Source: Candidatus Bathyarchaeia archaeon
Lineage (GTDB): Archaea > Thermoproteota > Bathyarchaeia > Bathyarchaeales > Bathycorpusculaceae
Length of the DNA stretch: 64,000 nt
Assembly (NCBI GenBank): GCA_049512075.1
Contig: JBEKXL010000002.1
Location: 128,001 to 192,000 of the forward strand
Direction: 5' to 3'
The position numbers were made by a program, and so were the translations under genes. This document shows positions 1 to 64,000 of this stretch, piece after piece. The stretch's first letter is position 1. The number at the start of each line of letters is the position of its first letter. The notes below the pieces were generated by a model. That model ran no database searches. It was not told the origin of the DNA and saw only the letters and a program-made list of their open reading frames with translations.

Positions 1-9
1 GGTGAATAC

Positions 10-924
10 ATGCATCTGATTAACTTCAAGGAATTGACTGGACAACAACTCGCTGAAATCGTCGACAAAGGTGTCGAAATCAAGCGTGACCCAAACAAGT
101 ATCGGAAATCGTTAGATGGCAAGTCTCTGGCACTGATTTTTCAGAAGACCTCAACTAGGACACGGGTTTCCTTCGAGGTAGCCATGACTCAGCTCGGCGG
201 TCACGGGTTATTTATCGACTGGAGGACGACGAACTTTGCCCTCGCAGACATAGGCGACGAAACTCAGTATCTCTCACGCAACGTTGACTGCATAATGGCC
301 AGACTGCTGAAAAACGCAGATCTGCAAAGCATGGCCAGGAATTCACGCGTCGCTGTTATCAACGGCTGCGACGAGAAGTATCATCCCAGCCAGGCAATCG
401 CCGATTTAATTACGGTCAAAGAGAACAAGGGCAACTTGAAGGGTGCCAAACTCGTGTACATAGGCATCCATAACAACGTTTGCAACTCGCTCGTGGAAGG
501 CTGCACCAAGACGGGCGTCAGAATAACGACTGTGACGCCAATATTCAATGAGCCGGCACGTGACAAGGAGCTTCTGGAAGAGGCTCAGAGAACTGATCTT
601 TGGGAAACCACGCTTGACGTGAAGGCAGCCGTCAAGGATGCAGACTTCGTTTACACTGACACTTGGGTGGATATGGAATTCTTCACGGACCCGAAATTCG
701 CCGCGGAAAAGGAGAAACGTGTCAAGCTGATGATGCCCTACCAGTTGAACAAGGAATTGTTGAAGAACAGCAGCGCCTACGTGATGCACGACATGCCTAT
801 CCACAGGGAATACGAAATAACCGCGGAAGTTATTGAATGTCCAAAATCCGTGATATACGAACAGAGCGAGAACAGACTGTACTCCGCAAAAGCAATTCTG
901 CTGAAACTGTTAGACAAGTACTAG
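10..924 (+). CDS. argF: ornithine carbamoyltransferase
   Basis: STRTRVSFE carbamoyl-phosphate motif, HPSQ, YTDTW, MHDMP and QSENRL motifs of the OTCase family. Confidence 0.93.
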   Translation: MHLINFKELTGQQLAEIVDKGVEIKRDPNKYRKSLDGKSLALIFQKTSTRTRVSFEVAMTQLGGHGLFIDWRTTNFALADIGDETQYLSRNVDCIMARLLKNADLQSMARNSRVAVINGCDEKYHPSQAIADLITVKENKGNLKGAKLVYIGIHNNVCNSLVEGCTKTGVRITTVTPIFNEPARDKELLEEAQRTDLWETTLDVKAAVKDADFVYTDTWVDMEFFTDPKFAAEKEKRVKLMMPYQLNKELLKNSSAYVMHDMPIHREYEITAEVIECPKSVIYEQSENRLYSAKAILLKLLDKY

Positions 925-955
925 GCTGTTGGATTACAACATCCTCGTGCTAGGC

Positions 956-1861
956 TCATTTGAGGATCATTTGGACGAATCTTTCTGGATCGAACTCTTC
1001 TAAATCGTCGTACCCCTGCCCTGTTCCGATGAATAATATCGGTTTCTGAGTGACGTGCGTTACGCTCAGGGCTGAGCCGCCTTTAACGTCAGCGTCAACC
1101 TTGGTTAATATTGTGGCGTCTATTCCCACGCACTTGTTGAACTCTTCTGCCTGCATTACAGCATCGTTTCCGATGAGGGAATCCACAGTTAATACGGTCA
1201 GGTCTGGGTTTACGACTCGTTTGATTTTTGCCAGTTCATTCATCAGGTTCTGGTTTGTCTGCATTCGCCCCGCAGTGTCTATTAGGACGACGTTTATTCC
1301 GTGTGCCTTGGCGTGGCTTATCGTATCATACGCCACTGCGGCGGGGTCGGCGCCGTAAGCGTGCTTGATCATCTTTGTTCCCAGTCTTCTAGCGTGTTCC
1401 TCCAGTTGTTCGATGGAACCGGCTCGGTAAGTGTCGCTGCAGGCAATGACCGCTGAGTATCCTTTCTTGTTCAAGAACCGACAGACTTTGGCGATGGTTG
1501 TGGTTTTTCCCGTGCCGTTTATTCCTACAAAGACTATGACGTACGGTTCGCCCTTGGTTCGTTTCTCTTGAATGGCCTTCAGCAAATCTATCTTGCTGTT
1601 CGTCTGCATGGTTTCCAAAAGTACTTCTCGGAGGTTTTTCTCCACGATTTTTCTGCGATCTTCGAGTCGTTTGACTTGAACTTTGTCCAGACGTTTTTCC
1701 ATCTCGTCGCAGACCAGTTCTGCAACTGGGAAGGCAACATCGTTCTCGACGAGGTTCATCTTGAAATCGGAGAGCAGTGGCCGCAGGTTTTCAGGCTTGA
1801 GTTCAATTGTTGTGACCTTGTTTACGAGCCCTTTTAACCCAGATTTCAGCTTTTCAAACAT
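956..1861 (-). CDS. ftsY: SRP receptor GTPase FtsY
   Basis: GINGTGKTTT, DTYRAG, DTAGR, TKVDADVKGG and GTGQGYDDL SRP-GTPase motifs; conserved archaeal operon position. Confidence 0.96.
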   Translation of the reverse strand: MFEKLKSGLKGLVNKVTTIELKPENLRPLLSDFKMNLVENDVAFPVAELVCDEMEKRLDKVQVKRLEDRRKIVEKNLREVLLETMQTNSKIDLLKAIQEKRTKGEPYVIVFVGINGTGKTTTIAKVCRFLNKKGYSAVIACSDTYRAGSIEQLEEHARRLGTKMIKHAYGADPAAVAYDTISHAKAHGINVVLIDTAGRMQTNQNLMNELAKIKRVVNPDLTVLTVDSLIGNDAVMQAEEFNKCVGIDATILTKVDADVKGGSALSVTHVTQKPILFIGTGQGYDDLEEFDPERFVQMILK

Positions 1862-1862
1862 T

Positions 1863-2312
1863 TTAGGAAGTTTTCTCTCCTCTAACCGTGGCAGCTAGCT
1901 CCTCGAATCTTTCTCTGTCTTCATTGATTTTCTCTGCAACATGGGCGAATTGCTGCTGGGTTGATGTTCTTGCCTTCTCCAAGTCTTCCAGACGCTTTTT
2001 GATGGCATCCTTTGCTTCTTGGCGCGTTTTTTCAACCGAGACTCCCGCGCCTATTCCAACGATTATCTTGTCTGGATTGTCCAGTTTTGCCCTGATGTAC
2101 GAGGTGCCGCCGATTGGGACAAGAAGCTCAGAGTTCTCTTTTTCTTTTTCCAAACTCTCCAACGTCATGTTCGCATAGGTCAAGTCCTGGGTAACAGCGT
2201 TTAACATGCTAAGTCTAGACTGTAACGCCTCTGCCGTCTGCTCGAGAAATCGTAGTTCAACGCTTATCTTTCGAATCTCTTCCTCGTTCTTGCTAGCCAA
2301 CCTGTTCCTCAC
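1863..2312 (-). CDS. pfdA: prefoldin subunit alpha
   Basis: coiled coil with LLVPIGG...IIVGIGAGVSVEK beta hairpins; lies between rpl18a and ftsY. Confidence 0.93.
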   Translation of the reverse strand: MRNRLASKNEEEIRKISVELRFLEQTAEALQSRLSMLNAVTQDLTYANMTLESLEKEKENSELLVPIGGTSYIRAKLDNPDKIIVGIGAGVSVEKTRQEAKDAIKKRLEDLEKARTSTQQQFAHVAEKINEDRERFEELAATVRGEKTS

Positions 2313-2541
2313 CAGTGACTAATTTCTTCAGCAACGGATTCTCTATCTGGTCAGGAGGGACCTCTTCGACGCTTGTTATCTTTATGTGGCAACGCTTAAC
2401 ACGATGTTTGCTTCCTATCTCAGCATAAACCTTTTCCACGGCGTGCTCGGGTTTCTCCGCCACGATCTCCTTTCCAAAAGGAGTCTTCAGGTTCGGTTTC
2501 AGGATTTCACCTGTTACTCTGAAAACTTTCAATCTCTTCAT
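2293..2541 (-). CDS. rpl18a: 50S ribosomal protein L18Ae (LX)
   Basis: AVEKVYAEIGSKHRVKR motif; operon context. Confidence 0.93.
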   Translation of the reverse strand: MKRLKVFRVTGEILKPNLKTPFGKEIVAEKPEHAVEKVYAEIGSKHRVKRCHIKITSVEEVPPDQIENPLLKKLVTGEEQVG

Positions 2542-3214
2542 CCTCTTTTACAACATCCAAAGCATTCCCAATTATAAACATCTCGGGTCCTGTTGTTAGC
2601 AGACCAGCAACGGCGGCATGGCTGTTTGCGATGAGACCCGTTCCAACATAGGGTATTCCACAGTTTATCGAGCCAACATCGACTGGAACTTTCAACACAT
2701 CTTCCAAGGTTTTCCTTTCCTGCTCCTTCAACAACGGATGCGCTAAAACGCCTTTGTTTGTGGCCACTGCCAGGGAGCCAACATAGGGCAGTCCGGCAAT
2801 TTCGCTCGGAACCGTCTCAACGCACAGAGTCTCAGATATGGTCTGCACGTCCGAACTCTTCAATCGTGGATCAACGATTGCGCCGTGATCGTTTGCCAGA
2901 ACCAGGTTTCCATACGCGGTTTTCCTGGTCTCCATTATCGTTATGTTCCCTTCAAAGCCGCACCTTATGCTTTGAAGCTCCTCTTCTCGAACGAAGCTGG
3001 GAAGCAGGATTCCGTTTGAATTCGCATAGGCAAGCGCACCGGCAAGGATTGAGCCTCCGATTGCCGTGTGTACTAGCTTGACTCTTAACCATTGGCTGAG
3101 TCTCTCAGCCTTTTTTGTTGGTACCGATTTTGGAACTATGAGCATCTTTTCTGTTGCCAAGGAGTAGACACCTATGCTCGGGGTTCCGATAAGGCTCGAC
3201 AGGTATATGGCCAA
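2507..3214 (-). CDS. eif6: translation initiation factor aIF-6
   Basis: GNLVLANDHGA, VGSLAVATNKG and GSINCGIPYVGTGLIAN repeats; operon context. Confidence 0.95.
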   Translation of the reverse strand: MAIYLSSLIGTPSIGVYSLATEKMLIVPKSVPTKKAERLSQWLRVKLVHTAIGGSILAGALAYANSNGILLPSFVREEELQSIRCGFEGNITIMETRKTAYGNLVLANDHGAIVDPRLKSSDVQTISETLCVETVPSEIAGLPYVGSLAVATNKGVLAHPLLKEQERKTLEDVLKVPVDVGSINCGIPYVGTGLIANSHAAVAGLLTTGPEMFIIGNALDVVKEDEEIESFQSNR

Positions 3215-3217
3215 GGA

Positions 3218-3769
3218 TTAATCTCCTTCGGCCAGATAAACCGTGATATTGCCATCCTTGTCTTTTGCAGCCCTTACCCGAATTTTCCTCGGAGGCTTCT
3301 CCACGCCCCTTTCCCAAACCTTCTCATTCACTTCGTTGCTGATAATGAGTTTTGGAGGTTCTTCTTCTTCCTCTTCTCCTTCTTTTTTGGCTTCCAGCTT
3401 CATGTGTTTTGTTATGAAGGCTCTGATCATCCGCATCGCTCTGGGCGTTCTTTTCCTCGGCGGCATAATCCAAGCTTTCCCCAGTGGAACCGTGTAGATT
3501 CTTTCTTCAACTATTTCTTCTTCCTCAGGCTTCTCTTCCCGTAAGGGCGGCTTGCCTTCTTCCTTTTCCTCGCTGGGTGCCTGCGCCTCTTCCTCCTTGG
3601 GTTCAGCTTCTTCTGGAGTTTCCTCTTCTTTTTCTGTCTTCTCTTCCAGTGTCTCTTCAGCAGTTTCAGTCATTTCTTCTTCTGTTTCTTGAGCTTTCTG
3701 TTCTTCTTTTTTGCTCTCCTCTTCAGCCAAGCCTTTCCCTCCTAGGCCCTTATTTTCCTCTGTCGCCAT
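3218..3769 (-). CDS. rpl31e: 50S ribosomal protein L31e with long acidic N-terminal extension (start probably ATG 3769, not 3823)
   Basis: ERIYTVPL...KRTPRAM...ISNEVNEKVWERGVEKPPRKIRVRA core; the longer ORF start would lie deep inside rpl39e. Confidence 0.9.
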   Translation of the reverse strand: MATEENKGLGGKGLAEEESKKEEQKAQETEEEMTETAEETLEEKTEKEEETPEEAEPKEEEAQAPSEEKEEGKPPLREEKPEEEEIVEERIYTVPLGKAWIMPPRKRTPRAMRMIRAFITKHMKLEAKKEGEEEEEEPPKLIISNEVNEKVWERGVEKPPRKIRVRAAKDKDGNITVYLAEGD

Positions 3770-3897
3770 TGTCTTCTCTTGGGGTGTGCTCTGAATTTGC
3801 CTCCCGTTCTGGCCATAACCCACGTTGGCACTGGTTTCTTCTCCTTTCCCGCTTTTGCAAGCCTGCGTTTCTTTGCCGTTGGCTTATTTCGGGTCAT
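3742..3897 (-). CDS. rpl39e: 50S ribosomal protein L39e (51 aa, not in the ORF track)
   Basis: hand translation MTRNKPTAKKRRLAKAGKEKKPVPTWVMARTGGKFRAHPKRRQWRQRKIRA*; canonical position upstream of L31e. Confidence 0.92.
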   Translation of the reverse strand: MTRNKPTAKKRRLAKAGKEKKPVPTWVMARTGGKFRAHPKRRQWRQRKIRA

Positions 3898-3899
3898 CT

Positions 3900-4238
3900 T
3901 TATCTCCTTCTTATTGTGGTTTCTCGCTTACGCGATTGAAGCTGGGCCAGTATTTTCTTGAGCTGCTCATCCGCCAACGGGATTGGTATTTTCCCCTGCT
4001 GTGCCAACTGGATAAGCTGCAACTCTAGTTGATCTGTGAATTCAGGCTTTACCATTTTCAGGTTCGTCAACCTCTGCCTGGCCTCGGGCGATAATATATT
4101 TCTCAGCAATGCCTGTTTCTGCTGTTCCAGCTGTTGCTCCATCTGGGCGCTTCTCTGCTCGTCCGACATTTGTCTCTGAAGCGCTGAGAGTTTTTTTCTG
4201 CGGAGTTGTTCCAGTTCTTCATCTGACATTTCACTCAC
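3900..4238 (-). CDS. PDCD5-like dsDNA-binding protein
   Basis: ILSPEARQRLTNLKMVKPE...LELQLIQLAQQG motif; conserved position after rps19e. Confidence 0.92.
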   Translation of the reverse strand: MSEMSDEELEQLRRKKLSALQRQMSDEQRSAQMEQQLEQQKQALLRNILSPEARQRLTNLKMVKPEFTDQLELQLIQLAQQGKIPIPLADEQLKKILAQLQSRKRETTIRRR

Positions 4239-4737
4239 CTTTTTGGTACTTCTCCAGTTCTGGAAGCTCCTTCACCAATTCTCTACTCAGCTCTTCAGCC
4301 AGTTCCTGCAGAAGCTTTCTTCCCTCTCGGGTCAGTCTCCTTCCGCGGGGTTTGAACGTTTCAATGTAACCAGCAGTTTCCAACTGTTGAAGTGCCTTTC
4401 TTATCGTTGAGCCGCCTGCTTTGGCTGCATGTCCGGGTTTGACTCCGTAGTTCTTTCTTCCGCCGTAGTCAGCTCTCAGTTTTTCAATACCTATCGGGCC
4501 GTGGATGTAGATTTTTCTCAGCAAAGAAGCCGACCGCACGTACCACCAGTCTGGATCCTGTGGCTGCTTTTCAACGTGGGTGCCCGTTTTTGCCATGCTC
4601 GCCCATGCTGGCGGAGTTACAGTATCCACGTTTTCTTTCAGGTACTTGGCTAGTTTTTCTATGAGCTTGGACGCTGGAACATCGTTAGGGGTTATCAAGA
4701 CTCTTTGTCCTCTTGGCGTTTCTTCCAGTAAAATCAT
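4231..4737 (-). CDS. rps19e: 30S ribosomal protein S19e (true start probably TTG 4698)
   Basis: PAWASMAKTG, DWWYVRSASLLRKIY, YGGRK and ALQQLE motifs. Confidence 0.96.
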   Translation of the reverse strand: MILLEETPRGQRVLITPNDVPASKLIEKLAKYLKENVDTVTPPAWASMAKTGTHVEKQPQDPDWWYVRSASLLRKIYIHGPIGIEKLRADYGGRKNYGVKPGHAAKAGGSTIRKALQQLETAGYIETFKPRGRRLTREGRKLLQELAEELSRELVKELPELEKYQKGE

Positions 4738-4757
4738 GAAGCCTCATATAAAGGCTT

Positions 4758-5039
4758 TCACTTTTTGTCAGATTTGTAAAGCATGAAGGTGTGGCCTCTA
4801 ACTTCAACCAATGATGCTGCTGTTTGTTCGGCAATCTTCATGGCAATCTGCTTTGCTTCTTCATGGGCAAGGGCGGTTTTCAAGATCCTAACCTTAACCA
4901 TTTCTTGTCTCTTCAACTGTTTCTCGATTTCCTCCAATACGTCCTTTGAGGCGCCGCTCTTGCCAACGCACACCGCGGACTTTCCTTGGGCAAGCGTGCT
5001 TTTAACGTACCGTTTCTTTGCAACAGTCACTTTGCTCAT
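4758..5039 (-). CDS. YhbY/CRM-domain RNA-binding protein
   Basis: VGKSG...EIEKQLKRQEMVKVRIL...VEVRGHTFMLY. Confidence 0.9.
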   Translation of the reverse strand: MSKVTVAKKRYVKSTLAQGKSAVCVGKSGASKDVLEEIEKQLKRQEMVKVRILKTALAHEEAKQIAMKIAEQTAASLVEVRGHTFMLYKSDKK

Positions 5040-5380
5040 TGCTCTCTTCTTCCTTCTCTTTTTGAAAGGGGGATTCGCGTCTGTCTCCCACAGTTGAGAC
5101 AGGTAATCACGACGTGCGGTTCTCTCAGCTGCTTTACTCGCACGCGACAGTTGACACCGGGCAAGATGAAGCTTTTGCAGTGCCTGCAGATTTGACGTCT
5201 GTACTGTGTTGGTAGACGAATCTTTGCCGCCATAGCTATTCTTCTAGCTATATTCACGTATCGTTGGGCCAGCACTGGGTCTTGATCCACAGTTTCTTCT
5301 GCCAAGCCGAAAAGCGTTTGAACACGTTGCCTCGCTATGCTTCTGGTGTTGTCGTTCACCCTGCCACCCTTCTCTGCCAA
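5036..5380 (-). CDS. rnp4: RNase P protein component 4 (Rpp21)
   Basis: IARQRV...LAQRYV...CRHC...PGVNCRVR...CLNCG zinc ribbon. Confidence 0.93.
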   Translation of the reverse strand: MAEKGGRVNDNTRSIARQRVQTLFGLAEETVDQDPVLAQRYVNIARRIAMAAKIRLPTQYRRQICRHCKSFILPGVNCRVRVKQLREPHVVITCLNCGRQTRIPLSKREGRREQ

Positions 5381-5823
5381 GTCTCTGCTTAATACATCTG
5401 ACGTAGTTGCTCTTCCAATGTAAACGTTTCTCAGACTCGTCTTGTTTCTGGCCCTGCGTTTCCCCTTTCTTTGGGAGCGCGCGCCGGTTCTGTGTCTTCC
5501 GTTTGTAGATAGGTTAGGAGAGTTCCAGTAGCGCTCTCTCTCGTCTACCTCCTAGCAAGACGAAGACGGATGCAACGTGGGAAGCTTGGCTTCTGACTGC
5601 AAAATGTTTGGTGTCTGAGTGTGCGGCTTTGCTTCAGGAAAACTCTGTGACCTCTGAAGGCTTCGGCGCTGACCCCCCCCTCCTTTTTCGTAACATCACA
5701 TAACATTGTTTTGTCACGAGCCTCGAAGGGATAGGCGCGCGGGGGAAAGAGCTCAAAGAAAAAGGAAGCTTATCTCGACAGGAAAAGATTTGAATAGGCT
5801 CAGGTTTCTCTTAAAACTGGTGT

Positions 5824-6072
5824 TTGGAATTGGGTGAACTCAAGACAATAGTTGCGAAGATCGAATCTGACATGCTGAGTGTTCCTGAAGAGGTTAGGGA
5901 GATACTCGGCCACGACACCAGGCTCATCGTTGGCACGGCCGCAGTCCTCGCGTTTTCAGCTGGCACTTCTTACGCAGATATCCTTAGGAGTGTCGAATTA
6001 ATACAGGATGACCTAAAACTTCGTATGGCCAAGGAAAAATCAGGAACATCAAAACCAAGACGTTCCAAGTAG
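5824..6072 (+). CDS. small hypothetical protein, possibly AbrB-like DNA-binding
   Basis: SVPEEVREILG resembles the AbrB IPxxxR motif; weak. Confidence 0.45.
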   Translation: MELGELKTIVAKIESDMLSVPEEVREILGHDTRLIVGTAAVLAFSAGTSYADILRSVELIQDDLKLRMAKEKSGTSKPRRSK

Positions 6073-6273
6073 AGAGTAACAATCGCTGAGAACCGTGTTT
6101 TCTTGAAATGTGCAAATGGAATAATCTAGGAGGTCCTAGACTCTTAACAAGCGTATTGAACTCTATTGTTGTCCGCGAAGAACCATGTTCCATGGGATTG
6201 TGGGCGTTTTGATTATTGGTTTGGCGCTTCTCGAGATTTAATGTTTATATGTTCTAATGTCTAAGATTCTTTC

Positions 6274-7158
6274 ATGCAGCGTAGGCGTAGGAAGTCTCAT
6301 AACCTCAGGAATGCAGTAATCGTCATAATCCTATTGATCTTTATCATCAGCGTAGTCGTAGTGGCCTACCAGATGGGTGCGCGCGCGGGGCCTCCGATAT
6401 ATTCCGATGTCTCAACCACTTCAACGAAGGCGGCTTCCGCGTGTGCTTTCAGTGTTCTGTGGGCGGGTAACACGAACGTGAGCGGCTACATTTTTGGAAC
6501 GAACAACACGGGCGCATTCGTTAATGACACTTGGACGCCGTTCATCGATTTCGCGAATCAGACTTCCGCTTATTCCAGGGTGACGGAGACCTTGGACAAC
6601 ACAATTGGCGATGTTGTTAGCTGGGGCTTCTGGTGTAATGATACGAGTAACCGCTGGAGCGAGATTCCATTGCAGACCCTTTATGTCGTCACAGACAAGG
6701 TTCTCATCGAGACAAACATGGGAAACATAACGATTCTGTTGTTTGACGACATGCCCATCACAACGGGAAACTTCAAGAATCTGGTAAGAACAGGAGTGTA
6801 TGACGGAACAAACTTCACCCGAGTTGCTCCGGGTTTTGTGATTCAAGGCGGGGACGCTACGCCTAAGGCAGTGCAGAATATTACTGATGAACTTCCTAAC
6901 AAGCACAGCAACCTGCGGGGCTACGTGGCCATGGCGAAGACAAACGAGACCAACTCTGCTACGAGCCAGTTTTTCATTAACTTGAACGATTCAAACGCTG
7001 CCTTCTTGGACAGCAATTACTCGGTGTTCGGCAAAGTAATAGCAGGCATGGACGTCGTGGACGCGATCAGCCAGGTGCCATTCACTCCGGTTCTATCCGC
7101 GACTGATGGCACACCGATACAGCCAGTGACGATGATAAAGGTAATGTTCATAAGCTGA
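6274..7158 (+). CDS. membrane-anchored cyclophilin-type peptidyl-prolyl isomerase with extra extracellular domain
   Basis: N-terminal TM helix; C-terminal ETNMGNI...YDGTNFTRVAPGFVIQGGD...VAMAK...SATSQFFIN...YSVFGKVIAGMDVVD. Confidence 0.9.
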   Translation: MQRRRRKSHNLRNAVIVIILLIFIISVVVVAYQMGARAGPPIYSDVSTTSTKAASACAFSVLWAGNTNVSGYIFGTNNTGAFVNDTWTPFIDFANQTSAYSRVTETLDNTIGDVVSWGFWCNDTSNRWSEIPLQTLYVVTDKVLIETNMGNITILLFDDMPITTGNFKNLVRTGVYDGTNFTRVAPGFVIQGGDATPKAVQNITDELPNKHSNLRGYVAMAKTNETNSATSQFFINLNDSNAAFLDSNYSVFGKVIAGMDVVDAISQVPFTPVLSATDGTPIQPVTMIKVMFIS

Positions 7159-7211
7159 CTGGGTCGAGCAGCCTATCACATGTTCCAGCATACACACGGG
7201 ATTCTTATGAA

Positions 7212-7574
7212 GTGGAGAATAACCTAGCGGACAGCAATATCCATGTGTTGCTTGCTGAAGCAGATGGCGAGATAATGGCCTATGTCCAAGGCGAAGTTAC
7301 GAGCAGAAGTGACTACATGCCAAGGAATGTTGGTCATGTCCCGCTTATTTACGGCGTGAAACAGTTCAAAAGAAAAGGTGTTGGAAGACTTCTGGTGAAG
7401 GAACTCTGCAGATTCTTTAGCTCAAACAACGCTGAACACTTGACTGTAAGATACATTATCGGCAATAAGGAAACTGAGAGTTTCTGGAGAAAGCTTGGGT
7501 TTGAGTCAATAATAACGACGAGTGCCACTTATCTAAAGAAATTGGATTTCAACCTGAAAGCCATGGCCATCTAG
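7212..7574 (+). CDS. GNAT acetyltransferase (possibly N-terminally truncated)
   Basis: FKRKGVGRLLV acetyl-CoA motif and N...FWRKLGF. Confidence 0.7.
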   Translation: MENNLADSNIHVLLAEADGEIMAYVQGEVTSRSDYMPRNVGHVPLIYGVKQFKRKGVGRLLVKELCRFFSSNNAEHLTVRYIIGNKETESFWRKLGFESIITTSATYLKKLDFNLKAMAI

Positions 7575-7625
7575 ACAGATGAGTTACAAGTAACAAGAAC
7601 AGTTTTCTTGCGCGCGCGTAAATTA

Positions 7626-7649
7626 GTGCGGGGGGTGGGATTCGAACCC
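7626..7649 (-). repeat. att direct repeat: 24-bp copy of the tRNA-Leu 3' end
   Basis: GTGCGGGGGGTGGGATTCGAACCC identical to 12868-12891. Confidence 0.92.
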
Positions 7650-7736
7650 CCAAATAAGTGGCGATATCGCCAATTAAGCGTTTCTTCGCAGCTTCTCTCC
7701 CTTTTTTCCAAAAAATCGAATCTGGGCTCTGGCTAG

Positions 7737-8639
7737 GTGCTGTTTTTGGCTGAGTCTAGTGCAAGTAAAAATTTTCGCTCTCGGATGTCAAAAGTCAAAT
7801 TTGACTTCAGTACTGTTCGGACCCGCGTTATTCCGATCCTGAAGCGGGTTGAGGTTGAGGACTACCCAGCTAAGATTGGGCGCATGTATGGTTGGAGCCG
7901 TCAACATGTATGCTACTACTTGAGGAAGCTTGAAAAGTGTGGTTTGGTGAAGCGGAAGGTTCGCAGTCGTGCCGTTTTCTATGAGTTGACGGGTCGAGGT
8001 AAAACTTTTCTCGCATCATGTGAGGACGTCGTCTTCGGTAGCGGTGTGTACCGGCTAGATAGGTGCCAGGTGCGGTTTGTGATTGTGAGTGAGGGTTGTT
8101 TGCCCGTGGATTTTAGGCGTGTGGAGATGGTGAATTGGACGGCTTTGTTGGGGTTGGAGCAGGGTGTTAGGGTTAGGCATACGAGTCGGAGTTGGATTGT
8201 GCACGTGGAGACCTTGTATGGGAAGCATCCGGGAGAGTTGTTTGTCTCGGCGAAGAACCTTGCTGACCGTGTGGCCAAGAGTTTGATGATGAAGTACGGT
8301 TGCAAGTTGAGTGACGGTGAAGTTTGCAGGGGGTATGAGCTAAAGGTTGATGATCCAGTGGCCAGGCTGCTTGCAAGGTACTTCTGCATTAGCACGCCGG
8401 AGAGAAAGATAGATCATAGTCCAGGCGTCGGGGAAGGTGAGCTGGAGCATTTCAGTAGAGACGCTGCGGTTGAGTATTTGCTTATGCCGGAGCGTGTGAA
8501 GAAGCTCGAGGGTCAAGTGCAAGCGTTGCATGTGGATCTGGAAGAGCGGCTAACCGGGACTCTCCGAAAACTGTTGAATATTGAAGGCGCTGCGGGGCCG
8601 AGTTCTGATCAGGGCAATCTGGATAGATATGTGAGTTAG
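7737..8639 (+). CDS. N-terminal winged-HTH protein with uncharacterised C-terminal domain (element core gene)
   Basis: PAKIGRMYGWSRQHVCYYLRKLEKCGLV...YELTGRG wHTH; first gene inside the att repeat. Confidence 0.7.
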   Translation: MLFLAESSASKNFRSRMSKVKFDFSTVRTRVIPILKRVEVEDYPAKIGRMYGWSRQHVCYYLRKLEKCGLVKRKVRSRAVFYELTGRGKTFLASCEDVVFGSGVYRLDRCQVRFVIVSEGCLPVDFRRVEMVNWTALLGLEQGVRVRHTSRSWIVHVETLYGKHPGELFVSAKNLADRVAKSLMMKYGCKLSDGEVCRGYELKVDDPVARLLARYFCISTPERKIDHSPGVGEGELEHFSRDAAVEYLLMPERVKKLEGQVQALHVDLEERLTGTLRKLLNIEGAAGPSSDQGNLDRYVS

Positions 8640-8783
8640 GGGTGTTTCGGGAAGTGGTATTGTGTTCAAAGTCTGTTTTGGAGCTGGCGTTTAGGCATGG
8701 TAAAAGTCCATGCTTTTTGGGTTGTGCGTTTCTTGTCCTTGTCAATGTAGGTTGGCCATGCTCAGGTTTCACTTTCCTCAACA

Positions 8784-9281
8784 TTGTCACTATACTATGG
8801 TGAGCTTTTCGGTATGGAAGTGAACGCTGAGCCTGTTCCAACACCGAGAAAAAAGCGTTTGCAAGAGATGAAAATTGGCCGAGTCAAGTACACTTTGCAG
8901 TTGGTTAAAGGGATTCAGCGTGACATCGAAGAGATTAAGATGATGCAACGCACCATTCTTGCGGGTCTCAAAGGCCTCTTTCATTTTGAAAAGCCCATGA
9001 TTCAGAAGATTGCTTGTGTCGACGAGGTTGACATGGAGTTGTTGGAACTGCTCTTTGAGGCGGGCAACGCCGGGCTGTTGCCAAAGGACCTTGCAACCCG
9101 TTTGGGTCGGTTCAGAGTTAGGCGACACCAAGTCAGCCGGAGAATTCTCAGAATGAACAAGCGCCTCGAGCGGGAACTTGGTGAACGAGTTGCAGAAAAA
9201 AGGGGATGGCACTGGGCTCTAACTGGTTTCGCATTCGAGGTCTGGGGAGACGAGGAAACACAAGAAGGCAACGCATTGTAG
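8784..9281 (+). CDS. hypothetical HTH-like protein (start probably ATG 8814)
   Basis: GLLPKDLATRL...RHQVSRRILRMN...KRGWHWALT resembles a winged helix. Confidence 0.55.
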   Translation: MSLYYGELFGMEVNAEPVPTPRKKRLQEMKIGRVKYTLQLVKGIQRDIEEIKMMQRTILAGLKGLFHFEKPMIQKIACVDEVDMELLELLFEAGNAGLLPKDLATRLGRFRVRRHQVSRRILRMNKRLERELGERVAEKRGWHWALTGFAFEVWGDEETQEGNAL

Positions 9282-9348
9282 GAAACATCGGTCCATTTGT
9301 GCACACACTGTTAATGCGATTAGCGCGCGCGATAGACTTTATATTCAC

Positions 9349-10698
9349 ATGTTTTTACAGAGTAGATTGGTGGGAAGAGAAATGCTGGTAAGGTTGGTTG
9401 CTGTCGTGTTGCTGGTTCTTCTGTCAGCCAGTGCGTTTCAACTGGCTTATAACGTGCAACTGGTGTGGGCCGATAATCCCAGTTCTTGGCCAATGTTTGG
9501 CCACGATCCTTTGCACTCAGGGTATTCAAGTTCAACAGGACCGGCTACAAACCAAACTCTTTGGAGCTATAAGACTGGCGGCTGGGTTGAATGTGGTCCT
9601 ACCGTCGCTAATGGCACTGTCTATGTGGGCTCTGATGACGGCAAGGTTTATGCACTGAACGCTTTGACGGGCGCGCTGGTGTGGGAATATCAAACTGTTT
9701 TCTTCGTGTATTCTTCTCCTGCTGTTGTAAACGGCATAGTATACGTGGGCTCAGGCGGCAACGTTTACGCCCTGAACGCCACGACGGGCGCCTTGATGTG
9801 GCTCTACCAAACTGGCAGCTCTGTGCGATCTTCTCCTGATATTGCGAACGGGATAGTCTATGTTGGCTCTGGTGACGAGTCTAGTTCTCCTGCCGTTGCC
9901 AATGGGACGGTCTATTTTGGCACGGAGAACGACAATGTTTACGCCTTGAACGCTACGACGGGCGTATTAGTCTGGAAATATAATCCTGCCGACGCAAACG
10001 GCACAGTCGTTGAACCGCCGTTAAGCATGCTCTTCACCGTTTATGCATTGAACGCTTTTACTGGCGCGCCCGTGTGGAATTACACGACCGGCAACTATGT
10101 GGATTCTCCTGCAGTTGCCAACGGCATCGTCTACGCAGGCTCATGGGACCACAACGTTTACGCGTTGAATGCTGTGACAGGCGTGCTCGTGTGGAAATAC
10201 CCGACCAGCTCCTCTGTGACTTCTTCTCCAGCGGTTGCTAATCTTGTCGTCTACATTGGTTCAGGTAGCAACGTTTATGCCTTGAACGCGACAACAGGCG
10301 CACTGATGTGGGGCATCGCGACCAGTTCCATTCAGGTTTATTCTCCAGCTGTTGCTGGTGGTGTTGTCTACGTGGGCTCATGGGAGGGCCATGTTTACGC
10401 TTTGAATGCTACAACGGGCGCATCAGTGTGGAAATACGAGACTGGCGGTGGCGGCGGCGAGGTGGGTTCTTCTCCAGCTGTTGCTAACGGCGTCGCCTAC
10501 GCGGGCTCAACGGACGACAAGGTCTATGCCTTTGGCCCGCGGTCTCAAGGGACCGACTATACTGTGCCATTCGTCGTTGCAGCAGTCATCATCGTTGCCG
10601 CGATTGCTTCGTTCGTTGTCGCTGTAGTGAGACGTGAAAGAAAAAGACCGCCACTAGACAGCGCGCTGTCTCGCCCCGAAAATGGTCCGAAAGAGTAG
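9349..10698 (+). CDS. PQQ-like beta-propeller repeat surface protein
   Basis: repeated SSPAVANGxVYVGSxDxxVYALNAxTGxxxW units; signal peptide; C-terminal TM helix. Confidence 0.92.
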   Translation: MFLQSRLVGREMLVRLVAVVLLVLLSASAFQLAYNVQLVWADNPSSWPMFGHDPLHSGYSSSTGPATNQTLWSYKTGGWVECGPTVANGTVYVGSDDGKVYALNALTGALVWEYQTVFFVYSSPAVVNGIVYVGSGGNVYALNATTGALMWLYQTGSSVRSSPDIANGIVYVGSGDESSSPAVANGTVYFGTENDNVYALNATTGVLVWKYNPADANGTVVEPPLSMLFTVYALNAFTGAPVWNYTTGNYVDSPAVANGIVYAGSWDHNVYALNAVTGVLVWKYPTSSSVTSSPAVANLVVYIGSGSNVYALNATTGALMWGIATSSIQVYSPAVAGGVVYVGSWEGHVYALNATTGASVWKYETGGGGGEVGSSPAVANGVAYAGSTDDKVYAFGPRSQGTDYTVPFVVAAVIIVAAIASFVVAVVRRERKRPPLDSALSRPENGPKE

Positions 10699-11000
10699 CG
10701 CGCTGCCTTGTCCCGAAATTGGTGTAAAATGGTGATAATTCCTGTTTTCGGGTTTAGGGACAGTTTTGAGGCGCATATGTGTTTTTAGCCCTCCTCTGTG
10801 CCTCGACGTCCCAGACGGACTAGACGTAGCTTCAACAGCTTATGGGAAAACTCCACTTCCATCCCGCTTTGATGGAACCCCGTGATTTGCCATCTTTCAA
10901 CGTGGCCAAAAATAGCCGCCAAACAAGCTCAAATGACGCTCCAATTGACAAAAGAAGAATTATGACCATTTTTAACCATTTTAGGGACAAGCCAGCGCGC
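10698..11000. mobile_element. non-autonomous TIR element copy A, flanked by GCGCGC
   Basis: ~40-bp imperfect inverted ends GCGCGCTG(C/G)CTTGTCCC..AAA.TGGT..AAAATGGT.ATAATT; homologous to 33410-33891. Confidence 0.8.
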
Positions 11001-11034
11001 TAGTCTCATCTGTTCTAAAGCTTAGACTTAATTA

Positions 11035-12351
11035 ATGGAACTGTACGTGTTTATTAGGGGAAAGATTGTGTCGAAGTCTGTCAGGTCCCTTAGGATACGT
11101 AGACTTTTTATTATTTCTTTGACGTTGGTTTCGATTATTTTAGTTAGTTATGTTGCCCATGTGTATTTTTCGGGGAGTGTGGAAAATCCTGTTTACGCTG
11201 CTTCTGATGAAGAAGCAGGATCTGTCGACAAGGCACTGGTCTCTGCGAATACAATGTTTGCGTTTAACTTGTTCAGAGAACTCGTATCAGAGGATTCTGG
11301 CAATGTTTTCATTTCTCCTCTGAGCGTTTCGATGGCCTTGGCGATGGCTTACAATGGGGCAGAGGGCACAACGAAGGATGCTATGTCTAACACTCTCAAT
11401 TTTGGGGGTATGAGTATTGATAAGGTGAACCAGGAGTTCTCTATGTTAATACAAAGCTTGGGGAATGTTGATCAATCAGTTAAACTGCTGATTGGAAACT
11501 CTGTCTGGATAAGACAAGAATTCGGACCTAATGTTAACGCAAGTTTCGTTCAGAGAGTGCAAAGTTCGTATGATGGTGAAGTGTTCACACGGGATTTCAG
11601 CAGTTCTCAAACTGTCAACGAAATCAATAATTGGATAGATACCAAAACAAACGGTAAGATAAAGGATGTAATTTCGCAATTAGACCCACAGCTTGCAATG
11701 CTCCTGATCAACGCCATCTATTTCAAAGGAGAATGGGTAACATCCTTCAACAAGAACGAAACAATGCAACAAGATTTCTATGTTTCTCAAGGAAACACGA
11801 TGCAAGTAGACATGATGCAAACGTCGGGTCACTTCGAATACTATTCAGATAAGAATTGTGAAGTCGCAAGACTTCCATACGGAAGAGACAAAGTCGCGAT
11901 GTACATCTTCTTGCCGAATCAAAGTATGTCTCTCGGCTCGTTCATTGACAACATTAACCAAACTGTCAACGACAAATATATCAGCGAACTTCAATCCGTA
12001 AGCAACCTCGTTGTCGAGCTTCCTAAATTCAAGGTTGAATACGATGCAATACTCAACGACGCTCTAACGAGGCTGGGGATGGGAATAGCCTTCGACACGC
12101 GTGCTACTGCAAACTTTAATGGAATGGCTCCAGGTCTGTTCATATCATCTGTGCAACACAACTCAGTTGTTGAAGTGAATGAAGAAGGAACCGAAGCAGC
12201 GGGAGTGACCAGCATCTTCATGAGTTTTGGTTTATCTCACGGTCCGACACCTATATTTTTCATCGTGAACAGACCATTCTTCTTCGAAATCAGAGACGAC
12301 CGTTCAGGCTCAATCCTATTTATGGGGGCAATCTCCAATCCCACTGATTAA
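11035..12351 (+). CDS. membrane-anchored serpin (serine protease inhibitor)
   Basis: NVFISPLSVSMALAM, INAIYFKGEW, LPKFK, EVNEEGTEAAG hinge and FIVNRPFFFEI...LFMG. Confidence 0.95.
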   Translation: MELYVFIRGKIVSKSVRSLRIRRLFIISLTLVSIILVSYVAHVYFSGSVENPVYAASDEEAGSVDKALVSANTMFAFNLFRELVSEDSGNVFISPLSVSMALAMAYNGAEGTTKDAMSNTLNFGGMSIDKVNQEFSMLIQSLGNVDQSVKLLIGNSVWIRQEFGPNVNASFVQRVQSSYDGEVFTRDFSSSQTVNEINNWIDTKTNGKIKDVISQLDPQLAMLLINAIYFKGEWVTSFNKNETMQQDFYVSQGNTMQVDMMQTSGHFEYYSDKNCEVARLPYGRDKVAMYIFLPNQSMSLGSFIDNINQTVNDKYISELQSVSNLVVELPKFKVEYDAILNDALTRLGMGIAFDTRATANFNGMAPGLFISSVQHNSVVEVNEEGTEAAGVTSIFMSFGLSHGPTPIFFIVNRPFFFEIRDDRSGSILFMGAISNPTD

Positions 12352-12387
12352 TAATGTACAGCCCCGCGCGAGCTAAACAAACACTAA

Positions 12388-12639
12388 CTAGTTTGGCAGC
12401 AGTTCGTTGCAGGCGCGGTAGTGTTGCAAAAATAGGCGTCCTTTCTCTGTGAGGCTGGGTCGAGTTCGGTTTGCTTTGATGTTTTCCTTTTTGAATAGAC
12501 CCGTGGATTCTAGCTTTCTGACTTGATTGTAGTTGACGCCTGCCCTGGCTAGGACCCTTGTTGGTGCCAGGTTGGGCGATCTAACGATTTCCTCCAGAAT
12601 AGCAGCGGCTTGGTCCTTCTTCCCTCTCAGCACACCCAT
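12388..12639 (-). CDS. small winged-HTH protein
   Basis: PTRVLARAGVNY...LTEKGRLFL pattern. Confidence 0.6.
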   Translation of the reverse strand: MGVLRGKKDQAAAILEEIVRSPNLAPTRVLARAGVNYNQVRKLESTGLFKKENIKANRTRPSLTEKGRLFLQHYRACNELLPN

Positions 12640-12868
12640 TATCTTGATTTTCCGGATTTATAGAACTTGTTGATTTTGAAGAAGTACAGACGTGCAACAA
12701 GGTTCTTTTGTCGGTTCGGCTTCGACTTTATCTCGATTCGTCTGTTTCGTTTCGCTCTCATCGCCTTTGAGTGATGGTAGCTAAATTCTTGTTGGTGTAA
12801 AGCTTGCACAGGAGAAGCAGGGCTAATATCCAGAAGAATAGCGCGCGCGGTCATTTTACTTATAAAGG

Positions 12869-12983
12869 TGCGGGGGGTGGGATTCGAACCCACGGAGGCC
12901 TTCGCCAGAGGATCTTAAGTCCTCCCCCTTGTCTTAGGCTTTTTCTGGCCCTGCCTATTTAGACCTGGCTCGGGTACCCCCGC
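12869..12983 (-). tRNA. tRNA-Leu(TAA) with a 30-nt non-canonical D-arm intron (12929-12958)
   Basis: cloverleaf GCGGGGG...GAGGA-CTTAAGA-TCCTC, long variable arm, GGTTCGAATCC; intron forms a BHB-like motif. Confidence 0.92.
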
Positions 12984-13086
12984 GCTAGCCACTTAGGTTG
13001 ATGTTCCTTCGTAGTTAAAGTTTTTCAGAGGGACGGCATTAAGTTAAAATTCATAATCGTCTAATGTTCTGGATGTGTAAAGGCTT

Positions 13087-13161
13087 GGGCGAGTAGCTCA
13101 GTACGGATAGAGCACCAGCCTCCTAAGTTGGGGGTCGTGGGTTCAAATCCCACCCCGCCCG
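13087..13161 (+). tRNA. tRNA-Arg(CCT)
   Basis: GGGCGAGTAGCTCAG...CCAGC-CTCCTAA-GTTGG...GGTTCAAATCCC; one acceptor-stem mismatch (A6-C67). Confidence 0.92.
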
Positions 13162-13203
13162 CCTACAACAAACCCCAAACCCAAACAGATTTCCTATAAG
13201 TGT

Positions 13204-13330
13204 TCATTTTCGCTTCCTGAATACTTCGTCTCTTGGCAGTCGCGCACGTATTCGAAGCCTGCGTCTGTTAATTGGCAGACTTCTTGCTCCGAATGCGCTA
13301 TTTTAGCGATGTGTTCGTCGTCTTTGAAGC
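13204..13330 (-). pseudogene. C-terminal remnant of a tyrosine integrase
   Basis: translates FKDDEHIAKIAHSEQEVCQLTDAGFEYVRDCQETK then, after a frameshift, FRKRK*; resembles the xLIEAGFEYV...FRKRK tail I recall from bathyarchaeal tRNA-targeting integrases; abuts the tRNA-Arg 3' end. Confidence 0.65.
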
Positions 13331-13343
13331 GTGCGCGCGGAAA

Positions 13344-13526
13344 CTATGTGCCGAAGTATTCCCTGACACTCTTCCGCAAAACATACACCAGGCAGATGAC
13401 CGGATACAGAAGTGGAAATACGAAGAACAGAACAAGCCAAAACCAATTGCTTTGGTTTATAGCGATTCGTCCAAGAGCGATGAGAGCGATGATGATGCCC
13501 GTTATCATCATGAGCGCATAGGCCAA
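13344..13526 (-). CDS. small two-TM membrane protein (or fragment)
   Basis: hydrophobic 60-aa ORF lying exactly between two (GC)n runs. Confidence 0.45.
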   Translation of the reverse strand: MAYALMMITGIIIALIALGRIAINQSNWFWLVLFFVFPLLYPVICLVYVLRKSVREYFGT

Positions 13527-13835
13527 TAATACAGCGCGCGCGCTCGTTGAAATCGGCCTCAGGGATGAAGTTGGCGCGCGCGCTTCCGAAATGCTCTGCT
13601 ATCCTGCGTTCATACGGTTGTTGTCTGACACAGGAACCATAACTGTAGTTTTCATAGTGTCGACAGATCGCCGTCTACGAAAAAGATACAGGTTTTTGAG
13701 GATGAAGAAGATGAGCACTCAGAAATACTCAGAGTGCGAATTGACCCTCAGAAAAGAAAGCTTGGAAACGCAGAACAGAGAAAGAAACGGCTAAGCCAAG
13801 TCTTCGAGTTCTCGAGCTTCTCTGGCGCGCGCGAC

Positions 13836-14594
13836 CTACTTCTCGCCGAACAACGGCATGTTGGCGAAAACTTCAATGCCGTTCCGGTCTATTGAGTATG
13901 GCACGAGGCTCGGGTTAACCTTGGCTCCTCTCATCTTTTCAACTTGTATCGCTCTCGTTGTGGTGCCTCCTGAAAACAGCGTTTGCATCATGATGACTCC
14001 ATGAACCAGAAATTCTTCTTCCAACGCACTTCGTTCAAGACTCAGGTATCCCAGCTCCGTGGTTACGAGACTCGTAACTTTTAGATCTGCCAATGATTCA
14101 ATCAGATCCACGACTGTAGTCCTTCGTTCTATGGGATCTGGAAATCGGTAGACAAGTGCTGCTAACGTGTCTACTACGACTCTTTTCGCGTTGGTCTGCT
14201 GGATTTTCGCTTGCAACTCTTCGATCAATTTGTCAATAGATAATTGTTTGCCTCTTAGGCTTTTTGCCTCTTCCTTGTACAGTTTCTCTTTAAGCATGGC
14301 TACTCGAGACATTCGCGTGGCATCTACGAAGGCGAATTTTCTCTCTTCCTCAGCTTTCCGAAAGTCCCACCCAAACTGTTGCATCTCAGAGTAAAAACTG
14401 TCTTTGCTTTCATCCAGACTGACGAAGACTGCATTTTCTTGGTTTTCATAGATACCCTTGTACAGGAATTGGCTACACAAGATGGTCTTCCCAGAACCAG
14501 GTCCTCCGACAACTAGGATAGTTCTTCCTTCAGGAAAGCCGCCGCCAACAAGCTCGTCGAGGCCATTAATCCCTGTCGAGATTTTTCTTGACAA
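13836..14594 (-). CDS. KaiC/RAD55-like RecA-superfamily ATPase
   Basis: STGINGLDELVGGG, GGPGSGKT Walker A, RVVVDT Walker B, VEKMRG. Confidence 0.92.
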   Translation of the reverse strand: MSRKISTGINGLDELVGGGFPEGRTILVVGGPGSGKTILCSQFLYKGIYENQENAVFVSLDESKDSFYSEMQQFGWDFRKAEEERKFAFVDATRMSRVAMLKEKLYKEEAKSLRGKQLSIDKLIEELQAKIQQTNAKRVVVDTLAALVYRFPDPIERRTTVVDLIESLADLKVTSLVTTELGYLSLERSALEEEFLVHGVIMMQTLFSGGTTTRAIQVEKMRGAKVNPSLVPYSIDRNGIEVFANMPLFGEK

Positions 14595-14700
14595 TATGTC
14601 TCCTCCGAAGTAATCTCAGATAAGATTCTATCAGTATTTATAACTTACGTGAAATAGCAGAGCGCGCGCTAAAGCCTGTTTTGATAATGGTATATGTGTC

Positions 14701-15213
14701 TTATGCTATTCTTTTTCCGAACCGCGTTGGAGATGGACTGTTGTCGTAGACTTCATGCACGTTAACAACGTAAACGGGTCTTTTTCTCCTTGTCTCTTTC
14801 GTTAGCGCATAATGAAATGAATCATGAACCAAGTTTACAAACTCGCTATACGAGTCATTTTTGTGGATTTCAATCTTTCCGCGGATCTCAAAACTGATTG
14901 AAGGCGGCTGATAAAACAGCAGGCAAGTGCTCAGATTGTGCTGAACTATCTGCCACGTGTGCTTTGAAGAGTGCGGTTTCGACAGGGCAAGCTCGATTGT
15001 TGACATCTTGCTAAAATCCACACGTTCCTGAGCAATTTTGGGATCTTCAAAATACAAGTACTCAAGCAAAAGTGAAGCGCCTGTCCTCTGATATTCTCTC
15101 GAATTCTTCTCTATTTCGTCCCTAGTCTGATTCTTCCCGAACAACTTGTCTCCGTACTCGAGGTGTTCATCAAAAGCCCTTATCGCAGCATCCATGTATT
15201 TCTTTCTCGTCAC
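14701..15213 (-). pseudogene. C-terminal part of a host gene (possible FMN-binding split-barrel/PNPOx-like) interrupted by the IS6 transposon
   Basis: reading frame continues across the TSD from 23307-23524 (…VGVGYVTR|KKYMDAAIR…). Confidence 0.75.
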
Positions 15214-15274
15214 GGCTCTGTGAAGTCTCCGTTGGTTTTGGGGTTCATGTGAAAAACCGTTTGGTGAACAAAAC
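15214..15274 (+). repeat. left terminal inverted repeat
   Basis: GGCTCTGTGAAGTCTCCGTTGGT...TGTGAAAAACCGTTTGGTGAACAAAAC. Confidence 0.9.
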
Positions 15275-15391
15275 GGATAAAGGTTCTAGTACTTGGTTCT
15301 GTCAAGTCTTCGGTTGATATGCCTTCTTGTGAAAAAGCGGTTGATAACTGTTTTGCCTTAGTTATCAAGGCTCTTTCCAAGAGAAAATTCT

Positions 15392-18067
15392 CTAAAAGAT
15401 GCTTGGGAATATATCTGAAATTACTTCTTTCATCAGAGCTTCTTCTTTTGAGACTGATTCGGTAATCAGCGTGTTAATCTGTTGTTTCTTTGATTCGTAT
15501 TTCTCGACGATTTCCCGTTGCTTGTCAGTCTCGTAGGCAGGGATTGCCAATCGCCCGAGGTCATCTTCAGACATTCGCCCATACTGCCCTGTGAAAGTGG
15601 AATTAACAAGATAGTTGATGGGTTCTGATGTTAAAACGATTCTAAGGTACTTCCGCAGAACCTTTTCCTTCCCAGTGGTTGCGTCCTTCTTGGGTATGAG
15701 CTTATAGTATTCATCCGTAGCCCTAATTTCATCCAATTCGTCAGGTATGATTCCAACAATTCCATTCTTCAGTTGTATCCTTGAAACTACCAAATCTCCC
15801 TTACGGAAAATCTGAGTCTTTTTCAGTTTCGGGTCATGAGTTCCATCTATGACCCCGTACTCGACATCTCCCGACTTTGTAATGCGCTCTATATATTTGC
15901 TTCCAAATTGATTCACGTCTTCAGCGACCTCTTCTCTTTCGAAATTCACGACATTCCCGATTTTGTCTGCCTTGCCAGTCGCCATTATTATTTTCTCTAT
16001 TTCCTTCAGTCGAGGCGAATAGAACTTGGGGTCAAGTCGGTTATTGAATTGCTTTGTCTCTTCATCATGATAGTTTTCGAGATCTTCAGCTTTGCAAATA
16101 AAAGAATACTCGGAAAATTTCGTTTTCCTCCCCATACAAAAAGCACGATAATCCGCAAGAATGTCCGTCAGATTGTTCGGCATAACTCTCGTGCTCTTGC
16201 CATAGTTTTCGCCACAGTACTTTGCAATGCCCATAAAAATATCATTATCTTGAATTATACCGTCACCTTTCTTTTGAAGCAATAAAATGCTTGTGAAATT
16301 GTTTGCGTCTTGTTCCTTGAAAACTCCCCAAGGTAGTGAAACTATTGCTTTTATATTGAAGTTTCTTTTGATGAAATCCCTGACGTAACTTTCTCTTGGA
16401 TTATTGACTACGCCATCGTCTACTACTATTCCAAGGATTCCTCCGTTCGCCAATAGTTGGTAACAACGTTCGATAAACAGTATCTTAGAATCCCGCGAGC
16501 GGATGTCCTGTTCTCTTTTTGAGTATACGAACCGCCTTTGTTCTGGGTTGTATTTGTGAACGTGCGACAGCTCATACCCTTCGAGGGCATCGCGTCCATC
16601 TATGTCAATATGGCTTTTAGGCTTAACAGTAGAACTGAAGGGTGGATTTGTCAATGCAAGCATGAAGTAATTTTCTATGAGAATTGTCTTGAAGGCTTCT
16701 CTCTTCAATGAGTCGCCAAAATTTATTCCAGTGCTACCGTCCCCATGAACACTCATATTCATTGCTGCAGTCTTCGCAACATCCTCTTCATTATCAAAAC
16801 CTATGAGTAGTTCCTCACATAGTCTCCGCTTAGCTACCTTATGCTCCCTTTTGGCATCTTCATTCAGAAAGGTTTCTTCCCCTTTCCCTTGCTTGACCAT
16901 AAAGCGTGTTTTCAGTTCGTTATCAAGAATCGAGAAGACTGAAAGAAGGAAACCACCACTCCCGCAAGCTGGGTCAACACAGCGTACGCCAGATGCACCC
17001 CAAGAAACACCGACCATGCCCACTAGAAAATCTACAATCCTCCTTGGAGTAAAATATTGCCCGTTCTCCCCACGAAATATCGTACTAACAAAATTCTCGT
17101 AAACGTGAGCAACTGGTGGATAGACTTTCCCGTCTTCATCAACCATGAAGATTCTTTCTAGTTTTTTCACAATTCTGTTTATAGTTACGTCATCGAGTAG
17201 TAACTTATCTTCGGTCTTGAAAATTCTTACATTTTTTTGGCGGTAATGGGTTTTTATATCCTCGAAGAGAGTACCCCCGATATAGTTTTCCCCTTCTTCG
17301 AGAACCTTTGTGTAGGTAAAGCGGTTCTCCTTACCTTCTCTCTCACGTCTGTCTTCGTACAGCTTAATGAAGAGAAGCTTATTCATCTCAGCGAAAGCAC
17401 GGATACCAGTCTTCGATTCACTTGCTTCTCGCATCTCATCTTGACAGTTAAAAAGAATACGTTCAAACTCTTTCTGGTTGAGCATTGGCGCTCTGAATAA
17501 GGGAGGCTGGCTGACCCGTTTTCCCAATGGAATGATATTTTTCTTTCCCAGCACTTTTTCTACAATTTCAAATTTGTCAAAAATCTCCCGCTCATTCACT
17601 GGAGAGAATGGAAGCTCCTGTCGCGTAAGCGTTTCATAAACATGAGTTTCTTCAACATTGGTAGCGACGTAATACTTCGGGCGAGGTTTGAGTTCATTGG
17701 CTTGTGAATAATCGTAGGCCTGTCCTTCCGCATTCTCGGTAGCGGTTTTCAAAGGATGACCGTAACTCTTGACTTCGATTACAATAACAGGGTCGCCGTT
17801 CTTGCGGACTATGACATCGCTCTGACCCCCAATTCTATTGACCTGCCTCCCTTCGTTCTTCGTAAGATGTTGTTTAACATCAATATCAGTGATGGCATAA
17901 CCTAAAGCGTTTCGAAGGAACGGGACAAGAAAATGGGTTATGGAAGCATCTTCTGATGGAGATAGATTCAATGCTTTTTCCATTGTAGTTTTGTTGTCAC
18001 ACCATAATTGCCCTTCAGCCTCTGGGATTCCGAACCATTCACACATGCGTTTAGCTATTCCGGTCAA
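15392..18067 (-). CDS. fused restriction-modification enzyme (type IIG-like: nuclease + N6-adenine MTase + specificity domain)
   Basis: N-terminal SDVIV...IEVK PD-(D/E)xK motif; GQYFTPR, DPACGSGGFL and TNPPF; C-terminal HsdS-like TRD. Confidence 0.88.
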   Translation of the reverse strand: MTGIAKRMCEWFGIPEAEGQLWCDNKTTMEKALNLSPSEDASITHFLVPFLRNALGYAITDIDVKQHLTKNEGRQVNRIGGQSDVIVRKNGDPVIVIEVKSYGHPLKTATENAEGQAYDYSQANELKPRPKYYVATNVEETHVYETLTRQELPFSPVNEREIFDKFEIVEKVLGKKNIIPLGKRVSQPPLFRAPMLNQKEFERILFNCQDEMREASESKTGIRAFAEMNKLLFIKLYEDRREREGKENRFTYTKVLEEGENYIGGTLFEDIKTHYRQKNVRIFKTEDKLLLDDVTINRIVKKLERIFMVDEDGKVYPPVAHVYENFVSTIFRGENGQYFTPRRIVDFLVGMVGVSWGASGVRCVDPACGSGGFLLSVFSILDNELKTRFMVKQGKGEETFLNEDAKREHKVAKRRLCEELLIGFDNEEDVAKTAAMNMSVHGDGSTGINFGDSLKREAFKTILIENYFMLALTNPPFSSTVKPKSHIDIDGRDALEGYELSHVHKYNPEQRRFVYSKREQDIRSRDSKILFIERCYQLLANGGILGIVVDDGVVNNPRESYVRDFIKRNFNIKAIVSLPWGVFKEQDANNFTSILLLQKKGDGIIQDNDIFMGIAKYCGENYGKSTRVMPNNLTDILADYRAFCMGRKTKFSEYSFICKAEDLENYHDEETKQFNNRLDPKFYSPRLKEIEKIIMATGKADKIGNVVNFEREEVAEDVNQFGSKYIERITKSGDVEYGVIDGTHDPKLKKTQIFRKGDLVVSRIQLKNGIVGIIPDELDEIRATDEYYKLIPKKDATTGKEKVLRKYLRIVLTSEPINYLVNSTFTGQYGRMSEDDLGRLAIPAYETDKQREIVEKYESKKQQINTLITESVSKEEALMKEVISDIFPSIF

Positions 18068-18264
18068 TTTGCTCCCTCAGTACCTTTCTCTGTATTTTTC
18101 TTCTCTTGAACAACCAGTTGCCCATCTTTGACGTTAATTTCAAGTTCTTGCCCACCTTTCCACCCCAACTGGTTGATGGCATCGTCGGGGATTATAATCA
18201 CGTGCTTATAGTGTCGCTTGTCCTTATATTTGTAAGCGAGTTGTTTTTGGAGTTTAGCTTTCAT
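18064..18264 (-). CDS. AbrB/MazE-family DNA-binding protein
   Basis: VIIIPDDAINQLGWKGGQELEINVKDGQLVV; stop overlaps the R-M gene start. Confidence 0.85.
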   Translation of the reverse strand: MKAKLQKQLAYKYKDKRHYKHVIIIPDDAINQLGWKGGQELEINVKDGQLVVQEKKNTEKGTEGAN

Positions 18265-18430
18265 TTTTGGGATTCCTCAAATTTGTCAATCAGGAAGGAA
18301 ACAACTTCGTGGTAAGGCACTTCCTTTTTCTTTTTCTGTTCTGCCAAGTAGCGAGCGATTTTATCCAATCTTTCCTCGTCTTTTTGCTCGATTCTGATGG
18401 GTTTCGTCAGCGTTGTTTTCCTTCTTCTTT

Positions 18431-18498
18431 GTTTACAGCGTTTACTTCGTTAACTATGTTAACTTGTTTACAATGTGAACGCTGTTTACGCTGTACAC
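18431..18498. repeat. array of eight GTNNAC hexamers at 9-bp period
   Basis: gtttac-agc-gtttac-ttc-gttaac-tat-gttaac-tt-gtttac-aat-gtgaac-gct-gtttac-gct-gtacac. Confidence 0.75.
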
Positions 18499-18506
18499 AG
18501 GGTTAA

Positions 18507-18603
18507 TGGTACCATAAAACTATTTAACATTTATGGTGTTTGTGGTACCACAACGCTTATATTATTGTGGTACCATAACAATTATCAGTGTAGTGTGGTA
18601 CCA
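18507..18603. promoter_or_regulatory. four TGGTACCA palindromes (putative operators) in the divergent promoter region
   Basis: TGGTACCA at 18507, 18543, 18568 and 18596 among AT-rich TATA-like stretches. Confidence 0.65.
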
Positions 18604-19739
18604 TGATGACAATAGAGGAACTGGAAAATCTCCGAGAGCTAAGAGGCTCAGAGATTGTTCGTAAAAAAGGAAATCAAATTAACCGCATAGATGATTGCCT
18701 TTACACCGTTAAGTCTCAGTCTGGAAACGGTGAGTATGCTGTTTGTCAAGTTGACAATGAATTAGTCTGCGAATGTCCAGACTTCCAATTTCGCAATGTT
18801 AAATGCAAACACATTTTTGCAGTAGAGTTTTCTAAGTCGCTAAGAGAAGCAACTCAGAGAATTGCTCCAATAGAAAACCTTTCAGCATGCATCTATTGTA
18901 ATTCTTCTAATTTGATGAAATATGGCTTACGAAAAAACAAAACTGGAAATCTCCAAGTATTCTATTGCCGAGATTGCCACAAATACTTCACTATCAACAT
19001 CGGTTTTGAGAAAATGAAGCACAACCCTCAAGCAATCACAAGCGCAATGCAACTATACTTCTCAGGTGAGAGCCTAAGAAATACTCAGAAGTCGCTTAAG
19101 CTCTTAGGAGTCGAAGTTTCGTACAGATCAATCCTAAACTGGATAAAAAAATACGTTAGTCTCATGAAAAACTATGTTGAAACCATTACTCCAAACGTAA
19201 GCGACACATGGAGAGCAGACGAAATATACATCAAGGTAAAAGGTGACATGAAGTACCTTTTCGCTATGATGGATGATGAAACACGGTTTTGGATTGCTCA
19301 GGAAGTTGCAGAGACTAAATACACTCATGATGCACGGAAACTTTTGCAGATGTCCAAACAGTTGATGGGTAAGAAACCTATGACCTTCATTACTGACGGT
19401 CTTCCAGCGTACCATGATGCATACAAGAAGGAGTTTTGGACACAGAAGAAAGAAACTCGAACAGAACACGTTAGGCATATCACTTTGAGAGGAGATCACA
19501 ACAATAACAAAATGGAACGCATGAACGGAGAAGTACGAGACAGAGAAAAGACTATGAGAGGATTAAAAACCAAAGACACAGCGATTCTCTCCGGTTATCA
19601 GATTTTCCACAACTACATCCGAGGACATGAAGCACTTGACGGTAAGACTCCTAGTGAAGCTTGTGGAATAACGGTAGAAGGAAAAAACAAATGGCTAACC
19701 CTAATCCAAAATGCTAAACTATCATCAGTCGAAAAATAG
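18603..19739 (+). CDS. IS6-family DDE transposase with N-terminal SWIM and zinc-ribbon domains
   Basis: CECPDF...CKHIFAV (SWIM), CIYC...CRDC, WRADE, FITDG and NNNKMERMNG catalytic motifs. Confidence 0.9.
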   Translation: MMTIEELENLRELRGSEIVRKKGNQINRIDDCLYTVKSQSGNGEYAVCQVDNELVCECPDFQFRNVKCKHIFAVEFSKSLREATQRIAPIENLSACIYCNSSNLMKYGLRKNKTGNLQVFYCRDCHKYFTINIGFEKMKHNPQAITSAMQLYFSGESLRNTQKSLKLLGVEVSYRSILNWIKKYVSLMKNYVETITPNVSDTWRADEIYIKVKGDMKYLFAMMDDETRFWIAQEVAETKYTHDARKLLQMSKQLMGKKPMTFITDGLPAYHDAYKKEFWTQKKETRTEHVRHITLRGDHNNNKMERMNGEVRDREKTMRGLKTKDTAILSGYQIFHNYIRGHEALDGKTPSEACGITVEGKNKWLTLIQNAKLSSVEK

Positions 19740-19822
19740 ATTGACAATATTGTCTGTCGCCAACAGACACACTTAAATAGTTAAATAGTATGCCGCCCTA
19801 AGTCTATTGGGAGAAAAGAGAG

Positions 19823-20128
19823 ATGATGAAGGTAAATTTGTACAGTATGTTTTGCACTGATACTCTTAGGCATAGAGAGACTGCTAGGAATATTCTAGAG
19901 AAGCTGTCCAAAACGTCAAAAAACGACGTAGTCATAATTGACTTTGATAAAATAGAGTTTGCCTCACGGTCTTTTCTTCATGAACTTATGAGTTGCCTTG
20001 CGGATAGAAAGGTTGAGTTTAGGAACCAGAATGAAGAAGTCGCAAGAATGACCGATGTTATTTCGAAAAGCATTGAGGCTTACTCTGAAGAAAGACGCGG
20101 AAAACACTGTATAGCAACTGCACAGTAG
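19823..20128 (+). CDS. STAS-like (DUF4325-type) protein
   Basis: VIIDFDKIEFASRSFLHEL motif. Confidence 0.75.
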   Translation: MMKVNLYSMFCTDTLRHRETARNILEKLSKTSKNDVVIIDFDKIEFASRSFLHELMSCLADRKVEFRNQNEEVARMTDVISKSIEAYSEERRGKHCIATAQ

Positions 20129-20130
20129 GT

Positions 20131-20964
20131 TTATCGCAGGTATTTATAAAATTCAATCTTTTTCAAATTGAAATTAATCCCTACCAAAGCGCCCTGCCAC
20201 TGCGATTTCAATTTCCACTCTTTTCTTTCCCCCAACTTATCATAGATGAGTGATTTCCCTGACATTATTACCAGCTTTCCACCATAGCCGTGGATGAACA
20301 TTTTGGCTATACTAGGGATACCTGTTCCTCTGAGATTTTCCTTTTTAGAAGATTTCCCAACCAATGCGTTAATGATGGCTTGTCTATCACTTTTTACTTC
20401 ATACTTAGTCCCTTTGTATGAAGCCTTATACCCAATGCCACAATCTGCAATTACAATCTCGCAGGTTCTATGTGGCCTTTCCCAAAATTGAGCCAACAAC
20501 CAATAATGATCTATGTTCGCATGTTCATTGACATTGTTCACCAATTCGCTAGTTAGATGTTTCAAGCTTAGCTTGAATGAGGATGAGTATTCGTCTGAAC
20601 TTGCCATTTCCAAAATCAAGTCTTCATACTTGCCCAAGACCTTATTCTGTTCAATCGGCGGTAGCCTTGTTATTGGCAGATAACGCTTTTCATCACTTGG
20701 TAATTCCTCAAAACCATTTGGAAAACCGATTGTACTAAGATAGCTTTGGACATCATGGTCTTTTTCTGAACAAGTCAGATTCATTCTGTTATGAGAAGCA
20801 AATACGGCCAAAGGAAGTATTGAAAGTGGTGTAACAAAATCTGCTCTACACAAATCGGTATAAGGAATGTCGTTGCGTAAAGCTGAATTTAATTCCTCCA
20901 AATTCTGAACAAGTTCATCAATGCGTTCAGATATTCCGTAGTGATGTCTTATCTCCATGGACAA
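20131..20964 (-). CDS. GHKL/HATPase-domain protein (anti-sigma-like kinase)
   Basis: SELVNNVNEHA N-box, IADCGIG G1 and RGTGI G2 motifs. Confidence 0.8.
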   Translation of the reverse strand: MSMEIRHHYGISERIDELVQNLEELNSALRNDIPYTDLCRADFVTPLSILPLAVFASHNRMNLTCSEKDHDVQSYLSTIGFPNGFEELPSDEKRYLPITRLPPIEQNKVLGKYEDLILEMASSDEYSSSFKLSLKHLTSELVNNVNEHANIDHYWLLAQFWERPHRTCEIVIADCGIGYKASYKGTKYEVKSDRQAIINALVGKSSKKENLRGTGIPSIAKMFIHGYGGKLVIMSGKSLIYDKLGERKEWKLKSQWQGALVGINFNLKKIEFYKYLR

Positions 20965-21061
20965 AAGCTTTGACAGAAGTATGATATAACATTTGGTTTA
21001 CTCTAAAATCTGATTTTTGCAGAGGTCGTGAGACTTTACAGGAACAAAAACAGAAATTTTA

Positions 21062-21271
21062 TCATGAGTGCCAGCGTTTTCTTCTCCATCCTTTCTTGCG
21101 GACCATGAATTTGACATCAGAACCCTTGTACGCCTTGTTCAATTCCCTAGCTTCTTTCTCAGCTTTCTTCTTCGTCCTGAAACGTTCTCCAGCAACAACA
21201 CGAATAGGACTCTTTCCCTTTCGTCTAACAACAAGCCACTTCTTAGGGTCAGGTCGCCTTTGATAACCCAA
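21062..21271 (-). CDS. small highly basic hypothetical protein
   Basis: 69-aa K/R-rich ORF; a truncated paralog lies at ~21883-21969. Confidence 0.5.
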   Translation of the reverse strand: MGYQRRPDPKKWLVVRRKGKSPIRVVAGERFRTKKKAEKEARELNKAYKGSDVKFMVRKKGWRRKRWHS

Positions 21272-21385
21272 AAGGATTCACAGAAGAAAAATCTGAAAAC
21301 TACATAGGGCTCCTTTTGAGTTTAGCGTGCATTTGAAACAAAAAGCTTAACAGTGTTCCATGCGCAATGATTGTGAGTTGGTATT

Positions 21386-21904
21386 ATGAAAGATGTTGAG
21401 CTGAGATTGATTTCTGAGTTGATGACAAACAGTTGTAGGAGCGATAGACAGCTTGCCAAGGCATTGGGAGTTTCTCAGCCCACAGTGTCACGAACAAAAG
21501 CAAAGCTGGAAAAAGAAGGCTACATCTCTGAACACACGATTATCCCCAATTTCAACAAAATAGGTTATCACCTGTTTGCATTAACTTTTTTCTCGTGGAA
21601 ACAAGGTATCAGCAAGAGCGATAAGGAAAAGGCAATCAAATACGCTCAAGAGAGGGCTTCCTTTCTCCCATCTAACATAGTTCTCGTTGAAAGAGGAATC
21701 GGGATGAACTACGACGCATTCATGGGGTCATTCCATAAGGACTACTCATCTTACAGGGAACTCATGAATGAAATGAAAGAGAGTCAATACACAGATGTGA
21801 ATAGGATGGACAGCTTCATTGTCGACCTTACCGACAAATTCCACTATCGAACCTTAACCTTCTCAACCCTTGCCAAACACCTAATAGAAACAAACCAAAA
21901 GTAA
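21386..21904 (+). CDS. Lrp/AsnC-family transcriptional regulator
   Basis: SDRQLAKALGVSQPTVSRTKAKLEKEGYI...IPNFNKIGY. Confidence 0.88.
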   Translation: MKDVELRLISELMTNSCRSDRQLAKALGVSQPTVSRTKAKLEKEGYISEHTIIPNFNKIGYHLFALTFFSWKQGISKSDKEKAIKYAQERASFLPSNIVLVERGIGMNYDAFMGSFHKDYSSYRELMNEMKESQYTDVNRMDSFIVDLTDKFHYRTLTFSTLAKHLIETNQK

Positions 21905-22063
21905 ACTCGTAACTGTGATAGGACTCTTTCCCTTCCGCTTTGCAATAAGCCACTTTCTTTTTAGCCAATTATGCGAATAAGTCGTATGGGCTCCCAACAG
22001 AAAAATCAACATGGGCTCGTTCGTGGTGAAATGTTAAAATAGTCTTGAAGTTCATTTCCATTT

Positions 22064-22246
22064 ATGTATCCAATAGTGGCCAGAAAACTCATAATAAGTG
22101 CCATTCTATCAGTCTTGGCCTTTTATCTGTTCGTTCTAGGGGCGAGTGCTTACCAAGGACTAGACGGGGAGATGGTCAGAGCTGTCTACTTCTCCGGAGC
22201 AGCGATAGTGTTTGCAATTGCCATTATTCCTTGGATGACCAAATAA
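22064..22246 (+). CDS. small two-TM membrane protein
   Basis: two hydrophobic helices; lies between two GGGCTC repeats. Confidence 0.5.
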   Translation: MYPIVARKLIISAILSVLAFYLFVLGASAYQGLDGEMVRAVYFSGAAIVFAIAIIPWMTK

Positions 22247-22456
22247 TGATACTCGCTAGAGTGAGACCACACAAATAACTTAACGGTATCTAGTATGTGG
22301 GCTCGTTTTACGATAGGTCAGCAGACGAAAAGTAACAAGGAGATCAAGCAGACGAAGAAGTACCAGAACCTCGCCTACCACCCGACCTGTAACACGAAGG
22401 TTAGCCACTCTGATGATAGACCAGAACCAGAAAAATCGTCATGAGTGCACGCGAAA

Positions 22457-22666
22457 CTACTTTAAGATTACGTGCACTTGTTTTTGCAAGCGTTCTTGAA
22501 CCTCTACGGTTTCTCTGATTTCTTTGTTCTTGGCCTCTATCAATTCATGATAGTGCTGTTTCAATAGTTGTAGCTTCCCTGCGTCTTGAAGGTCTACTTT
22601 GCTCAATCTCTCACATTTGATTAAGGAACTAGATAATGTTGACCGATTCTTAAAAAGAATATGCAA
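22457..22666 (-). CDS. hypothetical coiled-coil protein or fragment
   Basis: ORF only. Confidence 0.3.
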   Translation of the reverse strand: MHILFKNRSTLSSSLIKCERLSKVDLQDAGKLQLLKQHYHELIEAKNKEIRETVEVQERLQKQVHVILK

Positions 22667-22890
22667 CAGTGTAGAACACTAAAACAATGAGTCATCCCCC
22701 GACAGTTAACAAGGAAACAAACCAAACAAAGAGTTTACAGAACCTGTTTTTTGGAAAATTAGAGACATAGTTGTATGGAAAGTCGTGAATAAGCAGTTTG
22801 GGTTTGGGAGCAGAAATCAGGTCAGTTAAGCCTTATCTCGGATACATAAGAGGTTTATACTGAGAACTTGCAATAGTTGAAGACACACGA

Positions 22891-23199
22891 ATGAAGGGGT
22901 CCAAGATGGCACGTTCTAAACTTGAGACGTACGTTGACATTCTCAAAGTGTTGGCTCATCGTGGACCCTTGAAGCTAACGCATATAATGTATAAAGCAAA
23001 CGTGAATGGTAGCATTCTGAGAGAGTATCTGGACTTCCTGCTCAAACAGAATCTTGTTGAAGAAAGAAACGTGGGGAAAAGTAGAACCGTCTTTGCTGTA
23101 ACTCAAAAAGGCATAACGGTGCTCAAGAACTTCAGGGAACTGCAACAAATATTGCCAATCATTGAAGAAACAAGAAATATGATCCCAACACCTATTTGA
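22891..23199 (+). CDS. winged-HTH transcription regulator
   Basis: RSKLETYVDILKVL...LTHIMYKANVN...YLDFL...TQKG. Confidence 0.85.
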   Translation: MKGSKMARSKLETYVDILKVLAHRGPLKLTHIMYKANVNGSILREYLDFLLKQNLVEERNVGKSRTVFAVTQKGITVLKNFRELQQILPIIEETRNMIPTPI

Positions 23200-23246
23200 T
23201 TTCGCTTAAGTTCAGGGAATCATCAACCGACTTTTTACGTGGGCTC

Positions 23247-23306
23247 GTTTTAGTCACCAAACGAATTTTCACAACAAAACCTACCAAACGAAGACTTCAC
23301 AGAACC
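23247..23306 (-). repeat. right terminal inverted repeat
   Basis: reverse complement GGTTCTGTGAAGTCTTCGTTTGGT...TGTGAAAATTCGTTTGGTGACTAAAAC. Confidence 0.9.
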
Positions 23307-23524
23307 CTCGTCACGTAGCCCACCCCAACGATTTTGGCATTGACGAATATCTGACCGTCTTCTTTCTGAAAAGCGGTGCATAATGCAGGATTGTGGCGCG
23401 TGCTTTCCAAGAAGAAGCGGTCCGCATCCACTATCGAATGGCGATTAACCAGGTCGAGCAACGCTTTTCTTCTTGGAAAATAGTTCCATCGCAAGAAACT
23501 TTCGGGAAGAGCTACCGTGAGTCT
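23307..23524 (-). pseudogene. N-terminal part of the gene interrupted by the IS6 transposon
   Basis: LPESFLRWNYFPRR...STRHNPALCT...VNAKIVGVGYVTR joins in frame to 14701-15213 through the TSD. Confidence 0.75.
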
Positions 23525-24358
23525 TCAACACCCCACAGGATGCACTTAATGATCTCTGAAATAAACTAATAGCTTCACTTCTGAGGTTTTGAACAGCGTG
23601 TTTTCTATGTGCCAAGTGGCTTTGCTTCACGTGGGAGCGGAAGACTTTACGCCAAAAACAATAACACTTTTCGAGGTTCTTTCAAAACCGATGAGCCGGT
23701 TGCCGGGTTTGAATGACGCTTGCTGTTCGATGTTGCCCAGATGATGCTTAACGATGAGTCTGATGACATCCTTGGAGCATGTGCCCAAGGCTGGAGGTTA
23801 CAGCAGAATTTCAATAACTATGCTCCCGCATACTCAAGAAAACAGATGATCTTGGGGAGATTGAGCTATCAAGATCAGAAGTCATCAAAACTTGCGAATG
23901 CTGCCTAGATGATGAAAAAATAGTCGATGATATTTACGCTATGAAGCAGAGGAGGATTAATCCGGATGAGCTATGGCGACGACATGTTGAACGCATCAAC
24001 TGTGAGACTGATGGCTATTGCAGATACTGTGGCAAGAAATTTCGGAGTTATCGAGGTGCCGCTTCGGGTGGTTTGTGCTTTGGGATTCACGACTCTGAAC
24101 ACATCTTGTTCTGTTGCTTCCTTGAACGGTTTCTTTATAAATAGGTCGTACTGTTTGAAATGTCTAAGGTGTAATCGATGGTACATTTGCCCTGCTCGTT
24201 TACGCGCTTCATCTCCACGAAGCGTTCCAAATCAACCTTGTCTTGGCCGATCGTGTCACTCGCAGGGCGCATGCGCTCCACTACTTCAGCTATGACCTGT
24301 CCGAATGATCGGAAACAGAAATCAAATTACCAGGAATGACATGAACTAGGAAGGATGT

Positions 24359-24679
24359 GTGATGAGTAAGATCGATGTCGAGTATGGTCTTGATGATATG
24401 CTGAAATCTAAAGACAGAGTTGTCGTTCTTTTCTATGCTTCCTGGTGCCCCTTTTCCCAGAGGTTCCTGCCTATATTCGAAAGGTATGCGCAAAGCAAAA
24501 CGCAGACGTGTCTGCAGGTCAAGACCGATGACAAGGCAAGTCTCTGTGAAAAGTATTCCGTGGAAGTGGTGCCCACAGTGCTTCTCTTCGAAAAAGGGAA
24601 AGTCAAAAAACGATTGGACGCGGTGCCGGGAGTGGGACTGGAGGAAGGGCAACTGACAAGTCTGACTAATGTACGCTGA
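24359..24679 (+). CDS. thioredoxin-fold protein (CxxS)
   Basis: [12 protein letters not shown]...[15 protein letters not shown]. Confidence 0.85.
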
Positions 24680-24716
24680 ACAGGCTTCAATTCTGCGTTC
24701 TTACGGGTTGATATTC

Positions 24717-25292
24717 ATGAGTCAAGAAAAGTTGAAAACGGCTGCCACAAGACGAACGGAAGCAGCAACTCTCGCGGGAGGCTGTTTCTGGTGCATCGAA
24801 GCAGTTTTCAGCCAATTGAAAGGCGTAGAGAGGGTCGAATCTGGCTATTCTGGCGGCAAACTTGAAAACCCGACCTATGAGCAGGTCTCTACCGGAAGAA
24901 CAGGGCACGTGGAAACCGTGCAAATCACCTTCGATCCTGACGTGATATCCTATAAGGAAATCTTGGAAATCTTCTCTTCAACCCACGATCCAACGACCTT
25001 GAATCGTCAAGGTCCTGACGTCGGCACTCAATACCGCTCAGTAATATTCTGCCACAATGATCAACAGAAGGCAATCGCTGAACAAGTGATCAAAGAACTC
25101 ACTGAAGAAAAAGCCTTCGATGCGCCCATAGTGACACAAGTAGAGCCCTTCAAAGCCTTCTACGAGGCTGAAGACTACCACAAAGACTACTTCAAGCGTC
25201 ACCCAGAACAAGCCTACTGCAGTCTGGTCATCGCGCCGAAAATCACAAAGCTACGAGAACTCTACCTGAGCAAATTGAAACTGCAACTATAG
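24717..25292 (+). CDS. msrA: peptide methionine sulfoxide reductase A
   Basis: [31 protein letters not shown] and FYEAEDYH; start taken at ATG 24717. Confidence 0.95.
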
Positions 25293-25504
25293 CAAATGTG
25301 CGCGCCCGTTGTGCTGGCGATATGAGCAGTTAACCTGCGGGGTATGCGACGAATGCTGCAGTTCTCCCGACGACTGGCGCTTCGGAACCGTTTTTTAACC
25401 CAGCTTCTTCGGATAACCCTCGTCTGTGGTGCACGATCGCTCGAGGTAGGTAGGTCGAATGTCACGGCAAGTCTTAAAAAAGATTTTCAACTATAGGTTC
25501 GTCC

Positions 25505-26329
25505 ATGAACTATAAAGAGAGACAGGAAATAATCGCTCGTTCACCTATTTCTTTTGCGTATCTGAAGCGTTTCAACGCTGCTGCAGGTGTTGTACATTTC
25601 ATCCAAGGAATTCTAATGTTGACTTTGGGTCTTATGTTGACTTGGCCAATACATGTGCACACGTCCTATCTGAACATAGCAGGCCCTGATTCATCATTAT
25701 GGTTGCCAGGTGTCCAAGCTCTTTTCACATTCAATAATCTAGGAGTGATCCTGGCATCTTTTCCTCTGATTTCTGCGATAGCGCATTTCACGATTGCTTA
25801 TCCGAAGAACAAAAGCTACAATGAGAACCTGAAGAAGGGCATGAATCCTTACCGCTGGTACGAGTATGCCTTCTCAAGCTCCATAATGATAGCCCTAATA
25901 TCAACGTTCGTCGGCATCTTGGATTTCTGGTCGCTCGCAATGATTTTCGTCTTGAACGCGATGATGATAATGTTCGGGTACCTTATGGAGCTGATGAACC
26001 AAAAAACCGAAAAGACAAACTGGTCCGCCTTCAACCTGGGCTGCATCTCCGGCGGCCTCCCATGGGTCGTGATTTTCGCCTATTTCACAGGCGCTGTCAC
26101 GTCCGCAAGCGCAGTTGCAGGCGTGCGCGTACCAACCTTCGTGTACTTCATACTCTTCACTTACCTCGTCCTCTTCATGGTCTTCGCAGTCAACATGGTT
26201 CTGCAGTACAAGGGCGTCGGACGCTGGAAAGACTACCTGTACGGTGAAAGAACCTACATAATCCTCAGCTTCGTAGCAAAAACACTCCTCGCATGGCTCG
26301 TGTTCGCCGGAGTATTCATGCCACACTAA
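25505..26329 (+). CDS. heliorhodopsin
   Basis: HFIQ, SAIAH, NPYRWYEYAFSSSIM, LQY...GRWKDYLYGERTYIILSFVAK with retinal-binding Lys. Confidence 0.93.
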   Translation: MNYKERQEIIARSPISFAYLKRFNAAAGVVHFIQGILMLTLGLMLTWPIHVHTSYLNIAGPDSSLWLPGVQALFTFNNLGVILASFPLISAIAHFTIAYPKNKSYNENLKKGMNPYRWYEYAFSSSIMIALISTFVGILDFWSLAMIFVLNAMMIMFGYLMELMNQKTEKTNWSAFNLGCISGGLPWVVIFAYFTGAVTSASAVAGVRVPTFVYFILFTYLVLFMVFAVNMVLQYKGVGRWKDYLYGERTYIILSFVAKTLLAWLVFAGVFMPH

Positions 26330-26555
26330 GCACGCCAACGCAACTCTCCTTTTTTTCTCCACAAATTCAGATTGAAAAAGGAACACTCTTTGAGAGTGCA
26401 TAACAAAAAGCCCTTAGCGGGCGAAGACCCCAACAATCCTCTAGGACTCGCGAACCCATCCACACAGCTTCTCTACCTCTCCAGGATCTGCTATCAAACA
26501 ACCATCACAATCGACGCAAGCAGAAAAGGGAGAGGGCATGAGACAACACTGCAAC

Positions 26556-26617
26556 GTTATAATTCACATTACTTCTGACGTTACAAACAAAAAGAGGGGG
26601 GGCCAAAAACCCAACAT
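26556..26617 (-). repeat. dispersed non-coding repeat, inverted copy of 29418-29478
   Basis: CACATTAC.TCTGAC.TTACAAACAAAAAGAGGGGGGCCAAAAAC shared. Confidence 0.8.
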
Positions 26618-26801
26618 CGCGATCTTGCAAAGCATAATGTTGGAGGTTAACAAGAAAAAGGCGGGGGTCAACTCGCGCTCGCTTCATCGTTTCGTGAAGT
26701 TTGCACTTGTGTGTAATTTGTCCTCATCGTTTCGCAACGTGTGTGTACGATGAAAAAGGAGTATAGACACTCAGTGTTGGGAAGCGCGTTTTTATTTGTG
26801 G

Positions 26802-27224
26802 TTACAGTGACATGAAAAGTGCCTTTACTTGTTGAATGCCTCGCATTCCTCTGACCCTTCCGATTAGGTCGAGAATTCGCTTGTTCTTTCCTTGGGCGAT
26901 GAAGATTTCCAGGCAGTACTTGTCGTCGATGTGTCTGTGCACGTTCTCCACCACTACGTCGTCAAATTCGTGCCTGACCTCGGTCATCCTTAGGTCAACG
27001 TCTCTTCTTGCGTAGTCGCAGGTAATCATTATCGTCGCTGCCACTTCACCGGTCTCCGTCTTGGCGATGTCCGATTCAACGATGAGATTTCTGATCGCGT
27101 CTCGAAAGGCTTCTGATCGGCTGTAGTACCCACGTGTCTTCATGAATTCATCGAACTTTGTGAGAAGCTCACCTGGAAGAGTTATGCTTATCACCGTCAT
27201 CCAAACCGCCTCGGCTATTAACAT
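26802..27224 (-). CDS. nikR: NikR-family ribbon-helix-helix metal regulator (start probably ATG 27200)
   Basis: ISITLP...FDEF...GYYSRSEAFRDAIR and HRH...CLEI; divergent from the metal ATPase. Confidence 0.85.
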   Translation of the reverse strand: MLIAEAVWMTVISITLPGELLTKFDEFMKTRGYYSRSEAFRDAIRNLIVESDIAKTETGEVAATIMITCDYARRDVDLRMTEVRHEFDDVVVENVHRHIDDKYCLEIFIAQGKNKRILDLIGRVRGMRGIQQVKALFMSL

Positions 27225-27318
27225 AGCGTCTTGAGACTATTAGCTTATTAATACTTCGTCCGAAGTCGTTAGCACTAGTTTAATATGATAACCTGCATCT
27301 TTCGCATTATGATTACGG

Positions 27319-29268
27319 ATGAGCTGCCCAGAAAAAACCGAACTGGAAGAGCGTGAGCCCCGTGAAAGCAAGAGAGTCTGGATTCTTTTAGCATTGGCCT
27401 TTGGTCTAACCATGGTCATTTCAGGTTTGCTGGATCTCTTGCTGAAAGGAGTACCGCTTGGTTTTGTGATACCGTTGCTGAACGAACCTGCAATCGTATC
27501 GAGGGCAGTCTACTATGTTTCTGTCATCGCAGGGGGAGTGTATGTTGGCGTTCTGGGGTTGAAGGAGCTCATCATAGAGAAAAGGTTTTCTGTGGAGTTT
27601 CTCATGTCCCTTGCAGCCTTGGGCGCGGCCTATTTGGGTTTTCTCTTTGAAGCTACGACCGTGCTTTTTCTCTACTCGTTGGCGGAGTATTTCGAAGAAT
27701 ACATTCAAGATCGAGCGACAAGAACGGTTGAGGGGCTTTCGCGGTTCATGCCTGACAAGGCTTCAGTAATTGTCGATGGTTCTGAAAGAACGATTGATGT
27801 AAAAGCAGTCCGGCCGGGAATGACGATGATGGTAAGACCGGGCGAAAGAATTGCAATGGACGGCACTGTGGTTGAAGGCTATTCCTCTGTTGATCAGTCT
27901 CTTGTCACCGGGGAGTCCATTCCAGTTGTAAAGAGAACCGGCGACTGCGTTTACGCGGGCACTGTGAACTCGGGCGGCATCCTCAAAGTGGCTATCAACA
28001 AGGGCGCTGAAGATACGTTGGTGTCCAGAATCGTGAAGCTTGTCATTGAATCCAGAAAGAGAAAGGCGCACATTGAAAAGTTGGTTGATAGGTTCGCTCG
28101 TTTCTACGTCCCGGTTGTTATAGGTCTCGCAGCTTTCACGGCGCTCGGAATCCCAAGGTTGACCGGTGGAGCGTTCAGCACGTGGCTGTACAGGTCGTTG
28201 ATTCTCTTGGTGGTTTCTTGTCCCAGCGCCTTCGTTATTTCGGTTCCGGCAACCATCTTTGCAGCCGTGACCGTTGCCGCCCGGAAAGGAGTCCTAGTTA
28301 AGGGTGGAATCTGCATTGAAAAGCTGGCAAGAGTTAGGGCTATCGTCTTCGACAAGACTGGCACGTTGACTTTGGGCACGCCGGTGGTGAATGATGTTGA
28401 TTCTGTCGAAAAGTCTGATCAGCGAGCGTTGAAATATGCAGCCGCTTTGGAACAGTTCTCGAATCATCCGCTTGCTCAAACCATCGTCAGGAAGGCGAAG
28501 GAGCGCAATCTGGACTATAGTGACCTCAAGGTCGAGGAGGTGGAAGAGGTTCCGGGCAAGGGCATGGCCGGCTATGTTGACGGCGTTCACGTTGTGGTTG
28601 GCAACATGGAGCTCATGAAACAGCACGGTTGCAACTGCGAACAGATAAGCGAGAATTATGAGAGTGAGAAGCACACTGCGGTCTGCGTTTCGATGGACAA
28701 GACTGCTGTGGCCTCTTTCTGTGTCATGGATGAGGTTAGGGGGGACGCGGCTGAAGCGGTGAAAGCCTTGAAGAAGTCGGGGATTCACACGGTGATGTTG
28801 ACGGGGGACAAACGGGAAATAGCGGATGAGGTTGGGAGGAGACTTGAGATTGATGAGGTGCATTCTGAGCTCTTTCCTGAAGACAAGCTGAGGATTCTTG
28901 GTCAAATCAAGGCGGAGTATGGGACTGTTTCGATGGTGGGCGACGGTGTTAATGATGCTCCGGCTCTCGCTGCGTCGGACGTGGGAATCGCGATGGGAGG
29001 CAGCAGAGTGGACGTTGCCTTGGAGTCGGCCGACATCGTGCTGGTCAAGAACGAGTTGTCTCAGATTCCCTACCTGGTTAGGCTCAGCGGCGAGACCGTG
29101 AAAATTGCTAAACAGAACATAATGGCGTCGTTAGCCGTCAAAATCGTTCTCGGCGCCCTCGGGCTCTTCGGGTTTGTTCCGCTATGGTTCACCGTGGCCT
29201 CGGGCGACGACGGCGTGACCATGCTTCTGCTCCTGAACACTCTGCGTCTGGCACAAGTGAAGATTTAG
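27319..29268 (+). CDS. heavy-metal translocating P1B-type ATPase
   Basis: TGES, SCPSA, FDKTGTLT, SNHP, MLTGD and MVGDGVNDAPALA. Confidence 0.95.
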   Translation: MSCPEKTELEEREPRESKRVWILLALAFGLTMVISGLLDLLLKGVPLGFVIPLLNEPAIVSRAVYYVSVIAGGVYVGVLGLKELIIEKRFSVEFLMSLAALGAAYLGFLFEATTVLFLYSLAEYFEEYIQDRATRTVEGLSRFMPDKASVIVDGSERTIDVKAVRPGMTMMVRPGERIAMDGTVVEGYSSVDQSLVTGESIPVVKRTGDCVYAGTVNSGGILKVAINKGAEDTLVSRIVKLVIESRKRKAHIEKLVDRFARFYVPVVIGLAAFTALGIPRLTGGAFSTWLYRSLILLVVSCPSAFVISVPATIFAAVTVAARKGVLVKGGICIEKLARVRAIVFDKTGTLTLGTPVVNDVDSVEKSDQRALKYAAALEQFSNHPLAQTIVRKAKERNLDYSDLKVEEVEEVPGKGMAGYVDGVHVVVGNMELMKQHGCNCEQISENYESEKHTAVCVSMDKTAVASFCVMDEVRGDAAEAVKALKKSGIHTVMLTGDKREIADEVGRRLEIDEVHSELFPEDKLRILGQIKAEYGTVSMVGDGVNDAPALAASDVGIAMGGSRVDVALESADIVLVKNELSQIPYLVRLSGETVKIAKQNIMASLAVKIVLGALGLFGFVPLWFTVASGDDGVTMLLLLNTLRLAQVKI

Positions 29269-29417
29269 CACGTGTCATCTCGGCTCGTAGTCCCAAGAGG
29301 TTAGTGTCCAAGGTTGTGAGGAGTACTTCGACAAAACTCTGTGACCTAGATAAGCCTCGAAGTTGCCTCCCTTTTTGTTTATTTACGTTTTTTGCAATGT
29401 TGATTTGTAAAATTGTA

Positions 29418-29615
29418 ATGTTGTGTTTTTGGCCCCCCTCTTTTTGTTTGTAATGTCAGAGGTAATGTGGATTGTAACAAACCATGAAGAAAACAGGCCT
29501 GGACCTCCCTCCAGAGCTAATCCGTTCCGTTTATTTGTAACGTCAGATGTAGTGTTGCTTTGTAACGTTTCTTTGTCGGCCTCTTACCGTTTCTTGGTTA
29601 CGTCGGATGTAGTCT
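29418..29615 (+). repeat. longest copy of the dispersed non-coding repeat, with three GTAACGTCAGATGTA-like units
   Basis: units near 29450, 29537 and 29597; homologous to 26556-26617 and 50085-50200. Confidence 0.75.
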
Positions 29616-29671
29616 GCAATCGTAATCTGTGGTGAGAAACCCTGAAAAGGTGGACAGGTGCACCGTGCGGA

Positions 29672-29745
29672 TGCGGTCGCCGGGATTTGAACCCGGGTCG
29701 TCGGCGTGGGAGGCCGATGTCCTAGCCAGGCTGGACTACGACCGC
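29672..29745 (-). tRNA. tRNA-Gly(CCC)
   Basis: GCGGTCGTAGTCCAGCCTGG...TCGGC-CTCCCAC-GCCGA...GGTTCAAATCCCGGCGACCGCA. Confidence 0.95.
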
Positions 29746-29804
29746 ACAATGTCTTGGAAGCTGACAAGATGGAAAATGGGTTTGAACTTTTATTTAGCTT
29801 TCTC

Positions 29805-31547
29805 TTATACAAGGTTATAGACGGCAGAATCGGCAGACTGGCTCAGAATCGCTTCTCTCTTTTCGGAGGCTTCTTTTGGCCGCGAATACATTCTTTTTGA
29901 GAAGTAAACTGTAGCTACTATGAGAACTGCTGTGCCGGCCGCGAAGATGTACATTAGGCTGCGTACGTTCTGCAGATTCTGGTTGTCGCCTGACAGGTGC
30001 TGTTGATAAGAAGCGTTCAAATCCTGATAGCTTTGTTGAAGCTGACTGTAGTTTCCTAACAGATTGGCGTAGCTGTTGAGGAGTGCGTTGTAGGTGCTGT
30101 TTAGGTTGTAGAAGCTTTTTATGATGGGCAGTTGGGCAGTGTAGTTGCTGAGGAGTTCATAATAGGTTGCGTTCAACGCTAGGAAATTGCTTAGAAGCTG
30201 ATTATACAGATCCAGAGTTCTCGAAGAGATTATCAGAACTGTCTGATTGCTGTGCGAGTAAGTGAAATACAAGTAGCGAAATGCGGCGTCTTGGCTGCTC
30301 ACCCAAGTCGGAGCAATTTCTCTATCGCCAACGAGTACCATAACCGAAGTGTTCATTAACCCCGTTGGAATCGCAACCCGCGAAAAACCAACAGTGCCTT
30401 CTACACCGGCGACATTAAACAGTATTATTCTGTTTCCCGTTTCTATCCCAATTTCAAATTCGAAGCCAGAGACTGTAGAATTGCTGACAACTGAGATTTG
30501 GTAGGTTTCACCGACAAAGGTTGCAGTGGAGCTGGAGAATTTTCCCATTAGAGGATGATTGTCTCGGTTGTTTGGAGCTACGGTGTAGCTCTCGATGCCT
30601 ATTCCGTCTCCGCGATTATGTCCCGTATAGTTGCTCCAGTAGTTCCCTTCACCGCCGAAGTCCCATATGTTGGAAGGCGAAGTGCTGCTAACCTGAAATG
30701 CGTCGAAAAAGTTATTGTCGTAGAAGATATTTTGATAGCAATACAGCGAAATAGTCTCCCCTGCAGGATAATTATCATCAAGAGTGTTGTCCGAAAACAC
30801 GTTGCCCCCAGAAGAGTACAGATAAAGCCCTCCGTAGGCACCATAGTTGTTTGAAATCGCGTTTGCTGAAAACATGTTGTTGCTCGAAGCGATAAGGGCA
30901 ATCCCGCCCTGGGAATTCCCTGTTATCACATTATCCGAGATTGCGTTGCCGCTTGAGGATGAGAGGGTGATTCCCTGTTGATTGTTCGTTATTGTGCTGT
31001 CCGAGATTGTGTTGTTGCTTGAGGATGAGAGGGTGATTCCCTGTTGATTGTTCGTTATTGTGCTGTCCGAGATTGTGTTGTTGCTTGAGGATGACAGATT
31101 CATTCCCTGTTGACAATTACTCACCGTGTTTCTATCTATCGTACTTCCTTTCGAAAGCGTCACACTTATTCCGCTGTTGGGGTTTAGGTTAAGGGCGCTT
31201 TGAATCGTGAAGCCTTCGACTGTAACGTTGTCAGCCGTTATGCTGATGACGAACTGGCTATTCTGTCCGTTTATGATTGTCTGATTTGGGTCTTCGCCGA
31301 TTAGAGAAATGCTTTTGTTGATCTGCAAGCTTTCGTTGTACATCCCTGCACTCACAAGGATGGTGTCTCCCGCCGTTGCGTTGTTGATGGCTGCCTGAAT
31401 CGACTCAGACGGGCTCACTGTTACACTTGTCGAGCCTGCCTTTGCAGACAATTCGAATCTCGAGGGTAATGCCAAGAGCAAGCAGAAGACAATACAAAGA
31501 ACTGAAACGATTTTTTTCAATCTGAACGATTTCTTCTCGTTGCGCAT
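29805..31547 (-). CDS. NosD/CASH right-handed beta-helix surface protein with C-terminal membrane anchor
   Basis: SIQAAINNATAGDTILVSAG, SSSNNTISDSTITNN repeats (66-bp near-perfect tandem at ~30950-31110), GNYWSNY and TM helix; start taken at MRNEKK. Confidence 0.85.
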   Translation of the reverse strand: MRNEKKSFRLKKIVSVLCIVFCLLLALPSRFELSAKAGSTSVTVSPSESIQAAINNATAGDTILVSAGMYNESLQINKSISLIGEDPNQTIINGQNSQFVISITADNVTVEGFTIQSALNLNPNSGISVTLSKGSTIDRNTVSNCQQGMNLSSSSNNTISDSTITNNQQGITLSSSSNNTISDSTITNNQQGITLSSSSGNAISDNVITGNSQGGIALIASSNNMFSANAISNNYGAYGGLYLYSSGGNVFSDNTLDDNYPAGETISLYCYQNIFYDNNFFDAFQVSSTSPSNIWDFGGEGNYWSNYTGHNRGDGIGIESYTVAPNNRDNHPLMGKFSSSTATFVGETYQISVVSNSTVSGFEFEIGIETGNRIILFNVAGVEGTVGFSRVAIPTGLMNTSVMVLVGDREIAPTWVSSQDAAFRYLYFTYSHSNQTVLIISSRTLDLYNQLLSNFLALNATYYELLSNYTAQLPIIKSFYNLNSTYNALLNSYANLLGNYSQLQQSYQDLNASYQQHLSGDNQNLQNVRSLMYIFAAGTAVLIVATVYFSKRMYSRPKEASEKREAILSQSADSAVYNLV

Positions 31548-31552
31548 ACAAA

Positions 31553-32197
31553 TCACCTTGCATCTGGTTGGGCACGCAGGTCTAGTCTTGACAGCATCCT
31601 TCCGAGAGCAACAGAACCTGCTATTGCGATCGAAAAAGCAGACACAAAAACTATCGCACTGATAGCCGGCTGCATAACCTCCCAAACAATAGCCGCGTAC
31701 GATCCGACAACTGCCAACACAAGAGTAAACGTGTAAACCCTGACCTTGACACTACCGAGTTTGCCCGACCCTTCCTGAAGCTGACTTAGCGCCGAGTTCA
31801 GCAGGTTCTGCGCCTGTTCAATCTGTTCGTCCGTTGCCAAAGCCGCCATGTTCTTGTCGATGTCTTGGAATTTGAAGCTTAAAAGAGCGTATTTCTGCAG
31901 TTCCCAAGGTTTCTTCTTTGGCAGGATCTTGACTATGCCGCTCTTCTCCATTTTCTTCAATATTGTCTGGATTTTCCGTACAAGCTGAACGTCCGCTGTT
32001 TTCTCCTCTCCATACAACCTCTGTATGATGTCTTTAACATCTGGGAAACACAGTTCCAGCTGAAAGGAAGCTATTGCCTTGGCGAGACCGAACTGGTGTT
32101 CGCCCTCACGCAAGCGTATACTGCTCAATTTATAATCCGCTTTAAGGGCCTCTTGTAAGAACTCTGTCTCGCTTGGCGTCAATCTGGGCTCTGACAA
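31553..32197 (-). CDS. conserved hypothetical protein with wHTH-like N-terminus and two C-terminal TM helices
   Basis: long ORF with typical composition. Confidence 0.65.
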   Translation of the reverse strand: MSEPRLTPSETEFLQEALKADYKLSSIRLREGEHQFGLAKAIASFQLELCFPDVKDIIQRLYGEEKTADVQLVRKIQTILKKMEKSGIVKILPKKKPWELQKYALLSFKFQDIDKNMAALATDEQIEQAQNLLNSALSQLQEGSGKLGSVKVRVYTFTLVLAVVGSYAAIVWEVMQPAISAIVFVSAFSIAIAGSVALGRMLSRLDLRAQPDAR

Positions 32198-32318
32198 GCT
32201 GGTCGCCTATTCAATACTTTCAGTTGAAACAATATAATAAATGCTTCGTGGCCTGAATACATATTTTCAATAGTTCTGAGCTTCCCAAGGTTCAATTTCA
32301 ATTCATTCAACGGAAACA

Positions 32319-32711
32319 ATGCGTAATATTGTCAACGAACCTATGTATATTACGGTGCAGAGTATGGCAAACCGTGTTAGAACCGTGGATATGCTGTGCC
32401 TGCCGCCAGGCAAAAAGTATAATCTGAGCAGCCTGCAACCTCTGCACAAGAAATACAGAAGCCACTTCGAGATCATTGGCTTGGTACTTGAAGCCGTAAA
32501 GGCTGACAGTGCCACTCCCTTCTCCATCATGAAACACGCAAACGTCAACTTCATGCAACTCAAGAAATACCTAAAGTCTCTAACTGAAATAGGCTTCCTT
32601 GAAGTTGAAATCAAGAGAAGCACTATTTCCTACAGAGCAAGCAAGGAAGGTCTTGAATTCCTAAAACAGTATTATACTCTGATTGAGATGCTGTTGACCG
32701 CTCGGATCTGA
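32319..32711 (+). CDS. winged-HTH transcription regulator
   Basis: YRSHFEII...IMKHANVNFMQLKKYL...SKEGLEFL. Confidence 0.75.
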   Translation: MRNIVNEPMYITVQSMANRVRTVDMLCLPPGKKYNLSSLQPLHKKYRSHFEIIGLVLEAVKADSATPFSIMKHANVNFMQLKKYLKSLTEIGFLEVEIKRSTISYRASKEGLEFLKQYYTLIEMLLTARI

Positions 32712-32949
32712 AGAGAAGAAAGCCTTGCAACGAACAACGTTGCTTGACTAACATGTGACCTTCGGCACAGAATTCTATCGAGTCAAACTGCGCACGTTTT
32801 TTCGATGTTCAATGCCTCCTTAAGAATTTGATTCGTTAGCGCGCCGTGGCTTTGGGCCGTCGTGAGGCGGCGGATCATGATTTTCTGTCGGCACAAGATT
32901 ATTAAACACACCTTTTTCACTAAATAACATCTGCCTCAACTAAGGAGGA

Positions 32950-33150
32950 ATGTTGTTGCCCCGAAAATTTACTTACTCAAATGCCGGTGTCGACAGGGAG
33001 TTAAGAGCTCATTCTAAGAAGGCACTGGGTTATCTTAAGAAAACCTACGGTTACAGCCATTACGGCAAACTCGTCGATCTTCCATATGGGAAGATTTTTC
33101 CAGGGATAGACTGCTACTTTGGCTTGGTCATTGAAGGTGTGGGCACAAAG
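32950..33150 (+). pseudogene. purM: N-terminal fragment of the native AIR synthetase
   Basis: TYSNAGVD...IEGVGTK; homology stops where an inverted-repeat element starts at 33151. Confidence 0.82.
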
Positions 33151-33312
33151 GGATTAGACCCCGAACGAGACTGTGTGAAAACTCGGGTCGCTTTCAGAAA
33201 ATTGCTTGTTTTATGTGTAAAAGGCTGACCTTGGGACGTGTTCTATACATGTAGAGCGCAATTTCTTGAAACAAATTTGACTTTTCACACAGTCTCGAAT
33301 GGGGTCAAGTCC
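33151..33312. mobile_element. MITE-like element
   Basis: perfect 16-bp IR CGAGACTGTGTGAAAA (33166-33181 / 33282-33297) inside a 10/12 outer IR (33151-33162 / 33301-33312). Confidence 0.75.
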
Positions 33313-33409
33313 AACTGTCAAATTCTTCAGCGCTCGCGCCGACAATTTCATCCTTGTCCCCAAAAATCCTTCCATTTTATAAAGATATCAAACGAATAGA
33401 CAATTGAAA

Positions 33410-33891
33410 GCGCGCTGCCTTGTCCCTAAAATGGTTAAAAATGGTTATAAGTCCGTTTTTGCTTGTCTGAGCCTGAAATGGACTTCTTTGACGAACGCGT
33501 TTTATGCAGCGCTTAAGGACGGCAAACCCAGAAGCTTCACAGTGCTTCTGAGCGAAGTGGGGTTTAGCCACAACACTTTGCAGCAGCATCTCAAGCGTCT
33601 AACGGCTCAAGGTCTCATTGTCAGGGAGAAAGCAACCGCGAACAGTTTCGGAAGACCCAAATTTGCCTATCATGTGCCATCCAAGACCACGAAACAGGTC
33701 ACCGTCGCCCTCCAACATCCACGCGTTGAGCTCGTGGCCCTCCCGTTTAGTCGCTTAAGGCACGTTTGCAGGTTTGAGAAGGGCGGTTACTGCAAAGAAA
33801 GAAGGAGGGGCTGTGCGCCTCAAAACTGCCCCCAAACCCGAAAATAGGAATTATGACCATTTTACACCAATTTCGGGACAAGCCAGCGCGC
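33410..33891. mobile_element. TIR element copy B, flanked by GCGCGC
   Basis: same inverted ends as 10698-11000. Confidence 0.8.
33478..33847 (+). pseudogene. wHTH protein with C-terminal Cys4 cluster, apparent +1 frameshift after codon 9
   Basis: ATG 33478 gives MDFFDERVL then an early stop; the shifted frame gives AALKDGKPRSF...FSHNTLQQHL...GRPKFAY...CRFEKGGYC...CAPQNCP. Confidence 0.65.
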
Positions 33892-34049
33892 TATGCAGAT
33901 CTGGAATCAGCACATTTGGCATTCAGGATCCTCGCCTTCCTATATATTTCGACATATGTTCGGAGTGATCAGAGGGTTTTTTGCCATTCACCTAACCACG
34001 ACGTTGAGAGGCAGGATCGAATTGCACATATGCCGTGCCCCTTTCGAGA

Positions 34050-35153
34050 TTATGCAAAATAGAATTTCCCCCTTTTCGGATCTCCGATGATGTTCAAGGG
34101 CTTTAATACAATCTTCTTCTCGGGGTCTTTTCTGGCATATCCCAAAACAAATGCTTTCTTATGATGTTTTTCTATTAGTTGAACGGCATCATCGATCTCT
34201 TGACGCGGAAGGACCACACAGAGCCCAATTCCCATGTTGAACACTCGATACATCTCAGGGAGATCCAATCCTTTCATGTATTGCATCATTAACTCGAAAA
34301 TGGAATGCGGTTGCGGTAACTGTTCGATGACATAACCGATATTTTCTCCCATACGTGCCAGGTTTAGTAGTCCATCACTTGTTATGTGGGCTACATTCTT
34401 CAAATGTAATCCTGCTCGGACCAAATCCATGAATTCTTGCACGTAGATAGATGTCGGTTCTAATAATTCCTCGCCTAGTGTTCTTCCCAGCTTATCAAAG
34501 TACATATGAACATCAAAGTTCATATGTTTGAAGAAAACGTTTCTGGCCAACGACATCCCATTCGTATGGATGCCAGAGCTTGCAATCCCAATAACAGCGT
34601 CATCAGGCTCTATCAAGTGACCATCGATTATCTTGTCTGGGTGCACTATTCCTACTCCAAGACCTAATAGATCAAAACCATAATGAGGTCGCGCTCCGTT
34701 TATCATATCGGGCAATTGGGCTATCTCGCCACCAACTATGTTGACTCTTGCCATTTTTGCACCGGTTCTCAGACCCTTAGTTATCTCTTCTAATAATGAG
34801 GGATTTGCCTCCTGAACACCTAGATAGTCGACCAACGAGAGGGGCTCTGCTCCAGTGCAAATTATATCGTTGACAATCTGTGCGACACAGTCTATTCCAA
34901 TTGTGTCATACTTGTTCATCATTTGCGCAATGAAAACCTTCGTTCCAACACCATCAGTCTTCAAAGTCAACCCAATATTCTCAGATATCCTTATCATTCC
35001 TGCATAGTGTCCTATCGGGATCAAACACTCTCCGACACCTTTTCGGTATCCGAAGGTATCCTCAAGAATAGGAATCATGCGCTTCAGAGCTATCTCTTCT
35101 GTTTTGTCGTCAACACCGGACACTGTATACATAGCGGGATTGTCACTCTGCAT
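34050..35153 (-). CDS. purM: phosphoribosylformylglycinamidine cyclo-ligase (AIR synthetase), second and intact copy
   Basis: YTVSGVD, TDGVGTK, GIDCVA, VND, GGEIA, SSGIHTNG, LLEPTSIY, HIT and FNMGIG. Confidence 0.92.
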   Translation of the reverse strand: MQSDNPAMYTVSGVDDKTEEIALKRMIPILEDTFGYRKGVGECLIPIGHYAGMIRISENIGLTLKTDGVGTKVFIAQMMNKYDTIGIDCVAQIVNDIICTGAEPLSLVDYLGVQEANPSLLEEITKGLRTGAKMARVNIVGGEIAQLPDMINGARPHYGFDLLGLGVGIVHPDKIIDGHLIEPDDAVIGIASSGIHTNGMSLARNVFFKHMNFDVHMYFDKLGRTLGEELLEPTSIYVQEFMDLVRAGLHLKNVAHITSDGLLNLARMGENIGYVIEQLPQPHSIFELMMQYMKGLDLPEMYRVFNMGIGLCVVLPRQEIDDAVQLIEKHHKKAFVLGYARKDPEKKIVLKPLNIIGDPKRGKFYFA

Positions 35154-35434
35154 TTTCTATTCCCTCACTTCTTCCTTGGAAGCTCGATTTTCGAGGGATC
35201 TAGTACTTAAGCTCTACTCTTTAATATCTCTTCCAGTTTGCTTTTTTGCCCTCAGTTAATAACATGACAGCACAGCGCGCTCTCTCAAATTAACTAGCAA
35301 GCACTTCAGATTCTCCTTAACAGTCATCACCAACTTTCCATGTACACAAACTTGGAAAGCCTTAAGTTGCAGCAACATGAGTTTAGAAATAATAGTGAAT
35401 TAATGATAACCCGGAAACTCAATGGGGAGAAGTC

Positions 35435-36826
35435 ATGTCCGACCTTGAGTATTTTGTAGGTTCTGCACAATTTGCGGCTCTCGAACCATCTTGGGCAGGC
35501 ATTCAAAGCGAACGGCGACTTCGTGGTTTGTTGATCTTGGGGGCTCTTTTCAACAAGGTTCTCTATATTCACGATACGCAGATTGCTGACAACCCTTACT
35601 TGCTTGATTCGTACAGACGGAGACAGGAAAGTTTCAACAATCTTTTCGATATTATTACGAAATTGGTCGAAAATAATGTCGTGCGTGTTGGACTACGTGA
35701 CTTTACCTACATCGCTAAGACAGGCCAAAATGTTCAATGCGATTCCCTTTCCGATGTCTTTTCTTCGTGGGTATATCAAGACATGGAAAGAGCTTGGGTC
35801 GTACCACCTCGTGCAAAAGACAGGGTATATCTCTTAAAAGATTTCGATGAGATTCTAGGCCATTCCAATGTACTGCGCTATCCCTACACAGCCGTCAAGA
35901 AGGAATTCATGCGCAGAACGCGCAATGCTCTGGATCCCTCTAAGAATCCGACTCATCATCATGAGTTTGAAAAATTGCCTGCAAGTCTCCGAAAGAAGTA
36001 TGCAAGCATTGTCAAACGTGATTGGTTTTCTCATTCTGACATATTTGAGCTCCTGCGGAAGTCTAATATGAGCCTATCAAGCCCCTTCGTGCAGGCTCAT
36101 GGGCTCTTTGACGAAAGCGCATACGCTCACTGGAACCGGTCGCGCTTGCTAGGCTGCAATGCATCTACATGGAATGCAGAAGAGATGGTGACAGGATATG
36201 AGAAATCAGGGAGTAGGATGTCGTTTGGATCGATGACGCATGCATCGTTGCAGAAATATGCTCTTCGGACGCTGAACGGGGCTGGTTTGTCACTCATTGC
36301 AACCCTGACTCCAAGTGAGATATTGGTGCTAAGGGAAAAAGCTCAGACGCTTTTTCAGACAGTCGAGTTCATCGACGATTGCAATTCATTGAGTGACATT
36401 TCTGAACTGCGAGACAACTACGTCGAAAGCGTTGCAGATTACTGGGGTGATATATGTTCGTATCTTGTCAAGACTAGACCTTCGTTCACCCAAAGGCGCA
36501 CTAGAATTGGGATATTCGCTAGGGACAAGCTTCCGAGGATTCCCCGATGGTTGGGAAAGGTGGTCTCACTTTCAATTAATCTTGGACTTGACTTTTCAAA
36601 ATTGCCGGTTGTGAACGAATTGAACAGAAAGGAAAGGCGACAGCTATTTGACAATTTGTCACTAAGATTTCTCTTCTTTGCGGACACGTCAGCGGTTACG
36701 CGTCTAAAAACTATGTTTCCGAAGAGGAATTGGATGTCGAGATACTATGAAGATGCTCATGGGACTGAAAATTGCGTGAGTGGAAGATGCTCCAGTGGCC
36801 CAAGTTATGCAGCATTTCGATTGTAG
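35435..36826 (+). CDS. hypothetical protein (463 aa)
   Basis: long ORF, no motif recognised. Confidence 0.7.
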   Translation: MSDLEYFVGSAQFAALEPSWAGIQSERRLRGLLILGALFNKVLYIHDTQIADNPYLLDSYRRRQESFNNLFDIITKLVENNVVRVGLRDFTYIAKTGQNVQCDSLSDVFSSWVYQDMERAWVVPPRAKDRVYLLKDFDEILGHSNVLRYPYTAVKKEFMRRTRNALDPSKNPTHHHEFEKLPASLRKKYASIVKRDWFSHSDIFELLRKSNMSLSSPFVQAHGLFDESAYAHWNRSRLLGCNASTWNAEEMVTGYEKSGSRMSFGSMTHASLQKYALRTLNGAGLSLIATLTPSEILVLREKAQTLFQTVEFIDDCNSLSDISELRDNYVESVADYWGDICSYLVKTRPSFTQRRTRIGIFARDKLPRIPRWLGKVVSLSINLGLDFSKLPVVNELNRKERRQLFDNLSLRFLFFADTSAVTRLKTMFPKRNWMSRYYEDAHGTENCVSGRCSSGPSYAAFRL

Positions 36827-36887
36827 CGATTGAAGACGTCGCAGGAGTGTGCGTATGAGGTATAAGTGTGTGTGAATAGTGACGTAG

Positions 36888-37853
36888 ATGGATGATTTCA
36901 GATTACCATCAAAGCTATACATGCTGAGGAAAACCTTCGAGCTGGACAGCCGCATTAGGAACAAGAAATCCATTGATAGTCTAACGAGACGTTTGCTCTT
37001 GGGTGTCCCTCTTGGGCATCGAACTGATATTAACGCGAGGCTTGAGAAGTTCTGGGCACGCGAGCATGCCTACTACACTACTCTCTGCGAACAGACGGGA
37101 AAGAAATACTCAGAGTATCTTCCAGGACGAGAGTATACTTATGTTCTTCTCAGAGATATCGTTTTGAGAATAACCGGAGAAAAACAACCGAACGTTCTAG
37201 ATGGCGGGTGTGGAAGTGGAATCGCTTGTGCTCTTCTCGGCAAGAAGGAAGCGAATGCAACTGGTCTCGATATTACTCGCTCTGCTTTAGAACTGGCAAA
37301 GGCAATTTCAGGAGAATATAGGACTTGCGTGAAGCTTGTGCGTGGCGACTTAACTAGCCTGCCATTTCAAGACTGCACATTCGATGTTGTTTTTTCACTA
37401 GGTATCTTTGAGCACTGTCCACCACAAATCCAAAACAGGATTTTTGGAGAGTTCGTCAGAGTGAGTAAGCGTGGGGTTTTGTTGGCTGTCCCCAACAAGA
37501 ATAGCCCAATCTACCAAACCATGTCTGAGAGCGAATTCAAACTGATGCCACCTTCTTTAGTCTACCCGGAAGAGCGCGAGCAGTTTCCGGTTGATTTTTC
37601 CTTTTTTTCAAGTCACAGCGGCATACCAATGCTCGAATCTTCTGCCTTTCATATTGTACCTCCAAAGATAATTCCTGGAAAGCATCTGACCAGAGAGTCT
37701 TACCGTTTTTTTACAGGGGTGACCCAACATGCTTTGCAAGTCTGGAATGGCGAACCAATCACTACTTGGTCTTTGGTCGAAAACAGCTGCTCTCTTGAGG
37801 AAAAGGCCAAATATGGGTGGTTTTCGTATGCGATCTATGAAAAACAGTGCTAG
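36888..37853 (+). CDS. class I SAM-dependent methyltransferase
   Basis: VLDGGCGSG, GLDI, GDLTSLPFQDCTFDVVFS and FEH. Confidence 0.9.
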   Translation: MDDFRLPSKLYMLRKTFELDSRIRNKKSIDSLTRRLLLGVPLGHRTDINARLEKFWAREHAYYTTLCEQTGKKYSEYLPGREYTYVLLRDIVLRITGEKQPNVLDGGCGSGIACALLGKKEANATGLDITRSALELAKAISGEYRTCVKLVRGDLTSLPFQDCTFDVVFSLGIFEHCPPQIQNRIFGEFVRVSKRGVLLAVPNKNSPIYQTMSESEFKLMPPSLVYPEEREQFPVDFSFFSSHSGIPMLESSAFHIVPPKIIPGKHLTRESYRFFTGVTQHALQVWNGEPITTWSLVENSCSLEEKAKYGWFSYAIYEKQC

Positions 37854-38019
37854 AAGTTCGCCTGGTGTTTGTTGGCAGGCCAGCCCAAAACAACAGTCTT
37901 GGCGTGGGATTTTTCCTATCCTGTTCTTGAAGTCAGAAACACAACAATATGCCACTTTTCAAGCTCGTTTCAATAATCAATACTTAATGCAATATTACGA
38001 TATCACTGCGTTTTTGTGA

Positions 38020-38679
38020 GGTCCACCTACGAAACGCGTATACTATCTATGTGGAGCCCCGTGGACCGGAAAAACTTCCGTGTTGCATTCACTTGCTAAA
38101 ATGTATGCATGTACTCTTATTCCAGAGTTCTTTGTAAACTACCCTGACTATTTCCTTTCTCTGACAGTCACTTCTAAAGAAGGAGTAAAGAGGGCTTCGA
38201 TAGATTGGGTTCTTGCCCAATATAGAAGAAAAGAATGCTTGATTAGATCGGCTAAGGGCTTAGTTATTTGCGACAGATCGCCCCTTGATCTGATTGTCTA
38301 TTCGCTAGCATTTGGAAGTAAAATATACGTTGAGACTGTGAAGAAGATGAAGAAAATTGAATGGAGTTCCGGCAGACTAATCCTTTTGCTCGTACCGAAA
38401 GCGGACGAATTGCTTAGAAGAATCCGCACAAGAAACCATTTGGATTCCTTTTCAAGCAACAAAATCCTAAATGGGCTCGTTATGCCGCTTGAGAACGAAT
38501 ATGAAAGATTGTACAATGTAATAAGGTCTACATGGATATCTACTGATTGTTCCCTTCAATGCGTCGTTAGAAAAATAGCATCTATCCTACAGGAATCGTA
38601 CACGCCGACTGACCTGAACAAGTGGATAAAAACTCTGCGCCTTAGTTGCTCTGAAGACGACACTATTCAGAAGTGTTAG
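38020..38679 (+). CDS. P-loop nucleoside/nucleotide kinase (dNK/TMPK-like); start unclear
   Basis: in-frame GAPWTGKTS P-loop upstream of the called GTG (38080), ICDRSPLD motif, LLRRIRTR lid; in-frame TGA at 38017-38019. Confidence 0.7.
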   Translation, partial: GPPTKRVYYLCGAPWTGKTSVLHSLAKMYACTLIPEFFVNYPDYFLSLTVTSKEGVKRASIDWVLAQYRRKECLIRSAKGLVICDRSPLDLIVYSLAFGSKIYVETVKKMKKIEWSSGRLILLLVPKADELLRRIRTRNHLDSFSSNKILNGLVMPLENEYERLYNVIRSTWISTDCSLQCVVRKIASILQESYTPTDLNKWIKTLRLSCSEDDTIQKC

Positions 38680-39094
38680 AAAATGTGTTGACGAGGGCTA
38701 ACGAGCTGGTTTACACGGAAGGCCAAACTAAAAATCCTCCTGTGTGAAAGACTCTTTGAGTAAAGGATTTATCCTCGTCATATGATTGGTCCTTCAACGA
38801 TCAGCCGTCCAAATATCTCCTGCCTTCTTACAACTTTTTTCGCTATCATATTCAAAGTCCATAGTCTCTCAATGAATCACTGGGGATTGATAGAGCTGGA
38901 ATAGACAACCAGAAAACAGAGAAACTCTTGATGGCGCTGCGCACTCTCGAGCGCGAGGATGCTCAGCGCACCAAAAACGTGCGCGTGTAAAGGCCTGATG
39001 GATACGAACCTGTTCGGATCGGAGTCTCTAGGTACTTGTTGCTCAGCTCGCCAAGAAATTTGACACTATCGGCGTTGACGGCGTAGCGCGCGCG

Positions 39095-39319
39095 ATTCAG
39101 GAGACTGCGGCCGACCTAGGTGGAACAATATCAGAAGAAGAAATGTTCAAGACGTTTAACATGGGATGGGGCTTCGCCCTGATAGTTAACAAAGAGGACG
39201 GCGAGAGGGCAATAGACGTTCTGGAAAAAACTGGCACAGAGGCTGAAAAGATAGGTCGCGTGACCTGTGCAGAAGGGGTCAAGATTCTCTACAAGAACAG
39301 AAACATTGCTCTGAAGTAA
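39095..39319 (+). pseudogene. purM: C-terminal fragment of the native AIR synthetase
   Basis: IQETAADLGGTISEEEMFKTFNMGWGFALIV...KIGRV...*; starts immediately after GCGCGCGCG; directly upstream of purS. Confidence 0.85.
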
Positions 39320-39374
39320 CGTTTGCCTTGTTAATGTGGAAAGCGTTTAAATCTGCTTTTGCCCAGTTTAGCCT

Positions 39375-39626
39375 ATGAAGTACCGCCTCAAAATCGAAAT
39401 CAGCTTAAAGCCCGGACACAGCGACCCTGAAGGAGAGACCACCGCGGGCTTGTTGAGGGAGCTGGGCTACAACGTTGAAGCTGTCAACGTCGGCAAAGTC
39501 TACAGAGTGATTCTTAATGCTTCCTCCAGAAAAGAAGCGCAGGCTGAGGCTGTGGAAATGTGCAAGAGGCTCTTGGCAAACCCGACTAAGGACGATTATG
39601 GGATACGTTTCGAGGAGACAAGATGA
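39375..39626 (+). CDS. purS: FGAM synthase subunit PurS
   Basis: LKPGHSDPEG...MCKRLLANP. Confidence 0.95.
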   Translation: MKYRLKIEISLKPGHSDPEGETTAGLLRELGYNVEAVNVGKVYRVILNASSRKEAQAEAVEMCKRLLANPTKDDYGIRFEETR

Positions 39627-42004
39627 CGGCAAGCCTGTTTGTCCGCAGGAAAACCCCCTTTTCCCTCGTTGACGTGATGGTTCTCGGAGCCTCTGACGAG
39701 CAGCTTCTGGAAATCAGCCGCGAGCTTGGCTTGGCCCTTAGCCTGCACGAGATGAAGATGGTAAAAGAGCATTTTAGCAGGAGGGGACGGAACCCGACCG
39801 ATGCCGAGCTTCAGACCATCGCTCAAACGTGGTCTGAGCACTGTTTCCACAAGACTTTCAAGGACAGAATCAGGTTTGACGGAAAACTGATTAACGGTCT
39901 TTTCAAAACGTACATTGCAAGTGCGACGAAGAGGATCAGTCCGGACTGGTGCTTCTCTGTTTTCGAGGATAACGCGGGCATCGTGAACTTCGACAAAGGG
40001 TACGGCGTGGCCGTCAAGGTTGAAACGCACAATCATCCGTCGGCGGTGGAGCCTTTCGGCGGCGCGGCAACGGGGACGGGCGGCGTCATCCGAGACATCT
40101 TGGGCGTGTGGGCGGATCCGATAGCGTGTACGGATGTGCTGGGTTTTGGGCCCTTGGATTTTGAGTATGAGAAGTTGCCCAGCGGTGTTAAGCATCCGAG
40201 GTACGAGTACATAGGTGTCGTGGCGGGGATAGGAAGCTACGGCAACAACATGGGAATTCCAACAGTGAACGGAGCGATATACTTCGATGAGAGCTACACG
40301 GGCAACGTTGTTGTCTACTGCGGCTGCGTGGGCCTGCTTCCGTTTGACAGGTTCAGGAGGGATGCGAAAGCCGGTGACGCGATTGTGCTTGCGGGTGGCA
40401 AGACTGGTCGGGACGGTGTTCACGGGGTGACTTTTGCGTCTGCGGAGCTGACGGAGAAATCTGAGACGGTTTCTCGGCCGGCCGTGCAGATCGCGAACCC
40501 TGTTGAGGAGGAGAAATTGAAGAGGGCAATCGTTCAGGTCCGAGACATGGGGCTGGCATCAGGCATAACGGATCTGGGCGGTGGAGGCCTATCTTCGGCG
40601 GTCGGCGAGACGGCCAACAAGTACGGCTGCGGAGCAGTGGTTGACCTTGACAAGGTACCATTGAAGTATGCGGGGTTGGCTCCGTGGGAAATCTACGTTT
40701 CAGAGTCACAGGAAAGAATGCTGCTGACGGTGCCGTCTGACAACGTTGAAAAGGTTCTCAGAGTCTTTGGCGGAGAGGATGTTGAGGCGACGGTCATCGG
40801 GAGACTGATTTCCGGCGGATTACTGAGGCTTGATTATATGGGTGAGAGGGTTGGGGAGTTGGGCATTTCCTTCCTTTTCAAGCCGCCGAGAATCACTAGG
40901 ACGGCGGAGTACCATCCTGCAGGTGATGCGGAGCCGATGTTTCCGGAGCCTGAGGACTTGAATGAGGTGTTAATGCGGGTTTTGGCTTCGCCTAACGTGG
41001 CGAGCAAGGAGAGTGTTGTGAGGAGTTATGATCACGAGGTGAAAGGGCACACGGTGCTTAAGCCATTGCAGGGCGAGTTTGGCGGGCCAAACGATGCGGC
41101 CGTGTTGAAGCCGCTGGATGATTCTTGGAGGGGCATAGCGGTTTCGTGCGGCATGAACCCAAGTTACGGAAGGATTGATGCTTACTGGATGGCGGCTTCA
41201 GCGATTGATGAGGCCGTCAGGAACAACGTCGCTGTTGGCGGAAGAAGAATTGCTTTGCTGGACAATTTCACGTGGGGCAATCCCGAAAGACCTGAACGAT
41301 TGGGCAGCTTGGTACGGGCCTGCGAAGCGTGTTACGATTTTGCCGTTGCTTTTGGGACGCCGTTCATATCTGGGAAAGACAGCTTGTACAACGAGTCGCC
41401 GCTTGGACCCGTGACGCCGACACTTCTGATTACGGCTCTAGGGTTCATGCCTAATATTCGTTCAACGGTTTCGATGGATGTTAAGGCTTCGGGCGATTCT
41501 ATGTACGTTGTGGGCGAAACTTTTCCGGAGCTGGGCGGCTCAGAATATTACAAGCTGAAGGGATGCTTGGGCAAGTCTGTTCCCAACGTGCGTGGTGCTC
41601 AGGCTAGGAAAGGGTTCAAGGCGGTTACTAGGGCGATTGACCATGGGCTGGTTAAGACGTGCCATGACCTGTCTGAGGGCGGTTTGGCCGTGGCGGCGGC
41701 GGAGATGGCTTTTGCCGGAGGTTATGGGTTGGAGTTGGATTTGGGCAAGGTTCCGGCGAAAGATCTGGGACGTGATGATTTTGTCTTGTTTTCGGAGTCG
41801 AACAGCAGGTTTCTTGTGGAGGTCTCTGGGAAGGCTCGGGACGAGTTTGAGGGTTTGATGAAGGGCGTGGTTTGTGCTGAGGTTGGCAAGGTAACAAAGT
41901 CTCCTCGGCTGTGTACCAGCGGTCTGGCTGGTGGAGTGATTGTGGACGCTTCGTTGGGCGATTTGTTGAAGAGTTGGAAGAGAACCTTGAGCAGTGGGGT
42001 GTGA
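39623..42004 (+). CDS. purL: FGAM synthase subunit PurL
   Basis: WSEHCFHK, KVETHNHPS, GAATGTGGVIRD, DLGGGG, SESQERM and CHDLSEGG. Confidence 0.97.
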   Translation: MTASLFVRRKTPFSLVDVMVLGASDEQLLEISRELGLALSLHEMKMVKEHFSRRGRNPTDAELQTIAQTWSEHCFHKTFKDRIRFDGKLINGLFKTYIASATKRISPDWCFSVFEDNAGIVNFDKGYGVAVKVETHNHPSAVEPFGGAATGTGGVIRDILGVWADPIACTDVLGFGPLDFEYEKLPSGVKHPRYEYIGVVAGIGSYGNNMGIPTVNGAIYFDESYTGNVVVYCGCVGLLPFDRFRRDAKAGDAIVLAGGKTGRDGVHGVTFASAELTEKSETVSRPAVQIANPVEEEKLKRAIVQVRDMGLASGITDLGGGGLSSAVGETANKYGCGAVVDLDKVPLKYAGLAPWEIYVSESQERMLLTVPSDNVEKVLRVFGGEDVEATVIGRLISGGLLRLDYMGERVGELGISFLFKPPRITRTAEYHPAGDAEPMFPEPEDLNEVLMRVLASPNVASKESVVRSYDHEVKGHTVLKPLQGEFGGPNDAAVLKPLDDSWRGIAVSCGMNPSYGRIDAYWMAASAIDEAVRNNVAVGGRRIALLDNFTWGNPERPERLGSLVRACEACYDFAVAFGTPFISGKDSLYNESPLGPVTPTLLITALGFMPNIRSTVSMDVKASGDSMYVVGETFPELGGSEYYKLKGCLGKSVPNVRGAQARKGFKAVTRAIDHGLVKTCHDLSEGGLAVAAAEMAFAGGYGLELDLGKVPAKDLGRDDFVLFSESNSRFLVEVSGKARDEFEGLMKGVVCAEVGKVTKSPRLCTSGLAGGVIVDASLGDLLKSWKRTLSSGV

Positions 42005-42007
42005 GTT

Positions 42008-42823
42008 GTGAAGCGTGGGGACATTAGGGTTTGTGTTTTGCGTGTGGGTGGAACCAATTGTGATGCGGAGACGAGGCTTTCGTTCGCAGCGTTGGGTGTG
42101 CAGGCAGAGGTTGCGCATGTGAATGAGGTTGTGAAGAGGAATAGTCTTTTGGAGTATGATGTGCTGGTTTTTCCAGGGGGTTTTTCTTATGGGGATTATG
42201 TTCGGGCTGGGGCGATTTGGGCGAAGTGGATTCTGGCTAAGCTGGGTAAGGAGTTGAAGGCTTTTGTCGATGAGGACCGTCTGATTCTTGGGATTTGTAA
42301 CGGTTTTCAAGTGCTCGTCGAGACGGGTCTGCTGCCAGGCTTTGAAGGAATGAGCCCTTATCCTGAGGCGGGGTTGGCCACAAACTTTCCGCCAGGATAC
42401 AACTGCCGCTGGATAAGCCTAAAGCATGAAAACAGCGGAAAATGTGCGTTCACCTCGCAAATTCCAAAGGGAAAGGTTCTGCACGTACCAGTCGCGCACA
42501 GCGAAGGCAGGTTTCTATTTCAGAAAGAGAAGGAGAAGCAGTATCTCGAGAAGCTTAGGGAGAATGATCAACTGGTCTTCCGATACTGCAACAAAGACGG
42601 CGATTACGCCAAAGGCAGTTTTCCCACGAATCCGAACGGTTCTTTCCATGATATAGCAGGCATATGCAACCCAGAGGGAACAGTGTTCGGGCTAATGCCG
42701 CACCCTGAAAGAGCATTCTACTGGTGGCAACAAGCCGACTGGACAGAGCAACAGAAGATGTCGCAACACGGCGATGGAAAACTGATCTTTGAAAGCTTGA
42801 TTAATCATTTGGAAAAAATCTAA
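42008..42823 (+). CDS. purQ: FGAM synthase glutaminase subunit PurQ
   Basis: GTNCD, PGGFSYGD, GICNGFQ, NPNGS and MPHPER. Confidence 0.97.
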   Translation: MKRGDIRVCVLRVGGTNCDAETRLSFAALGVQAEVAHVNEVVKRNSLLEYDVLVFPGGFSYGDYVRAGAIWAKWILAKLGKELKAFVDEDRLILGICNGFQVLVETGLLPGFEGMSPYPEAGLATNFPPGYNCRWISLKHENSGKCAFTSQIPKGKVLHVPVAHSEGRFLFQKEKEKQYLEKLRENDQLVFRYCNKDGDYAKGSFPTNPNGSFHDIAGICNPEGTVFGLMPHPERAFYWWQQADWTEQQKMSQHGDGKLIFESLINHLEKI

Positions 42824-43413
42824 GTTGAGAAACCTTCCAGCACTTATCTATCTCACGAACGAAATTAAGAGAGATTCTGGCAAACACAAGGTTTGTGTGA
42901 GACGTCACCACTCGGCACGCATGCGAACAAAACGTGAGCTTACATATTCTCTTCTTAATAGATTGCGTACGAATGAATTTAAGGTGCGCTATGCCCGAGG
43001 TGTTCTACACGGTTTTCCTTTTCACCCAAAGAAGCCCTATTATCATCCACACACTGAACGGTCTTCTACTATGTGTTCCCAAAACAAACCATGTGTCACA
43101 TTTTCTCTTTCTCATGCTGTGATAGCACATTTCGGTTACTTTCTGTTTTGCTACCTCTGTCTGAAGCGCGCACCTTAAGCAAGGATCGCAACGTTTTAGA
43201 AAACTAAAGAAAAAAGTCCATATATACAGTAGGCGTTTCTACTCTGTCGTTCACAGATGAAATTGTGAAAGAAACACATTTCACAATGGAGTTTGTTCAG
43301 AAAACAAAGCAGAATTGCGTGCATACGTTCAAATGCACTCTAATAAGAGTTAAGTTCCAGCAGAGGTTAGTGATCGGAGTCTAACGCGCACGAATGGCAG
43401 AGTTGACTTTGAA

Positions 43414-45384
43414 ATGGCGTCTGATTCTCAAACTCAGAATCTCATGGAAAGGGTTTTGGGCTTCGAAAAAAAGTTCGTAAATTACATCATTGATCCATTG
43501 CATGGCCAAATAGGTCTCACCCCGCTCGAGGAGAATGTTATCAAGACAAAAGCTTTCAGAAGACTGCGGAATATCCAGCAATTGGGTTTTGCCTCCAACA
43601 TCTATCCAGGAGCAACTCACAAGCGCTATGAGCATTGTATTGGTACTTTGCACGTAACTTGGACAATGTTTAAACAATTCATAAAGAATTATGCTGTCCA
43701 AAATCAGTGGACAAACTTTGAATTGATGGAGTCCTTTTCTGATGAAATGTTGGAATTTCTGAGACTTGCCGCACTTCTTCACGATTTGGGGCATGGTCCA
43801 TTTTCTCATTCATTTGAAGAGGTGGCGAATAGTATGGGCCAGAAAATCGACCATGACAGGATAACAAATTACCTTCTGACTTACGACTTCCCAGATGAAG
43901 CTATTGAGGATTTGTGCCCTGATCCAGACACTCTAACGCTAATGAAGAAATCAGAAAAATTGAAAGCCTTCAGGGAAGAACTCAAAGTCATTCCCACAGA
44001 AACCAGAGAACCTATCGTTGGAATCTATGAAAAAGACTACAAAATGCTGTTGTCAAAACCGAAAGGATTTGAATCAATTCGGCTTTTTCTGAATAATATT
44101 CTTAAGGGCGATATTGGCTCAGACCGAATTGACTATCTGTTGAGAGACACATACTTTTCTGGGCTGGGTCATCGCTTCAACTTTTCTGATCTGATCAGTA
44201 ATCTGCGAGGAATGTATGATTCCAAATCGAATAGATTGCTTCTCGCAATTGATTCCAAGGGAAGGAATATAGTTGAGTTCATCATGATGACCAGATACTA
44301 TCACTACAGACTTATTGCTCATCATCCGCGCAATGTTCTGGAAGAGACGAAATTCAAGGAACGCGTCAAAAGTCACTTGGAAAGACCTGCAGAATTTACT
44401 TTCTTTTCTGCAGCGATGGATGATGATGGCATTGAAAGAATACTTCCACCTTTTGAGAAAAACATCGAGCTGGCAGGCGCCTGGGATATGAATTCAATCG
44501 GATTGGATCATTTTCGCTATTTCTTCTACAGGTTGGCAAGTGATTCGCGCCTTAGAGGTGAGTACCTTAGACGAATCAAAAATAACATTGTTAGAGGCGT
44601 CTACCAACATACGGGATTAAAGATTCACGATGAAGATGTTCTTCTTGCCTTTGTTCTTGAAACTCCCCACCTGCCATTAATCCAGATATATCGAGAGGAA
44701 TATCAAGTCAAAAAGGACGAGGATATTGAGAAATATAGTGTTTTGCTTCATGATTATTCGATACTAGCTCAAGGACTGGCAAGGGCTTACCTTGAGGATT
44801 CGTCACTTCTGGTTTTTGCCAGAAAAGAAGATTGTCAGAATATCGGAAAGTACACGCGCTCTACTCACCATTTTTACGTAAACGAGTATCTTTTCTCGAC
44901 ATTGATGTCGAGCGTCCAAACTTTGGACAAGAATAGGTACGACTTCTTGCTTTTTGCTCTCCATGAAATTACAGATGGAGGGATGAAGGTTTTTTCAGGT
45001 ATACTCAGCCTTTTCGGCAAGATTCTCGAAATGCAACGAAAGCTTAACGTCAGCTTTTACGACTTTGATCACAAGTATTTCTATGATCCAGATCGTGGTT
45101 CTTTTTGTTATCCTACGGTACTAGGGAAAGAACAGAGCCTAATTGACGATTTGTTTATGTTTGACGCAGCAGGGCTTATTGAAATAAGAATGCACTTCGT
45201 GAACAGAACGTACGCGGGCAAACCCTATCATTCATACTCCTACTTCTTCACTCCAACTATAAGGACGCAGGACATCACACAATTGCCAATTTCAGTGATC
45301 CCATTGAAAACAGCGCTTAGGCTATATTCCCCAGACTTCAAAGATAAATATGGATTGACAACAGAACGTTTGCGGTCACCCTAG
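43414..45384 (+). CDS. HD-domain phosphohydrolase, SAMHD1/dNTPase-like, with long unknown C-terminus
   Basis: DPLHG, RLRNIQQLG, YPGATHKRYEHCIG, LLHDLGHGPFSH and DRIDYLLRD. Confidence 0.9.
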   Translation: MASDSQTQNLMERVLGFEKKFVNYIIDPLHGQIGLTPLEENVIKTKAFRRLRNIQQLGFASNIYPGATHKRYEHCIGTLHVTWTMFKQFIKNYAVQNQWTNFELMESFSDEMLEFLRLAALLHDLGHGPFSHSFEEVANSMGQKIDHDRITNYLLTYDFPDEAIEDLCPDPDTLTLMKKSEKLKAFREELKVIPTETREPIVGIYEKDYKMLLSKPKGFESIRLFLNNILKGDIGSDRIDYLLRDTYFSGLGHRFNFSDLISNLRGMYDSKSNRLLLAIDSKGRNIVEFIMMTRYYHYRLIAHHPRNVLEETKFKERVKSHLERPAEFTFFSAAMDDDGIERILPPFEKNIELAGAWDMNSIGLDHFRYFFYRLASDSRLRGEYLRRIKNNIVRGVYQHTGLKIHDEDVLLAFVLETPHLPLIQIYREEYQVKKDEDIEKYSVLLHDYSILAQGLARAYLEDSSLLVFARKEDCQNIGKYTRSTHHFYVNEYLFSTLMSSVQTLDKNRYDFLLFALHEITDGGMKVFSGILSLFGKILEMQRKLNVSFYDFDHKYFYDPDRGSFCYPTVLGKEQSLIDDLFMFDAAGLIEIRMHFVNRTYAGKPYHSYSYFFTPTIRTQDITQLPISVIPLKTALRLYSPDFKDKYGLTTERLRSP

Positions 45385-45537
45385 AACACATAGAGATGAA
45401 CATTGGTGACCCGTCATCTCGGGTCTCTCTTTTCCACAACAGATTTTTCAGTTTTTTGCTTTCAAGCTTCTCTTGTTGTCATTAGAGCTTTGGCTCTTCA
45501 CAAATATAAACTGCGCTTGACCTGTATATAAAAGGTA

Positions 45538-46290
45538 TTGATCAGCTTGGAATCAATCACAGAAAAACGCGAACTCTTCAGACATTACTATTCGAAATCA
45601 TATCCAGTTAACAGGAATTTGCTGGATCTCAAATTCAGACATTTCCGTTTCCAGCTTTTTTCCAAAAAGGTCACGTTTCGCAGGATATTGGACATTATCA
45701 ATTCCCCCGAGCAATTGCGTGACAAATTGATAAGTTATGTTCCTTTGAATGCTTATTTCACTCCTGTCAAATGGTTGAGTCCGATTTACGTTGGGCATAC
45801 CAAGAATGTTCTTGAGGTGATGCTGTCGGCTCCACTCTACTTTGACATAGACATGCAGGACCTCTTTCCTCCTGTTTTTTCAGAAGTGAAAAGAAACACT
45901 TTACTTTTGCTTGAGATTTTGGAAGAAGAATATTCCCAACGCCCAGACTTGATTGTCTTCTCTGGAAGGCAAGGTTTTCACATCTACTTTTGGAAGTGGG
46001 ACATGCCTGAAATCCTGAAACTCAATCCTGCGAGCAGAGTGATTGAATTCAAGAAGCAGAGATCTATTATTCTAGAAATTGTGAGAAGAAAAAAAGTCGT
46101 TGTTGATGAAAGGATCACTGCTGATCCGTTTAGAATCATGAAAATACCAAACACGCTTCATGGAAAAACTGGTCTCATTGCTAAGCCAGTCAAAGAAGTT
46201 GAAAAGTTTGATCCTAAAACGGATGCTCAGGCATTTGATCGTGAAGTCTATGAGCGCCTTTTTAGGATTGACTGGGGAATTTACGACTAA
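45538..46290 (+). CDS. stand-alone archaeo-eukaryotic primase (PriS-like)
   Basis: LYFDID (motif I), FSGRQGFHIY (motif II), D...DPFRIMKIPNTLHGKTG (motif III). Confidence 0.85.
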   Translation: MISLESITEKRELFRHYYSKSYPVNRNLLDLKFRHFRFQLFSKKVTFRRILDIINSPEQLRDKLISYVPLNAYFTPVKWLSPIYVGHTKNVLEVMLSAPLYFDIDMQDLFPPVFSEVKRNTLLLLEILEEEYSQRPDLIVFSGRQGFHIYFWKWDMPEILKLNPASRVIEFKKQRSIILEIVRRKKVVVDERITADPFRIMKIPNTLHGKTGLIAKPVKEVEKFDPKTDAQAFDREVYERLFRIDWGIYD

Positions 46291-46665
46291 ATTTCCAGAA
46301 TCCTTGCTGCAAACTCGGTCTTAGACGTCAAAAATCGTATAACCTCAAAACATGCGTCGGCATTCATCAAGAAAGGAACCCTTGCAACCAACCTATTTGG
46401 CTCAGCACTGTAGGCATGACACGTCGTGTTCACATGAACAGACAAACGGTGACTTGCTAGAGGGTGAACTCGGCTAAAGTGCGATGGAGACATTTCCACT
46501 GGCAGTCAAGTTCAAATTCCAAACAGAGCACAACCCGAGCAAGTTCTATGCCTCGTTGTTCTTCAAAGCTGGTACCAGCCTTATGCCAGTTCTCGGTTGA
46601 TTTATATAAAAAAAGGAGGATAGTAATTGCACTTGAGTTCTGGGCGTCGATGGACTTGAGAGACT

Positions 46666-47322
46666 ATGAGCAAACCAAATAGGAGCGATAGAAAAGCCGA
46701 GGTCGGTGGTATTTCCTCAAGCAACTCCATTAAGAGATATAGTGCGCTTCTAGAAAATAAGTTGGGTGCTTTTGACGTTAAGGATAACGGAGAATATGTT
46801 CTACTGCACAAGCGAATCAGGCTTCCAGCCAAGAAATTCATTGATGCTATCGTTTACTCTACTGATAGAATATACATTTCGGGTTCGGCATACATAGATA
46901 GTGACGAATTTGGACAGAATGCAACGAGAATAGTTGAACTAGCTCAACAAGCCATTTCGCCTGTTGAAAATGTGCGACCAATCTCTATCCAGAGTGCCAA
47001 AGATATTCTAGATTTTGCCAAGCACCTCAACCTAGACAAGGACTATGAACGGATGATAGCGATCATTTTGTCAGACACTTCCAATGAAATTGTTCTTAGA
47101 GAAAAAATGAAAGCCTTCCAAATTGCAGGCGTTGCTCTAGATGACAGCATTCCTGAAAAGATAAGGAGATTAAGGGAAAAAGGTTGCCAATTTGTTGAGG
47201 AAGTTGGAATAAAAAACCTTAGAGAAATACGAAACAAAATCGTACACTATGGAGAAATACCTCATAAAGGGCAAGCGGAAGAATGTTTGAAACTAGCAGA
47301 TAGAGTCCTTCGGTCGGTGTGA
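46666..47322 (+). CDS. putative HEPN protein with N-terminal TBP-like (RNase HIII-type) domain
   Basis: RNKIVH RxxxxH motif in a helical C-terminal domain; AIVYSTDRIYISG resembles the RNase HIII N-domain ITAYxSGKVLFQG. Confidence 0.6.
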   Translation: MSKPNRSDRKAEVGGISSSNSIKRYSALLENKLGAFDVKDNGEYVLLHKRIRLPAKKFIDAIVYSTDRIYISGSAYIDSDEFGQNATRIVELAQQAISPVENVRPISIQSAKDILDFAKHLNLDKDYERMIAIILSDTSNEIVLREKMKAFQIAGVALDDSIPEKIRRLREKGCQFVEEVGIKNLREIRNKIVHYGEIPHKGQAEECLKLADRVLRSV

Positions 47323-47978
47323 ACATGGTTCTTGGAGGTCTGAATGAATACGTTGCATATATTGGTTCAGATGAAGCAGGTAAAGGTGAATGGCTCGGGC
47401 CTCTTATTGTGGCCGCTGTTGCTTTATCAAGGCAACAGCGTTCATATCTTGTCACTCAAGGAGTAATGGATAGTAAAGAACTCAGGCTAGATGTCATAGT
47501 TGAACTTGCCAAAGTGATACAGAGGTCTTGCCTTTCTTATCATGCTATGACAATCTCCCCTCTTTCATTCAATGATCTGATGAAACAGGTGAAAGGCGAA
47601 GGACGGAGTCTAAACGACATTTTGGCATGGGGGCACTCGCAAGCAATCGGCAATGTTTTTGAAGAACTCACCCGAAACGGAATATCAGGCAAGATCAAGC
47701 TTTCAATCGATATGTTTGACCAGATAAAAACAGAAGCTAGACTGAAGAAAATCATTGATTTAGAGAAATTTGATTTAGATCACCGACCGAAAGCAGAAAG
47801 CGAAACTTCTGTAGCAGCAGCAAGCATAGTTGCTCGCGCTGTAAGGGAACTTTGGATTGATGAAAAATCAAAAGAACTCCGTCTGGATTTGCGAAAGCTC
47901 TCAGTTAATGAAGCAATATCGCGATCTGATGCGGGCAACTTTGCAAAGGTAAGTTTCTTGAAGCGGAGAAAACTGTAA
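47319..47978 (+). CDS. rnhC: ribonuclease HIII-like catalytic domain
   Basis: IGSDEAGKGEWLGPL, GVMDSK, LNDILAWGH, IDMF and KAESETSVAAASIVAR; GTGA overlap with the upstream gene. Confidence 0.8.
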   Translation: MNMVLGGLNEYVAYIGSDEAGKGEWLGPLIVAAVALSRQQRSYLVTQGVMDSKELRLDVIVELAKVIQRSCLSYHAMTISPLSFNDLMKQVKGEGRSLNDILAWGHSQAIGNVFEELTRNGISGKIKLSIDMFDQIKTEARLKKIIDLEKFDLDHRPKAESETSVAAASIVARAVRELWIDEKSKELRLDLRKLSVNEAISRSDAGNFAKVSFLKRRKL

Positions 47979-48594
47979 GTTCTTTACTTGTCTTCTGGAT
48001 AATAAATGATCCATTCTTGTCGAACGTTTCTAAGCTTCTCTATTCTAAAATCTGTTACTGGCGCCTGTTACGTGCATAATGGTCGAAACCGAATTCTTCA
48101 ATAAAAAGAGCGTGCCATAATGTGGCATAGATCCATTATACTAATTGTTGTATGCGACAAGTTGAGGTTCTTAATGCCAGCAAGCGCTTTTATCGCTACA
48201 GGTTCGCATGAGCAGATCAACAGAAGCCTCATTGTACAAGTTGCTCAAGGAATCAACTAACTAACAAGTCTTGAAGCGCGCAGGCGACGCTCCCAGTATA
48301 ACAATCGCTCATGCGCTGCTAACCTTAATGAGAACTATCAATTTCTGTAATTGGCGGGGGTTTTAGCCTAACCTGCCCACGGGCTCTCCCCTGATCTTGT
48401 TTCTGAACCTGCCTGCGCTGCAAAAGAAGAACAAGATTTAACCGTGAAATGGCCAGATTACGATGCTAGAGCGCGCGCATGACGTGCTGGTACTCATCTG
48501 CACCTATCATTGAAGATTGTTCATGGCTGGCCTCAGAAGGAGAAATATGTTATAGGTCCTGACCAAGAGAAGGGCCTTGCTTTGTTGGGCAAGC

Positions 48595-49965
48595 TTAGGT
48601 GGGCGTGATTTTGTATTCTTTTCCTCGTTTGATGAGTTGAACCTTGTTGCTTATTTTCTTGAATAGGTGCGCGTTTTCTGTGTGCACGGGATAGATTTTC
48701 TTGGGTTCTATTTCGTTGATGAGGTTTCCTATCTGCTCCTTGTTCATGTGTCCGGAAGCGTGCAGCTGGTGAAACTGTATTCCAAAATGTTCAAGCCAGT
48801 TGTGCAGGACCTCGTCTTCAATGTCCTCTTCGCTGAAGGGTTCACTCATGCTGTGTATGAAGCAACTGCCTCGCTCCGGCCTTATGTCTATCAGCTCTGC
48901 AAACTGGTAGAAATCCAAGTCCATAATTAACTCGTTCTGGTTCTTGTGAACGAACTCGTACGTCACCATCTTGTCCATGAATTCTCTCTCCCACGCATAG
49001 TAGTCACTGTCGTCAAAAGTTCCAGACCTCTTGCGCTTAAAATACACGAGTATGTCTTCATCCTTCAAAGGATCTGGTAGATCAAGACGTTCGTCATCGA
49101 TGAGCCTGCTCAATAAACACGCTGTCTTAGGAGAAATAACCATTTTTCTTCCGTTCCTCTTGGCAACGTTGTAGAAGCTTCTGAACCTATCCATGTCTCG
49201 GCTGTAATGCGATATAAACACGATTTTGTGTGTTGAGGAAACAAGCTTATTGCTCAAATGCTCTACCTGCGCCTCTGAATAGTTCTTTCTTTTTTCCTTC
49301 AAAGTCATTCTCGTGCCCTCGCAGACAAGAGCCGTGGCCCCCGATTCTTTCGCCCTGTGCACGAAATCGTCAGTCAAATCCCTCCGTGGACCATGCATCC
49401 TCAAGTCGCCCGTGTAAGCAATGGTTCCTTCAGAAGTGTGTATCAAGAAGCCGTAAGCCGCTGGAATCGAATGGTCCACGTGCACCGGTTCCACTTCAAC
49501 GTCACCCACTCTGATCTTCTTTCCAGTGCGGAAAGTCCTGTAATCGTGGTTTCCATAATCGCAGAAGCTGCTCGTCTCTTCCATCGACTCAAGAAACAGC
49601 TTGGCCCCAACACCAAGGTACACTGGAATTAGAGGGTCTGTGAAGCAGATGTGAGTCACATGGTCAAAGTGAGCGTGCGACAGAAAAATAGCGTCGAACT
49701 CCGGCTCCGAGTACGGAACATCGGTGAAAGCCAGCTTCTCCTTGGCATAGAGCCCCCGAATCTTCGGCAGCAAACCAAACTCGAAATGGTCTCCCAAACC
49801 GTTTATCGCACGTGGCGAAAGCCAGCCCGTAAAGTATCCTGCGCCAAAACTGAAGGACTGGCCAAAATCAAACAACAATTTCGTTTTTCTATCGTGCACA
49901 AGAATCTTGTTGCCGCCGATCTCGTCGACCCCACCGTAAAAAGTAAGCCCGACCATCCGACTCAC
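48595..49965 (-). CDS. MBL-fold metallo-hydrolase (RNase J/beta-CASP-like)
   Basis: GGVDEIGGN, SHAHFDH, VDHS, YTGDLRMHG, HASGH and PVHTE. Confidence 0.9.
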   Translation of the reverse strand: MSRMVGLTFYGGVDEIGGNKILVHDRKTKLLFDFGQSFSFGAGYFTGWLSPRAINGLGDHFEFGLLPKIRGLYAKEKLAFTDVPYSEPEFDAIFLSHAHFDHVTHICFTDPLIPVYLGVGAKLFLESMEETSSFCDYGNHDYRTFRTGKKIRVGDVEVEPVHVDHSIPAAYGFLIHTSEGTIAYTGDLRMHGPRRDLTDDFVHRAKESGATALVCEGTRMTLKEKRKNYSEAQVEHLSNKLVSSTHKIVFISHYSRDMDRFRSFYNVAKRNGRKMVISPKTACLLSRLIDDERLDLPDPLKDEDILVYFKRKRSGTFDDSDYYAWEREFMDKMVTYEFVHKNQNELIMDLDFYQFAELIDIRPERGSCFIHSMSEPFSEEDIEDEVLHNWLEHFGIQFHQLHASGHMNKEQIGNLINEIEPKKIYPVHTENAHLFKKISNKVQLIKRGKEYKITPT

Positions 49966-50084
49966 ACAAAAACAAAATGCAGACGCCCCTTTTCTAGTTT
50001 AGCTTGCTCGCGCTCACTCAGTTCAGTCAATGCGATCTGTTGCGCGCGCGGAAGCACTAACTACAGTCCCTGACTCATACATTG

Positions 50085-50200
50085 AAAATTACATTTGACA
50101 TTACAAATAAACAGGCCGAGTCCACTCTGAACAGCAGTCCAGCCTGATTTTCAACATGGTTTGTAACAATACACATTACATCTGACCTTACAAGTGAAAA
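50085..50200 (-). repeat. dispersed non-coding repeat, inverted copy of ~29445-29557
   Basis: colinear over ~110 bp (GTCAGA.GTAATGTG.ATTGT.ACAAACCATG...GTTTATTTGTAA.GTCA). Confidence 0.75.
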
Positions 50201-50289
50201 AAGGAAGCGACTTTGAAAGGATATGATGTAAAGGTGTTTCAGCATGCCTGGATTAACAGCACGCACCAATGGTAGATGCTAAATCAGTG

Positions 50290-51210
50290 TCATGCCAATT
50301 GGTTCTTTATCAAATCCTTGAGTGTTGGAAGTCCTAATCTGGCTCCAATTATTGTTGTACATCTGGATGCCGCAAAATTCCCTATCCTTCCACACTCCTC
50401 AAGACTCTTATGTTTAATCAAGCCGTAAAGAAACCCTGCACAAAAAGCGTCCCCGGCACCGGTCGTGTCAACCACACTCACCTTGAACGCTTCCACCTGG
50501 CTGCTTTGGTTCCCATCAGTCACATAGCACCCTCTGCTGCCCAACTTGACCGCAACAACCTTCACACCCCTCTCGAGCATGGCTTCAGCGCCCTTTCTAT
50601 ACTCGGCTATGCCTGTCAGCAATTCAAGTTCACCCGCGTTCGGCATGAAAACGAAAGTCCTCTCAACAATCGATCCCAGTGCAGCAAGTCCTTTCCTCGC
50701 GTACAATGCACCAGGATCAAAACTTACCCTGACGTCTTCAGGAATCGCTTCAAGAATCTTCTTTTGTGTCTGAAAAGATTCTTCTCCCACAAAAGAGGTT
50801 AAGTGAAGAAACATGGTTTGAGACGCATATCCTTTGATTTTTTCATTGAAGTCTACTTGACTGTTTACGCCCGGGTCAATGTACAGCGCACGCTCGCCGT
50901 TTTCGTCCACGAAGCCCATGACTGTGCCGCTTCTGCCCTTCTTTGCGACCGCTACGCCTTTTGCGTCAACGCCTTCTCTCTGGAATTCTTCGAGCAGCAT
51001 CTTTCCCTCCCTGTCAATGGCAACTTTTCCGATGAAACCTACTTTGCAGCCGAGCCTTGCCAAGCCTGCAGCAGTGTTTGCCGCTGATCCACCGCAGGTC
51101 TCAGCAGAATCGGTTATGAAGCTCTCCTCTTCCTTCGCGGCTATCTTGTTTACCTTGAAAAGTTTGTCCACGTTAAGCGCGCCGAATCCCACAACGTCAA
51201 ATCTGCTCAT
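50290..51210 (-). CDS. PfkB-family carbohydrate/nucleoside kinase
   Basis: GGSAANTA and DTTGAGDAF signatures. Confidence 0.93.
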
Positions 51211-52121
51211 TTGAACAGCTCACGCAAGTAAATCTTGTACTCGCCCAATTTTCCTCCGTAGTTTCCAGCCGAGACCCTCACAACGCCGTCAACAGCCAGA
51301 CTGGCTTCAATCCCAGCTTTCATCGCCTCTTTCACTGCCTGCATCAAAACGCCGTTAATCACTATTTCAGGAATGTACTTGACCACCTCAGGCACCATCG
51401 AATCTCTCCCCAACTTCTCCCTCAGCGACGGACAATAAGGATGATTCGTTGTCGGCCCAATCAACGGAAACTTCGTCTCGGTCTTTGAACCGGCTGAACA
51501 AACGTTAAACGGTGTTATCACTCCTTCAACCCTGCCAATGGCTTCTAACGCAGCCTTCCCCGCTTCCATGACCGCCTCCTTCGTTCCACACATTATCCAG
51601 AAGTTACCGCCGGAAACTCCCCGTGCATACCCGATATGCCGCTCTATAAGAAAGTCAGGCACCATAAGCGGAACAACAATCATGCGACGGCCGTAAAGCC
51701 GTTCCTCCCATTCATGGCCATCGCCGCAGTGCCCCACTCTTTCCATCATGTCCATTTTCCCTTCAGGCTTTACACGCATAGCCTCAAAAACTGCAGTGAA
51801 GGGCTTCACAAGAATGTCCTGCCGAATCCGGTAAGAAAGCTCCCTCTCAAACCGGTCAACCACGCTCTCCAAAGGCTTCCCCTTCTCCAGACCTTTCCAA
51901 AGCTGCAGAACAGCTCCTTTCCGCTTGTCCGGAGTTTCCTTACCGCTCAACCATCTTTCAATTCCACCCTCGAGCCTACCTATTACTCCCGAAGGCGTAG
52001 CAGTAGCGTCTTCCGCCGCCTTCCTCAATGTTTCCTCATCATCCGCAGTGACAATGACTCGCACGTACAGCCCGTCAAACGCCTCAGCAAATGTGTCCTC
52101 AACCAAATCCTTCTTACCCAT
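51207..52121 (-). CDS. ftr: formylmethanofuran:tetrahydromethanopterin formyltransferase-like protein
   Basis: [41 protein letters not shown] and [10 protein letters not shown]. Confidence 0.88.
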
Positions 52122-52122
52122 C

Positions 52123-53205
52123 CTAGCCCAACCTGCCTGCGGCCTCTCCCCTGACTTTGTTTCTAAACTTGCTGCTTTCTTCTGCTAGGGTTTCCATATT
52201 CTGGTCCGTAATTATTTTAGCTTTAGGCAACCTGTCCGGATACAACTTGAAAAGCCGATTAAGCAAAGCTTGACTAGCCAAACTCTTTTCCAGAGCTTTT
52301 CTGTTCCAGCTTTTCACCAGGTTTAGGGCTTCTGATTTTCCAAGCCTGAGAAATGCGTCTGCAATGACAGCGGTTACTATGCTGTTTTCAGACAGAACTG
52401 CAACCTCTGCGTTTCTTACAGCGTATCGGTTGCCGTTGAAAGACACGGTTAAGCCGCCCTTCCTCTCTACAAGCTTGAAGGCCTCGTCATCCGTTATGCT
52501 GTCACCCACGTACATGACATCTGCCACCGCAACGCCTAGCCCGTGAACTATGTCCTTTATCGCCTCAGCCTTTTCGCCGCCGCCCACCGGGTGGACTTCA
52601 CAGTAAATTCTGCCGATCTCCATCTCAGCGATTTTCTTCCAGAAAATCTCATCGAGCCATCTCACTGTTTTCTGATGTTCTCTCGGCAGATCGTCCAGTG
52701 ACTCGGCATCCGATGGGATCTCAAACATTGGCATCCTCGCGATTTCCTTTGCAATCTGCTTCAATTTCTCTTTCTCTTCTTCTCGAATGCCGTAATTGTC
52801 CATGCAGACTCTCGTACAGTACGCATTCTCGAAAGGAAACTCCAATACCTCGCACAAGGCTCTCAAATAGTGCTCGTAACTCACACTGACAATAAACGCA
52901 GGAGCCAGGTCTCGAACGTGTTGGAGCGTGTCCTTTATGCCCGGAATGCACACCAGGTTTTCAGCCGAGAATTCTCGCATTTTCCCGTCTGTAACGCCGT
53001 AAGCCTTGAGAAAGGGCAGAATAAGCTTGAGCGTGTCGCCAGCTTCATAGCCCGGTTTTCTCATAACCTCTGCGAGCACATCATCATACCTGCTCACAAT
53101 CGTGAACAGTCTATCCCCATCAGGAACGAAGCGTGACGTTAACTCGAAGGCGTTGTCATTCTTTGAAATCGGGCCCTCACAGTCTGAAACGAAGACTCTC
53201 TTCAC
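52123..53205 (-). CDS. HAD-superfamily hydrolase (EhaR-like)
   Basis: [20 protein letters not shown] and SFNGNRYA. Confidence 0.8.
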
Positions 53206-54617
53206 CGTTTGCGCCTCAACTCCTCCATATGCTTCACGCTTTTTTCAATGTACCTCTTAGAAGCGATGTCGGTTCTGCTCCACAGTGCTCCGCCCTTGAC
53301 AGCGTCTATGCCTTCGAGAGAAACCTTTCTCGCCGTCTCCAAATCGTCACCGACGCCCACAACGCACACGGCTCGCGACTTCAGAGCATAGGTTTCGCCG
53401 TCCCGCTGCTCCATCGCCCCTGGATAAACACGAACATTGTCACCGTACTTCCCGCTCAGCTCGTATGCTCCTGACAAGTCAACAGGCTTGCCGACTTCGC
53501 CTTTTTTCACAAGATTGGGGAAAGCTTCTGCGTATCCGCCGTAGCTGGGCGGAACCTTATAGGTCACAACAGTCGCGGACTTTTCCAACTCAATACGGGT
53601 CAAATTCCCCTCCAAAATCTTAAAACACACATCAACAAAATCGTCCTTCAAGACTGGCAAAACGTTTATTATTTCTGGATCTCCAGGCCGGCTGTTGTTT
53701 TCAAGAATCTTCAACCCCTTACCAGTGTGCATGAAAGCCACGTACAACGGCACACCCCTCAAGGCTGAAGCATCCTTTGCCATCGACTTCAACCTTCCAA
53801 AAATCTTCTCCACGACCTCCAGCTCTCTCTGCCGATCCGCCTTGGACAGGAAGGGCAACACGTCGCCCTTGTCCTTGTAGGATCCCATTCCACCCGTGTT
53901 CGGCCCCAAATCATCGTCGAACGCGCGTTTGTGGTCTCTCGTGTCGGGAAGGGGCACGAGCCGTTTGCCGTCGCAGAAAGCCTGAAAACTCGATTCTTCC
54001 CCCTCAACCTTTTCTTCAATGATAACGGTGCCATGCTGATAGTTGGAGAGGAAGTGATCAAACAGTTCTTCCCGCGTGGTGAAGTGATCTCCCCAGACAC
54101 CCACTCCTTTTCCAGCTGTAGGCTTGTCGGGCTTCACGACCGCTTGGTTTTGCAGTTCGTCAACCCAACTTTCGACAGCCCTCTTCACTTCCGTCGTGCC
54201 CTTGTAATCCTTCGGATCAAAAACCTTGAAGCGCGGATTAACTTCCGGCACGATTTCCTGAAACAAAAGCCTCTGCTGCACCTTGCTTTCCTCTATGGCG
54301 TACTCCTTCGTCGGACAGATCAGGGGTATGCCCATCTGCTTTTCCACAAGGTCGCGCACGCCCTCGATGATAGGTTTCTCCGGGCCGATTATGCCGAAGT
54401 CGATGTTGTCCTTATTGGCTTGAGCGAATTTGCAGATTTCGCAGATGTTCAAGTCTGGTATGACAACGTGCTTGGCAGCTCTCTGAACGTTGAACGGGTT
54501 CCGCTGCTTGTCAGCAATGTAAAGCTCCACCTTGTAATTCCGGCTTCTGGCAAAAGCGTCAACCATCGCCGCTTCTCTTGAACCGTAGGAAACAACGAGC
54601 ACGCCCACGTTCTCCAT
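53202..54617 (-). CDS. purD: phosphoribosylamine--glycine ligase
   Basis: GPEKP, KPDKPTAGKGV, DHKRAFDDDLGPNTGGMGSY and ENNSRPGDPE. Confidence 0.93.
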   Translation of the reverse strand: MENVGVLVVSYGSREAAMVDAFARSRNYKVELYIADKQRNPFNVQRAAKHVVIPDLNICEICKFAQANKDNIDFGIIGPEKPIIEGVRDLVEKQMGIPLICPTKEYAIEESKVQQRLLFQEIVPEVNPRFKVFDPKDYKGTTEVKRAVESWVDELQNQAVVKPDKPTAGKGVGVWGDHFTTREELFDHFLSNYQHGTVIIEEKVEGEESSFQAFCDGKRLVPLPDTRDHKRAFDDDLGPNTGGMGSYKDKGDVLPFLSKADRQRELEVVEKIFGRLKSMAKDASALRGVPLYVAFMHTGKGLKILENNSRPGDPEIINVLPVLKDDFVDVCFKILEGNLTRIELEKSATVVTYKVPPSYGGYAEAFPNLVKKGEVGKPVDLSGAYELSGKYGDNVRVYPGAMEQRDGETYALKSRAVCVVGVGDDLETARKVSLEGIDAVKGGALWSRTDIASKRYIEKSVKHMEELRRKR

Positions 54618-54672
54618 AAGCTAACCCTCTTAGGTCACGGAATGACTTTGAAACGCCTGATTTGGTTTGCCG

Positions 54673-56178
54673 CTATGTCGTTTGGGCGGCTTCTTCTATC
54701 TCGTACAGCCTTCCCGTTTCCTCGTAGCCTTCCAAGAACCGTTTCTTCATCACATCAGCTATCTTCTGAGCCAGTGGCGTAGGATACTTGCCCGTTAAAC
54801 ACGCCATGCACAGCTCATCCTGCTTGAAACCCGTCGCCTTCACAAGCCCTTCCAGAGACTGGTAGCAAACTGCGTCCGCATCGATTATCTTTGCAATCTC
54901 CTCCGTACTGTGCCGTGAACCTATCAGCTGGCCGTATGTTGCCATGTCGATTCCATAAAGACACGGCCCGACTATGCGTGGAAAAGTCACGAATACGTAC
55001 ACTTTCTTGGCGCCCATTCTCCGCATCTTCTCCACAATGACTCTTGTCGTGTCGCTCCTGACGATGCTGTCCTCCGTGACTATGATCCTTTTTCCTTTAA
55101 CCTTCGACGCCAAAATGTTGATTTTCCTGTCTATCGTCGAAGTGCGATCCTTGCTCAGCAACAGAAAAGCCCTTTCAGTCACATACCGGTGCCTCCGCGA
55201 AGCCCTCTCCCACCTTATCCCAGAAGCCTCGTGAACGCCCAAAGCCGAGTCATCACCCGTCTCAGGCACAGAAAGAATCATATCCGCATCCTTGACCACG
55301 CTGGGATTCTCTTTAACAAGGTTCCTGCCAAATTCCTCCCGAACCTCATAAACATACTTATCATCGAACCGCGAATCCGGCCTCGCAAAATACGCAAATT
55401 CAAAAGCGCAAAACGCTTTTCGATAATCTTTCACAAGCCTTTGCCTTTCAAAACCATCCTTCGAAACCGTCACAAGCTCTCCAGGTTCCAGTTCAAAGTC
55501 CCTTTCAAAACCGTTTATGTCCAAACTCGCGGTTTCTGAAGAAAACACATAGGTATTCCCGTCTGGACTGTGACCGGCGCACAGCGGCCTTATGCCGTGC
55601 GGATCTTTGAAAGCGAAGAAATCGCCTTTCTCTGTTATGCCAGCCACGGAAAAGGCTCCCTCAATCTCCTGCATGCACGCCCTGACCGCAGACGCCAAAT
55701 CCTTGCGTTTCACAAGCTCGATCAAAAGCTTGTAACAGATCAAATCCGAATCGCATTCGTAGGAAAAACCCCTGAACTCCTTCTCTATTTCCTTCCTAAG
55801 CTGAAACGTGTTCACAACATTACCGTTGAACGAAATAGCTACTTTTGAACCGTTTTTCGAAGCCGTAACCGGCTGCGTGCCCTTAATCAACGACGTCTCA
55901 TCACATTTTCCAGAAGTCGTGTACCTCACGTTTCCAATACCGATGCTCCCGGGCAACCGCCCGAACCATTCCTGAATCGCGCTCGTCTTGATCTTCGGCA
56001 CAAGATCCAAGCTTCTGTGAACATGAAACTTCCCATCCTGATACGTGAGAAATCCGTGCGACTGGTGACCTCTGTGGTTCTGTGCCCTCAGACCCCAGTA
56101 AATGTGCGAGAACACTGGTCGGTTCTCTAGATTCTTTGCCGCGAACACTCCACACGCTATCTTAAGCTCGTCTTGCAT
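54673..56178 (-). CDS. purF: amidophosphoribosyltransferase
   Basis: CGVF after the propeptide, QNHRGHQ, VRYTTSG, CAFEFAYFARPDS, EDSIVRSDT and CMACLTGKYP. Confidence 0.95.
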   Translation of the reverse strand: MQDELKIACGVFAAKNLENRPVFSHIYWGLRAQNHRGHQSHGFLTYQDGKFHVHRSLDLVPKIKTSAIQEWFGRLPGSIGIGNVRYTTSGKCDETSLIKGTQPVTASKNGSKVAISFNGNVVNTFQLRKEIEKEFRGFSYECDSDLICYKLLIELVKRKDLASAVRACMQEIEGAFSVAGITEKGDFFAFKDPHGIRPLCAGHSPDGNTYVFSSETASLDINGFERDFELEPGELVTVSKDGFERQRLVKDYRKAFCAFEFAYFARPDSRFDDKYVYEVREEFGRNLVKENPSVVKDADMILSVPETGDDSALGVHEASGIRWERASRRHRYVTERAFLLLSKDRTSTIDRKINILASKVKGKRIIVTEDSIVRSDTTRVIVEKMRRMGAKKVYVFVTFPRIVGPCLYGIDMATYGQLIGSRHSTEEIAKIIDADAVCYQSLEGLVKATGFKQDELCMACLTGKYPTPLAQKIADVMKKRFLEGYEETGRLYEIEEAAQTT

Positions 56179-56383
56179 GCTGCGCAGTAAACAGAAGGGG
56201 GATTAATCAGTTTTTAGGACATTTTTAGCTAAAAACCATGTTGATCTTTACAAGAACAGTGCTATACGTATCGCTGAAGGTCAACGTGCTGTCCGCGTTC
56301 ATAAACTCGGTGTCAGATGCCCGCTTGAAAAGATGGTTTTCACGCGTTCATTGCTCTCGGTCTGCCTGACCGCAAAGCTGTTC

Positions 56384-57712
56384 TTATGGTGTGAGTCTGA
56401 ACTTGTCTCTTGGGTAAAGTGTAGCTTCTCTTATGTTCTTCTTGCCTGTCAACACCATAGTTAATCTTTCCAGACCTATGGCCCAACCTGCGTGCGGCGG
56501 CATTCCATAGTCAAACGCTTGCAGATGATGCTTGAACGATTCGGGATTCAAGCCTTTCTCTCTCAGCCGTTTTGTCAGAAGTTCTTTGGAGGCTATTCTT
56601 GTTCCGCCTGAAACCAGTTCTATCCACCTCCACATCAGGTCGAAGCCTTCAGATATTTCGGGCTTGTCGTCGCGTGGTTTTATGTAGAAGGCTTTCGCTT
56701 CTGTTGGCCAGTCAACTATGAAGTAAAAGTTTGGGTGGAGTTTGCCTACGGTCCTGAAAGCGGGTGTAGGTATGTCTTCGCCCCATTTGATGTCTATTCC
56801 TTCGCGTTTCAGTTCTTCCAGAATCTCTGAGTAGGTGATCCGCCTAAAGGGAACTTCGGGCACCTTCAAGTTGTACTTGAGCGTCGCCAACTCCTTTTGG
56901 CATTTTTCAACGACACTCCTGCAAGTGTGCTGCATCAGCTGCTCAAGTATCTTCATCACGTCTTCAGCATCCGCAAAAGCCTCCTCAATGTCTATCGACA
57001 CAAATTCGCTCAAGTGGCGGCGTGTGTGTGACATTTCAGCCCTGAAAAACGGGCCGATCTCAAACACTTTTTCAAGGCTCATCACAAGCTCTTCTTTGTA
57101 CAATTGTGGGCTTTGGGCGAGGAATGCTTTTCTGCCGAAGAAGTCTACGGAAAAAAGTGCTGCACCGCCCTCGGTGGCAGAGGCGATTATGCGAGGCGTG
57201 TGCACTTCTAGAAAGCCTCTTTCGAAGAGAAAGCTTCGAATAGCTTCCGTTGCTACATGTTGAATCTTGAAGATTGCGATGTTTTTTTCTTGGCAAAGGT
57301 CCAGCGCCCGCGCGTCCAAACAGACTTCCAAGTTTGCAGGGGTTCTTCCGCATACGTCTATCGGCAACTGTTCAGCAGAGTTGAAAATTCTAATTTCGTT
57401 CGGTAGCACTTCGACGCCTCTCGGGGTCATCTCGGTCTTTTTCACCGTTCCCTTTACGCCTATGCTGAACCGCTTCTGCAAAGCGTTCGCCTTCGACAAG
57501 ACTTCGGAGCTTGCTTTTTTACGCAAGACCGTGATTTGAATCGTGCCCTCTCTGTCTTGCAATATTATGAATCGGATTGCCCCCAGGTCTCTGATTTCTT
57601 GAACCCATCCGAAAAGTGTGACCTCTTCGCCGTCCATGCCAGGTTTAACGTCGACAGAATAGTGTGTTCTACGCCAGTCATCGATTGAGTCCATTTCCAT
57701 CGGAGTCGTCAC
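56384..57712 (-). CDS. aspS: aspartate--tRNA(Asp/Asn) ligase, archaeal type
   Basis: GWVQEIRDLG OB fold, LAQSPQLYK, FRAE...RHLSEF and YGMPPHAGWAIGLER. Confidence 0.95.
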   Translation of the reverse strand: MTTPMEMDSIDDWRRTHYSVDVKPGMDGEEVTLFGWVQEIRDLGAIRFIILQDREGTIQITVLRKKASSEVLSKANALQKRFSIGVKGTVKKTEMTPRGVEVLPNEIRIFNSAEQLPIDVCGRTPANLEVCLDARALDLCQEKNIAIFKIQHVATEAIRSFLFERGFLEVHTPRIIASATEGGAALFSVDFFGRKAFLAQSPQLYKEELVMSLEKVFEIGPFFRAEMSHTRRHLSEFVSIDIEEAFADAEDVMKILEQLMQHTCRSVVEKCQKELATLKYNLKVPEVPFRRITYSEILEELKREGIDIKWGEDIPTPAFRTVGKLHPNFYFIVDWPTEAKAFYIKPRDDKPEISEGFDLMWRWIELVSGGTRIASKELLTKRLREKGLNPESFKHHLQAFDYGMPPHAGWAIGLERLTMVLTGKKNIREATLYPRDKFRLTP

Positions 57713-57720
57713 CGTCTAGC

Positions 57721-58230
57721 CTAATCTGCATACTCCACTCGCAACGTTATGTTGCGAACTTTACTGGCAATCTCCTTTAAAGCGTTTACATCAAGGGAAG
57801 AATGCGCCCCACGCTTCCTTCCCAGTATGACCCTAGTCTCTGTAGTTCCGTCAGGCAGCCATATCGTATTTATCGTCATGATGCTCAATGGAGCAAACAG
57901 GTCTTCTAGGAACTTTCTATTGTCAACCCCGTTCTCCAAAATACGAATACTCTTGCCCGTTTCTTCACTCAAAGTCTTAACGATTTTTCCTCCGTATCCC
58001 AGAAGACGAGGAACATCCCCCGGACCGACTACTATCGCTAACGTTCTGCTCGTTTCAATGGTTTTATGAAAATAGACGTTCTGAAGCGAGGGGAACTTTT
58101 CTTCTAGAGACAGGAGCAAACGGGCCACTCTCAAGTCTGTTTCACTCACTTCTCCAGACTTTAGTTTAGCTAAACACTTTTGGCACAGTATACCGCTCTT
58201 TAGGCAGAAACTGCAAAGACTCATCTTCAA
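57721..58230 (-). CDS. NusA-like KH-domain protein
   Basis: CSFCLKSGILCQKC and LLGYGGKIVK KH loop; conserved next to aspS. Confidence 0.8.
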   Translation of the reverse strand: MKMSLCSFCLKSGILCQKCLAKLKSGEVSETDLRVARLLLSLEEKFPSLQNVYFHKTIETSRTLAIVVGPGDVPRLLGYGGKIVKTLSEETGKSIRILENGVDNRKFLEDLFAPLSIMTINTIWLPDGTTETRVILGRKRGAHSSLDVNALKEIASKVRNITLRVEYAD

Positions 58231-58297
58231 CTATGGGATGGCCCTCCACAAACAAAGGAGGGGGCGGCGGAGCATTGCTTTCTGTACTAACAGTGTT

Positions 58298-58576
58298 CTA
58301 TCGTTCAAGCGAAATCTCGATTGTGCTGACGTTTGAAGGCGAGCCACCCTCTTCTCTGGGTGCCATCTGCTGTGTTCCAATGCTAATTCTTTTGATCTTC
58401 ACGTCTGGCAAGAATCGGCGTCTGACAACCTCGACGATGTCAACCGCTCGACTTATGGATCTCCCTCGCGCCTTAACATTTACTTCTTTTGCTCCGCCGT
58501 GAAAGAGGGTTATGCATGCCAGTACATAGTTCATTACTGGCTTGTTTCCGATTAACACTGCGTTGCTTTCTGACAT
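58298..58576 (-). CDS. albA: DNA/RNA-binding protein Alba
   Basis: [24 protein letters not shown] and VSTIEI. Confidence 0.96.
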
Positions 58577-58787
58577 TCTTTACCGCCTCGCTCCTAGTTT
58601 CCCTTTTTTTTGTAGGCTTCTTAACCTTCTTTGTCGGCAAATAAATACATTACGGTTTAAATCTTCAGTTGACAAAAGCCTGATTTTGAAAAGAATCTGT
58701 TTTGTTTCAGTTTCTTGCTAAACATTTAAATAAACGGTACCATTGTAAACACCAATCTTCACAAAATACAATGATCGGGGAGACAGT

Positions 58788-59246
58788 TTGGAGGCTCTTA
58801 CAAGACGTTCGAGGCAACTCTTGCGGTTGCTCTGCGACAAGGGCAAGTCGACGAACACGCACACTTTACACTTGAAGCAGGATGAATTGGCGAGACAGTT
58901 GGGCATAAGCAGACAAGCTTTAAACGTTCACTTGCGAAAGCTCAGAGACCTGAACTACATAAGGACTGGAAGAGGCTTCATAGACGTGACTGAAGAGGGG
59001 CTAAGCGCGCTCGGGATTTCCGCGACTCCTGCCTTCATATTCATCAAGGTTTCGCCTCTCAAGAGAAGCTATGTCTATGACAAGATCAAGGAGCTTGCTG
59101 TTCAAAAGGCCTTCAGAATCGCGGGCGATGTGGATGCTCTGGTGATGACGGAAAGGGAAAATCTTGACGAAATTTTAAAGAGGCTATCCTCTATCGACGG
59201 TATACAGGACACCAAGTCGTACATTGCGATAGAAACGATAAGATAA
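58788..59246 (+). CDS. Lrp/AsnC-family regulator
   Basis: QDELARQLGISRQALNVHLRKL HTH plus IAGDVD RAM domain. Confidence 0.85.
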   Translation: MEALTRRSRQLLRLLCDKGKSTNTHTLHLKQDELARQLGISRQALNVHLRKLRDLNYIRTGRGFIDVTEEGLSALGISATPAFIFIKVSPLKRSYVYDKIKELAVQKAFRIAGDVDALVMTERENLDEILKRLSSIDGIQDTKSYIAIETIR

Positions 59247-59259
59247 GGAGAGTGTCTGA

Positions 59260-60408
59260 TTGAAACTGTTTGAGTATGAAGCGAAAAATATACTTACGAA
59301 ATACGGCGTTCCAGTGCCTCAAGGCGGACTGGCGTCAGATCCTCATCAATCACGTGAAGTTGCGGCAAGGCTGAAAATGCCGGTTGCAGTTAAAGCACAG
59401 GTTTTGGTCGCGGGAAGAGGCAAGGCAGGCGGCATTCTGTTCGCCAGCTCTGTTGAAGAGACTGAGAGAACCGCGGAAAAACTGTTGAACATGCAGATAA
59501 AGGGTATACCCGTCAAAAACGTGTGGGTCGAAGAGAAAATTCAGGTGAAAAGAGAACTGTACTTCGGCCTAACCATTGACAGGTTCAGACAGCAATACGT
59601 CGCCATTGCTTCAGGCGTCGGGGGAATGGATATAGAGGAAGTAGCCTCCAAAACCCCTGAGAGAGTGATAGCAACTCCGATAAACCCTGACTTCGGTTTT
59701 CATCCTTTTCAGGCGCGGCAGATTGCGAAAAGAATGGGGTATTCTGGCACCCAAATCTCAGAACTCGGGAGAATTATCGAAAAGCTCTACCTGGTCGGCA
59801 TGGACTACGATACAGAACTGATCGAGATGAACCCGCTGGTGGAAACCTCTGACGGAAAATTCTTGGCGGCAGACGCGCGCATGATAATCGACGACAATGC
59901 CCTGTTCCGTCATCAGGAATACAGGAAGAAGCTTCTTGAAGGAGAGAGTGAACTCAGTCCGCAGGAGGTTGAAGCCGTCAAGAACGATTTAGCATACGTG
60001 AAGCTCGAAGGAAACATCGGCGTCATAGGCAACGGAGCAGGCTTGGTGATGGCGACATTGGACACTATTCAGTACTACGGCGGAAAACCAGCGAACTTTC
60101 TGGACGTTGGAGGAGGGGCGCCCTCAGAAAAAACGGCGCTTGCCCTCAAGATAGTGCTTTCAGACGCGAAGGTCAGAGTGCTTTTCATAAACATTTTGGG
60201 GGGAATCACCCGTTGCGACGAGGTTGCAAAAGGAATCTTGGAGGCTAAGGAGAAGGTCGGAGTAACGAAACCATTGGTAATCCGGCTGATGGGCACAAAC
60301 GAGGAGGAGGGAAAACGGATACTGACGGAGGCTGGCATTGACGTGTTGGAAAGCATGGAAGAGGCCGCTCAGCGAACTGTTGAAATCTCCAAGACGGGGG
60401 GCGCATAA
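59260..60408 (+). CDS. sucC: succinyl-CoA synthetase beta subunit
   Basis: KLFEYEAK, KAQVLVAGRGKAGG, EMNPL, GNGAGLVMAT and ANFLDVGGG. Confidence 0.96.
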   Translation: MKLFEYEAKNILTKYGVPVPQGGLASDPHQSREVAARLKMPVAVKAQVLVAGRGKAGGILFASSVEETERTAEKLLNMQIKGIPVKNVWVEEKIQVKRELYFGLTIDRFRQQYVAIASGVGGMDIEEVASKTPERVIATPINPDFGFHPFQARQIAKRMGYSGTQISELGRIIEKLYLVGMDYDTELIEMNPLVETSDGKFLAADARMIIDDNALFRHQEYRKKLLEGESELSPQEVEAVKNDLAYVKLEGNIGVIGNGAGLVMATLDTIQYYGGKPANFLDVGGGAPSEKTALALKIVLSDAKVRVLFINILGGITRCDEVAKGILEAKEKVGVTKPLVIRLMGTNEEEGKRILTEAGIDVLESMEEAAQRTVEISKTGGA

Positions 60409-60410
60409 GC

Positions 60411-61286
60411 TTGGGAATAATAATTGGCAAAGACACGCGTGCAATCGTTTGGGGAATAACTGGGACTCAGGGAAGTTTCCATACCAGGCTGATGCTAGAA
60501 TACGGGACAAAAATAGTTGCGGGCGTGACGCCGGGAAAAGGAGGAACTCGGGTTGAAGACGTGGCAGTCTACGACGCGGGTGAGGAGGCACAAGAGAAGC
60601 ATCATGCTGACGCTTCAATAATCTTTGTGCCCGCTCCATTCGCTGCAGATGCAGCTCTGGAGGCCCTGGAAAACGGGATAAAAACCCTTGTGATAATAAC
60701 TGAACACATTCCCATCAAAGACGCGATCAACGTGATGGCCTATGCCAAACAGGCTAACGCAACGGTAATCGGACCTAACACTCCTGGCATAATATCGCCT
60801 GAGGCGTGTAAACTGGGCATTATGCCCTCGCACATCTTCAAGTCAGGCAGCGTGGGCATGGTTTCGCGCAGCGGAACGCTCACGTACGAAATAGCCGCGG
60901 GATTGACTCGAAAGCGGTTGGGGCAGTCTACATGTCTCGGTTTGGGAGGAGACCCAATAACGGGACTGAATTTCATAGACGCCCTGAAGATGTTTGAAAC
61001 TGATTCTCAGACGAAAGCTGTTGTCCTAATAGGAGAGATTGGAGGCAACCTTGAAGAGTTGGCGGCAAAATACATTTCAGAGGAAGCGTATCCAAAACCC
61101 GTTGTGGCCTTCATAGCTGGACGTTCGGCTCCGCCTGGAAAACGCATGGGGCATGCGGGTGCAATCGTGATGGGCAAAGCAGGGACAGCTGAAAACAAGA
61201 TTGACGCCTTAAGAAATGCTGGGGTGAAAGTGGCTGAAAAACCTAGCGATGTGGCAGAGCTTTTGGCCAAGCTGATTACAGCTTGA
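60411..61286 (+). CDS. sucD: succinyl-CoA synthetase alpha subunit
   Basis: [23 protein letters not shown] and MGHAGA. Confidence 0.96.
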
Positions 61287-61374
61287 AAGCGCCATGTGTT
61301 GCGGAGAGAGCTGGCAAAAAGTATATTTGACACTGGAGTGTTTCACTCTTAGCTACATAAGAGAGAATGGACAA

Positions 61375-61536
61375 ATGCCGATACTTGATCCTCTGAAGAA
61401 GACTCTTGCTCAAGAACACCGGCTTCACATGAAGATATGCCGAAAGTGCGGTGCAAGAAACGCTGCGACTGCGGTGAAATGCAGGAAATGTCACAGCAAG
61501 AACTTACGATGGAAGAAACGCGAAATCGTGAAGTAG
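61375..61536 (+). CDS. rpl40e: 50S ribosomal protein L40e
   Basis: KICRKCGARN...KCRKCHSKNLRWK; start at ATG 61375. Confidence 0.93.
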   Translation: MPILDPLKKTLAQEHRLHMKICRKCGARNAATAVKCRKCHSKNLRWKKREIVK

Positions 61537-61555
61537 CTTCCAGTTTCTTTTTTCC

Positions 61556-62170
61556 TCAAAGGATTTTTGAAAGGTTTTCGATGTTGAAAGTTGTGTTTGC
61601 GCAGCCATTTTTTATTAACGGAACAGTTTGGCCGCTTATGTTCATAGCTTTCAGTGTTTCCCCTCCGGTTCTTACCTCTTCACCACAGGCTACTCCGATG
61701 ATGCCTTCATAGTGTTTCGCGTTCAAAATCTTTGGAATGCAAGAGCCGCCGGGCAAAATGTAAACGTCATAGCCTTTTTCCTTGGCTAACAGTTCAGCTT
61801 TTCCAACTTGACAATCCGGAGAACAGTGAGCGCAGACGTAAGATGGAAGAGACGGGTCGAAGGTTGCTTTGCATCGGCTGTCCATGAATTTTCTGGAGCA
61901 GTGAGGCAGAAGCAACGCTCTTCTCTTCGTTTGAATGAATCTTTCCCGTTCCACGAGGTTTCTGGCCTGCACATCTATGAGGTCTTCAAGGAGGGTTACG
62001 GCGTCAGACAAGTTGAGGCCTGTTGCCTCTTGAATCTTGAACTTCCTTATCATTTCTTGAACGGTTTTGCCGACCTTTCTATGCATGTCCCTTTGGTAAG
62101 CAGCCGTGGCAACTTCAGTGAAGAAGAAACGCGATATCCTCGAAAGGTCGAACGTAAACCTGTATGGCAT
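61556..62170 (-). CDS. DUF116-family protein
   Basis: LLLPHC...C...CAHC...C, YILPGGS and GVAC pattern. Confidence 0.8.
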   Translation of the reverse strand: MPYRFTFDLSRISRFFFTEVATAAYQRDMHRKVGKTVQEMIRKFKIQEATGLNLSDAVTLLEDLIDVQARNLVERERFIQTKRRALLLPHCSRKFMDSRCKATFDPSLPSYVCAHCSPDCQVGKAELLAKEKGYDVYILPGGSCIPKILNAKHYEGIIGVACGEEVRTGGETLKAMNISGQTVPLIKNGCANTTFNIENLSKIL

Positions 62171-62250
62171 ACGCTCCTAATGGAAGAACAAACCTTTAAG
62201 ATTACCTATTATTATAGTAGGGTTAAATCCAGAATATTTACGAGAAGGAG

Positions 62251-62652
62251 ATGCTTCAATTGGCAAAAACGTCTGAAAAAGGAAAAGAGAAAAGCAAAGC
62301 GAGCGCGGTAACAGCAACAAATTTGACAACACTCGAACAAGTTTGCGGAAGCGACAAGGAGACATATCAAACCCTGTCCTACATGTTCCTTGATCCTAGG
62401 AAAATCGATGTTTCCACGAAACAGGCTGTTGACAATGCCAAAAAAGCTGAGAAGGAAAAAGACATTACAAGTGCCAGAATGTGGTATGAAGTTGCTGGCG
62501 GACTAGCAATTTACGAGGGCGACACGAAAAAAGTAGTGGAGTACTACGGTGGGGCAGAAAGGGTTACTGGTGAAAAATATCTAATCGTGAACAATCCGGA
62601 TAAAGCCGTGGCCAAGGCGCAGGAATACTATAAGCAATATTTGCACTCCTAA
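62251..62652 (+). CDS. conserved hypothetical protein
   Basis: ORF with helical TPR-like composition. Confidence 0.6.
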   Translation: MLQLAKTSEKGKEKSKASAVTATNLTTLEQVCGSDKETYQTLSYMFLDPRKIDVSTKQAVDNAKKAEKEKDITSARMWYEVAGGLAIYEGDTKKVVEYYGGAERVTGEKYLIVNNPDKAVAKAQEYYKQYLHS

Positions 62653-62708
62653 TGCGTGGCGAGGCGAAAAACCAAAACAGTTGCAAGCAAGGCTGTCAGA
62701 CAGCGTCT

Positions 62709-63140
62709 CTATTGCTTTTCTTCTTCTTTATACCCCAAAAGGGCCCTCAGAGATTTTGCTTCGCTTCGCAGCATGCTCACCTCGTTCTCAAGAGCGTCGA
62801 CTCTTGATTCTGCAACTTTTCTCAAATTCTCAATTTCAACCATTAGACTTCCACGTTCAGTTTCTAGGGTGTTTATTTTTTCGCGAAGATTCATCAGCGT
62901 CTGCATAAGCTCCCCTTTTATGCCTTTAATTCTTCCAACCATGTTCTTAATGTTTGCTGTCTCTCCGAGTCCAGTTTCAGTCTCCACAGCAGATCTAAAC
63001 CTGGCCTTGCAGTTCGGACATTCATATATGCCAACATGCCGGGGTTGCTCACCCTCTTTCAAAGGTTCTCTTGAAGGAATAGCCCAAGTCTTGACTGGCG
63101 TCTTGACATTATTCCCGCACTTTGGGCAATTAACCAAATT
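62709..63140 (-). CDS. Cren7-like zinc-ribbon protein with C-terminal coiled coil (start approximate)
   Basis: CPKCG...PVKTW...VGIYECPNCKARFR followed by heptad repeats. Confidence 0.6.
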   Translation of the reverse strand, partial: NLVNCPKCGNNVKTPVKTWAIPSREPLKEGEQPRHVGIYECPNCKARFRSAVETETGLGETANIKNMVGRIKGIKGELMQTLMNLREKINTLETERGSLMVEIENLRKVAESRVDALENEVSMLRSEAKSLRALLGYKEEEKQ

Positions 63141-63328
63141 GCTCTCCTCCTCCCCCCGGTAAACATCACACGTTTGGTCTAAAATGCGTTTTGCAATGAA
63201 AACCAAATCGAATCTGCAAGGCCAAGCTGTTGCCCGCAAACTGAAAGCTATGCCTGGCTCTTAACGAAAGGGTTCCGAGCCTTGGGCTGGAATGACGACG
63301 TTTAGCACTAAGAAAAAGGGAAGAGGGT

Positions 63329-64000
63329 TTAGAGCGTCATTTGAAATGTCAATCGTTCAACAAGCTCTTTGTAACGGTTTCGGATGGTGACCTCAGTCAC
63401 TTGAGCTATCTCGGCTATCTCTCTTTGTGTTTTTCTTTCTCCGGTCAGAACTGAGGCGATATAACTTGCTGCGGCTGCGATGCCGGTTGGGCCTCGACCT
63501 GAAGTCAGCTTCAGTATTTTTGCGGCTGCCAAGATTTTGTGGGCGATTTCTTCAACTTTTCCCTGCATTGTCAGCTGGTTTGAGAACTTAGTTATGTACT
63601 GGCTTGGTTTGAGTGGTGGAATAACATAGTTGAGCTCCTTGATTAGGAAGCGGTAACTGCGGCCTACTTCCTTCTTGTTAACGCTTGACGCTTGCGCTAT
63701 CTCTTCCAGTGTTCTTGCCAGCCCGCATTGTCTGCAAGCCAGATAGATGGCTGCTGCCGTTACGCCTTGAATCGATCTTCCTCGTATCAGTCGTTCTTTG
63801 ACGGCTTTTCGGTAAATCACTGACGCTGTTTCAAGAATGCTTTTTGGAAGGTTCAGGTTGTTAGCGATTTTTGTAATTTCGGACAATGCAAAGGCGAGGT
63901 TCCGTTCTGTTGCGTCTGAGACTCTTATTCGACGCTGCCATTTTCGGAGACGATATACCTGCGCCTTTTGTCCGGGTGACAGGCTCTTGCCGTAAATGTC
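63329..64000 (-). CDS. tfb: transcription initiation factor IIB (5' end outside the window)
   Basis: RLRKWQRR...ERNLAFAL, LIRGRSI, RTLEEIA, GRGPTGIAAA and TQREIAEIAQVTEVTIRNRY. Confidence 0.96.
   Translation of the reverse strand, partial: DIYGKSLSPGQKAQVYRLRKWQRRIRVSDATERNLAFALSEITKIANNLNLPKSILETASVIYRKAVKERLIRGRSIQGVTAAAIYLACRQCGLARTLEEIAQASSVNKKEVGRSYRFLIKELNYVIPPLKPSQYITKFSNQLTMQGKVEEIAHKILAAAKILKLTSGRGPTGIAAAASYIASVLTGERKTQREIAEIAQVTEVTIRNRYKELVERLTFQMTL

Follow-up and report, generated by a model that had tools for sequence, protein, structure and literature searches.

Alternating G/C runs in a 64-kb window

The window, a 64,000-nucleotide stretch of the genome of an uncultured peat archaeon (Bathyarchaeia; 2,725,246 bp, G000), carries a KaiC-like gene, a severed purM gene, an MBL-fold hydrolase block and two copies of a MITE, together with twelve runs of alternating G and C of at least 8 nt. 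These features are listed below and compared with G002, the closest congener.

5477..5484: (GC)4 run, intergenic, collinear with G002, where the aligned site is degenerate (TTTGGGGGCGCC)
6379..6387: 9-nt run in the N-terminal (5′) part of a cyclophilin-type ORF (6274-7158)
7610..7618: 9-nt run at the left edge of DNA missing from G002
9323..9331: 9-nt run with an unknown ORF on one side and a PQQ beta-propeller gene on the other, inside a G000-specific segment (7207-12865)
10697..11001: MITE copy, inverted repeats with GCGCGC tips (TA GCGCGC TGCCTTGTCCC ... GGGACAAGCCA GCGCGC TA)
12841..12849: 9-nt run, right-hand edge of the G000-specific segment
13534..13543: (GC)5 run marking an exact homology border, with G002 aligning from 13544, the base directly after the run
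13574..13583: (GC)5 run, collinear; the aligned G002 site reads GAC-CGCGCGC
13825..13833: 9-nt run, collinear; G002 has GGCGCGCGG with a 2-nt gap
13836-14594, minus strand: KaiC-like gene (Pfam KaiC match); run 13825 sits 2 nt past its stop codon
14662..14669: collinear A(GC)4T run; one substitution separates it from AGCGTGCGCT in G002
32944..33151, plus strand: 5′ piece of the native purM, split off by a 5.9-kb insert spanning 33152-39029
33409..33893: another copy from the MITE family of 10697..11001, in inverted orientation, with a 147-aa wHTH-like ORF
39086..39094: 9-nt run that seals a deletion of 600 bp within the native purM
39095..39319, plus strand: 3′ piece of native purM, beyond the scar, aligning to the end of G002 purM
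48471..48478: (GC)4 run, left border of the MBL-fold hydrolase block; G002 homology from 48473, where G002 has AAAAGCGCGACATG
48479..50041, minus strand: MBL-fold hydrolase gene block; in G002 it is found at another place, between the FTR gene and the gene next to it, and in G004 on a different contig
50042..50050: 9-nt run bordering the MBL block on the right; homology to G002 stops at 50042, where G002 is run-free

All twelve runs lie where an earlier note on this DNA had placed them, and its estimate that chance would yield fewer than one was borne out: GCGCGCGC has 14 overlapping matches at 12 loci in the window against an expectation of 0.58 ± 0.74, and the maximum in 100 dinucleotide-preserving shuffles of the window was 2. 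The note counted eleven runs as intergenic; by a crude ORF map 10-11 of the 12 lie between genes, 6379 falling within an ORF and 12841 within a doubtful ORF of 84 aa. A core block at 50.3-64 kb, described as run-free, is indeed free of runs of at least 8 nt; it does contain five 6-7-mers that had gone unlisted (51177, 53922, 57309, 59005 and 59874); further unlisted 6-mers lie at 9671, 10064 and 10661. Within ORFs the GCGCGC 6-mer is near chance (order-1 Markov: 539 found, 428 expected), and a good number of the 6-mers proposed as brackets around genes therefore carry little weight. The pairs 10698/10995 and 33410/33886 form the tips of the two MITE copies and are not free runs.

Five of the twelve runs mark exact homology borders, 12841 in comparison with G003 and 13534, 39086, 48471 and 50042 in comparison with G002. 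At 12841, homology to G003 begins 2 nt past the run, whereas homology to G002, G001 and G004 begins at 12866, a tRNA end. G002 lacks a run at the place matching 13534. Run 50042 is followed by a dispersed repeat of ~210 nt, and 8 nt separate run 7610 from a 24-nt tRNA 3′-end copy (7626-7649); for the region around 9323 no homologue was found in the congener regions compared. Run 6379 differs from G002 by one substitution (GCGCGGGCG), with G003 and G001 more divergent, and was probably made or completed by a point change.

Of the cassettes proposed previously, the MBL hydrolase is bracketed by 48471 and 50042, both exact borders of a block that lies elsewhere in G002. The supposed KaiC cassette (13833-14662) is collinear with G002 and is not an indel there. 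An integrase tail suggested to break at ~13330 gave no match in a Pfam search. Nor do runs border every mobile segment: the borders of an IS6-type transposon (15215-23306) and of insertions at tRNA sites are run-free, and so are those of the 5.9-kb insert (33152-39029), which share only AGG, with G002 continuous across 33151/39030.

Abundance and distribution of the runs

Across the 2.7-Mb genome, GCGCGCGC is both the top 8-mer and the top palindrome. It is hyper-abundant, with 638 occurrences against 29.6 (order-1 Markov) or 44.4 (order-3 Markov) expected, a 14-22-fold excess, and the split between coding and intergenic DNA foreseen in the note places most of it between genes (507 intergenic occurrences against 5.4 expected, order-1). 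The genome has 581 runs in 2,725,246 bp, of which 449 are intergenic. The window, at 1.9 runs per 10 kb, lies near the genome-wide average of 2.1 and does not stand out in density.

The consensus of the runs is A(GC)4-5T, with lengths of 8-10 nt and an abrupt cut-off (8 nt, n=284; 9 nt, n=186; 10 nt, n=105; 11 nt or more, n=6). They are solitary, a similar in-register flank being present in just 35 of 1158 flanks, and a comparison of flanks found nothing conserved past the run and one A/T on each side. Runs cluster along the chromosome: 55 of the 196 bins of 10 kb hold none, where a Poisson model predicts 27.5. With the crude ORF caller used, a stop codon is found within 5 nt of 19 runs and a start codon within 5 nt of 1; all four spacer orientations hold runs at similar density, convergent spacers (1.11 per kb) slightly above the others (0.79-0.87).

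The trait is restricted to certain lineages. It is present in five of five congeners and in two other genera, and is nearly missing from most of 41 relatives. Samples of G002, G021 and G018 match G000 in run length profile, flanks and intergenic share, and the pattern is repeated in seven genomes of unlike contiguity (8 to 86 contigs); G023 and G030 have ~50 runs each. All genomes compared are metagenome-assembled genomes (MAGs).

Runs coincide with homology breakpoints

The earlier note's claim that runs mark the borders of variable DNA holds genome-wide. Homology to G002 stops within 3 nt of 112 of 325 alignable runs in G000 (34.5%), compared with 39 of 799 random intergenic control sites (4.9%), and spans 70 of the 325 runs against 546 of the 799 controls. 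In the reciprocal test, homology ended at 84 of 216 runs (38.9%) and at 24 of 832 controls (2.9%), so that breakpoints coincide with runs ~7-13 times as often as with control sites.

At 71 of the 112 exact breakpoints G002 has no run, and at 28 it too has a run of at least 6 nt at the same border, with other DNA beyond. Among 22 two-sided cases, 14 have 89-4694 extra bp in G002, on the same contig and strand, exactly at the G000 run; in nine of these the extra DNA has no run at its borders and is unique DNA in border-crossing ORFs. Some G002 inserts sit between part-runs that sum to the G000 run (e.g. GGCG / 575 bp / CGCGC). Where simple indels could be compared, the short allele was a run of at least 8 nt in 19 of 87, with the long allele run-free in 15 of these 19; 48 of the 87 involve no run at all, and run-marked joining is therefore not the sole joining route. 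A 6885-bp insert has a run on each side, replaces 64 bp, and shows neither a target duplication nor a terminal inverted repeat (TIR) beyond the run.

The purM locus offers an example of a run at a deletion joint. That its C-terminal fragment breaks at a run had been recognised before; comparison with G002 reveals that run 39086 seals a 600-bp deletion. In G002 purM is intact (362 codons) and neither deletion end point carries a run, and G003 also retains ~600 bp at this site; by sequence comparison, the deletion in G000 is the derived state. Contig record 2 of the Logan dataset X1 covers 33862-40069 with 0 differences, and X1 contigs reproduce the joints 39086, 48471 and 50042, again with 0 differences, although X1 may be the source sample, so that the match gives no independent support. 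Polarity is settled for only two to three events: the deletion at C1:89124 in G000 is likewise derived, G003 retaining the whole gene, and that at C16:27815 is probably so. In at least three cases a deletion falls within a gene that is whole in relatives, with neither end point carrying a run. Several runs, including 39086, thus stand in place of deleted gene-internal DNA and are newly made, as new DNA at the joints of deletions in genes that relatives keep intact. Some end points already held short GC motifs (GTGCGC, CGCGCAC, GGCG/CGCGC), and part of some runs was therefore templated.

A proposed reading: runs as scars at new DNA joints

In G000 and some of its relatives, the GCGCGCGC palindrome lies at places of DNA deletion, insertion or movement, and it resembles a scar left by DNA joining. 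The reading we favour, tentatively and with confidence somewhat short of even, is that runs are scars or filler at new DNA joints. A(GC)4-5T, often with 1-4 extra A/T-rich bases ahead, would be written in as two DNA ends join; with a run written at each join, a deletion would carry one run and an inserted or transposed segment one per side. Thereafter the run would decay as neutral DNA. In these lineages, an end-joining route might add alternating G/C to both 3′ ends and, since alternating GC is self-complementary, such tails could anneal on reaching ~8-10 nt and so seal the joint, which would account for the sharp length window; alternatively, GC microhomology may have been expanded by slippage.

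Searches for enzymes found no recombinase recurring beside runs and no reverse transcriptase in any of the 41 genomes, and the distribution of PolX does not fit the trait. Ku is present in G000, G002 and G004 and in run-poor G010, G020 and G040, and was not found in run-rich G003, G018 and G021. In the literature we found no description of a DNA-joining process that leaves such a GCGCGCGC scar.

Alternative origins of the runs

A GCGCGC-tipped family of elements provides the main competing explanation. It includes a 1.1-kb IS5/IS1182-like IS with the TIR GCGCGC-TG[C/G]CTTGTCCC and a DDE_Tnp_1 + DUF772 transposase, and copies whose transposase is only 43% identical likewise begin GCGCGC. Runs could be its footprints, 4-5 nt of each tip being left at excision and joined into (GC)4-5, with IS-mediated adjacent deletions leaving one run, and composite transposition followed by IS excision leaving cargo between two. 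Several observations fit: ~42 tips in G000 have exactly 6-8 alternating nt ahead; tips and solo runs share a preference for A/TA on the outside; and, of the six run-rich genomes besides G000, five have GCGCGC-tipped IS/MITEs. TIR matches number 47 in G000, 46 in G021, 27 in G002, 18 in G001, 14 in G004 and 7 in G003, against 0-7 elsewhere, and close transposase copies are limited to the genus of G000, G021 and a fragment in G024. At three or four polymorphic sites with intact flanks, an element faces a run (G002 carrying a MITE where G000 has a run of 10, 8 or 9 nt, or G000 an IS where G002 has GCGCACGC), as footprints or targeting would predict. In two places the allele without the element is run-free.

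Such polymorphic sites are just as compatible, however, with insertion of an IS into runs that were already there. G018 has 227 runs yet zero GCGCGC-tipped repeats, with 0 TIR matches, no transposase match and, in a 400-kb sample, 0 of 140 run flanks repeated; the transposase search was also without a match in G023 and G030. The 581 runs of G000 stand against a few dozen elements, deletion joints in unique genes bear no element trace, and resection of flanking DNA should have removed tip remnants first. No clear target duplication was seen at the element or insert sites checked, the 6885-bp insert among them, and tip-derived footprints are not known for IS4/IS5-type enzymes. IS that target REP sequences do exist, and the available part of PMC5861425 suggests that the SDR5 repeat may insert at HIP1, giving precedents for the targeting of palindromes. 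We consider a footprint origin possible, though unlikely; in the scar interpretation, the IS/MITE family would be a secondary user, inserting into or mimicking abundant palindromes.

Less probable again, and in our judgement doubtful, is the earlier note's own model or a HIP1-like version of it, in which GCGCGC sites exist beforehand as recombinase crossover or target sites, or as fragile Z-DNA-prone or cruciform hot spots, and cassettes are exchanged, deleted or inverted between two of them. The 28 shared borders, the part-runs flanking G002 inserts and the clustering of runs speak for it, and a palindrome would permit deletion and inversion alike. The model is only partly supported: runs do lie at borders of variable DNA and an IS with GCGCGC tips exists, but the rest finds no support. 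The partner is run-free at 71 of 112 breakpoints, runs arose de novo at joints within intact ancestral genes, in the few polarised events both parental sites are run-free, and no recombinase recurs nearby. The 48 run-free indels count against it too, as does the sole inversion in the window (26556-29304), which is bounded by 53-nt inverted repeats rather than runs. Known att/attC sites are, moreover, far longer than an 8-10-nt core.

We think it very improbable that the runs accumulated through selection or biased repair as a terminator or boundary, a chromatin or regulator site, a HIP1-like methylation or mismatch-repair site, or a DNA-uptake signal. The motif is hyper-abundant, palindromic and lineage-specific, as are HIP1 and uptake sequences, and the bias towards stop codons and the slight enrichment in convergent spacers could suggest a function. 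Among 68 classified collinear sites, 28 differ between G000 and G002 by substitutions alone, 24 of them by just 1-2. Runs are nevertheless not conserved better than their surroundings: 24 were kept among the 68, at or below the neutral expectation (37.2 of the 70 spanning sites kept, if runs evolved like their surroundings). Density is similar in the four orientations, no methyltransferase of the C5 class was found in any run-rich genome, and selection or biased repair leaves the insertion of runs at deletion joints unexplained. Finally, an origin by chance, or through errors in assembling or binning the metagenomes, is hardly credible, for although the genomes are all MAGs and G000 contigs often terminate at repeats, the Markov excess is large, none of 100 shuffles reached the observed count, the pattern recurs in seven genomes, the joints are present in Logan contigs (with the reservation about X1 given above), and an 8-10-nt run is shorter than the usual assembler word length.

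Comparison with known systems

Like REP/BIME elements and integron attC arrays, the runs are extragenic palindromes that can bracket single genes. REP and attC sites are imperfect palindromes of 20-150 nt with a family-specific sequence and a dedicated enzyme (RAYT, IntI), whereas the runs show no conservation beyond themselves and an A/T on each side, and no recurrent recombinase nearby. Excision footprints and palindrome-targeting IS (Tc1/mariner-type elements, IS in REP/BIME, SDR5 at HIP1) resemble the present case in that IS/MITE tips equal the run and sites are polymorphic for element or run; here, however, there are more than ten runs per element, run-rich G018 is free of the family, sealed deletions lie in unique genes, and there is no clear target duplication.

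HIP1 (GCGATCGC) and the alternate highly iterated palindromes of cyanobacteria are, like the runs, GC-rich octameric palindromes, lineage-specific and the most over-represented word of their genome. The available portions of two papers describe variant motifs in some lineages and a long-standing discussion of links to recombination and of HIP1 as an insertion site for small repeats (PMC4390886, PMC5861425), occurrence inside and between ORFs with conservation by selection (PMC5861425), and cognate methyltransferases (PMC4390886); in PMC4390886, GCGCGC and archaea have 0 occurrences each. The runs differ in their intergenic bias (449 of 581), conservation no better than neutral, location at breakpoints and creation at deletion joints, and the search for a C5 methyltransferase found none.

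The mobile GC clusters of yeast mitochondria, which are tens of nt long, are also short GC-rich spacer palindromes, and they differ from one close strain to another. A role as recombination hot spots inserting or deleting large fragments has been suggested for them, with no enzyme identified; the GC42 family forms a functionally constrained stem and has AG as its target site, with co-conversion tracts (PMC4478555, in the part available). The runs, by comparison, are bare 8-10-mers that decay neutrally in an archaeal chromosome.

End-joining filler and N-nucleotides (Ku/LigD NHEJ, TdT-type polymerases, archaeal primase-mediated microhomology joining) share with the runs the presence of non-parental bases at a repaired joint, and short microhomologies, as in end joining, are also found at some run deletion end points. 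Known fillers are either short with a variable sequence or copied from nearby templates. The runs, whose distribution Ku does not track, are instead one defined self-complementary sequence with a fixed length of 8-10 nt.

Alternating G/C runs are abundant throughout the genome

All 12 runs of at least 8 alternating G/C nucleotides that an earlier note had counted in the window are present. The 8-mer GCGCGCGC has 14 overlapping matches there, against 0.58 expected from dinucleotide-preserving shuffles, none of which held more than 2. It is the whole genome, not the window alone, that is exceptional: the assembly (G000) carries 581 runs in 2,725,246 bp and 86 contigs, a density of 2.1 per 10 kb genome-wide compared with 1.9 in the window. 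GCGCGCGC is the most frequent 8-mer of this genome, with 638 occurrences where 29.6 (order-1 Markov) or 44.4 (order-3) are expected, a 14-22-fold excess, and the only other palindromic octamer in more than 3-fold excess is its own phase variant. Almost all runs are 8 nt (n = 284), 9 nt (n = 186) or 10 nt (n = 105) long, with 6 longer; A precedes the run in 58% of cases and T follows in 58%, with no conserved base beyond these immediate flanks. Since an in-register match to another flank was seen for just 35 of 1158 run flanks, the runs are bare, solitary palindromes and not pieces of longer repeats.

Using a crude map of ORFs of at least 90 amino acids, by which 81% of the genome is coding, we placed 449 of the 581 runs between genes, 124 in ORFs and 8 across an ORF border. 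ORFs shorter than 150 amino acids house 72 of the 124 in-ORF runs, yet make up 11% of ORF bases. Runs occur in all four types of spacer orientation (0.79-1.11 per kb) with a mild bias towards gene ends, which argues against the run being a promoter or a simple terminator signal. They are also clustered, 55 of 196 10-kb bins being empty compared with 27.5 expected.

Among 41 genomes, motif matches number 168-460 in the four congeners (G001-G004), 227 in G018 and 439 in G021, the last two coming from two other genera of the same family; a few of the remaining genomes have 19-53 matches and the majority 0-7. Samples of 400 kb each from G021 and G018 and of 1.57 Mb from G002, the closest congener, proved alike in the 8-10-nt length window, the preference for the GC phase, the A...T flanks and the intergenic share (69-78%). 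G018 has a G+C content of 40%, yet shows the same features. Loci surrounding the aspartyl-tRNA synthetase gene (L001-L080), whose product in the window is 94% identical to a Bathyarchaeia MAG homologue, say nothing about the spread of the motif, as this region is run-poor even in G000. The confinement of the runs to a restricted set of Bathyarchaeia is well supported.

Runs coincide with the borders of variable DNA

We asked whether homology between genomes passes through a run or stops there, with random intergenic positions as controls. G002 (1.57 Mb taken; 91-97% identity in aligned DNA) served as the comparison genome.

Homology at runs and control positions
G000 runs against G002: 568 tested, 325 with a match; 70 spanned; 112 ending within 3 nt, 22 of these two-sided
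G000 controls: 1500 tested, 799 with a match; 546 spanned; 39 ending within 3 nt
G002 runs against G000: 216 with a match; 52 spanned; 84 ending within 3 nt
G002 controls against G000: 832 with a match; 628 spanned; 24 ending within 3 nt

For G000 runs the odds ratio for coincidence with a border is about 10, showing that runs mark the borders of variable DNA. This was the central claim of the earlier note, and it stands in both lineages. The runs of the window fall into three groups.

Runs of the window by their homology to congeners
At exact homology borders: 12841 (against G003); 13534, 39086, 48471 and 50042 (against G002)
Collinear with G002, where the counterpart is degenerate: 5477, 6379, 13574, 13825 and 14662
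Within DNA missing from G002: 7610 and 9323

The KaiC-like block, which the note had listed among the genes bracketed by runs, is collinear with G002 and is no indel there. Runs are also not the sole type of border. Among 87 simple indels, with one allele of at most 25 nt and the other of at least 50 nt, the short allele is a run of at least 8 nt in 19 and a 6-7-mer in 9; the run lies solely at an end of the long allele in 11, and 48 have no run at all.

Runs are created at novel joints and then decay

G002 is run-free at 71 of the 112 exact breakpoints. In 14 of the 22 two-sided cases, 89-4694 bp that G000 lacks stand in G002 precisely at the position of the G000 run, with contig and strand unchanged. 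Nine of these 14 extra segments have run-free ends, are unique in sequence in both genomes and sit in ORFs that run across the borders into the shared flanks. In G002, for example, purM is intact with 362 codons, while window purM lacks 600 internal bp and reads GCGCGCGCG at the joint; the end points of the deletion in G002 are ...GTGTGGC|CATGG... and ...CCAATT|GATTC.... Because G003 likewise holds ~600 bp at this site, the deletion together with its run is the derived state. At two further G000 events, the entire gene is kept in G003 (C1:89124) and a similar-sized segment is kept in G004 (C16:27815); for a third (C1:111338), an outgroup search matched the left flank alone.

A base-level comparison of 15 events gave a filler of ~8-14 nt at the joint, consisting of the run, often after 1-4 A/T-rich bases (TA, TTA, CATA, TTAC). 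In several events the run derives partly from an earlier GC motif at the end point (GTGCGC, CGCGCAC, or GGCG with CGCGC). A 6885-bp insert in contig C3 of G000 is flanked by CGCGCGCGC and GCGCGCGC, one run per side; it stands in place of 64 bp in G002 and lacks a target duplication.

Logan contigs of X1, a sequencing run possibly made from the source sample, cover 33862-40069 and 43122-50090 with 0 differences and include the runs at 39086, 48471 and 50042. Records of three other peat runs (X5, X6 and X7) reach into the region but end less than 31 nt beyond the runs at 39086 and 50042, too close to be counted as independent bridges. Logan-contig joints at 33445-33856 reflect other, shorter copies of a MITE with GCGCGC-tipped inverted repeats.

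Once formed, the runs appear to be lost freely. Of 68 collinear runs, 24 are kept in G002, 24 carry 1-2 substitutions there, 4 carry more and 16 have indels; were runs to change at the rate of the DNA around them, 37.2 of 70 should be kept, given a mean identity of 92.2% in the surrounding alignment. There is thus no sign of selection on the run. Decay at about the neutral rate implies that intact runs are young, and at the observed rate of loss the 581 standing runs require steady renewal, which fits the many lineage-specific breakpoint runs. Taken together, these data give good support to the view that runs mark novel DNA joints, are young and decay neutrally, and equally to the rule that a deletion leaves one run and an insertion one run per side.

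How might a joint acquire such a mark? We tentatively favour, at a little short of even probability, a joining route that would put or extend alternating G/C on two DNA ends until the self-complementary tails could anneal, after which the ends would be joined. Such a route would account for runs being palindromic and 8-10 nt long, for GC microhomologies being used and for the lack of dependence on any element.

A family of GCGCGC-tipped insertion sequences

The main rival explanation takes the runs to be footprints of the insertion sequence (IS) family to which the MITE belongs. The MITE belongs with an IS of 1.1 kb that encodes a 349-aa DDE transposase (Pfam DDE_Tnp_1, 46.4 bits, cut-off 23; DUF772, 35.5 bits, cut-off 23.1); the closest NCBIfam models, IS1182 (85.7 against a cut-off of 270) and IS5 (69.2 against 140), both score below cut-off. 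Its inverted repeats read GCGCGC-TG[C/G]CTTGTCCC, and the GCGCGC start is common to copies of 43-100% transposase identity, with copies at 43% found in G000, G002 and G021. About 42 element tips in G000 bear 6-8 alternating nucleotides. Two copies of the MITE supply the 6-mer pairs 10698/10995 and 33410/33886, and the cassettes that the note had drawn between 6-mers are correspondingly weaker.

The termini of this IS thus match the sequence of the runs. At sites where one of two genomes bears the element, the element-free one shows an 8-10-nt or near run between intact flanks in 3-4 cases and no run in 2; the filled and run-bearing sites agree equally well with an excision footprint and with insertion into an existing run. 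Neither reading accounts for the ten-fold surplus of runs relative to elements or for runs at joints within unique genes. Nor does either explain G018, which has 227 runs and 0 matches to the terminal inverted repeats (TIRs), compared with 47 in G000, 46 in G021, 27, 18, 14 and 7 in the congeners and background numbers in other genomes; nor was the transposase found in G018, G023 or G030, although MAGs can lose IS copies. The G018 sample also contains no repeated flanks among 140 flanks of runs of at least 6 nt. Judged by eye, a G002 segment of 4.7 kb with a MITE tip at its end has no transposase-like ORF. We consider an origin as footprints rather unlikely.

Proposed pre-existing exchange sites and candidate enzymes

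The earlier note had instead proposed that GCGCGC is the crossover or target site of a recombinase that shuffles gene cassettes. This fits a minority of borders. At the 112 exact breakpoints, G002 has 4-5 alternating nucleotides in 13, 6-7 in 15 and at least 8 in 13. The proposal does not fit the 71 at which G002 has no run, and we regard runs as pre-existing exchange sites as improbable. Circular cassettes and empty sites, which such shuffling might leave, were not seen in the Logan contigs, which are assembled and not raw reads.

We surveyed 4 kb on the non-homologous side of the 90 one-sided breakpoint runs. The commonest families there are wHTH membrane proteins (10) and parts of ABC transporters (8 and 5), and no recombinase recurs. 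This speaks against an integron-like cassette array, which has an IntI integrase and attC-type sites, imperfect palindromes of tens of nucleotides; the sites here are bare 8-10-mers. A link to a C5 methyltransferase in the style of HIP1 found no support, as PF00145 has no match above cut-off in G000-G004, G018 or G021, with a weak match of 19.4 bits below it in G002. An IS630/Tc1-type transposase was set aside as PF13358 matched, among run-rich genomes, contig C58 of G000 alone, and C58 has no GCGCGC termini. Telomerase-like or retron-like reverse transcriptases (PF00078) occur in 0 of 41 genomes, and PolX (PF14791) occurs in G003, G020, G029, G032 and G039 only, a pattern that does not fit. 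The broad DDE_Tnp_1 family does not discriminate, as run-poor G014 has 11 matches. Ku was found in 6 of 41 genomes (G000, G002, G004, G010, G020 and G040), three of them run-poor, and was not found in run-rich G001 (77% complete), G003, G018 or G021, which argues against filler from Ku-dependent NHEJ. No enzyme among C5 methyltransferases, IS630-type transposases, reverse transcriptases, PolX, Ku and neighbouring recombinases fits the distribution of the runs.

Two of the loci met in this survey lie in G000 outside the window. The Ku homologue is at C16:6054-6590 (PF02735, E 8e-41). Contig C58 (1927 bp) begins and ends with the same 127 nt and could therefore be a circle or a tandem repeat; it combines a GC-rich gene for an IS630-type (DDE_3) transposase with an AT-rich remainder, and is possibly a contaminant or else some small element.

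Other segments of the window

The window, which is archaeal, also encodes prefoldin, eIF-6, the ribosomal proteins L31e and S19e, the RNase P Rpr2 subunit, TFIIB, formylmethanofuran:H4MPT formyltransferase and heliorhodopsin.

Segments of the window and their borders
7626-7649 and 12868-12891: identical 24-nt copies of a tRNA 3' end around a 5.2-kb G000-specific segment (wHTH protein, PQQ beta-propeller, MITE, serpin), with a 9-nt run 8-17 nt outside each copy
15215-23306: 8.1-kb segment missing from G002, with terminal inverted repeats of 20 nt (15214-15233 / 23287-23306) and a direct target duplication of 9 bp (CTCGTCACG); encodes an IS6-family transposase (18603-19739) and an N6-methylase/Eco57I-like protein of 891 aa
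25505-26329: heliorhodopsin gene (Pfam PF18761, E 2e-88), adjoining a methionine sulfoxide reductase gene; kept in G002
26556-29304: NikR-like and P-type ATPase genes, inverted relative to G002 and framed by inverted repeats of 53 nt (26556-26608 / 29426-29478) that belong to a dispersed family
33152-39029: 5.9-kb insertion within native purM that brings in a MITE, a methyltransferase gene and, on the minus strand at 34050-35153, a second purM-like gene of the AIRS family; borders run-free, sharing AGG alone
43414-47978: accessory cluster missing at the DNA level from all four congeners, encoding HD/dGTPase-like (656 aa), PriS-like AEP primase-polymerase (250 aa; 45538-46290), 218-aa and RNase HII-like proteins
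48364-48412: decayed duplicate (49 nt, 84% identity) of the 3' end of gene 52123-53205, directly left of the MBL block
50051-50262: copy of a ~210-nt dispersed repeat

The 5.2-kb segment resembles an island that entered at a tRNA gene missed by ARAGORN. The 8.1-kb segment, which has no GC run at its borders, looks like a cargo-bearing IS6-type transposon, and the insertion in purM like a foreign copy that replaced the native gene, which then decayed. The cluster at 43414-47978 could be a defence or repair module.

In the window, the runs at 48471 and 50042 enclose an MBL-fold gene that in G002 lies between the FTR gene and its neighbour, and in G004 on a different contig; the copy at 48364-48412 is a trace of a former G002-like arrangement. 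Opposite window positions 4739-4752 and 52124-52137, contig C5 of G002 has insertions of 2.9 kb and 1.9 kb, the latter containing the MBL gene. Both are bordered by a 14-bp direct target duplication (AAGCCTCATATAAA and TAGCCCAACCTGCC-like), a length that we take to be reminiscent of casposon-type integration. The ~210-nt repeat occurs at ~40 further places in G000, often 3' of a gene family with a dockerin-like C-terminus, and in many copies its terminal ...TTAGCA abuts a GCGCGCGC run.

Implications and comparison with known systems

Under either the joint or the IS reading, the motif can serve in practice to flag variable DNA in these MAGs. If the runs are scars of joints, they form a genome-internal marker that shows the sites, and gives a rough date, of DNA loss, gain and movement in an uncultured archaeon. 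They would also point to a joining chemistry with sequence-defined filler, which we did not find described, and would bear on break repair and the uptake of foreign genes in archaea that mostly lack Ku. If they are instead footprints or targets of an IS, they would be an unusual case in which one prokaryotic transposon family shapes at least a third of structural variation and produces the top 8-mer of its genome.

It is possible, if still rather doubtful, that some Bathyarchaeia, and perhaps other Thermoproteota, have an end-joining route that would write self-complementary alternating-G/C tails and join them by annealing, stamping deletions, insertions and gene captures with A(GC)4-5T. The commonest 8-mer would then be a countable, datable record of a genome's own rearrangements.

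Across titles, abstracts and passages of the literature, we found no description of such runs in archaea. Among the matches listed for GCGCGCGC in archaea, none was relevant by title or abstract. Publications on highly iterated palindromes and archaea were cyanobacterial or general, and those on IS excision footprints and archaea came down to a general review; neither set described such runs in titles, abstracts or passages.

Repeats of the REP or MITE type share sequence outside a palindromic core; here such sharing was seen at 35 of 1158 flanks in G000 and 0 of 140 in the G018 sample. Highly iterated palindromes of the HIP1 type are GC-rich octamers over-represented at least 15-fold, and GCGCGCGC in G000, with its 14-22-fold excess, resembles them in this. 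In cyanobacteria, passages of one study describe HIP1 as kept by selection both within and between ORFs (PMC5861425). Whereas HIP1 is conserved in both settings, the runs described here are mainly intergenic (449/581) and are kept in 24 cases against 37.2 expected.

Follow-up and report, generated by a model that had tools for sequence, protein, structure and literature searches.

A probable cargo-carrying unit transposon with an IS6-type SWIM-finger transposase in a Candidatus Bathyarchaeia archaeon

A gene of a Candidatus Bathyarchaeia archaeon is interrupted by 8,093 bp of DNA which in all probability constitute one cargo-carrying member of a large, mostly archaeal transposon family, here named SWIM-IS6 elements. 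The insertion occupies positions 15214-23306 of the analysed window, a stretch of 64,000 nt (GCA_049512075.1, contig JBEKXL010000002.1, positions 128,001-192,000 of the forward strand). The element is real and of the IS6-type unit transposon or “transporter IS” kind, while we infer its transposition chemistry as well as the assignment of transposase domains to the subrepeats which they bind. According to the mechanism we propose, a single DDE transposase of the IS6/IS240 type with an N-terminal SWIM finger and a 4-Cys zinc ribbon would recognise long two-part ends, each composed of a GGYTCTGT tip and two subrepeats of about 18 nt lying about 28 nt apart, and would join the left and the right end to a target cleaved with an 8-bp offset, all DNA between the ends moving as cargo. 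In this copy the cargo would comprise a type IIG-like restriction-modification-specificity (R-M-S) protein with an AbrB-like protein, an ATPase/STAS-like pair and two winged-helix proteins. By analogy with IS6, there would be about an even chance that the chemistry is replicative, donor and target being fused and later separated by homologous resolution, with cut-and-paste as the somewhat less probable alternative.

Insertion site and boundaries

As the sequence-only reading had stated, the element is bounded by long two-part inverted repeats and by an exact 8-bp duplication, CTCGTCAC (Table 1). The repeats are imperfect, 47 of 61 positions being identical between left and right end in an alignment counted by hand. 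A repeat search pairs 15214-15233 with 23287-23306 (20 nt, 90%) and 15248-15275 with 23246-23273 (28 nt, 86%). Each end harbours two subrepeats of the form TGTGAA-N4/5-CGTT(T)GGT, namely TGTGAAGTCTCCGTT-GGT and TGTGAAAAACCGTTTGGT at the left and TGTGAAGTCTTCGTTTGGT and TGTGAAAATTCGTTTGGT at the right end. The GC content of 39-42% within the element compared to 44-53% in its flanks marks it as foreign and is counted in favour of a transposon.

The same reading had held that the host gene re-joins in frame and had suggested looking for its empty allele in relatives, both of which proved right. If the element and one of the two duplicates are deleted in silico, 240 codons can be read on the minus strand through the junction without a stop. 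The decisive test of insertion comes from a genome of the same genus, G002, which matches the left flank along 1,213 nt (95.8% identity) and the right one along 354 nt (94.1%). There, the two flank matches adjoin with an overlap of exactly 8 nt, thus leaving a single CTCGTCAC inside an intact ORF of 238 aa. The protein encoded by this ORF has no match in a Pfam profile search. The ORF starts with ATG GTG, for which the interrupted locus reads ACG GTA, a loss of the start codon that the sequence-only reading had not mentioned. Most likely the host gene was inactivated by the insertion.

Table 1. Features of the element and of the interrupted host gene (window positions).
Feature	Position	Strand	Remarks
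Host gene, 3' part, 170 codons	14701..15213	-	No Pfam family; 94% identical to G002 orthologue
Left target-site duplication copy CTCGTCAC	15206..15213	.	Single copy at G002 empty site
Left terminal inverted repeat, ~61 nt	15214..15274	+	Tip GGCTCTG; subrepeats ~15219-15236 and ~15248-15265
Inner end-like copy GGTTCTGTCAAGTCTTCGGTTGAT...	15295..15349	+	81 bp within left end, same orientation; PWM score 30.6
R-M-S single-chain fusion, type IIG-like, 891 aa	15392..18067	-	Pfam and PADLOC matches
AbrB/MazE-like small DNA-binding protein, 66 aa	18064..18264	-	Weak profile match
Two palindromic stretches	18430-18499 and 18527-18591	.	Just upstream of transposase gene; the latter with TTGTGGTACCACAA
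Transposase, 378 aa	18603..19739	+	SWIM finger, 4-Cys zinc ribbon, HTH-like helical region, DDE domain
DUF4325 (STAS-like) protein, 101 aa	19823..20128	+	27.1 bits, cut-off 23
GHKL/HATPase-like ATP-binding protein (probable), 277 aa	20131..20964	-	Cluster-neighbour names
Winged-helix regulator, HTH_24/AsnC-type N-terminus, 172 aa	21386..21904	+	Pfam profile
Inner end-like copy GGTTCTGGTACTTCTTCGTCTG...	22316..22370	-	Same type as ends bounding sibling element on contig C12
Inner end-like copy GGTTCTGTAAACTCTTTGTTTGGT...TGTTAACTGTCGGGGGATGA	22690..22744	-	562 bp within right end
HTH_45/Sso10a-like chromatin protein, 102 aa	22891..23199	+	HTH_45 60.9 bits; Sso10a_fam 57.2, cut-off 60
Right terminal inverted repeat, ~61 nt	23246..23306	-	Pairs with left terminal repeat
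Right target-site duplication copy CTCGTCAC	23307..23314	.	Exact match to left copy
Host gene, 5' part, 70 codons	23315..23524	-	G002 start ATG is ACG here

Transposase, ends and related elements

The transposase gene, which the sequence-only reading had placed about 3.4 kb from either end, is separated from the left end by 3,389 bp and from the right end by 3,567 bp, and a six-frame search of the element reveals this one transposase match and no fragment of a second. The predicted ligands of the SWIM finger (C56, C58, C68, H70) and of the zinc ribbon (C96, C99, C122, C125), the triad D206, D265 and E305 as well as R312, seven residues past the glutamate, are invariant in an alignment of 16 homologous transposases. 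The protein, which has 5,652 related protein clusters, scores 62.1 bits with Pfam DDE_Tnp_IS240 (cut-off 27) and 24.9 bits with Pfam SWIM (cut-off 19.6). The top NCBIfam model is transpos_IS6, which with 120 bits stays short of its cut-off of 125 and is followed by IS1 with 52. Identity to IS6-family transposases amounts to 21-31%, the top plasmid matches in tblastn reaching 29-31%, and all informatively annotated plasmid matches among those listed are IS6-family transposases. Its structure model is poor (pLDDT 57.9) and does not confirm the fold; the profile matches support an IS6-like enzyme equipped with SWIM finger and zinc ribbon. The palindromes preceding its gene (18430..18591) possibly represent an operator/promoter region.

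From 582 homologous stretches 80 loci were kept, 56 of which show GGTTCTGT-type ends together with an exact 8-bp duplication. A first end-pairing method delivered 46 of them and a PWM method the other 10; a 47th locus of the first method, L074, was dropped as its start is not GG. Nine further loci have two ends lacking a duplication, some of which may be mispaired. Within the window's own taxonomic family the same pattern of ends and duplication recurs at 13 of 20 loci, and the genome itself holds three sibling elements. These counts bear on whether the element could be a decayed compound or pseudo-compound transposon whose cargo once lay between two IS copies, one of them having later lost its transposase gene. 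While extra end copies within the element (see below) would suit such an origin, the six-frame search found no second transposase fragment, pseudo-compound transposons of IS6 contain directly repeated IS whereas the outer ends here are one pair of inverted repeats flanked by one duplication, and the 56 relatives share the layout with a single transposase, all of which renders a decayed compound transposon very improbable.

Sizes and cargo were analysed in 55 elements ranging from 1,983 to 8,093 bp, of which the transposase gene takes up about 1.1 kb. The ends of the homologues are thus not close to the gene, a point which the sequence-only reading had singled out for checking: non-transposase DNA has a median of about 1.1 kb on each side, measures at least 356 bp upstream of the gene in every element and in total never falls below about 0.85 kb per delimited element, reaching as much as 7 kb with six or more genes. 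The tips begin with GG and carry CTGT at nt 5-8, the conserved tip being GGYTCTGT. A second copy of nt 6-13 is found in 49 of 110 ends, most often spaced by 28 nt (31 ends), compared to 2.8 in shuffled sequences, and the two-part structure is a trait of the family. Similarity of the ends follows that of the transposases (Mantel r 0.405, reached in none of 999 permutations), and the four closest transposases (87-89% identity) share the same TGTGAAG/CGTTTGGT ends. This comparison supports the view that the ends belong to the transposase and not to an unrelated element.

Passenger genes and mosaic structure

Six passenger ORFs have homology support, i.e. the R-M fusion and the AbrB/MazE-like, DUF4325, ATPase-like, HTH_24 and HTH_45/Sso10a-like proteins; the about eight passenger genes originally proposed are a generous count, as the remaining two to three small ORFs are devoid of such support. 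In the R-M-S fusion a predicted N-terminal nuclease-type domain (HSDR_N, 28.9 bits) is followed by an N6-adenine methyltransferase (N6_Mtase, 94 bits; Eco57I, 26.6 bits) and a C-terminal specificity domain. PADLOC assigns MTase_I, MTase_II, REase_MTase_IIG and, at residues 744-881, Specificity_I, while the score of 191 bits with the MAD2 model is far below its cut-off of 720. The 66-aa ORF stays slightly below the cut-off for MazE_antitoxin (23.1 bits versus 24.7) and below that for the AbrB domain (20.8 versus 28.3). The end of this ORF overlaps the beginning of the R-M gene by 4 nt, and its product may therefore control that gene. The DUF4325 gene and the adjoining 277-aa gene form a pair which has adjacent homologues (45-48% identity) in elements L084 and L098. 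Although searches with Pfam, further profiles and PADLOC assign no family to the 277-aa protein, its Atlas neighbours are named ATP-binding protein, HATPase_c occurring in 10-17% of members (a lead only), and with motifs which we take to be GHKL/HATPase-like it is probably an ATP-binding protein of this type. The 172-aa regulator belongs to a multi-copy family with paralogues at 11 other places of the genome, one of which, on contig C22, is a 95% copy. For the Sso10a-like gene, matches of 70-92% nucleotide identity exist in many genomes of the window's archaeal family and paralogues lie on contigs C10, C14 and C1 of its own genome.

Across the family the cargo is variable and mostly without known family. 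The idea that these elements spread defence genes stands insofar as R-M-type ORFs, found in 11 of the 55 elements, are the commonest recognised cargo. However, 102 of the 152 cargo ORFs occur only once and belong to no family, and other cargo has no defence character (TATA-binding protein, Sso10a-like chromatin protein, regulators, DprA, HAD hydrolase).

Three inner end-like copies, which the sequence-only reading had not mentioned, are present within the element (Table 1). That at 15295-15349 is 78% complementary to the right end and, its flanks being different, has no duplication of its own, while that at 22316-22370 is 85% identical to the outer end of the sibling element on C12. Flank comparison reveals neither a partner end nor an own duplication for any of the three. 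In addition, the left end resembles the end which in sibling elements lies downstream of the transposase gene and the right end the one upstream, so the gene is oriented opposite to that of the four closest siblings. Inner copies and inverted gene together point to a mosaic, a rearranged element which may have ceased to be a suitable substrate.

Such a mosaic could have grown in place. A SWIM-IS6 element of 2-3 kb would have inserted at CTCGTCAC and been enlarged by nested insertions, inversions and deletions, and the 8.1 kb would never have moved as a whole and may be immobile. Besides the inner copies of differing types and the inverted gene, contigs of three public runs which connect 22723 to 23256 and lack the 532-bp Sso10a segment are in line with this history. 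Likewise, the divergence of 4-6% between the flanks and the empty-site genome and the loss of the host start codon indicate that time was available for change after insertion. Neither 121 genomes of the family nor the element's own genome nor four public runs contain a second 8.1-kb copy, and an exact-pattern scan of metagenome contigs returned the same locus only. The confinement to one locus likewise suits growth in place and leaves movement of the 8.1-kb assembly as one piece a presumption. Yet, a guest element inserted by nesting should have left two ends behind, and the inner ends have no partner or duplication. Furthermore, no remnant of a second transposase exists, the outer ends are of the type cognate to the element's own transposase, and 18 other elements of 5-7.6 kb (17 of the 55-element set and L072) with clean 8-bp duplications imply that large cargo-bearing units of the family do insert. 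Growth in place is hence considered improbable, and the preferred reading is that of a cargo-carrying transposon whose present mosaic may still be capable of moving as a unit and need not have arisen by rearrangement after arrival.

Comparison with known systems

With the IS6 family (IS26, IS257/IS431, IS6100, IS240) the element shares a DDE domain recognised by Pfam's IS240 model, the NCBIfam IS6 model as top hit, the 8-bp duplication, the basic residue seven positions after the glutamate and ends with GG and CTGT as in the family logo (accessible text of PMC7986276). According to the same text, classical members measure 0.7-0.9 kb, possess one ORF and have ends of 15-20 bp, and cargo is transported by them only if it is enclosed by two copies in direct repeat. 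In contrast, the present element, known here from its sequence alone, combines one transposase, about 21-25% identical to classical ones, with two-part ends of about 50-60 nt, a family length of 2-8 kb and internal cargo. It might represent a separate, non-IS6 family whose DDE domain merely resembles that of IS6, in which case replication in the manner of IS6 could not be taken for granted. The sub-threshold score with the NCBIfam IS6 equivalog, the low sequence identity and the combination of SWIM finger, ends, size and internal cargo, unlike the IS6 descriptions in the accessible parts of PMC7986276 and PMC6807381, speak for a separate family, as does the argument of Harmer and Hall, in the portion available, for splitting off long bacterial and archaeal “IS6” groups (PMC6807381). 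We nevertheless regard it as rather unlikely, given that the IS6 hallmarks named above are present and that top profile and top database matches are all IS6; calling the transposase IS6-type was justified.

The closest database relatives are clostridial IS6 members of the ISCpe7 type (29-31% identity, from residue 89 or 130 to 365). Among the long clostridial members, clade h (ISCpe7 type) has an N-terminal zinc finger and clade i a further N-terminal domain, as far as the available text of PMC7986276 goes. They display zinc finger, HTH and DDE in the same order as the element, the ISCpe7-type matches of C. botulinum covering its 4-Cys zinc ribbon and none of the matches extending over the SWIM finger (residues 1-88). 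Unlike the element, they are bacterial, measure 1.2-1.76 kb and are without described cargo. In the accessible part of PMC7986276, ISDsp3 is stated to be the sole IS6 member with a passenger gene. Like this “transporter IS” (tIS), the element relies on a single transposase and a single pair of ends to carry passengers; ISDsp3, however, is bacterial, about 1.5 kb long and has one hypothetical passenger, whereas extra DNA is the rule for SWIM-IS6 elements. A search of the literature yielded no description of the SWIM-IS6 family, the ISfinder and TnCentral catalogues lying outside its scope. The “distinct class of archaeal transporter transposon” initially proposed holds as to the existence of an archaeal family but is overstated as to class, the element being IS6-type and falling under unit transposons or transporter IS, which are already known.

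Unit transposons such as Tn7-like elements, Mu and the Tn3 family have several transposase-binding sites per end. The element resembles them in its repeated putative binding sites, its two distinguishable ends and its variable cargo, the cargo of Tn7-like elements being likewise variable and rich in defence genes (available text of PMC8649781). It differs by belonging to another transposase family, by the 8-bp instead of 5-bp duplication and by having no accessory genes of the TnsABC, MuB or resolvase type. Its predicted SWIM finger, a CxCxnCxH motif above the Pfam cut-off and invariant in the 16 homologues, corresponds to that of MuDR/MULE transposases (Pfam PF04434). In MULE transposases, however, this finger follows C-terminally to a Mutator-type DDE domain, while in the element it precedes an IS6-type DDE domain.

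Insertion into a host gene

The element at positions 15214-23306 (8,093 bp) is a genuine insertion. It is flanked by an exact 8-bp duplication, the left junction reading ...TTTCTTT CTCGTCAC and then GGCTCTGTGAAGTCTCCGTTGGTTTTGGGGTTCATGTGAAAAACCGTTTGGTGAACAAAAC... as the element start, while the right end, read on the opposite strand, begins with GGTTCTGTGAAGTCTTCGTTTGGTAGGTTTTGTTGTGAAAATTCGTTTGGTGACTAAAAC... and is directly followed on the plus strand by the second CTCGTCAC. The repeat search pairs 15214-15233 with 23287-23306 (90% identity) and 15248-15275 with 23246-23273 (86%), and a manual count in alignment A4 finds the two ends identical at 47 of 61 positions. Each end consists of a GGYTCTG tip and two TGTGAA-N4/5-CGTT(T)GGT subrepeats spaced by 28-29 nt from start to start. 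Both junctions, the repeat pairing and the alignment agree with the ends, subrepeats and duplication described in the sequence-only reading. The GC content amounts to 39-42% within the element and to 44-53% in its flanks.

That the interrupted host gene re-joins in frame is confirmed as well, as excision of 15214-23314 leaves a minus-strand frame which is open for 240 codons over the junction. The empty allele was sought in relatives by means of the 170-aa C-terminal host part, which has matches in five of 41 genomes (the genome of the window, included among the five, and 40 relatives). In G002, a genome of the same genus, this part is matched at 94% identity within a 240-codon open frame. At the DNA level the two flanks are adjacent in G002, the left one being matched at 95.8% over 1,213 nt and the right one at 94.1% over 354 nt, with an overlap of exactly 8 nt, and a three-way alignment reveals a single copy of CTCGTCAC within an intact 238-aa ORF starting with ATG. 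The gene start, ATG GTG in G002 (L014, 1290-1305), reads ACG GTA in the window (23500-23530, minus strand); this loss of the start codon probably postdates the disruption. Since the split gene has lost its ATG and has thus begun to decay, the insertion is not very recent. A Pfam search assigned the host protein to no family.

The transposase and its relatives

The transposase matches DDE_Tnp_IS240 (PF13610; 62.1 bits, cut-off 27) as well as SWIM (24.9 bits, above cut-off). Its best NCBIfam model is transpos_IS6 (NF033587) with 120 bits, just below the cut-off of 125, the runner-up being IS1 with 52 bits. A four-cysteine region resembles the N-terminal zinc domain of IS1/IS1595 (26.2 bits, below the cut-off of 28). 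Throughout the 16 homologues of alignment A2 the SWIM ligands C56, C58, C68 and H70 and the ribbon cysteines C96, C99, C122 and C125 are invariant, and so are D206, D265, E305 and R312, the DDE triad being assigned from motifs. R312 fits the pattern of the IS6 family, in which the triad is followed by K/R (PMC7986276). The character suggested at the outset, an IS6-like transposase with SWIM finger and zinc ribbon, is borne out by these matches and ligands. A tblastn search of 72,556 plasmids yielded at least 5,000 records; among the matches listed, all those with informative annotation are IS6-family transposases, the top ones being of the clostridial ISCpe7 type (29-31% identity, from residue 89 or 130 to about 365) and others, such as IS6100 and IS1216, showing 21-27% identity. 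A profile search retrieved nothing meaningful among PDB sequences, and the AlphaFold model calculated from an alignment of 16 close homologues is poor (mean pLDDT 57.9, pTM 0.30).

Within species-representative genomes at least 582 loci encode a relative of this transposase (among 600 pattern matches listed), the best 80 of which constitute the survey set. An exact 8-bp duplication is present at 56 of these 80 loci, at 46 by a blastn inverted-repeat method and at a further ten by a position weight matrix (PWM); a 47th blastn locus, L074, was excluded because its start is not GG. The duplication is shifted by one base at two loci, nine have two ends without duplication, ten a single end (six of them no more than 2.2 kb from the contig end on the missing side) and three no end that was found. 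Among 20 transposase-homologue loci from the same taxonomic family, 13 possess paired GG... ends and an exact 8-bp duplication, while L049 combines perfect 59-nt ends with no duplication. By record title the best 80 are mostly Candidatus Bathyarchaeia/Bathyarchaeota, the remainder being Atabeyarchaeia, Sifarchaeum, Nitrososphaerales, Nitrosocosmicus, Methanoperedens and four bins labelled bacteria. The latter (L051, L077, L078 and L102; Saccharibacteria, Limnocylindrales or Pirellulales) may be mis-binned archaeal contigs or reflect true cross-domain presence. The protein family as a whole comprises 5,652 clusters at 90% identity, named in the sources only "transposase-like" or "DDE-type integrase/transposase/recombinase".

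The genome of the window itself contains full-length paralogues of the transposase on contigs C12 (69%) and C14 (63%) and further broken or partial copies; siblings in this genome were delimited by a tip-motif scan together with an inverted-repeat scan (see table). For comparison across the family we assembled a set of 55 elements consisting of 46 survey elements, the window element, three siblings from the same genome or genus and five loci of the taxonomic family. Their sizes range from 1,983 to 8,093 bp, the window element being the largest, with a median of 1,128 bp (minimum 356) of non-transposase DNA upstream and 1,059 bp (minimum 33) downstream of the transposase gene. Hence, the homologues are not routinely bounded by close ends, a layout by which the long repeats of the window would have belonged to an unrelated element.

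The ends of these elements share the tip consensus GGTTCTGTnAAsTC. In 49 of 110 ends nucleotides 6-13 recur 28-40 nt further inward with no more than one mismatch (at exactly 28 nt in 31 of these), compared to means of 2.8 in shuffled sequences and 3.2 in random internal 80-mers. Two-part ends are a family trait. Moreover, end similarity (nt 9-45) tracks transposase identity in 54 elements with a Mantel r of 0.405 which none of 999 permutations reaches (permutation maximum 0.222), and the four closest transposases (87-89%; L030/L052, L031, L050 and L051) are all associated with TGTGAAG...CGTTTGGT ends.

Cargo and mosaic structure

Features of the window element and of related elements (positions outside the window refer to the respective contig or locus)
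Feature	Location	Strand	Observation
Left outer end	15214-15274
Inner end	15295-15349		oriented as left end
R-M-S fusion, type IIG-like	15392-18067	-	891 aa; nuclease-type HSDR_N N-terminus, N6-adenine methylase, C-terminal specificity domain
66-aa ORF	18064-18264	-	weakly AbrB/MazE-like; stop overlaps R-M start by 4 nt
Transposase	18603-19739	+	Pfam, NCBIfam, invariant residues in A2
DUF4325, STAS-like	19823-20128	+	Pfam
277-aa ORF	20131-20964	-	no Pfam, NCBIfam or PADLOC match; Atlas neighbours named ATP-binding
Direct repeats, 38 nt	21204-21241, 21918-21955		84% identical
HTH_24 regulator	21386-21904	+	Pfam
Inner ends	22316-22370, 22690-22744		oriented as right end
HTH_45/Sso10a-like	22891-23199	+	Pfam, NCBIfam
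Right outer end	23246-23306
Sibling L002	C12 48748-51916		3,169 bp; duplication AGTTGCAA; inner end at 48842
Sibling L130	C1 204565-210383		5,819 bp; duplication GGTATTCC; transposase broken by TGA
Short derivative	C5 9664-10712		about 1 kb
Short derivative	C5 84296-85096		about 0.8 kb; HTH_24-like fragment inside
Element L031	G002:C14 2421-10058		7,638 bp; duplication TCTAATTG
TATA-binding protein ORF of L031	2961-3521	-	Pfam TBP, 102 bits
HTH_24 region copy (L131)	C22 32947-33596		96% identity
Solo ends (L131)	C22 32343, 32854	+, +	one of each of two types
Divergent upstream ORFs, examples	L057:9201-9686, L097:9147-9695, L112:9108-9674, L062:4225-4662, L078:1287-1706, L129:9236-9652
Proteasome-like cargo protein	L035:10785-11672, L044:11182-12069, L049:10896-11858, L092:8862-9726

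The largest cargo ORF of the window element matches HSDR_N (28.9 bits), N6_Mtase (94 bits) and, at residues 744-881, Specificity_I of PADLOC; MTase_I and MTase_II are its best PADLOC models while REase_MTase_IIG is weaker (1e-20). Judged from its domains the protein is a candidate type IIG-like enzyme, a class which unites nuclease, gamma-type N6-adenine methyltransferase and specificity domain in one polypeptide; its restriction activity is putative. An assignment as MAD2 of the methylation-associated defence system (MADS) was dismissed, the NCBIfam equivalog scoring 191 bits versus a cut-off of 720. As a lead only, HATPase_c occurs in 10-17% of the members of the Atlas neighbours of the 277-aa ORF; the ATPase-like and DUF4325 genes are neighbours also in L084 and L098 (44-53% identity). 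The HTH_24 and Sso10a-like genes are both members of multi-copy families of the genome of the window. The Sso10a-like gene has counterparts with 70-92% nucleotide identity in many genomes of the taxonomic family and is thus a paralogue of a widespread chromosomal gene, not a gene typical of mobile elements. The HTH_24 gene is bracketed by the 38-nt direct repeats. The segment 21084-21387 reaches a summed contig depth of 3,350 in the public sequencing run X6, compared to single digits nearby, which suggests that its sequence is repeated or abundant in the community.

Across the 55 elements, 152 ORFs other than the transposase, each 100 aa or longer, were collected. A cluster of restriction-modification (R-M) or methylase genes occurs in 11 elements, a ParB-like and an ATPase-like cluster in three each; no cluster is universal. 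Pfam, run on 150 of the ORFs, recognises N6_Mtase in 11, Methylase_S and HSDR_N in four each, N6_N4_Mtase, ParB_N, NOV_C and Proteasome-like domains in two each and RE_BsaWI in one. DprA, TBP, HAD hydrolase and GNAT are among the one-off cargo, and further loci carry Fic/DOC as well as ParB-DUF488, which corresponds to candidate families of PADLOC. The claim that such elements spread defence genes is therefore only partly supported: R-M genes are the commonest recognisable cargo but a minority, 102 of the 152 ORFs being singletons. Many small elements harbour a divergently oriented ORF of 130-190 aa, located 230-360 bp ahead of the transposase gene, whose C-terminal half is heptad-rich and coiled-coil-like and whose Pfam matches are weak and sub-threshold. 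Most of these ORFs show no mutual similarity in BLAST, and they may encode a fast-evolving accessory protein. In several small elements the only sizeable cargo is a protein of 295-320 aa with weak Proteasome-subunit matches (23-31 bits). Besides its TATA-binding protein, L031 encodes a methylase, a specificity subunit and a 422-aa protein assigned to no family.

The interior of the window element is a mosaic. The sequence types of its three inner ends bound other elements, for instance as outer and inner ends of the C12 element; duplications of their own are absent (TAGTACTT compared to TGTTTTTT or TCGCCTAC). In the family, the PWM detects 15 inner copies in 12 of the 55 elements (0.3 in shuffles), 14 of them oriented as the nearer true end and seven lying within 150 bp of that end; their sequence type often differs from that of the outer end. 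Two end types, ...TAGGTTTTGTTGTGAAAATT... and ...TTTGGGGTTCATGTGAAAAAC..., can be distinguished and are conserved in siblings. In L030, L031, L050 and L051, whose homology to the window is limited to the transposase gene and ends of about 50 nt, the transposase gene is directed at the TTTGGGGTTCATGTGAAAAAC-type end and stops 50-550 bp short of it. In the window it points in the opposite direction, away from this end, and the transposase segment is therefore inverted. Contigs from three sequencing runs join 22723 to 23256 and thus lack the 532-bp Sso10a segment, an arrangement found in L030. Contig C22 harbours a copy of the HTH_24 gene region beside two stacked solo ends whose partners were not found on that contig, and the locus is probably the remnant of a related element. 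Taken together, the mosaic features show repeated rearrangement or accretion.

The main rival to the insertion of a ready-made cargo unit is growth in place, by which a small element would have inserted first and the 8.1 kb been built later by nested insertions, inversions and deletions. The inner ends, the inverted transposase gene, the form devoid of the Sso10a segment and the C22 fragment all speak for such a course, which we nevertheless regard as improbable. The 8.1-kb mosaic in its present form is only a putative mobile unit. A DNA search of 121 genomes of the taxonomic family found no second copy, only the transposase gene, the ends and the HTH_24 and Sso10a-like genes being matched; a search of the genome of the window gave no further copy either, and a scan of metagenome contigs for an exact 38-nt pattern returned one contig, representing the same locus at 100% identity. 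Runs X1, X5, X6 and X7 were compared as assembled contigs; those of X1, which may be the source sample, confirm the locus, and the runs also contain joints from related elements in other organisms. Among the joints listed there was neither an empty-site joint nor a circle junction, forms which contigs do not reveal reliably. In an all-against-all comparison of the 55 elements the best pair reaches 56% coverage at 77% identity. L077, L103 and L114, large elements with near-perfect ends, are single-copy in their own genomes, where metagenome assembly may collapse or break repeats. Of the sibling site on contig C14 of G002 the right flank alone has a counterpart in the genome of the window.

Transposition and relation to known elements

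The data show insertion by paired ends and an 8-bp staggered target cut, with the IS6-type DDE protein as the sole recombinase. The zinc domains and the HTH would presumably bind the two subrepeats of each end. By analogy with IS6, donor and target may then fuse with duplication of the element, to be resolved by host recombination, for which elements of 2-8 kb would offer ample homology. We give replicative transposition, which rests on this analogy, an even chance and consider cut-and-paste transposition a possible, if less favoured, course. Good ends without duplication, seen in L049 and L086 among others, are compatible with this fusion route and could stem from recombination between copies or from replicative events within one molecule, but they are not diagnostic.

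Record titles place the elements carrying SWIM, zinc ribbon and IS6-type DDE domains, here termed SWIM-IS6, in Bathyarchaeia, Asgard lineages (Atabeyarchaeia, Sifarchaeum), Nitrososphaerales and Methanoperedens. We propose with considerable reservation that they represent an undescribed unit-transposon family across several archaeal phyla which gains cargo by "end stacking", a reading based on the same mosaic features as growth in place. An additional outer end would be set up beyond an older one, and the DNA trapped between them would become cargo, as might apply to the Sso10a-like gene, which is enclosed by the inner end at 22744 and the outer end at 23306. In that case inner ends oriented like the true end would be footprints of a general capture mechanism, and the family would be a main carrier of R-M and other accessory genes in uncultivated archaea. 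To our knowledge, the mobile elements of Bathyarchaeia and other uncultivated archaea have barely been described. SWIM-IS6 elements provide a concrete, delimitable vehicle of gene flow there, R-M systems included; tip motif and 8-bp duplication give clean boundaries for cataloguing cargo on a large scale, and the compact one-protein system, with its predicted end recognition by SWIM finger and zinc ribbon, is amenable to biochemistry.

According to the IS6 review (PMC7986276), members of that family have 15-20-bp ends, measure 0.7-0.9 kb and up to 1.76 kb (700-750 bp in archaea) and contain the transposase as sole ORF, the clostridial clades h and i being longer and endowed with N-terminal zinc fingers. 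ISDsp3 is listed there, as of 2021, as the sole member with a passenger gene, other cargo being flanked by a direct pair of IS copies. Harmer and Hall, who analysed 37 archaeal members (PMC6807381), argued that the archaeal and long bacterial groups are only distant relatives of IS26. The accessible text of neither paper mentions SWIM (0 occurrences in PMC7986276), and the group is not described in the accessible main text of PMC13343696, a survey of archaeal IS, of PMC6563490 on thaumarchaeal elements or of PMC11529989 on those of Atabeyarchaeia. Nor did we find a SWIM-bearing IS6-type transposase or a Bathyarchaeia IS6 unit transposon described in the published literature as far as its text was accessible. 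The two elements which we delimited in L068 and L108 are possibly among the five "IS-like transposons" of Atabeyarchaeia (Supplemental Table S1 of PMC11529989). Aloposons were rejected as kin, being unrelated elements with tRNA-site integration and giant genes (PMC8813620).

Of the features which define IS6, the 8-bp duplication and the GG start with cTGTt motif are retained (G1 in 109, G2 in 105, C5 in 101, T6 in 104, G7 in 110 and T8 in 97 of 110 ends). Short repeats and compact, sole-ORF organisation are not: the ends span about 50-61 nt, and at least 356 bp precede the transposase gene in all 55 elements. With a single transposase and a single pair of ends around genes unrelated to transposition, the layout corresponds to a transporter IS or unit transposon. 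We thus describe the group as IS6-type hallmarks organised as a unit transposon, with multi-site ends, a SWIM-bearing transposase and a chemistry which is presumed by analogy; curators may file it either under IS6 or as its sister family. The sequence-only reading is correct in outline, its emphasis on defence being stronger than the evidence; a family of cargo units in archaea stands, while "distinct class" overstates the case, as IS6 hallmarks are kept. IS6 elements are the textbook case of cargo moved by paired IS copies. In contrast to this layout, SWIM-IS6 elements possess long multi-site ends and routinely enclose 1-7 kb of internal cargo.

Follow-up and report, generated by a model that had tools for sequence, protein, structure and literature searches.

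How did a purM gene in a Bathyarchaeia genome from peat (G000, the genome studied here) come to be split in place by a block of DNA that carries another, complete purM? The locus lies in a window of 64,000 nucleotides, which is the whole stretch of DNA analysed, and its features are collected in Table 1. The answer that we consider highly probable is that the native purM has undergone xenologous gene displacement, of which G000 captures a late intermediate stage. The evidence is provided by the remains of the native gene, the identity of the incoming one, the occurrence of similar cases in the family, and the anatomy of the inserted block.

Table 1. Features of the interrupted purM locus, in window coordinates
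Feature	Coordinates	Strand	Remarks
Native purM, 5' piece	32950..33150	+	codons 1-67, ends ...EGVGTK
MITE-A	33151..33313		163 bp, ~31-nt terminal inverted repeats, no ORF
Spacer between MITE-A and MITE-B	33314..33408		95 bp
MITE-B copy	33409..33892	+	484 bp, 52-nt terminal inverted repeats
Foreign purM	34050-35153	-	367 aa, intact, full-length
463-aa protein gene	35435..36826	+	cassette gene, divergent from purM
SAM-dependent methyltransferase	36888..37853	+	321 aa; Methyltransf_25 4.8e-17, Methyltransf_11 5.2e-17
AAA_28/nucleotide-kinase-like gene	38020..38679	+	AAA_28 5.2e-5
Insert right end	38680..39031		unique, without terminal repeat, ends ...CTCTAG
Native purM, middle piece	39032..39087	+	~19 codons, VLVAQLAKKFDTIGVDGVA; resumes straight from codon 67
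Deletion scar	39088..39093		GCGCGC filler where 600 bp are gone
Native purM, 3' piece	39094..39319	+	last 74 codons and stop
purS	39375-39626	+	intact; PurS 3.8e-21
purL	39623-42004	+	intact; PurL 94% identical to G001 and G002
purQ	42008-42823	+	intact; native operon partner with purS and purL (39375..42823)

Remains of the native purM

Native purM is open in three pieces upstream of purSLQ. The two outer pieces had already been recognised in the first-pass annotation of this DNA as the beginning and the end of the gene flanking an insert, and both match native PurM of the closest relative (G002), which serves as the reference for the native gene. The 5' piece, the reading frame of which runs on into the insert to a stop at 33228, is 89.4% identical over 66 aa to residues 3-68 of the reference, and the 3' piece is 72.4% identical over 87 aa to residues 276-362, with profile matches to AIRS_C (5e-8) and to positions 283-330 of TIGR00878 (42 bits). 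At the DNA level, the 5' piece shares 185/195 nt with G002, and together with its flank (30953-33151) it corresponds to G002 L036 12793-10596 at 93.7% identity (blastn), on which basis the pieces are attributed to the host lineage. The middle piece (39030-39087) corresponds to G002 10598-10541 at 93% (blastn), with 18/18 scored codons identical in the protein. The purSLQ DNA that follows is 91.5% identical to that of G002.

The gene bears two separate lesions, and not the single 5944-bp insert with the middle of the gene missing that was described at first. One of them is a clean insertion of 5,881 bp (33151-39031), exactly between codons 67 and 68, flanked on both sides by AGG (33149-51 and 39030-32), with zero native bases lost. 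In the other, 600 bp (nt 264-863 of G002 purM) were deleted, with a net loss of 594 bp, in frame, as established by blastn and the junction sequence. The left break was correctly placed at an inverted-repeat element, since it is exactly the tip of MITE-A, whereas the right break, placed at GCGCGCGCG, proved to be the deletion scar, 56 bp inside native sequence, and not the edge of the insert. Being split by the insert and having lost 600 bp internally, the ancestral orthologue cannot be functional. Polarised counts over the 157 codons of the native pieces, compared with G002, give two nonsynonymous and three synonymous changes specific to G000, and three of each kind specific to G002. They carry no sign of relaxed constraint, which points to a young event.

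Identity and origin of the incoming purM

The complete purM of the insert, which lies on the strand opposite to the native gene and was reported as divergent by the first-pass annotation, is canonical. Its product scores 330.5 bits against the equivalog TIGR00878 (cut-off 236.35), over positions 3-329 of 332, and matches AIRS (1.1e-22) and AIRS_C (1.3e-17) in Pfam. It also matches 18 PDB sequences of solved PurMs at E <= 1e-20, the best of them being 9jzy (E 8.5e-82, residues 9-347 aligned to 4-325). The dN/dS of 0.089 in comparison with an 87%-identical copy on a metagenome contig (L087, described below) indicates purifying selection. The identity to 22 native-type PurMs of the order is 33-38%. 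In a careful tree of 48 rows, the native clade of the order receives 100/100 support on a stem of 1.42, and the intact copy is placed in nested clades of four rows (100/100), seven rows (100/97), and 16 rows (99/99), adjoining class families f15, f17, and f23, the members of which are named Bathyarchaeota or Hecatellales in their sources. With its closest neighbours in other Bathyarchaeia orders and its 16-row clade distinct from that of the host order, the incoming purM is foreign to the host lineage, whereas the flanking pieces are of that lineage. A viral origin was also considered and rejected; a pattern scan of IMG/VR with the foreign PurM returned one locus at 42% identity, and with the alignment of the 463-aa protein family none.

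TIGR00878 has five matches in G000, and only the foreign purM is above the cut-off; the other four are the native 3' piece, ThiL, HypE, and a HypE-like paralogue. This count refers to the binned contigs of a MAG (86 contigs, 99.76% complete, 4.19% contamination), and an unbinned second purM is possible. Among the relatives, G002 has a native purM, and that of G461 is intact. The genes purF, purD, purC, purE, purB, and purSLQ all keep open frames in G000. The foreign purM is presumed to be expressed and active; from its family membership and the retention of these genes, it would account for the whole AIR synthetase activity of a de novo purine pathway that is otherwise intact. As it is the sole purM and the rest of the pathway is open, loss of the island would remove AIR synthetase.

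The position of the foreign gene is that of the native purM only in part. It is antisense to purSLQ, and three unrelated genes separate it from purS, 4 kb away, so that the foreign and the native purM have a locus in common but not a transcription unit, and the operon context is unrestored. The proposed xenologous replacement is supported by the foreign clade, the place inside the native gene, and the status of sole purM; it may count as a replacement in situ as regards the locus, though not as regards strand or transcription unit.

Displacement of purM in the family

Foreign-type purM, of two types and in three genera, is present in 4/332 genomes of the family, and the other 328 are without a match at 1e-90. 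In the three genomes other than G000, the foreign copy lies away from the native locus. G461 retains native and foreign purM, both intact, a stage that depends on the binning of a MAG of 270 contigs; the flanks on its foreign contig match G000 at 73-84%. In G499, a single contig of 2.17 Mb, the foreign copy is found 1.96 Mb from the native one, which lies upstream of purL and carries two frameshifts and one TGA. In G001, the foreign copy is 255 kb from purSLQ, and a tblastn search for a native remnant (E <= 10) returned chance-level matches only. These genomes form a series in which native purM is intact beside the foreign gene (G461), frameshifted in place (G499), split (G000), and gone (G001). 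Since the foreign copies in the three other genomes sit elsewhere, a position within the native gene is not needed for displacement, and in G000 it may be incidental.

Architecture of the insert and its assembly at the locus

The insert is a composite of two resident MITEs, which belong to different families, and a foreign cassette consisting of purM, the gene for the 463-aa protein, the methyltransferase gene, and a damaged AAA_28 kinase-like gene. A second copy of MITE-A in G000 (C1:273140-273301) is 95% identical, with homology that stops exactly at both tips, and a third, in G002, is 96% identical over positions 13-146 and found in a different context. Short, non-coding, bounded by terminal inverted repeats, and present in three copies in three contexts over the two genomes, the element has the properties of a MITE. 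The 25-nt core of its terminal repeat has just two copies in G000; no further matches that would reveal a parent element were found in this assembly, which is incomplete for repeats, and no target-site duplication was found at the C1 copy. MITE-B, with an inverted repeat (I1) that is 83% complementary, gives 80 blastn matches genome-wide, with 40 and 36 matches to its tips, and a typical copy of ~305 bp. The copy in the insert bears an ORF for a 147-aa Lrs14/ArsR-like HTH protein (33404-33847; HTH_20 1.1e-5, Lrs14 5.9e-10). The spacer between the two elements has no other match in G000. Because the left 740 bp of the insert are thus resident repeat DNA, the block was not built in one step.

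The right end of the insert is of a different kind. It is single-copy in G000 and was found in 1/201 family genomes, namely G000 only, and no terminal inverted repeat is present at its edge with up to 5 mismatches allowed. None of the five ORFs of the insert was assigned by Pfam, NCBIfam, PADLOC, or PHROGs to a recombinase able to excise the block, which, with no recombinase family and with unmatched ends, does not have the recognisable makeup of an integrase or transposase island. The sole repeat at its ends is the 3-bp AGG, equally explicable as microhomology. Foreignness by composition was examined and rejected, as the insert lies at the 12th percentile of GC and the 69th percentile of tetranucleotide distance among 423 genome windows and is no outlier.

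The four genes of the cassette are also found, at 77-82% nucleotide identity and in other contexts, on two metagenome contigs (L086 and L087), neither of which matches the spacer, or the right end of the insert past 38651. The similarity of the two contigs to each other (98.3% identity) is confined to 6.2 kb, beyond which they part in both directions; each of these changes of context around the cassette falls at a repeat. A DNA search (without positive control) found the cassette in 0/4 other genomes of the genus, and neither a second copy nor an empty donor site was found in G000.

In the history with the fewest events, a canonical foreign purM would have arrived on this small four-gene cassette, which inserted directly in native purM between codons 67 and 68. 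Such an insertion would have been harmless because the cassette carries a substitute purM, and the 600-bp deletion would have come after it. It is equally allowed that the foreign purM had arrived before the native gene was struck. The order of events is one that we infer, and so is the mechanism of insertion: the block has no recognised recombinase, its left edge coincides with a MITE tip, its right edge has no such feature, and only the 3 bp AGG are repeated. In a genome of 2.7 Mb, the chance that a purM-bearing block lands in the 1.1-kb purM is ~4 in 10,000, and no targeting mechanism for insertion in purM was found. This coincidence is softened by the fact that the purM locus is rearranged in three of the five genomes of the genus, and that the window was chosen from a very large scan.

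A longer route, which we regard as possible but tentative, has the foreign purM settling elsewhere in the genome and rendering the native gene dispensable; MITE-A would then have struck native purM, and the cassette would have been moved or copied beside it by repeat-mediated recombination, with the right join made by 3-bp microhomology. The off-locus foreign copies of the three other family members fit such a course, as do the left edge, which is exactly a tip of MITE-A (resident, mobile, low in copy number, and known from three contexts), and the repeats at the context breaks in the sister cassettes. It requires, however, more events than direct insertion, and G000 has neither a second cassette copy nor an empty donor site, while the cassette must still end up in purM of all places. 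An allele with MITE-A only is on no contig, although this is a weak argument, since contigs drop rare variants.

Cargo of the cassette

The 463-aa protein belongs to no Pfam, NCBIfam, PADLOC, or PHROGs family. It has 16 homologues in 5.8 billion proteins and is found in one of 401 genomes of the class, G000 only; its dN/dS is 0.12. The AlphaFold2 model has a mean pLDDT of 65.6, with its confident parts limited to residues ~10-240 and 280-350, and Foldseek gave 0 matches to it in the PDB at E <= 0.001. A PIN/VapC-like fold was rejected, as the best VIA-align Z of 5.0 is under the noise guidance of the tool. Similarly, DUF6236, an Atlas lead resting on 16% of the members, was not recovered in Pfam at E <= 1 with 14 family members. 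The Atlas features of the protein point to bacterial hypothetical clusters. The dN/dS of the methyltransferase is 0.17. In the AAA_28 gene, the Walker A codons (GAPWTGKTS) lie between a TGA (38017-38019) and the first start, a GTG at 38080, and the gene is probably disabled N-terminally in G000; the L087 copy scores 9.4e-12 against AAA_28, and the gene is damaged in L086 as well. Additionally, the sister cassettes have a 333-aa gene next to purM that is absent from the G000 insert. Assignment to a defence system was not borne out, with PADLOC recognising nothing in the 463-aa, AAA_28, and purM proteins and only weakly mad2 (9.7e-13) in the methyltransferase. The expectation that an essential island would lock in its cargo is thus upheld for purM itself and for nothing else, the AAA_28 gene being damaged and the 333-aa gene gone.

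The cargo could also be read as a sign that the intact purM serves a nucleotide-related pathway of the cassette's own, and not bulk purine synthesis, with the organism living on salvage. The synteny of the four genes is kept across dS ~0.8-1.4, with dN/dS of 0.09-0.17 for all four; in L086 and L087, the cassette adjoins genes for a SIR2-TPR protein and a STAND-type ATPase, a neighbourhood like that of defence islands, and PHROGs includes purM as a phage auxiliary gene family, which the foreign PurM matches at 1.3e-56. This reading is nonetheless very improbable, since the foreign PurM is short-branched within ordinary PurM clades and matches solved PurMs end to end, eight other pur genes are open in G000, which is unexpected for a salvager, both G000 and L086 already have a damaged kinase-like partner, and viral contigs yielded only the single match at 42% for purM and none for the 463-aa family.

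Support for the junctions

Logan contigs of individual runs, two of which (X1 and X2) may be the source samples and one of which (X6) is from another study, cross both junctions of the insert. The left junction is bridged in three of four runs (X1, X2, and X6) over 32500-33216 with 0 differences, on one 986-nt contig that leads from native sequence 66 nt into MITE-A. In X1 and X2, the right junction lies inside contigs of 5.3-6.2 kb and the deletion scar is bridged as well; in X6, the right junction is carried by a contig of 288 nt. Depth is flat, ~41-48, in the flanks and insert alike, and an 80-kb metagenome contig includes a 21.1-kb stretch 100% identical to the window. No empty-site or MITE-only allele was found among the run contigs, which drop rare variants, and joints were seen just within MITE-B copies. 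That the block is a chimera of assembly or binning, with DNA of another organism joined to the purM pieces through common repeats, is hardly credible: owing to the MITEs, 33216-33862 is indeed covered only by short unitigs, with a depth at MITE-B of hundreds to >1,000, but single contigs span both junctions, the depth of flank and insert is equal, MITE-A has only two copies in the genome, and the native sequence resumes after the insert without a base missing, a result that a chimera would not give.

Relation to known systems

Xenologous gene displacement (XGD) is defined in PMC1274311, and displacement in situ within operons is one form of it. The purM case resembles it in that a horizontally acquired member of the gene family would have taken on the role of the ancestral orthologue, itself lost, while the neighbours purSLQ stay native. 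It differs from usual XGD, inferred from trees afterwards, in that G000 keeps native remains on both sides of the incoming gene and the family supplies all four stages. In addition, the incoming purM is antisense and comes with unrelated cargo, and so is not simply in the old operon slot. The original paper on displacement in situ, cited in PMC1274311, is reportedly that of Omelchenko et al. 2003 (Genome Biol 4:R55).

Phage and ICE elements integrate in the 3' ends of tRNA or protein genes and carry a replacement for the displaced part. Such integration depends on a site-specific integrase, and what is duplicated is just the displaced end of the target gene. As in those elements, insertion in a needed gene would be harmless here, the element bringing the means to keep the function; unlike them, the purM block brings a complete and distant gene, and no integrase or att-like repeat was found in it, only the 3-bp AGG. 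MITE-bounded or composite segments resemble the block in having non-autonomous inverted-repeat elements at the edges and at the context breaks of sister copies. The block, however, has a MITE tip at one edge only, its two MITEs are of different families, no matching transposase gene was found in the assembly, and other copies show no target-site duplication. Word searches in an open-access subset of the literature found no published account of this purM case or of a displacement intermediate with flanking remnants, and none joining Bathyarchaeia and purM.

Implications

We can also speculate, as an unlikely extension of xenologous displacement, that the purM cassette is a self-complementing mobile unit, able to settle in the resident copy and destroy it thanks to the stand-in for an essential biosynthetic gene that it brings along, and leaving the host dependent on the element. 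If so, this would be metabolic addiction without a toxin, the repeated arrivals of foreign purM would reflect such elements circulating among peat Bathyarchaeia, and the 463-aa protein could belong to their mobility or maintenance machinery.

For housekeeping genes, XGD is usually recognised from discordant trees long after it happened, whereas in this archaeal family all the steps can be compared directly, from native-only to native-gone, giving a datable and testable view of the exchange of a core biosynthetic gene. The series shows that, as a rule, redundancy comes before decay, while in G000 a single event may have both brought in the foreign gene and inactivated the native one. With three deeply separated types within one order, and in MITE-rich genomes, PurM is unusually replaceable in this order, and purM phylogeny is unfit as a vertical marker in this group of Bathyarchaeia.

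Structure of the interrupted purM locus

The native purM of the genome under study, G000 (a 2.73-Mb MAG of the class Bathyarchaeia in 86 contigs, with completeness of 99.76% and contamination of 4.19%), survives as three open pieces on the plus strand, found in the ORF list and in three-frame translations directly upstream of purS, purL and purQ. The reference for these pieces was the intact native PurM of G002, the closest available relative (its purSLQ DNA is 91.5% identical); the middle piece, when aligned alone, agrees with it in 18 of 18 codons. The first-pass annotation described a single 5,944-bp insert with the middle of the gene missing. Comparison with G002 by blastn, together with the junctions, retains both the insertion and the deletion and separates them into two lesions. 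Lesion 1 is a 5,881-bp insertion (33151–39031) that breaks the native sequence between ...ACAAAGG and TACTTG... without loss of a base, with AGG present at both edges of the insert. Lesion 2, located 56 bp beyond the insertion, is a separate deletion in which 600 bp (G002 nt 264–863) are replaced by GCGCGC, with an in-frame net loss of 594 bp. The GCGCGCGCG run, previously taken for the right edge of the insert, marks this deletion instead. The scar of the deletion (39084–39096) reads AGCGCGCGCG, its first seven nucleotides being the terminal motif of the MITE-B repeats, AGCGCGCT; a lost MITE-B may have left it behind as a footprint, or the agreement may be due to chance, and it is a lead only.

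Features of the purM region, with coordinates within the window
Feature	Coordinates	Strand	Description
Collinear segment 1 (blastn)	30953-33151		G002 locus L036 12793-10596, 93.7%
Native purM, 5' piece	32950-33150	+	G002 residues 3-68, 89.4% identity
MITE-A	33151-33313		163 bp, ~31-nt terminal inverted repeats
Spacer	33314-33408		95 bp, no match elsewhere
MITE-B copy	33409-33892		52-nt inverted repeats; 147-aa Lrs14/ArsR-like HTH ORF
Foreign purM	34050-35153	-	intact
463-aa protein gene	35435-36826	+	no known family
SAM methyltransferase gene	36888-37853	+	
AAA_28 kinase-like gene	38020-38679	+	
Unique DNA	38680-39031		352 bp
Collinear segment 2 (blastn)	39030-39087		G002 locus L036 10598-10541, 93%
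Native purM, middle piece	39032-39087	+	G002 residues 70 onward, 83% over 24 aa (BLAST)
Collinear segment 3 (blastn)	39094-42822		G002 locus L036 9940-6213, 90.7%
Native purM, 3' piece	39094-39319	+	G002 residues 276-362, 72.4% identity
purS	39375		
purL	39623		
purQ	42008		
purD	53256-54602	-	~11 kb downstream of purQ
purF	54781-56154	-	~11 kb downstream of purQ
Third repeat	29361-29570		within 29304-29746
tRNA-Gly(CCC)	29669-29746	-	beside the third repeat
626-aa surface-type protein	29805-31685	-	near-identical internal repeats of ~66 nt (30934-31113)

As purD and purF are also located here, most of the early purine pathway lies within the window. Upstream of the native 5' piece, a third repeat family, with 65 blastn matches in G000, is positioned where collinearity with G002 flips (28000–29304 forward, 29412–33151 reversed). 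The internal repeats of the nearby 626-aa protein appear as self-matches in blastn comparisons with the L085 sequence and with G002.

Contents of the insert

The insert encodes a divergent, full-length purM on the opposite strand, as had been noticed from the sequence alone. It starts with MITE-A, other copies of which are found once in G000 (contig C1, 95%) and once in G002 (96%); the surroundings differ from copy to copy. The MITE-B family has about 40 termini in G000, a usual size of ~305 bp, 52-nt inverted repeats and tips reading AGCGCGCT. Copies of 914–1,115 bp are also present, and a second copy bearing an HTH gene (46% amino acid identity) is located at C35:499–897 of G000; it is unusual for a repeat family to ferry the gene of a small DNA-binding protein. 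In the AAA_28 gene the Walker A codons lie upstream of the first possible start, behind a TGA, and the gene is probably disabled. For the 463-aa protein, a collection of 5.8 billion proteins yields 16 homologues, and among 401 class genomes it occurs in one, G000 itself; its structural model was only partly confident, and structural searches with it gave nothing above noise. Searches of the insert with four libraries detected no integrase or transposase families and recognised no recombinase.

Support for the junctions in public runs

Part of the window was found in 10 public runs, and the runs containing its DNA are peat and wetland metagenomes. Four of them, which may be the source samples, contain 0.99 of the sampled words, and two further runs, from other studies, contain 0.65 and 0.60. 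Over the 21.1 kb compared (24053–45153), an 80-kb metagenome contig matches the window with 100% identity. Both junctions are bridged by per-run contigs in runs X1, X2 and X6. At the left junction, a 986-nt contig in all three spans 32500–33216 with no differences, reaching 66 nt past the junction; at the right junction, contigs of 6,208 nt (X1) and 5,309 nt (X2), starting at about 33863, also include the deletion scar, and X6 contributes a 288-nt contig (38785–39072). Depth in X1 and X2 is 41–48 on the flanks and on the insert alike. The segment 33216–33862 is covered by short unitigs only, because it consists of repeat DNA, and among the per-run contigs aligned from four runs none links 33150 to 39032. 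A chimera of the insert and the native pieces is very unlikely.

Origin and role of the foreign purM

The intact PurM of G000 is 33–38% identical to 22 native-type PurMs of the genus, family and order, and 53% identical to the PurM of G001, another genome of the genus. In the class sample, where 224 of the 401 genomes gave a match at 1e-30 and the PurMs of the genomes counted as the same class are identical or near-identical to database proteins named Candidatus Bathyarchaeota, Bathyarchaeia or Hecatellales by their sources, the intact PurM as query scored 35–40% in genomes of family f1, and the best values outside G000 were 49–56% (families f15, f17 and f23). A quick tree (103 rows) and a careful tree (48 rows) agree. 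The native PurMs of the order, including those of G002, G003 and G004, form a clade with 100/100 support and a long stem (1.42). The intact PurM clusters with its counterparts on metagenome contigs L086 and L087 and with the protein P0002 (100/100), a group nested in a 16-row clade that otherwise contains metagenomic proteins (99/99) and adjoins the f15, f17 and f23 Bathyarchaeia. The proposed xenologous origin is supported, the fragments matching the native gene of G002 and the intact copy falling outside the native clade. From its position in the tree, the donor would most likely be another, unsampled Bathyarchaeia lineage; the composition of the insert is ordinary for G000, which fits a related donor.

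Five genomes of other families in the same order (G021, G022 and G027–G029; loci L030–L034, families f4, f5 and f10–f12) have no ordinary PurM match and carry instead an AIRS-family protein of 389–403 aa (88–166 bits on TIGR00878). These proteins group in a clade on a very long branch (stem 2.1) and represent a third PurM-like type in one order, and possibly another displacement.

TIGR00878 matches five places in G000, and the foreign purM alone exceeds the cut-off; the remaining matches are the native 3' piece, ThiL (259.7 bits), HypE (367.4 bits) and a HypE-like paralogue. The foreign PurM can be aligned with solved PurM structures from one end to the other. Open frames are present for purF (322.6 bits), purD (260.2), purC (192), purE (144.2) and purB (528.2), three of the five scoring slightly below the curated cut-offs. 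We infer that the foreign gene is the expressed, working purM of G000. The suggestion that its essentiality locks in the cargo holds for the purM gene only and fails for the remaining genes, which can decay singly and already do.

The cassette in other contexts

The four genes of the cassette recur, their relative order unchanged, on contigs L086 (10.5 kb) and L087 (14.5 kb), at 77–82% nucleotide identity to G000 and with PurMs 87% identical to the foreign PurM. In both, a 333-aa gene absent from G000 follows purM; homology to G000 stops ~30 nt into this gene, at the MITE-B tip, and on the other side at 38651. The two contigs share 6,189 bp at 98.3% identity and are unrelated on either side of this stretch; one break falls at a MITE-B copy, the second just past a different shared repeat. 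The surroundings in G000, L086 and L087 differ, and therefore the cassette occupies three contexts or more, and repeats lie at the breaks. Between G000 and L087, each of the four genes is under purifying selection (dN/dS 0.089, 0.12, 0.17 and 0.17; dS 0.76–1.4).

The outer flanks of the cassette (L086 7914–10355, L087 10891–13722) code for a SIR2-TPR protein of 813 aa and a STAND-type ATPase of 943 aa; genes of both types are characteristic of defence islands.

Stages of displacement within the family

The result that changes the reading most is the series found in the family. Among all 332 family genomes available, a foreign-type purM (E ≤ 1e-90) is present in four, belonging to three genera. 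In G461 the foreign gene is intact and lies on a contig of 14 kb, the flanks of which match G000 at 73–84% nucleotide identity; the native gene, beside purL, is intact as well (open frame of 363 aa, 255.7 bits, 69% to G002). G499, a single 2.17-Mb contig, has an intact foreign gene at 2.148 Mb and, upstream of purL at 0.187 Mb, a full-length native pseudogene with an extra A in an A-run, a –1 frameshift near nt 836 and a TGA replacing a Trp codon. The extra A (GVGTK codon, about 5500–5520 of locus L154, minus strand) lies in the codon that corresponds to the G000 insertion point, which is probably a coincidence of a homopolymer slip and an insertion. In G000, the intact foreign gene lies inside the native one, which is split by the insert and lacks 600 bp. 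In G001 (77% complete), the foreign gene lies among glycolytic genes at a distance of 255 kb from purSLQ, and 1.4 kb of repeat-rich non-coding DNA, in which the third repeat family also occurs, takes the place of the native gene upstream of purS.

The foreign purMs of G001, G461 and G499 are 78–87% identical to one another and 53–55% identical to that of G000; at least two foreign types have therefore entered the family. The former values exceed those between the native PurMs of G002 and G461 (69%) and between the PurL of G000 and those of G461 (78%) and G499 (71%), hinting at spread of this foreign purM among genera and not at old vertical descent.

Within the genus, the intact native allele sought in relatives is kept directly before purS by G002 and G004. 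In G003, an intact purM lies 2.9 kb away from purS, and the intervening DNA (locus L037, 10813–13733) contains two ORFs for membrane or secreted proteins and a chimeric scrap (especially 12069–12390), in which a duplicated 3' end of purM is fused to a purL fragment of 157 bp. This insert suggests that the purM/purS boundary is prone to recombination in the genus, where the purM locus is rearranged in three of five genomes.

Age of the disruption and route of entry

None of the three native pieces contains a stop or a frameshift. In 157 codons polarised with G003 and G004 as outgroups, the G000-specific changes are two nonsynonymous and three synonymous, and the G002-specific ones three and three; these counts carry no trace of relaxed constraint, which makes the disruption young relative to the split of G000 and G002.

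The displacement itself is well supported by the sequence comparisons; the route by which the block entered purM is not. The left edge of the insert is exactly the tip of MITE-A and the right edge is without a repeat, and the repeated AGG may represent either microhomology or a target duplication of 3 bp. If a fragment carrying purM was inserted directly into the native gene, a route to which we give about an even chance, the fewest events would be needed and the tolerance of the hit would be explained, since the fragment brings purM along. Yet a target of 1.1 kb would a priori rarely be struck, and the three parallel cases (G461, G499 and G001) show acquisition elsewhere followed by decay as the ordinary route. 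These same cases favour a two-step route, in which the cassette would have been acquired elsewhere and relocated through repeats; for G000 we nevertheless consider it rather unlikely.

Relation to known gene displacements

Displacement in situ was reportedly described by Omelchenko et al. in 2003. Word searches of an open-access literature subset found no description of the G000 case, which fits xenologous gene displacement as defined in PMC1274311. The purM of G000 is a new example, and not a new kind of process. What is unusual for such a displacement is that remains of the native gene flank the incoming one, that the latter came on a small cassette found in multiple contexts, and that a complete series of stages comes from one family.
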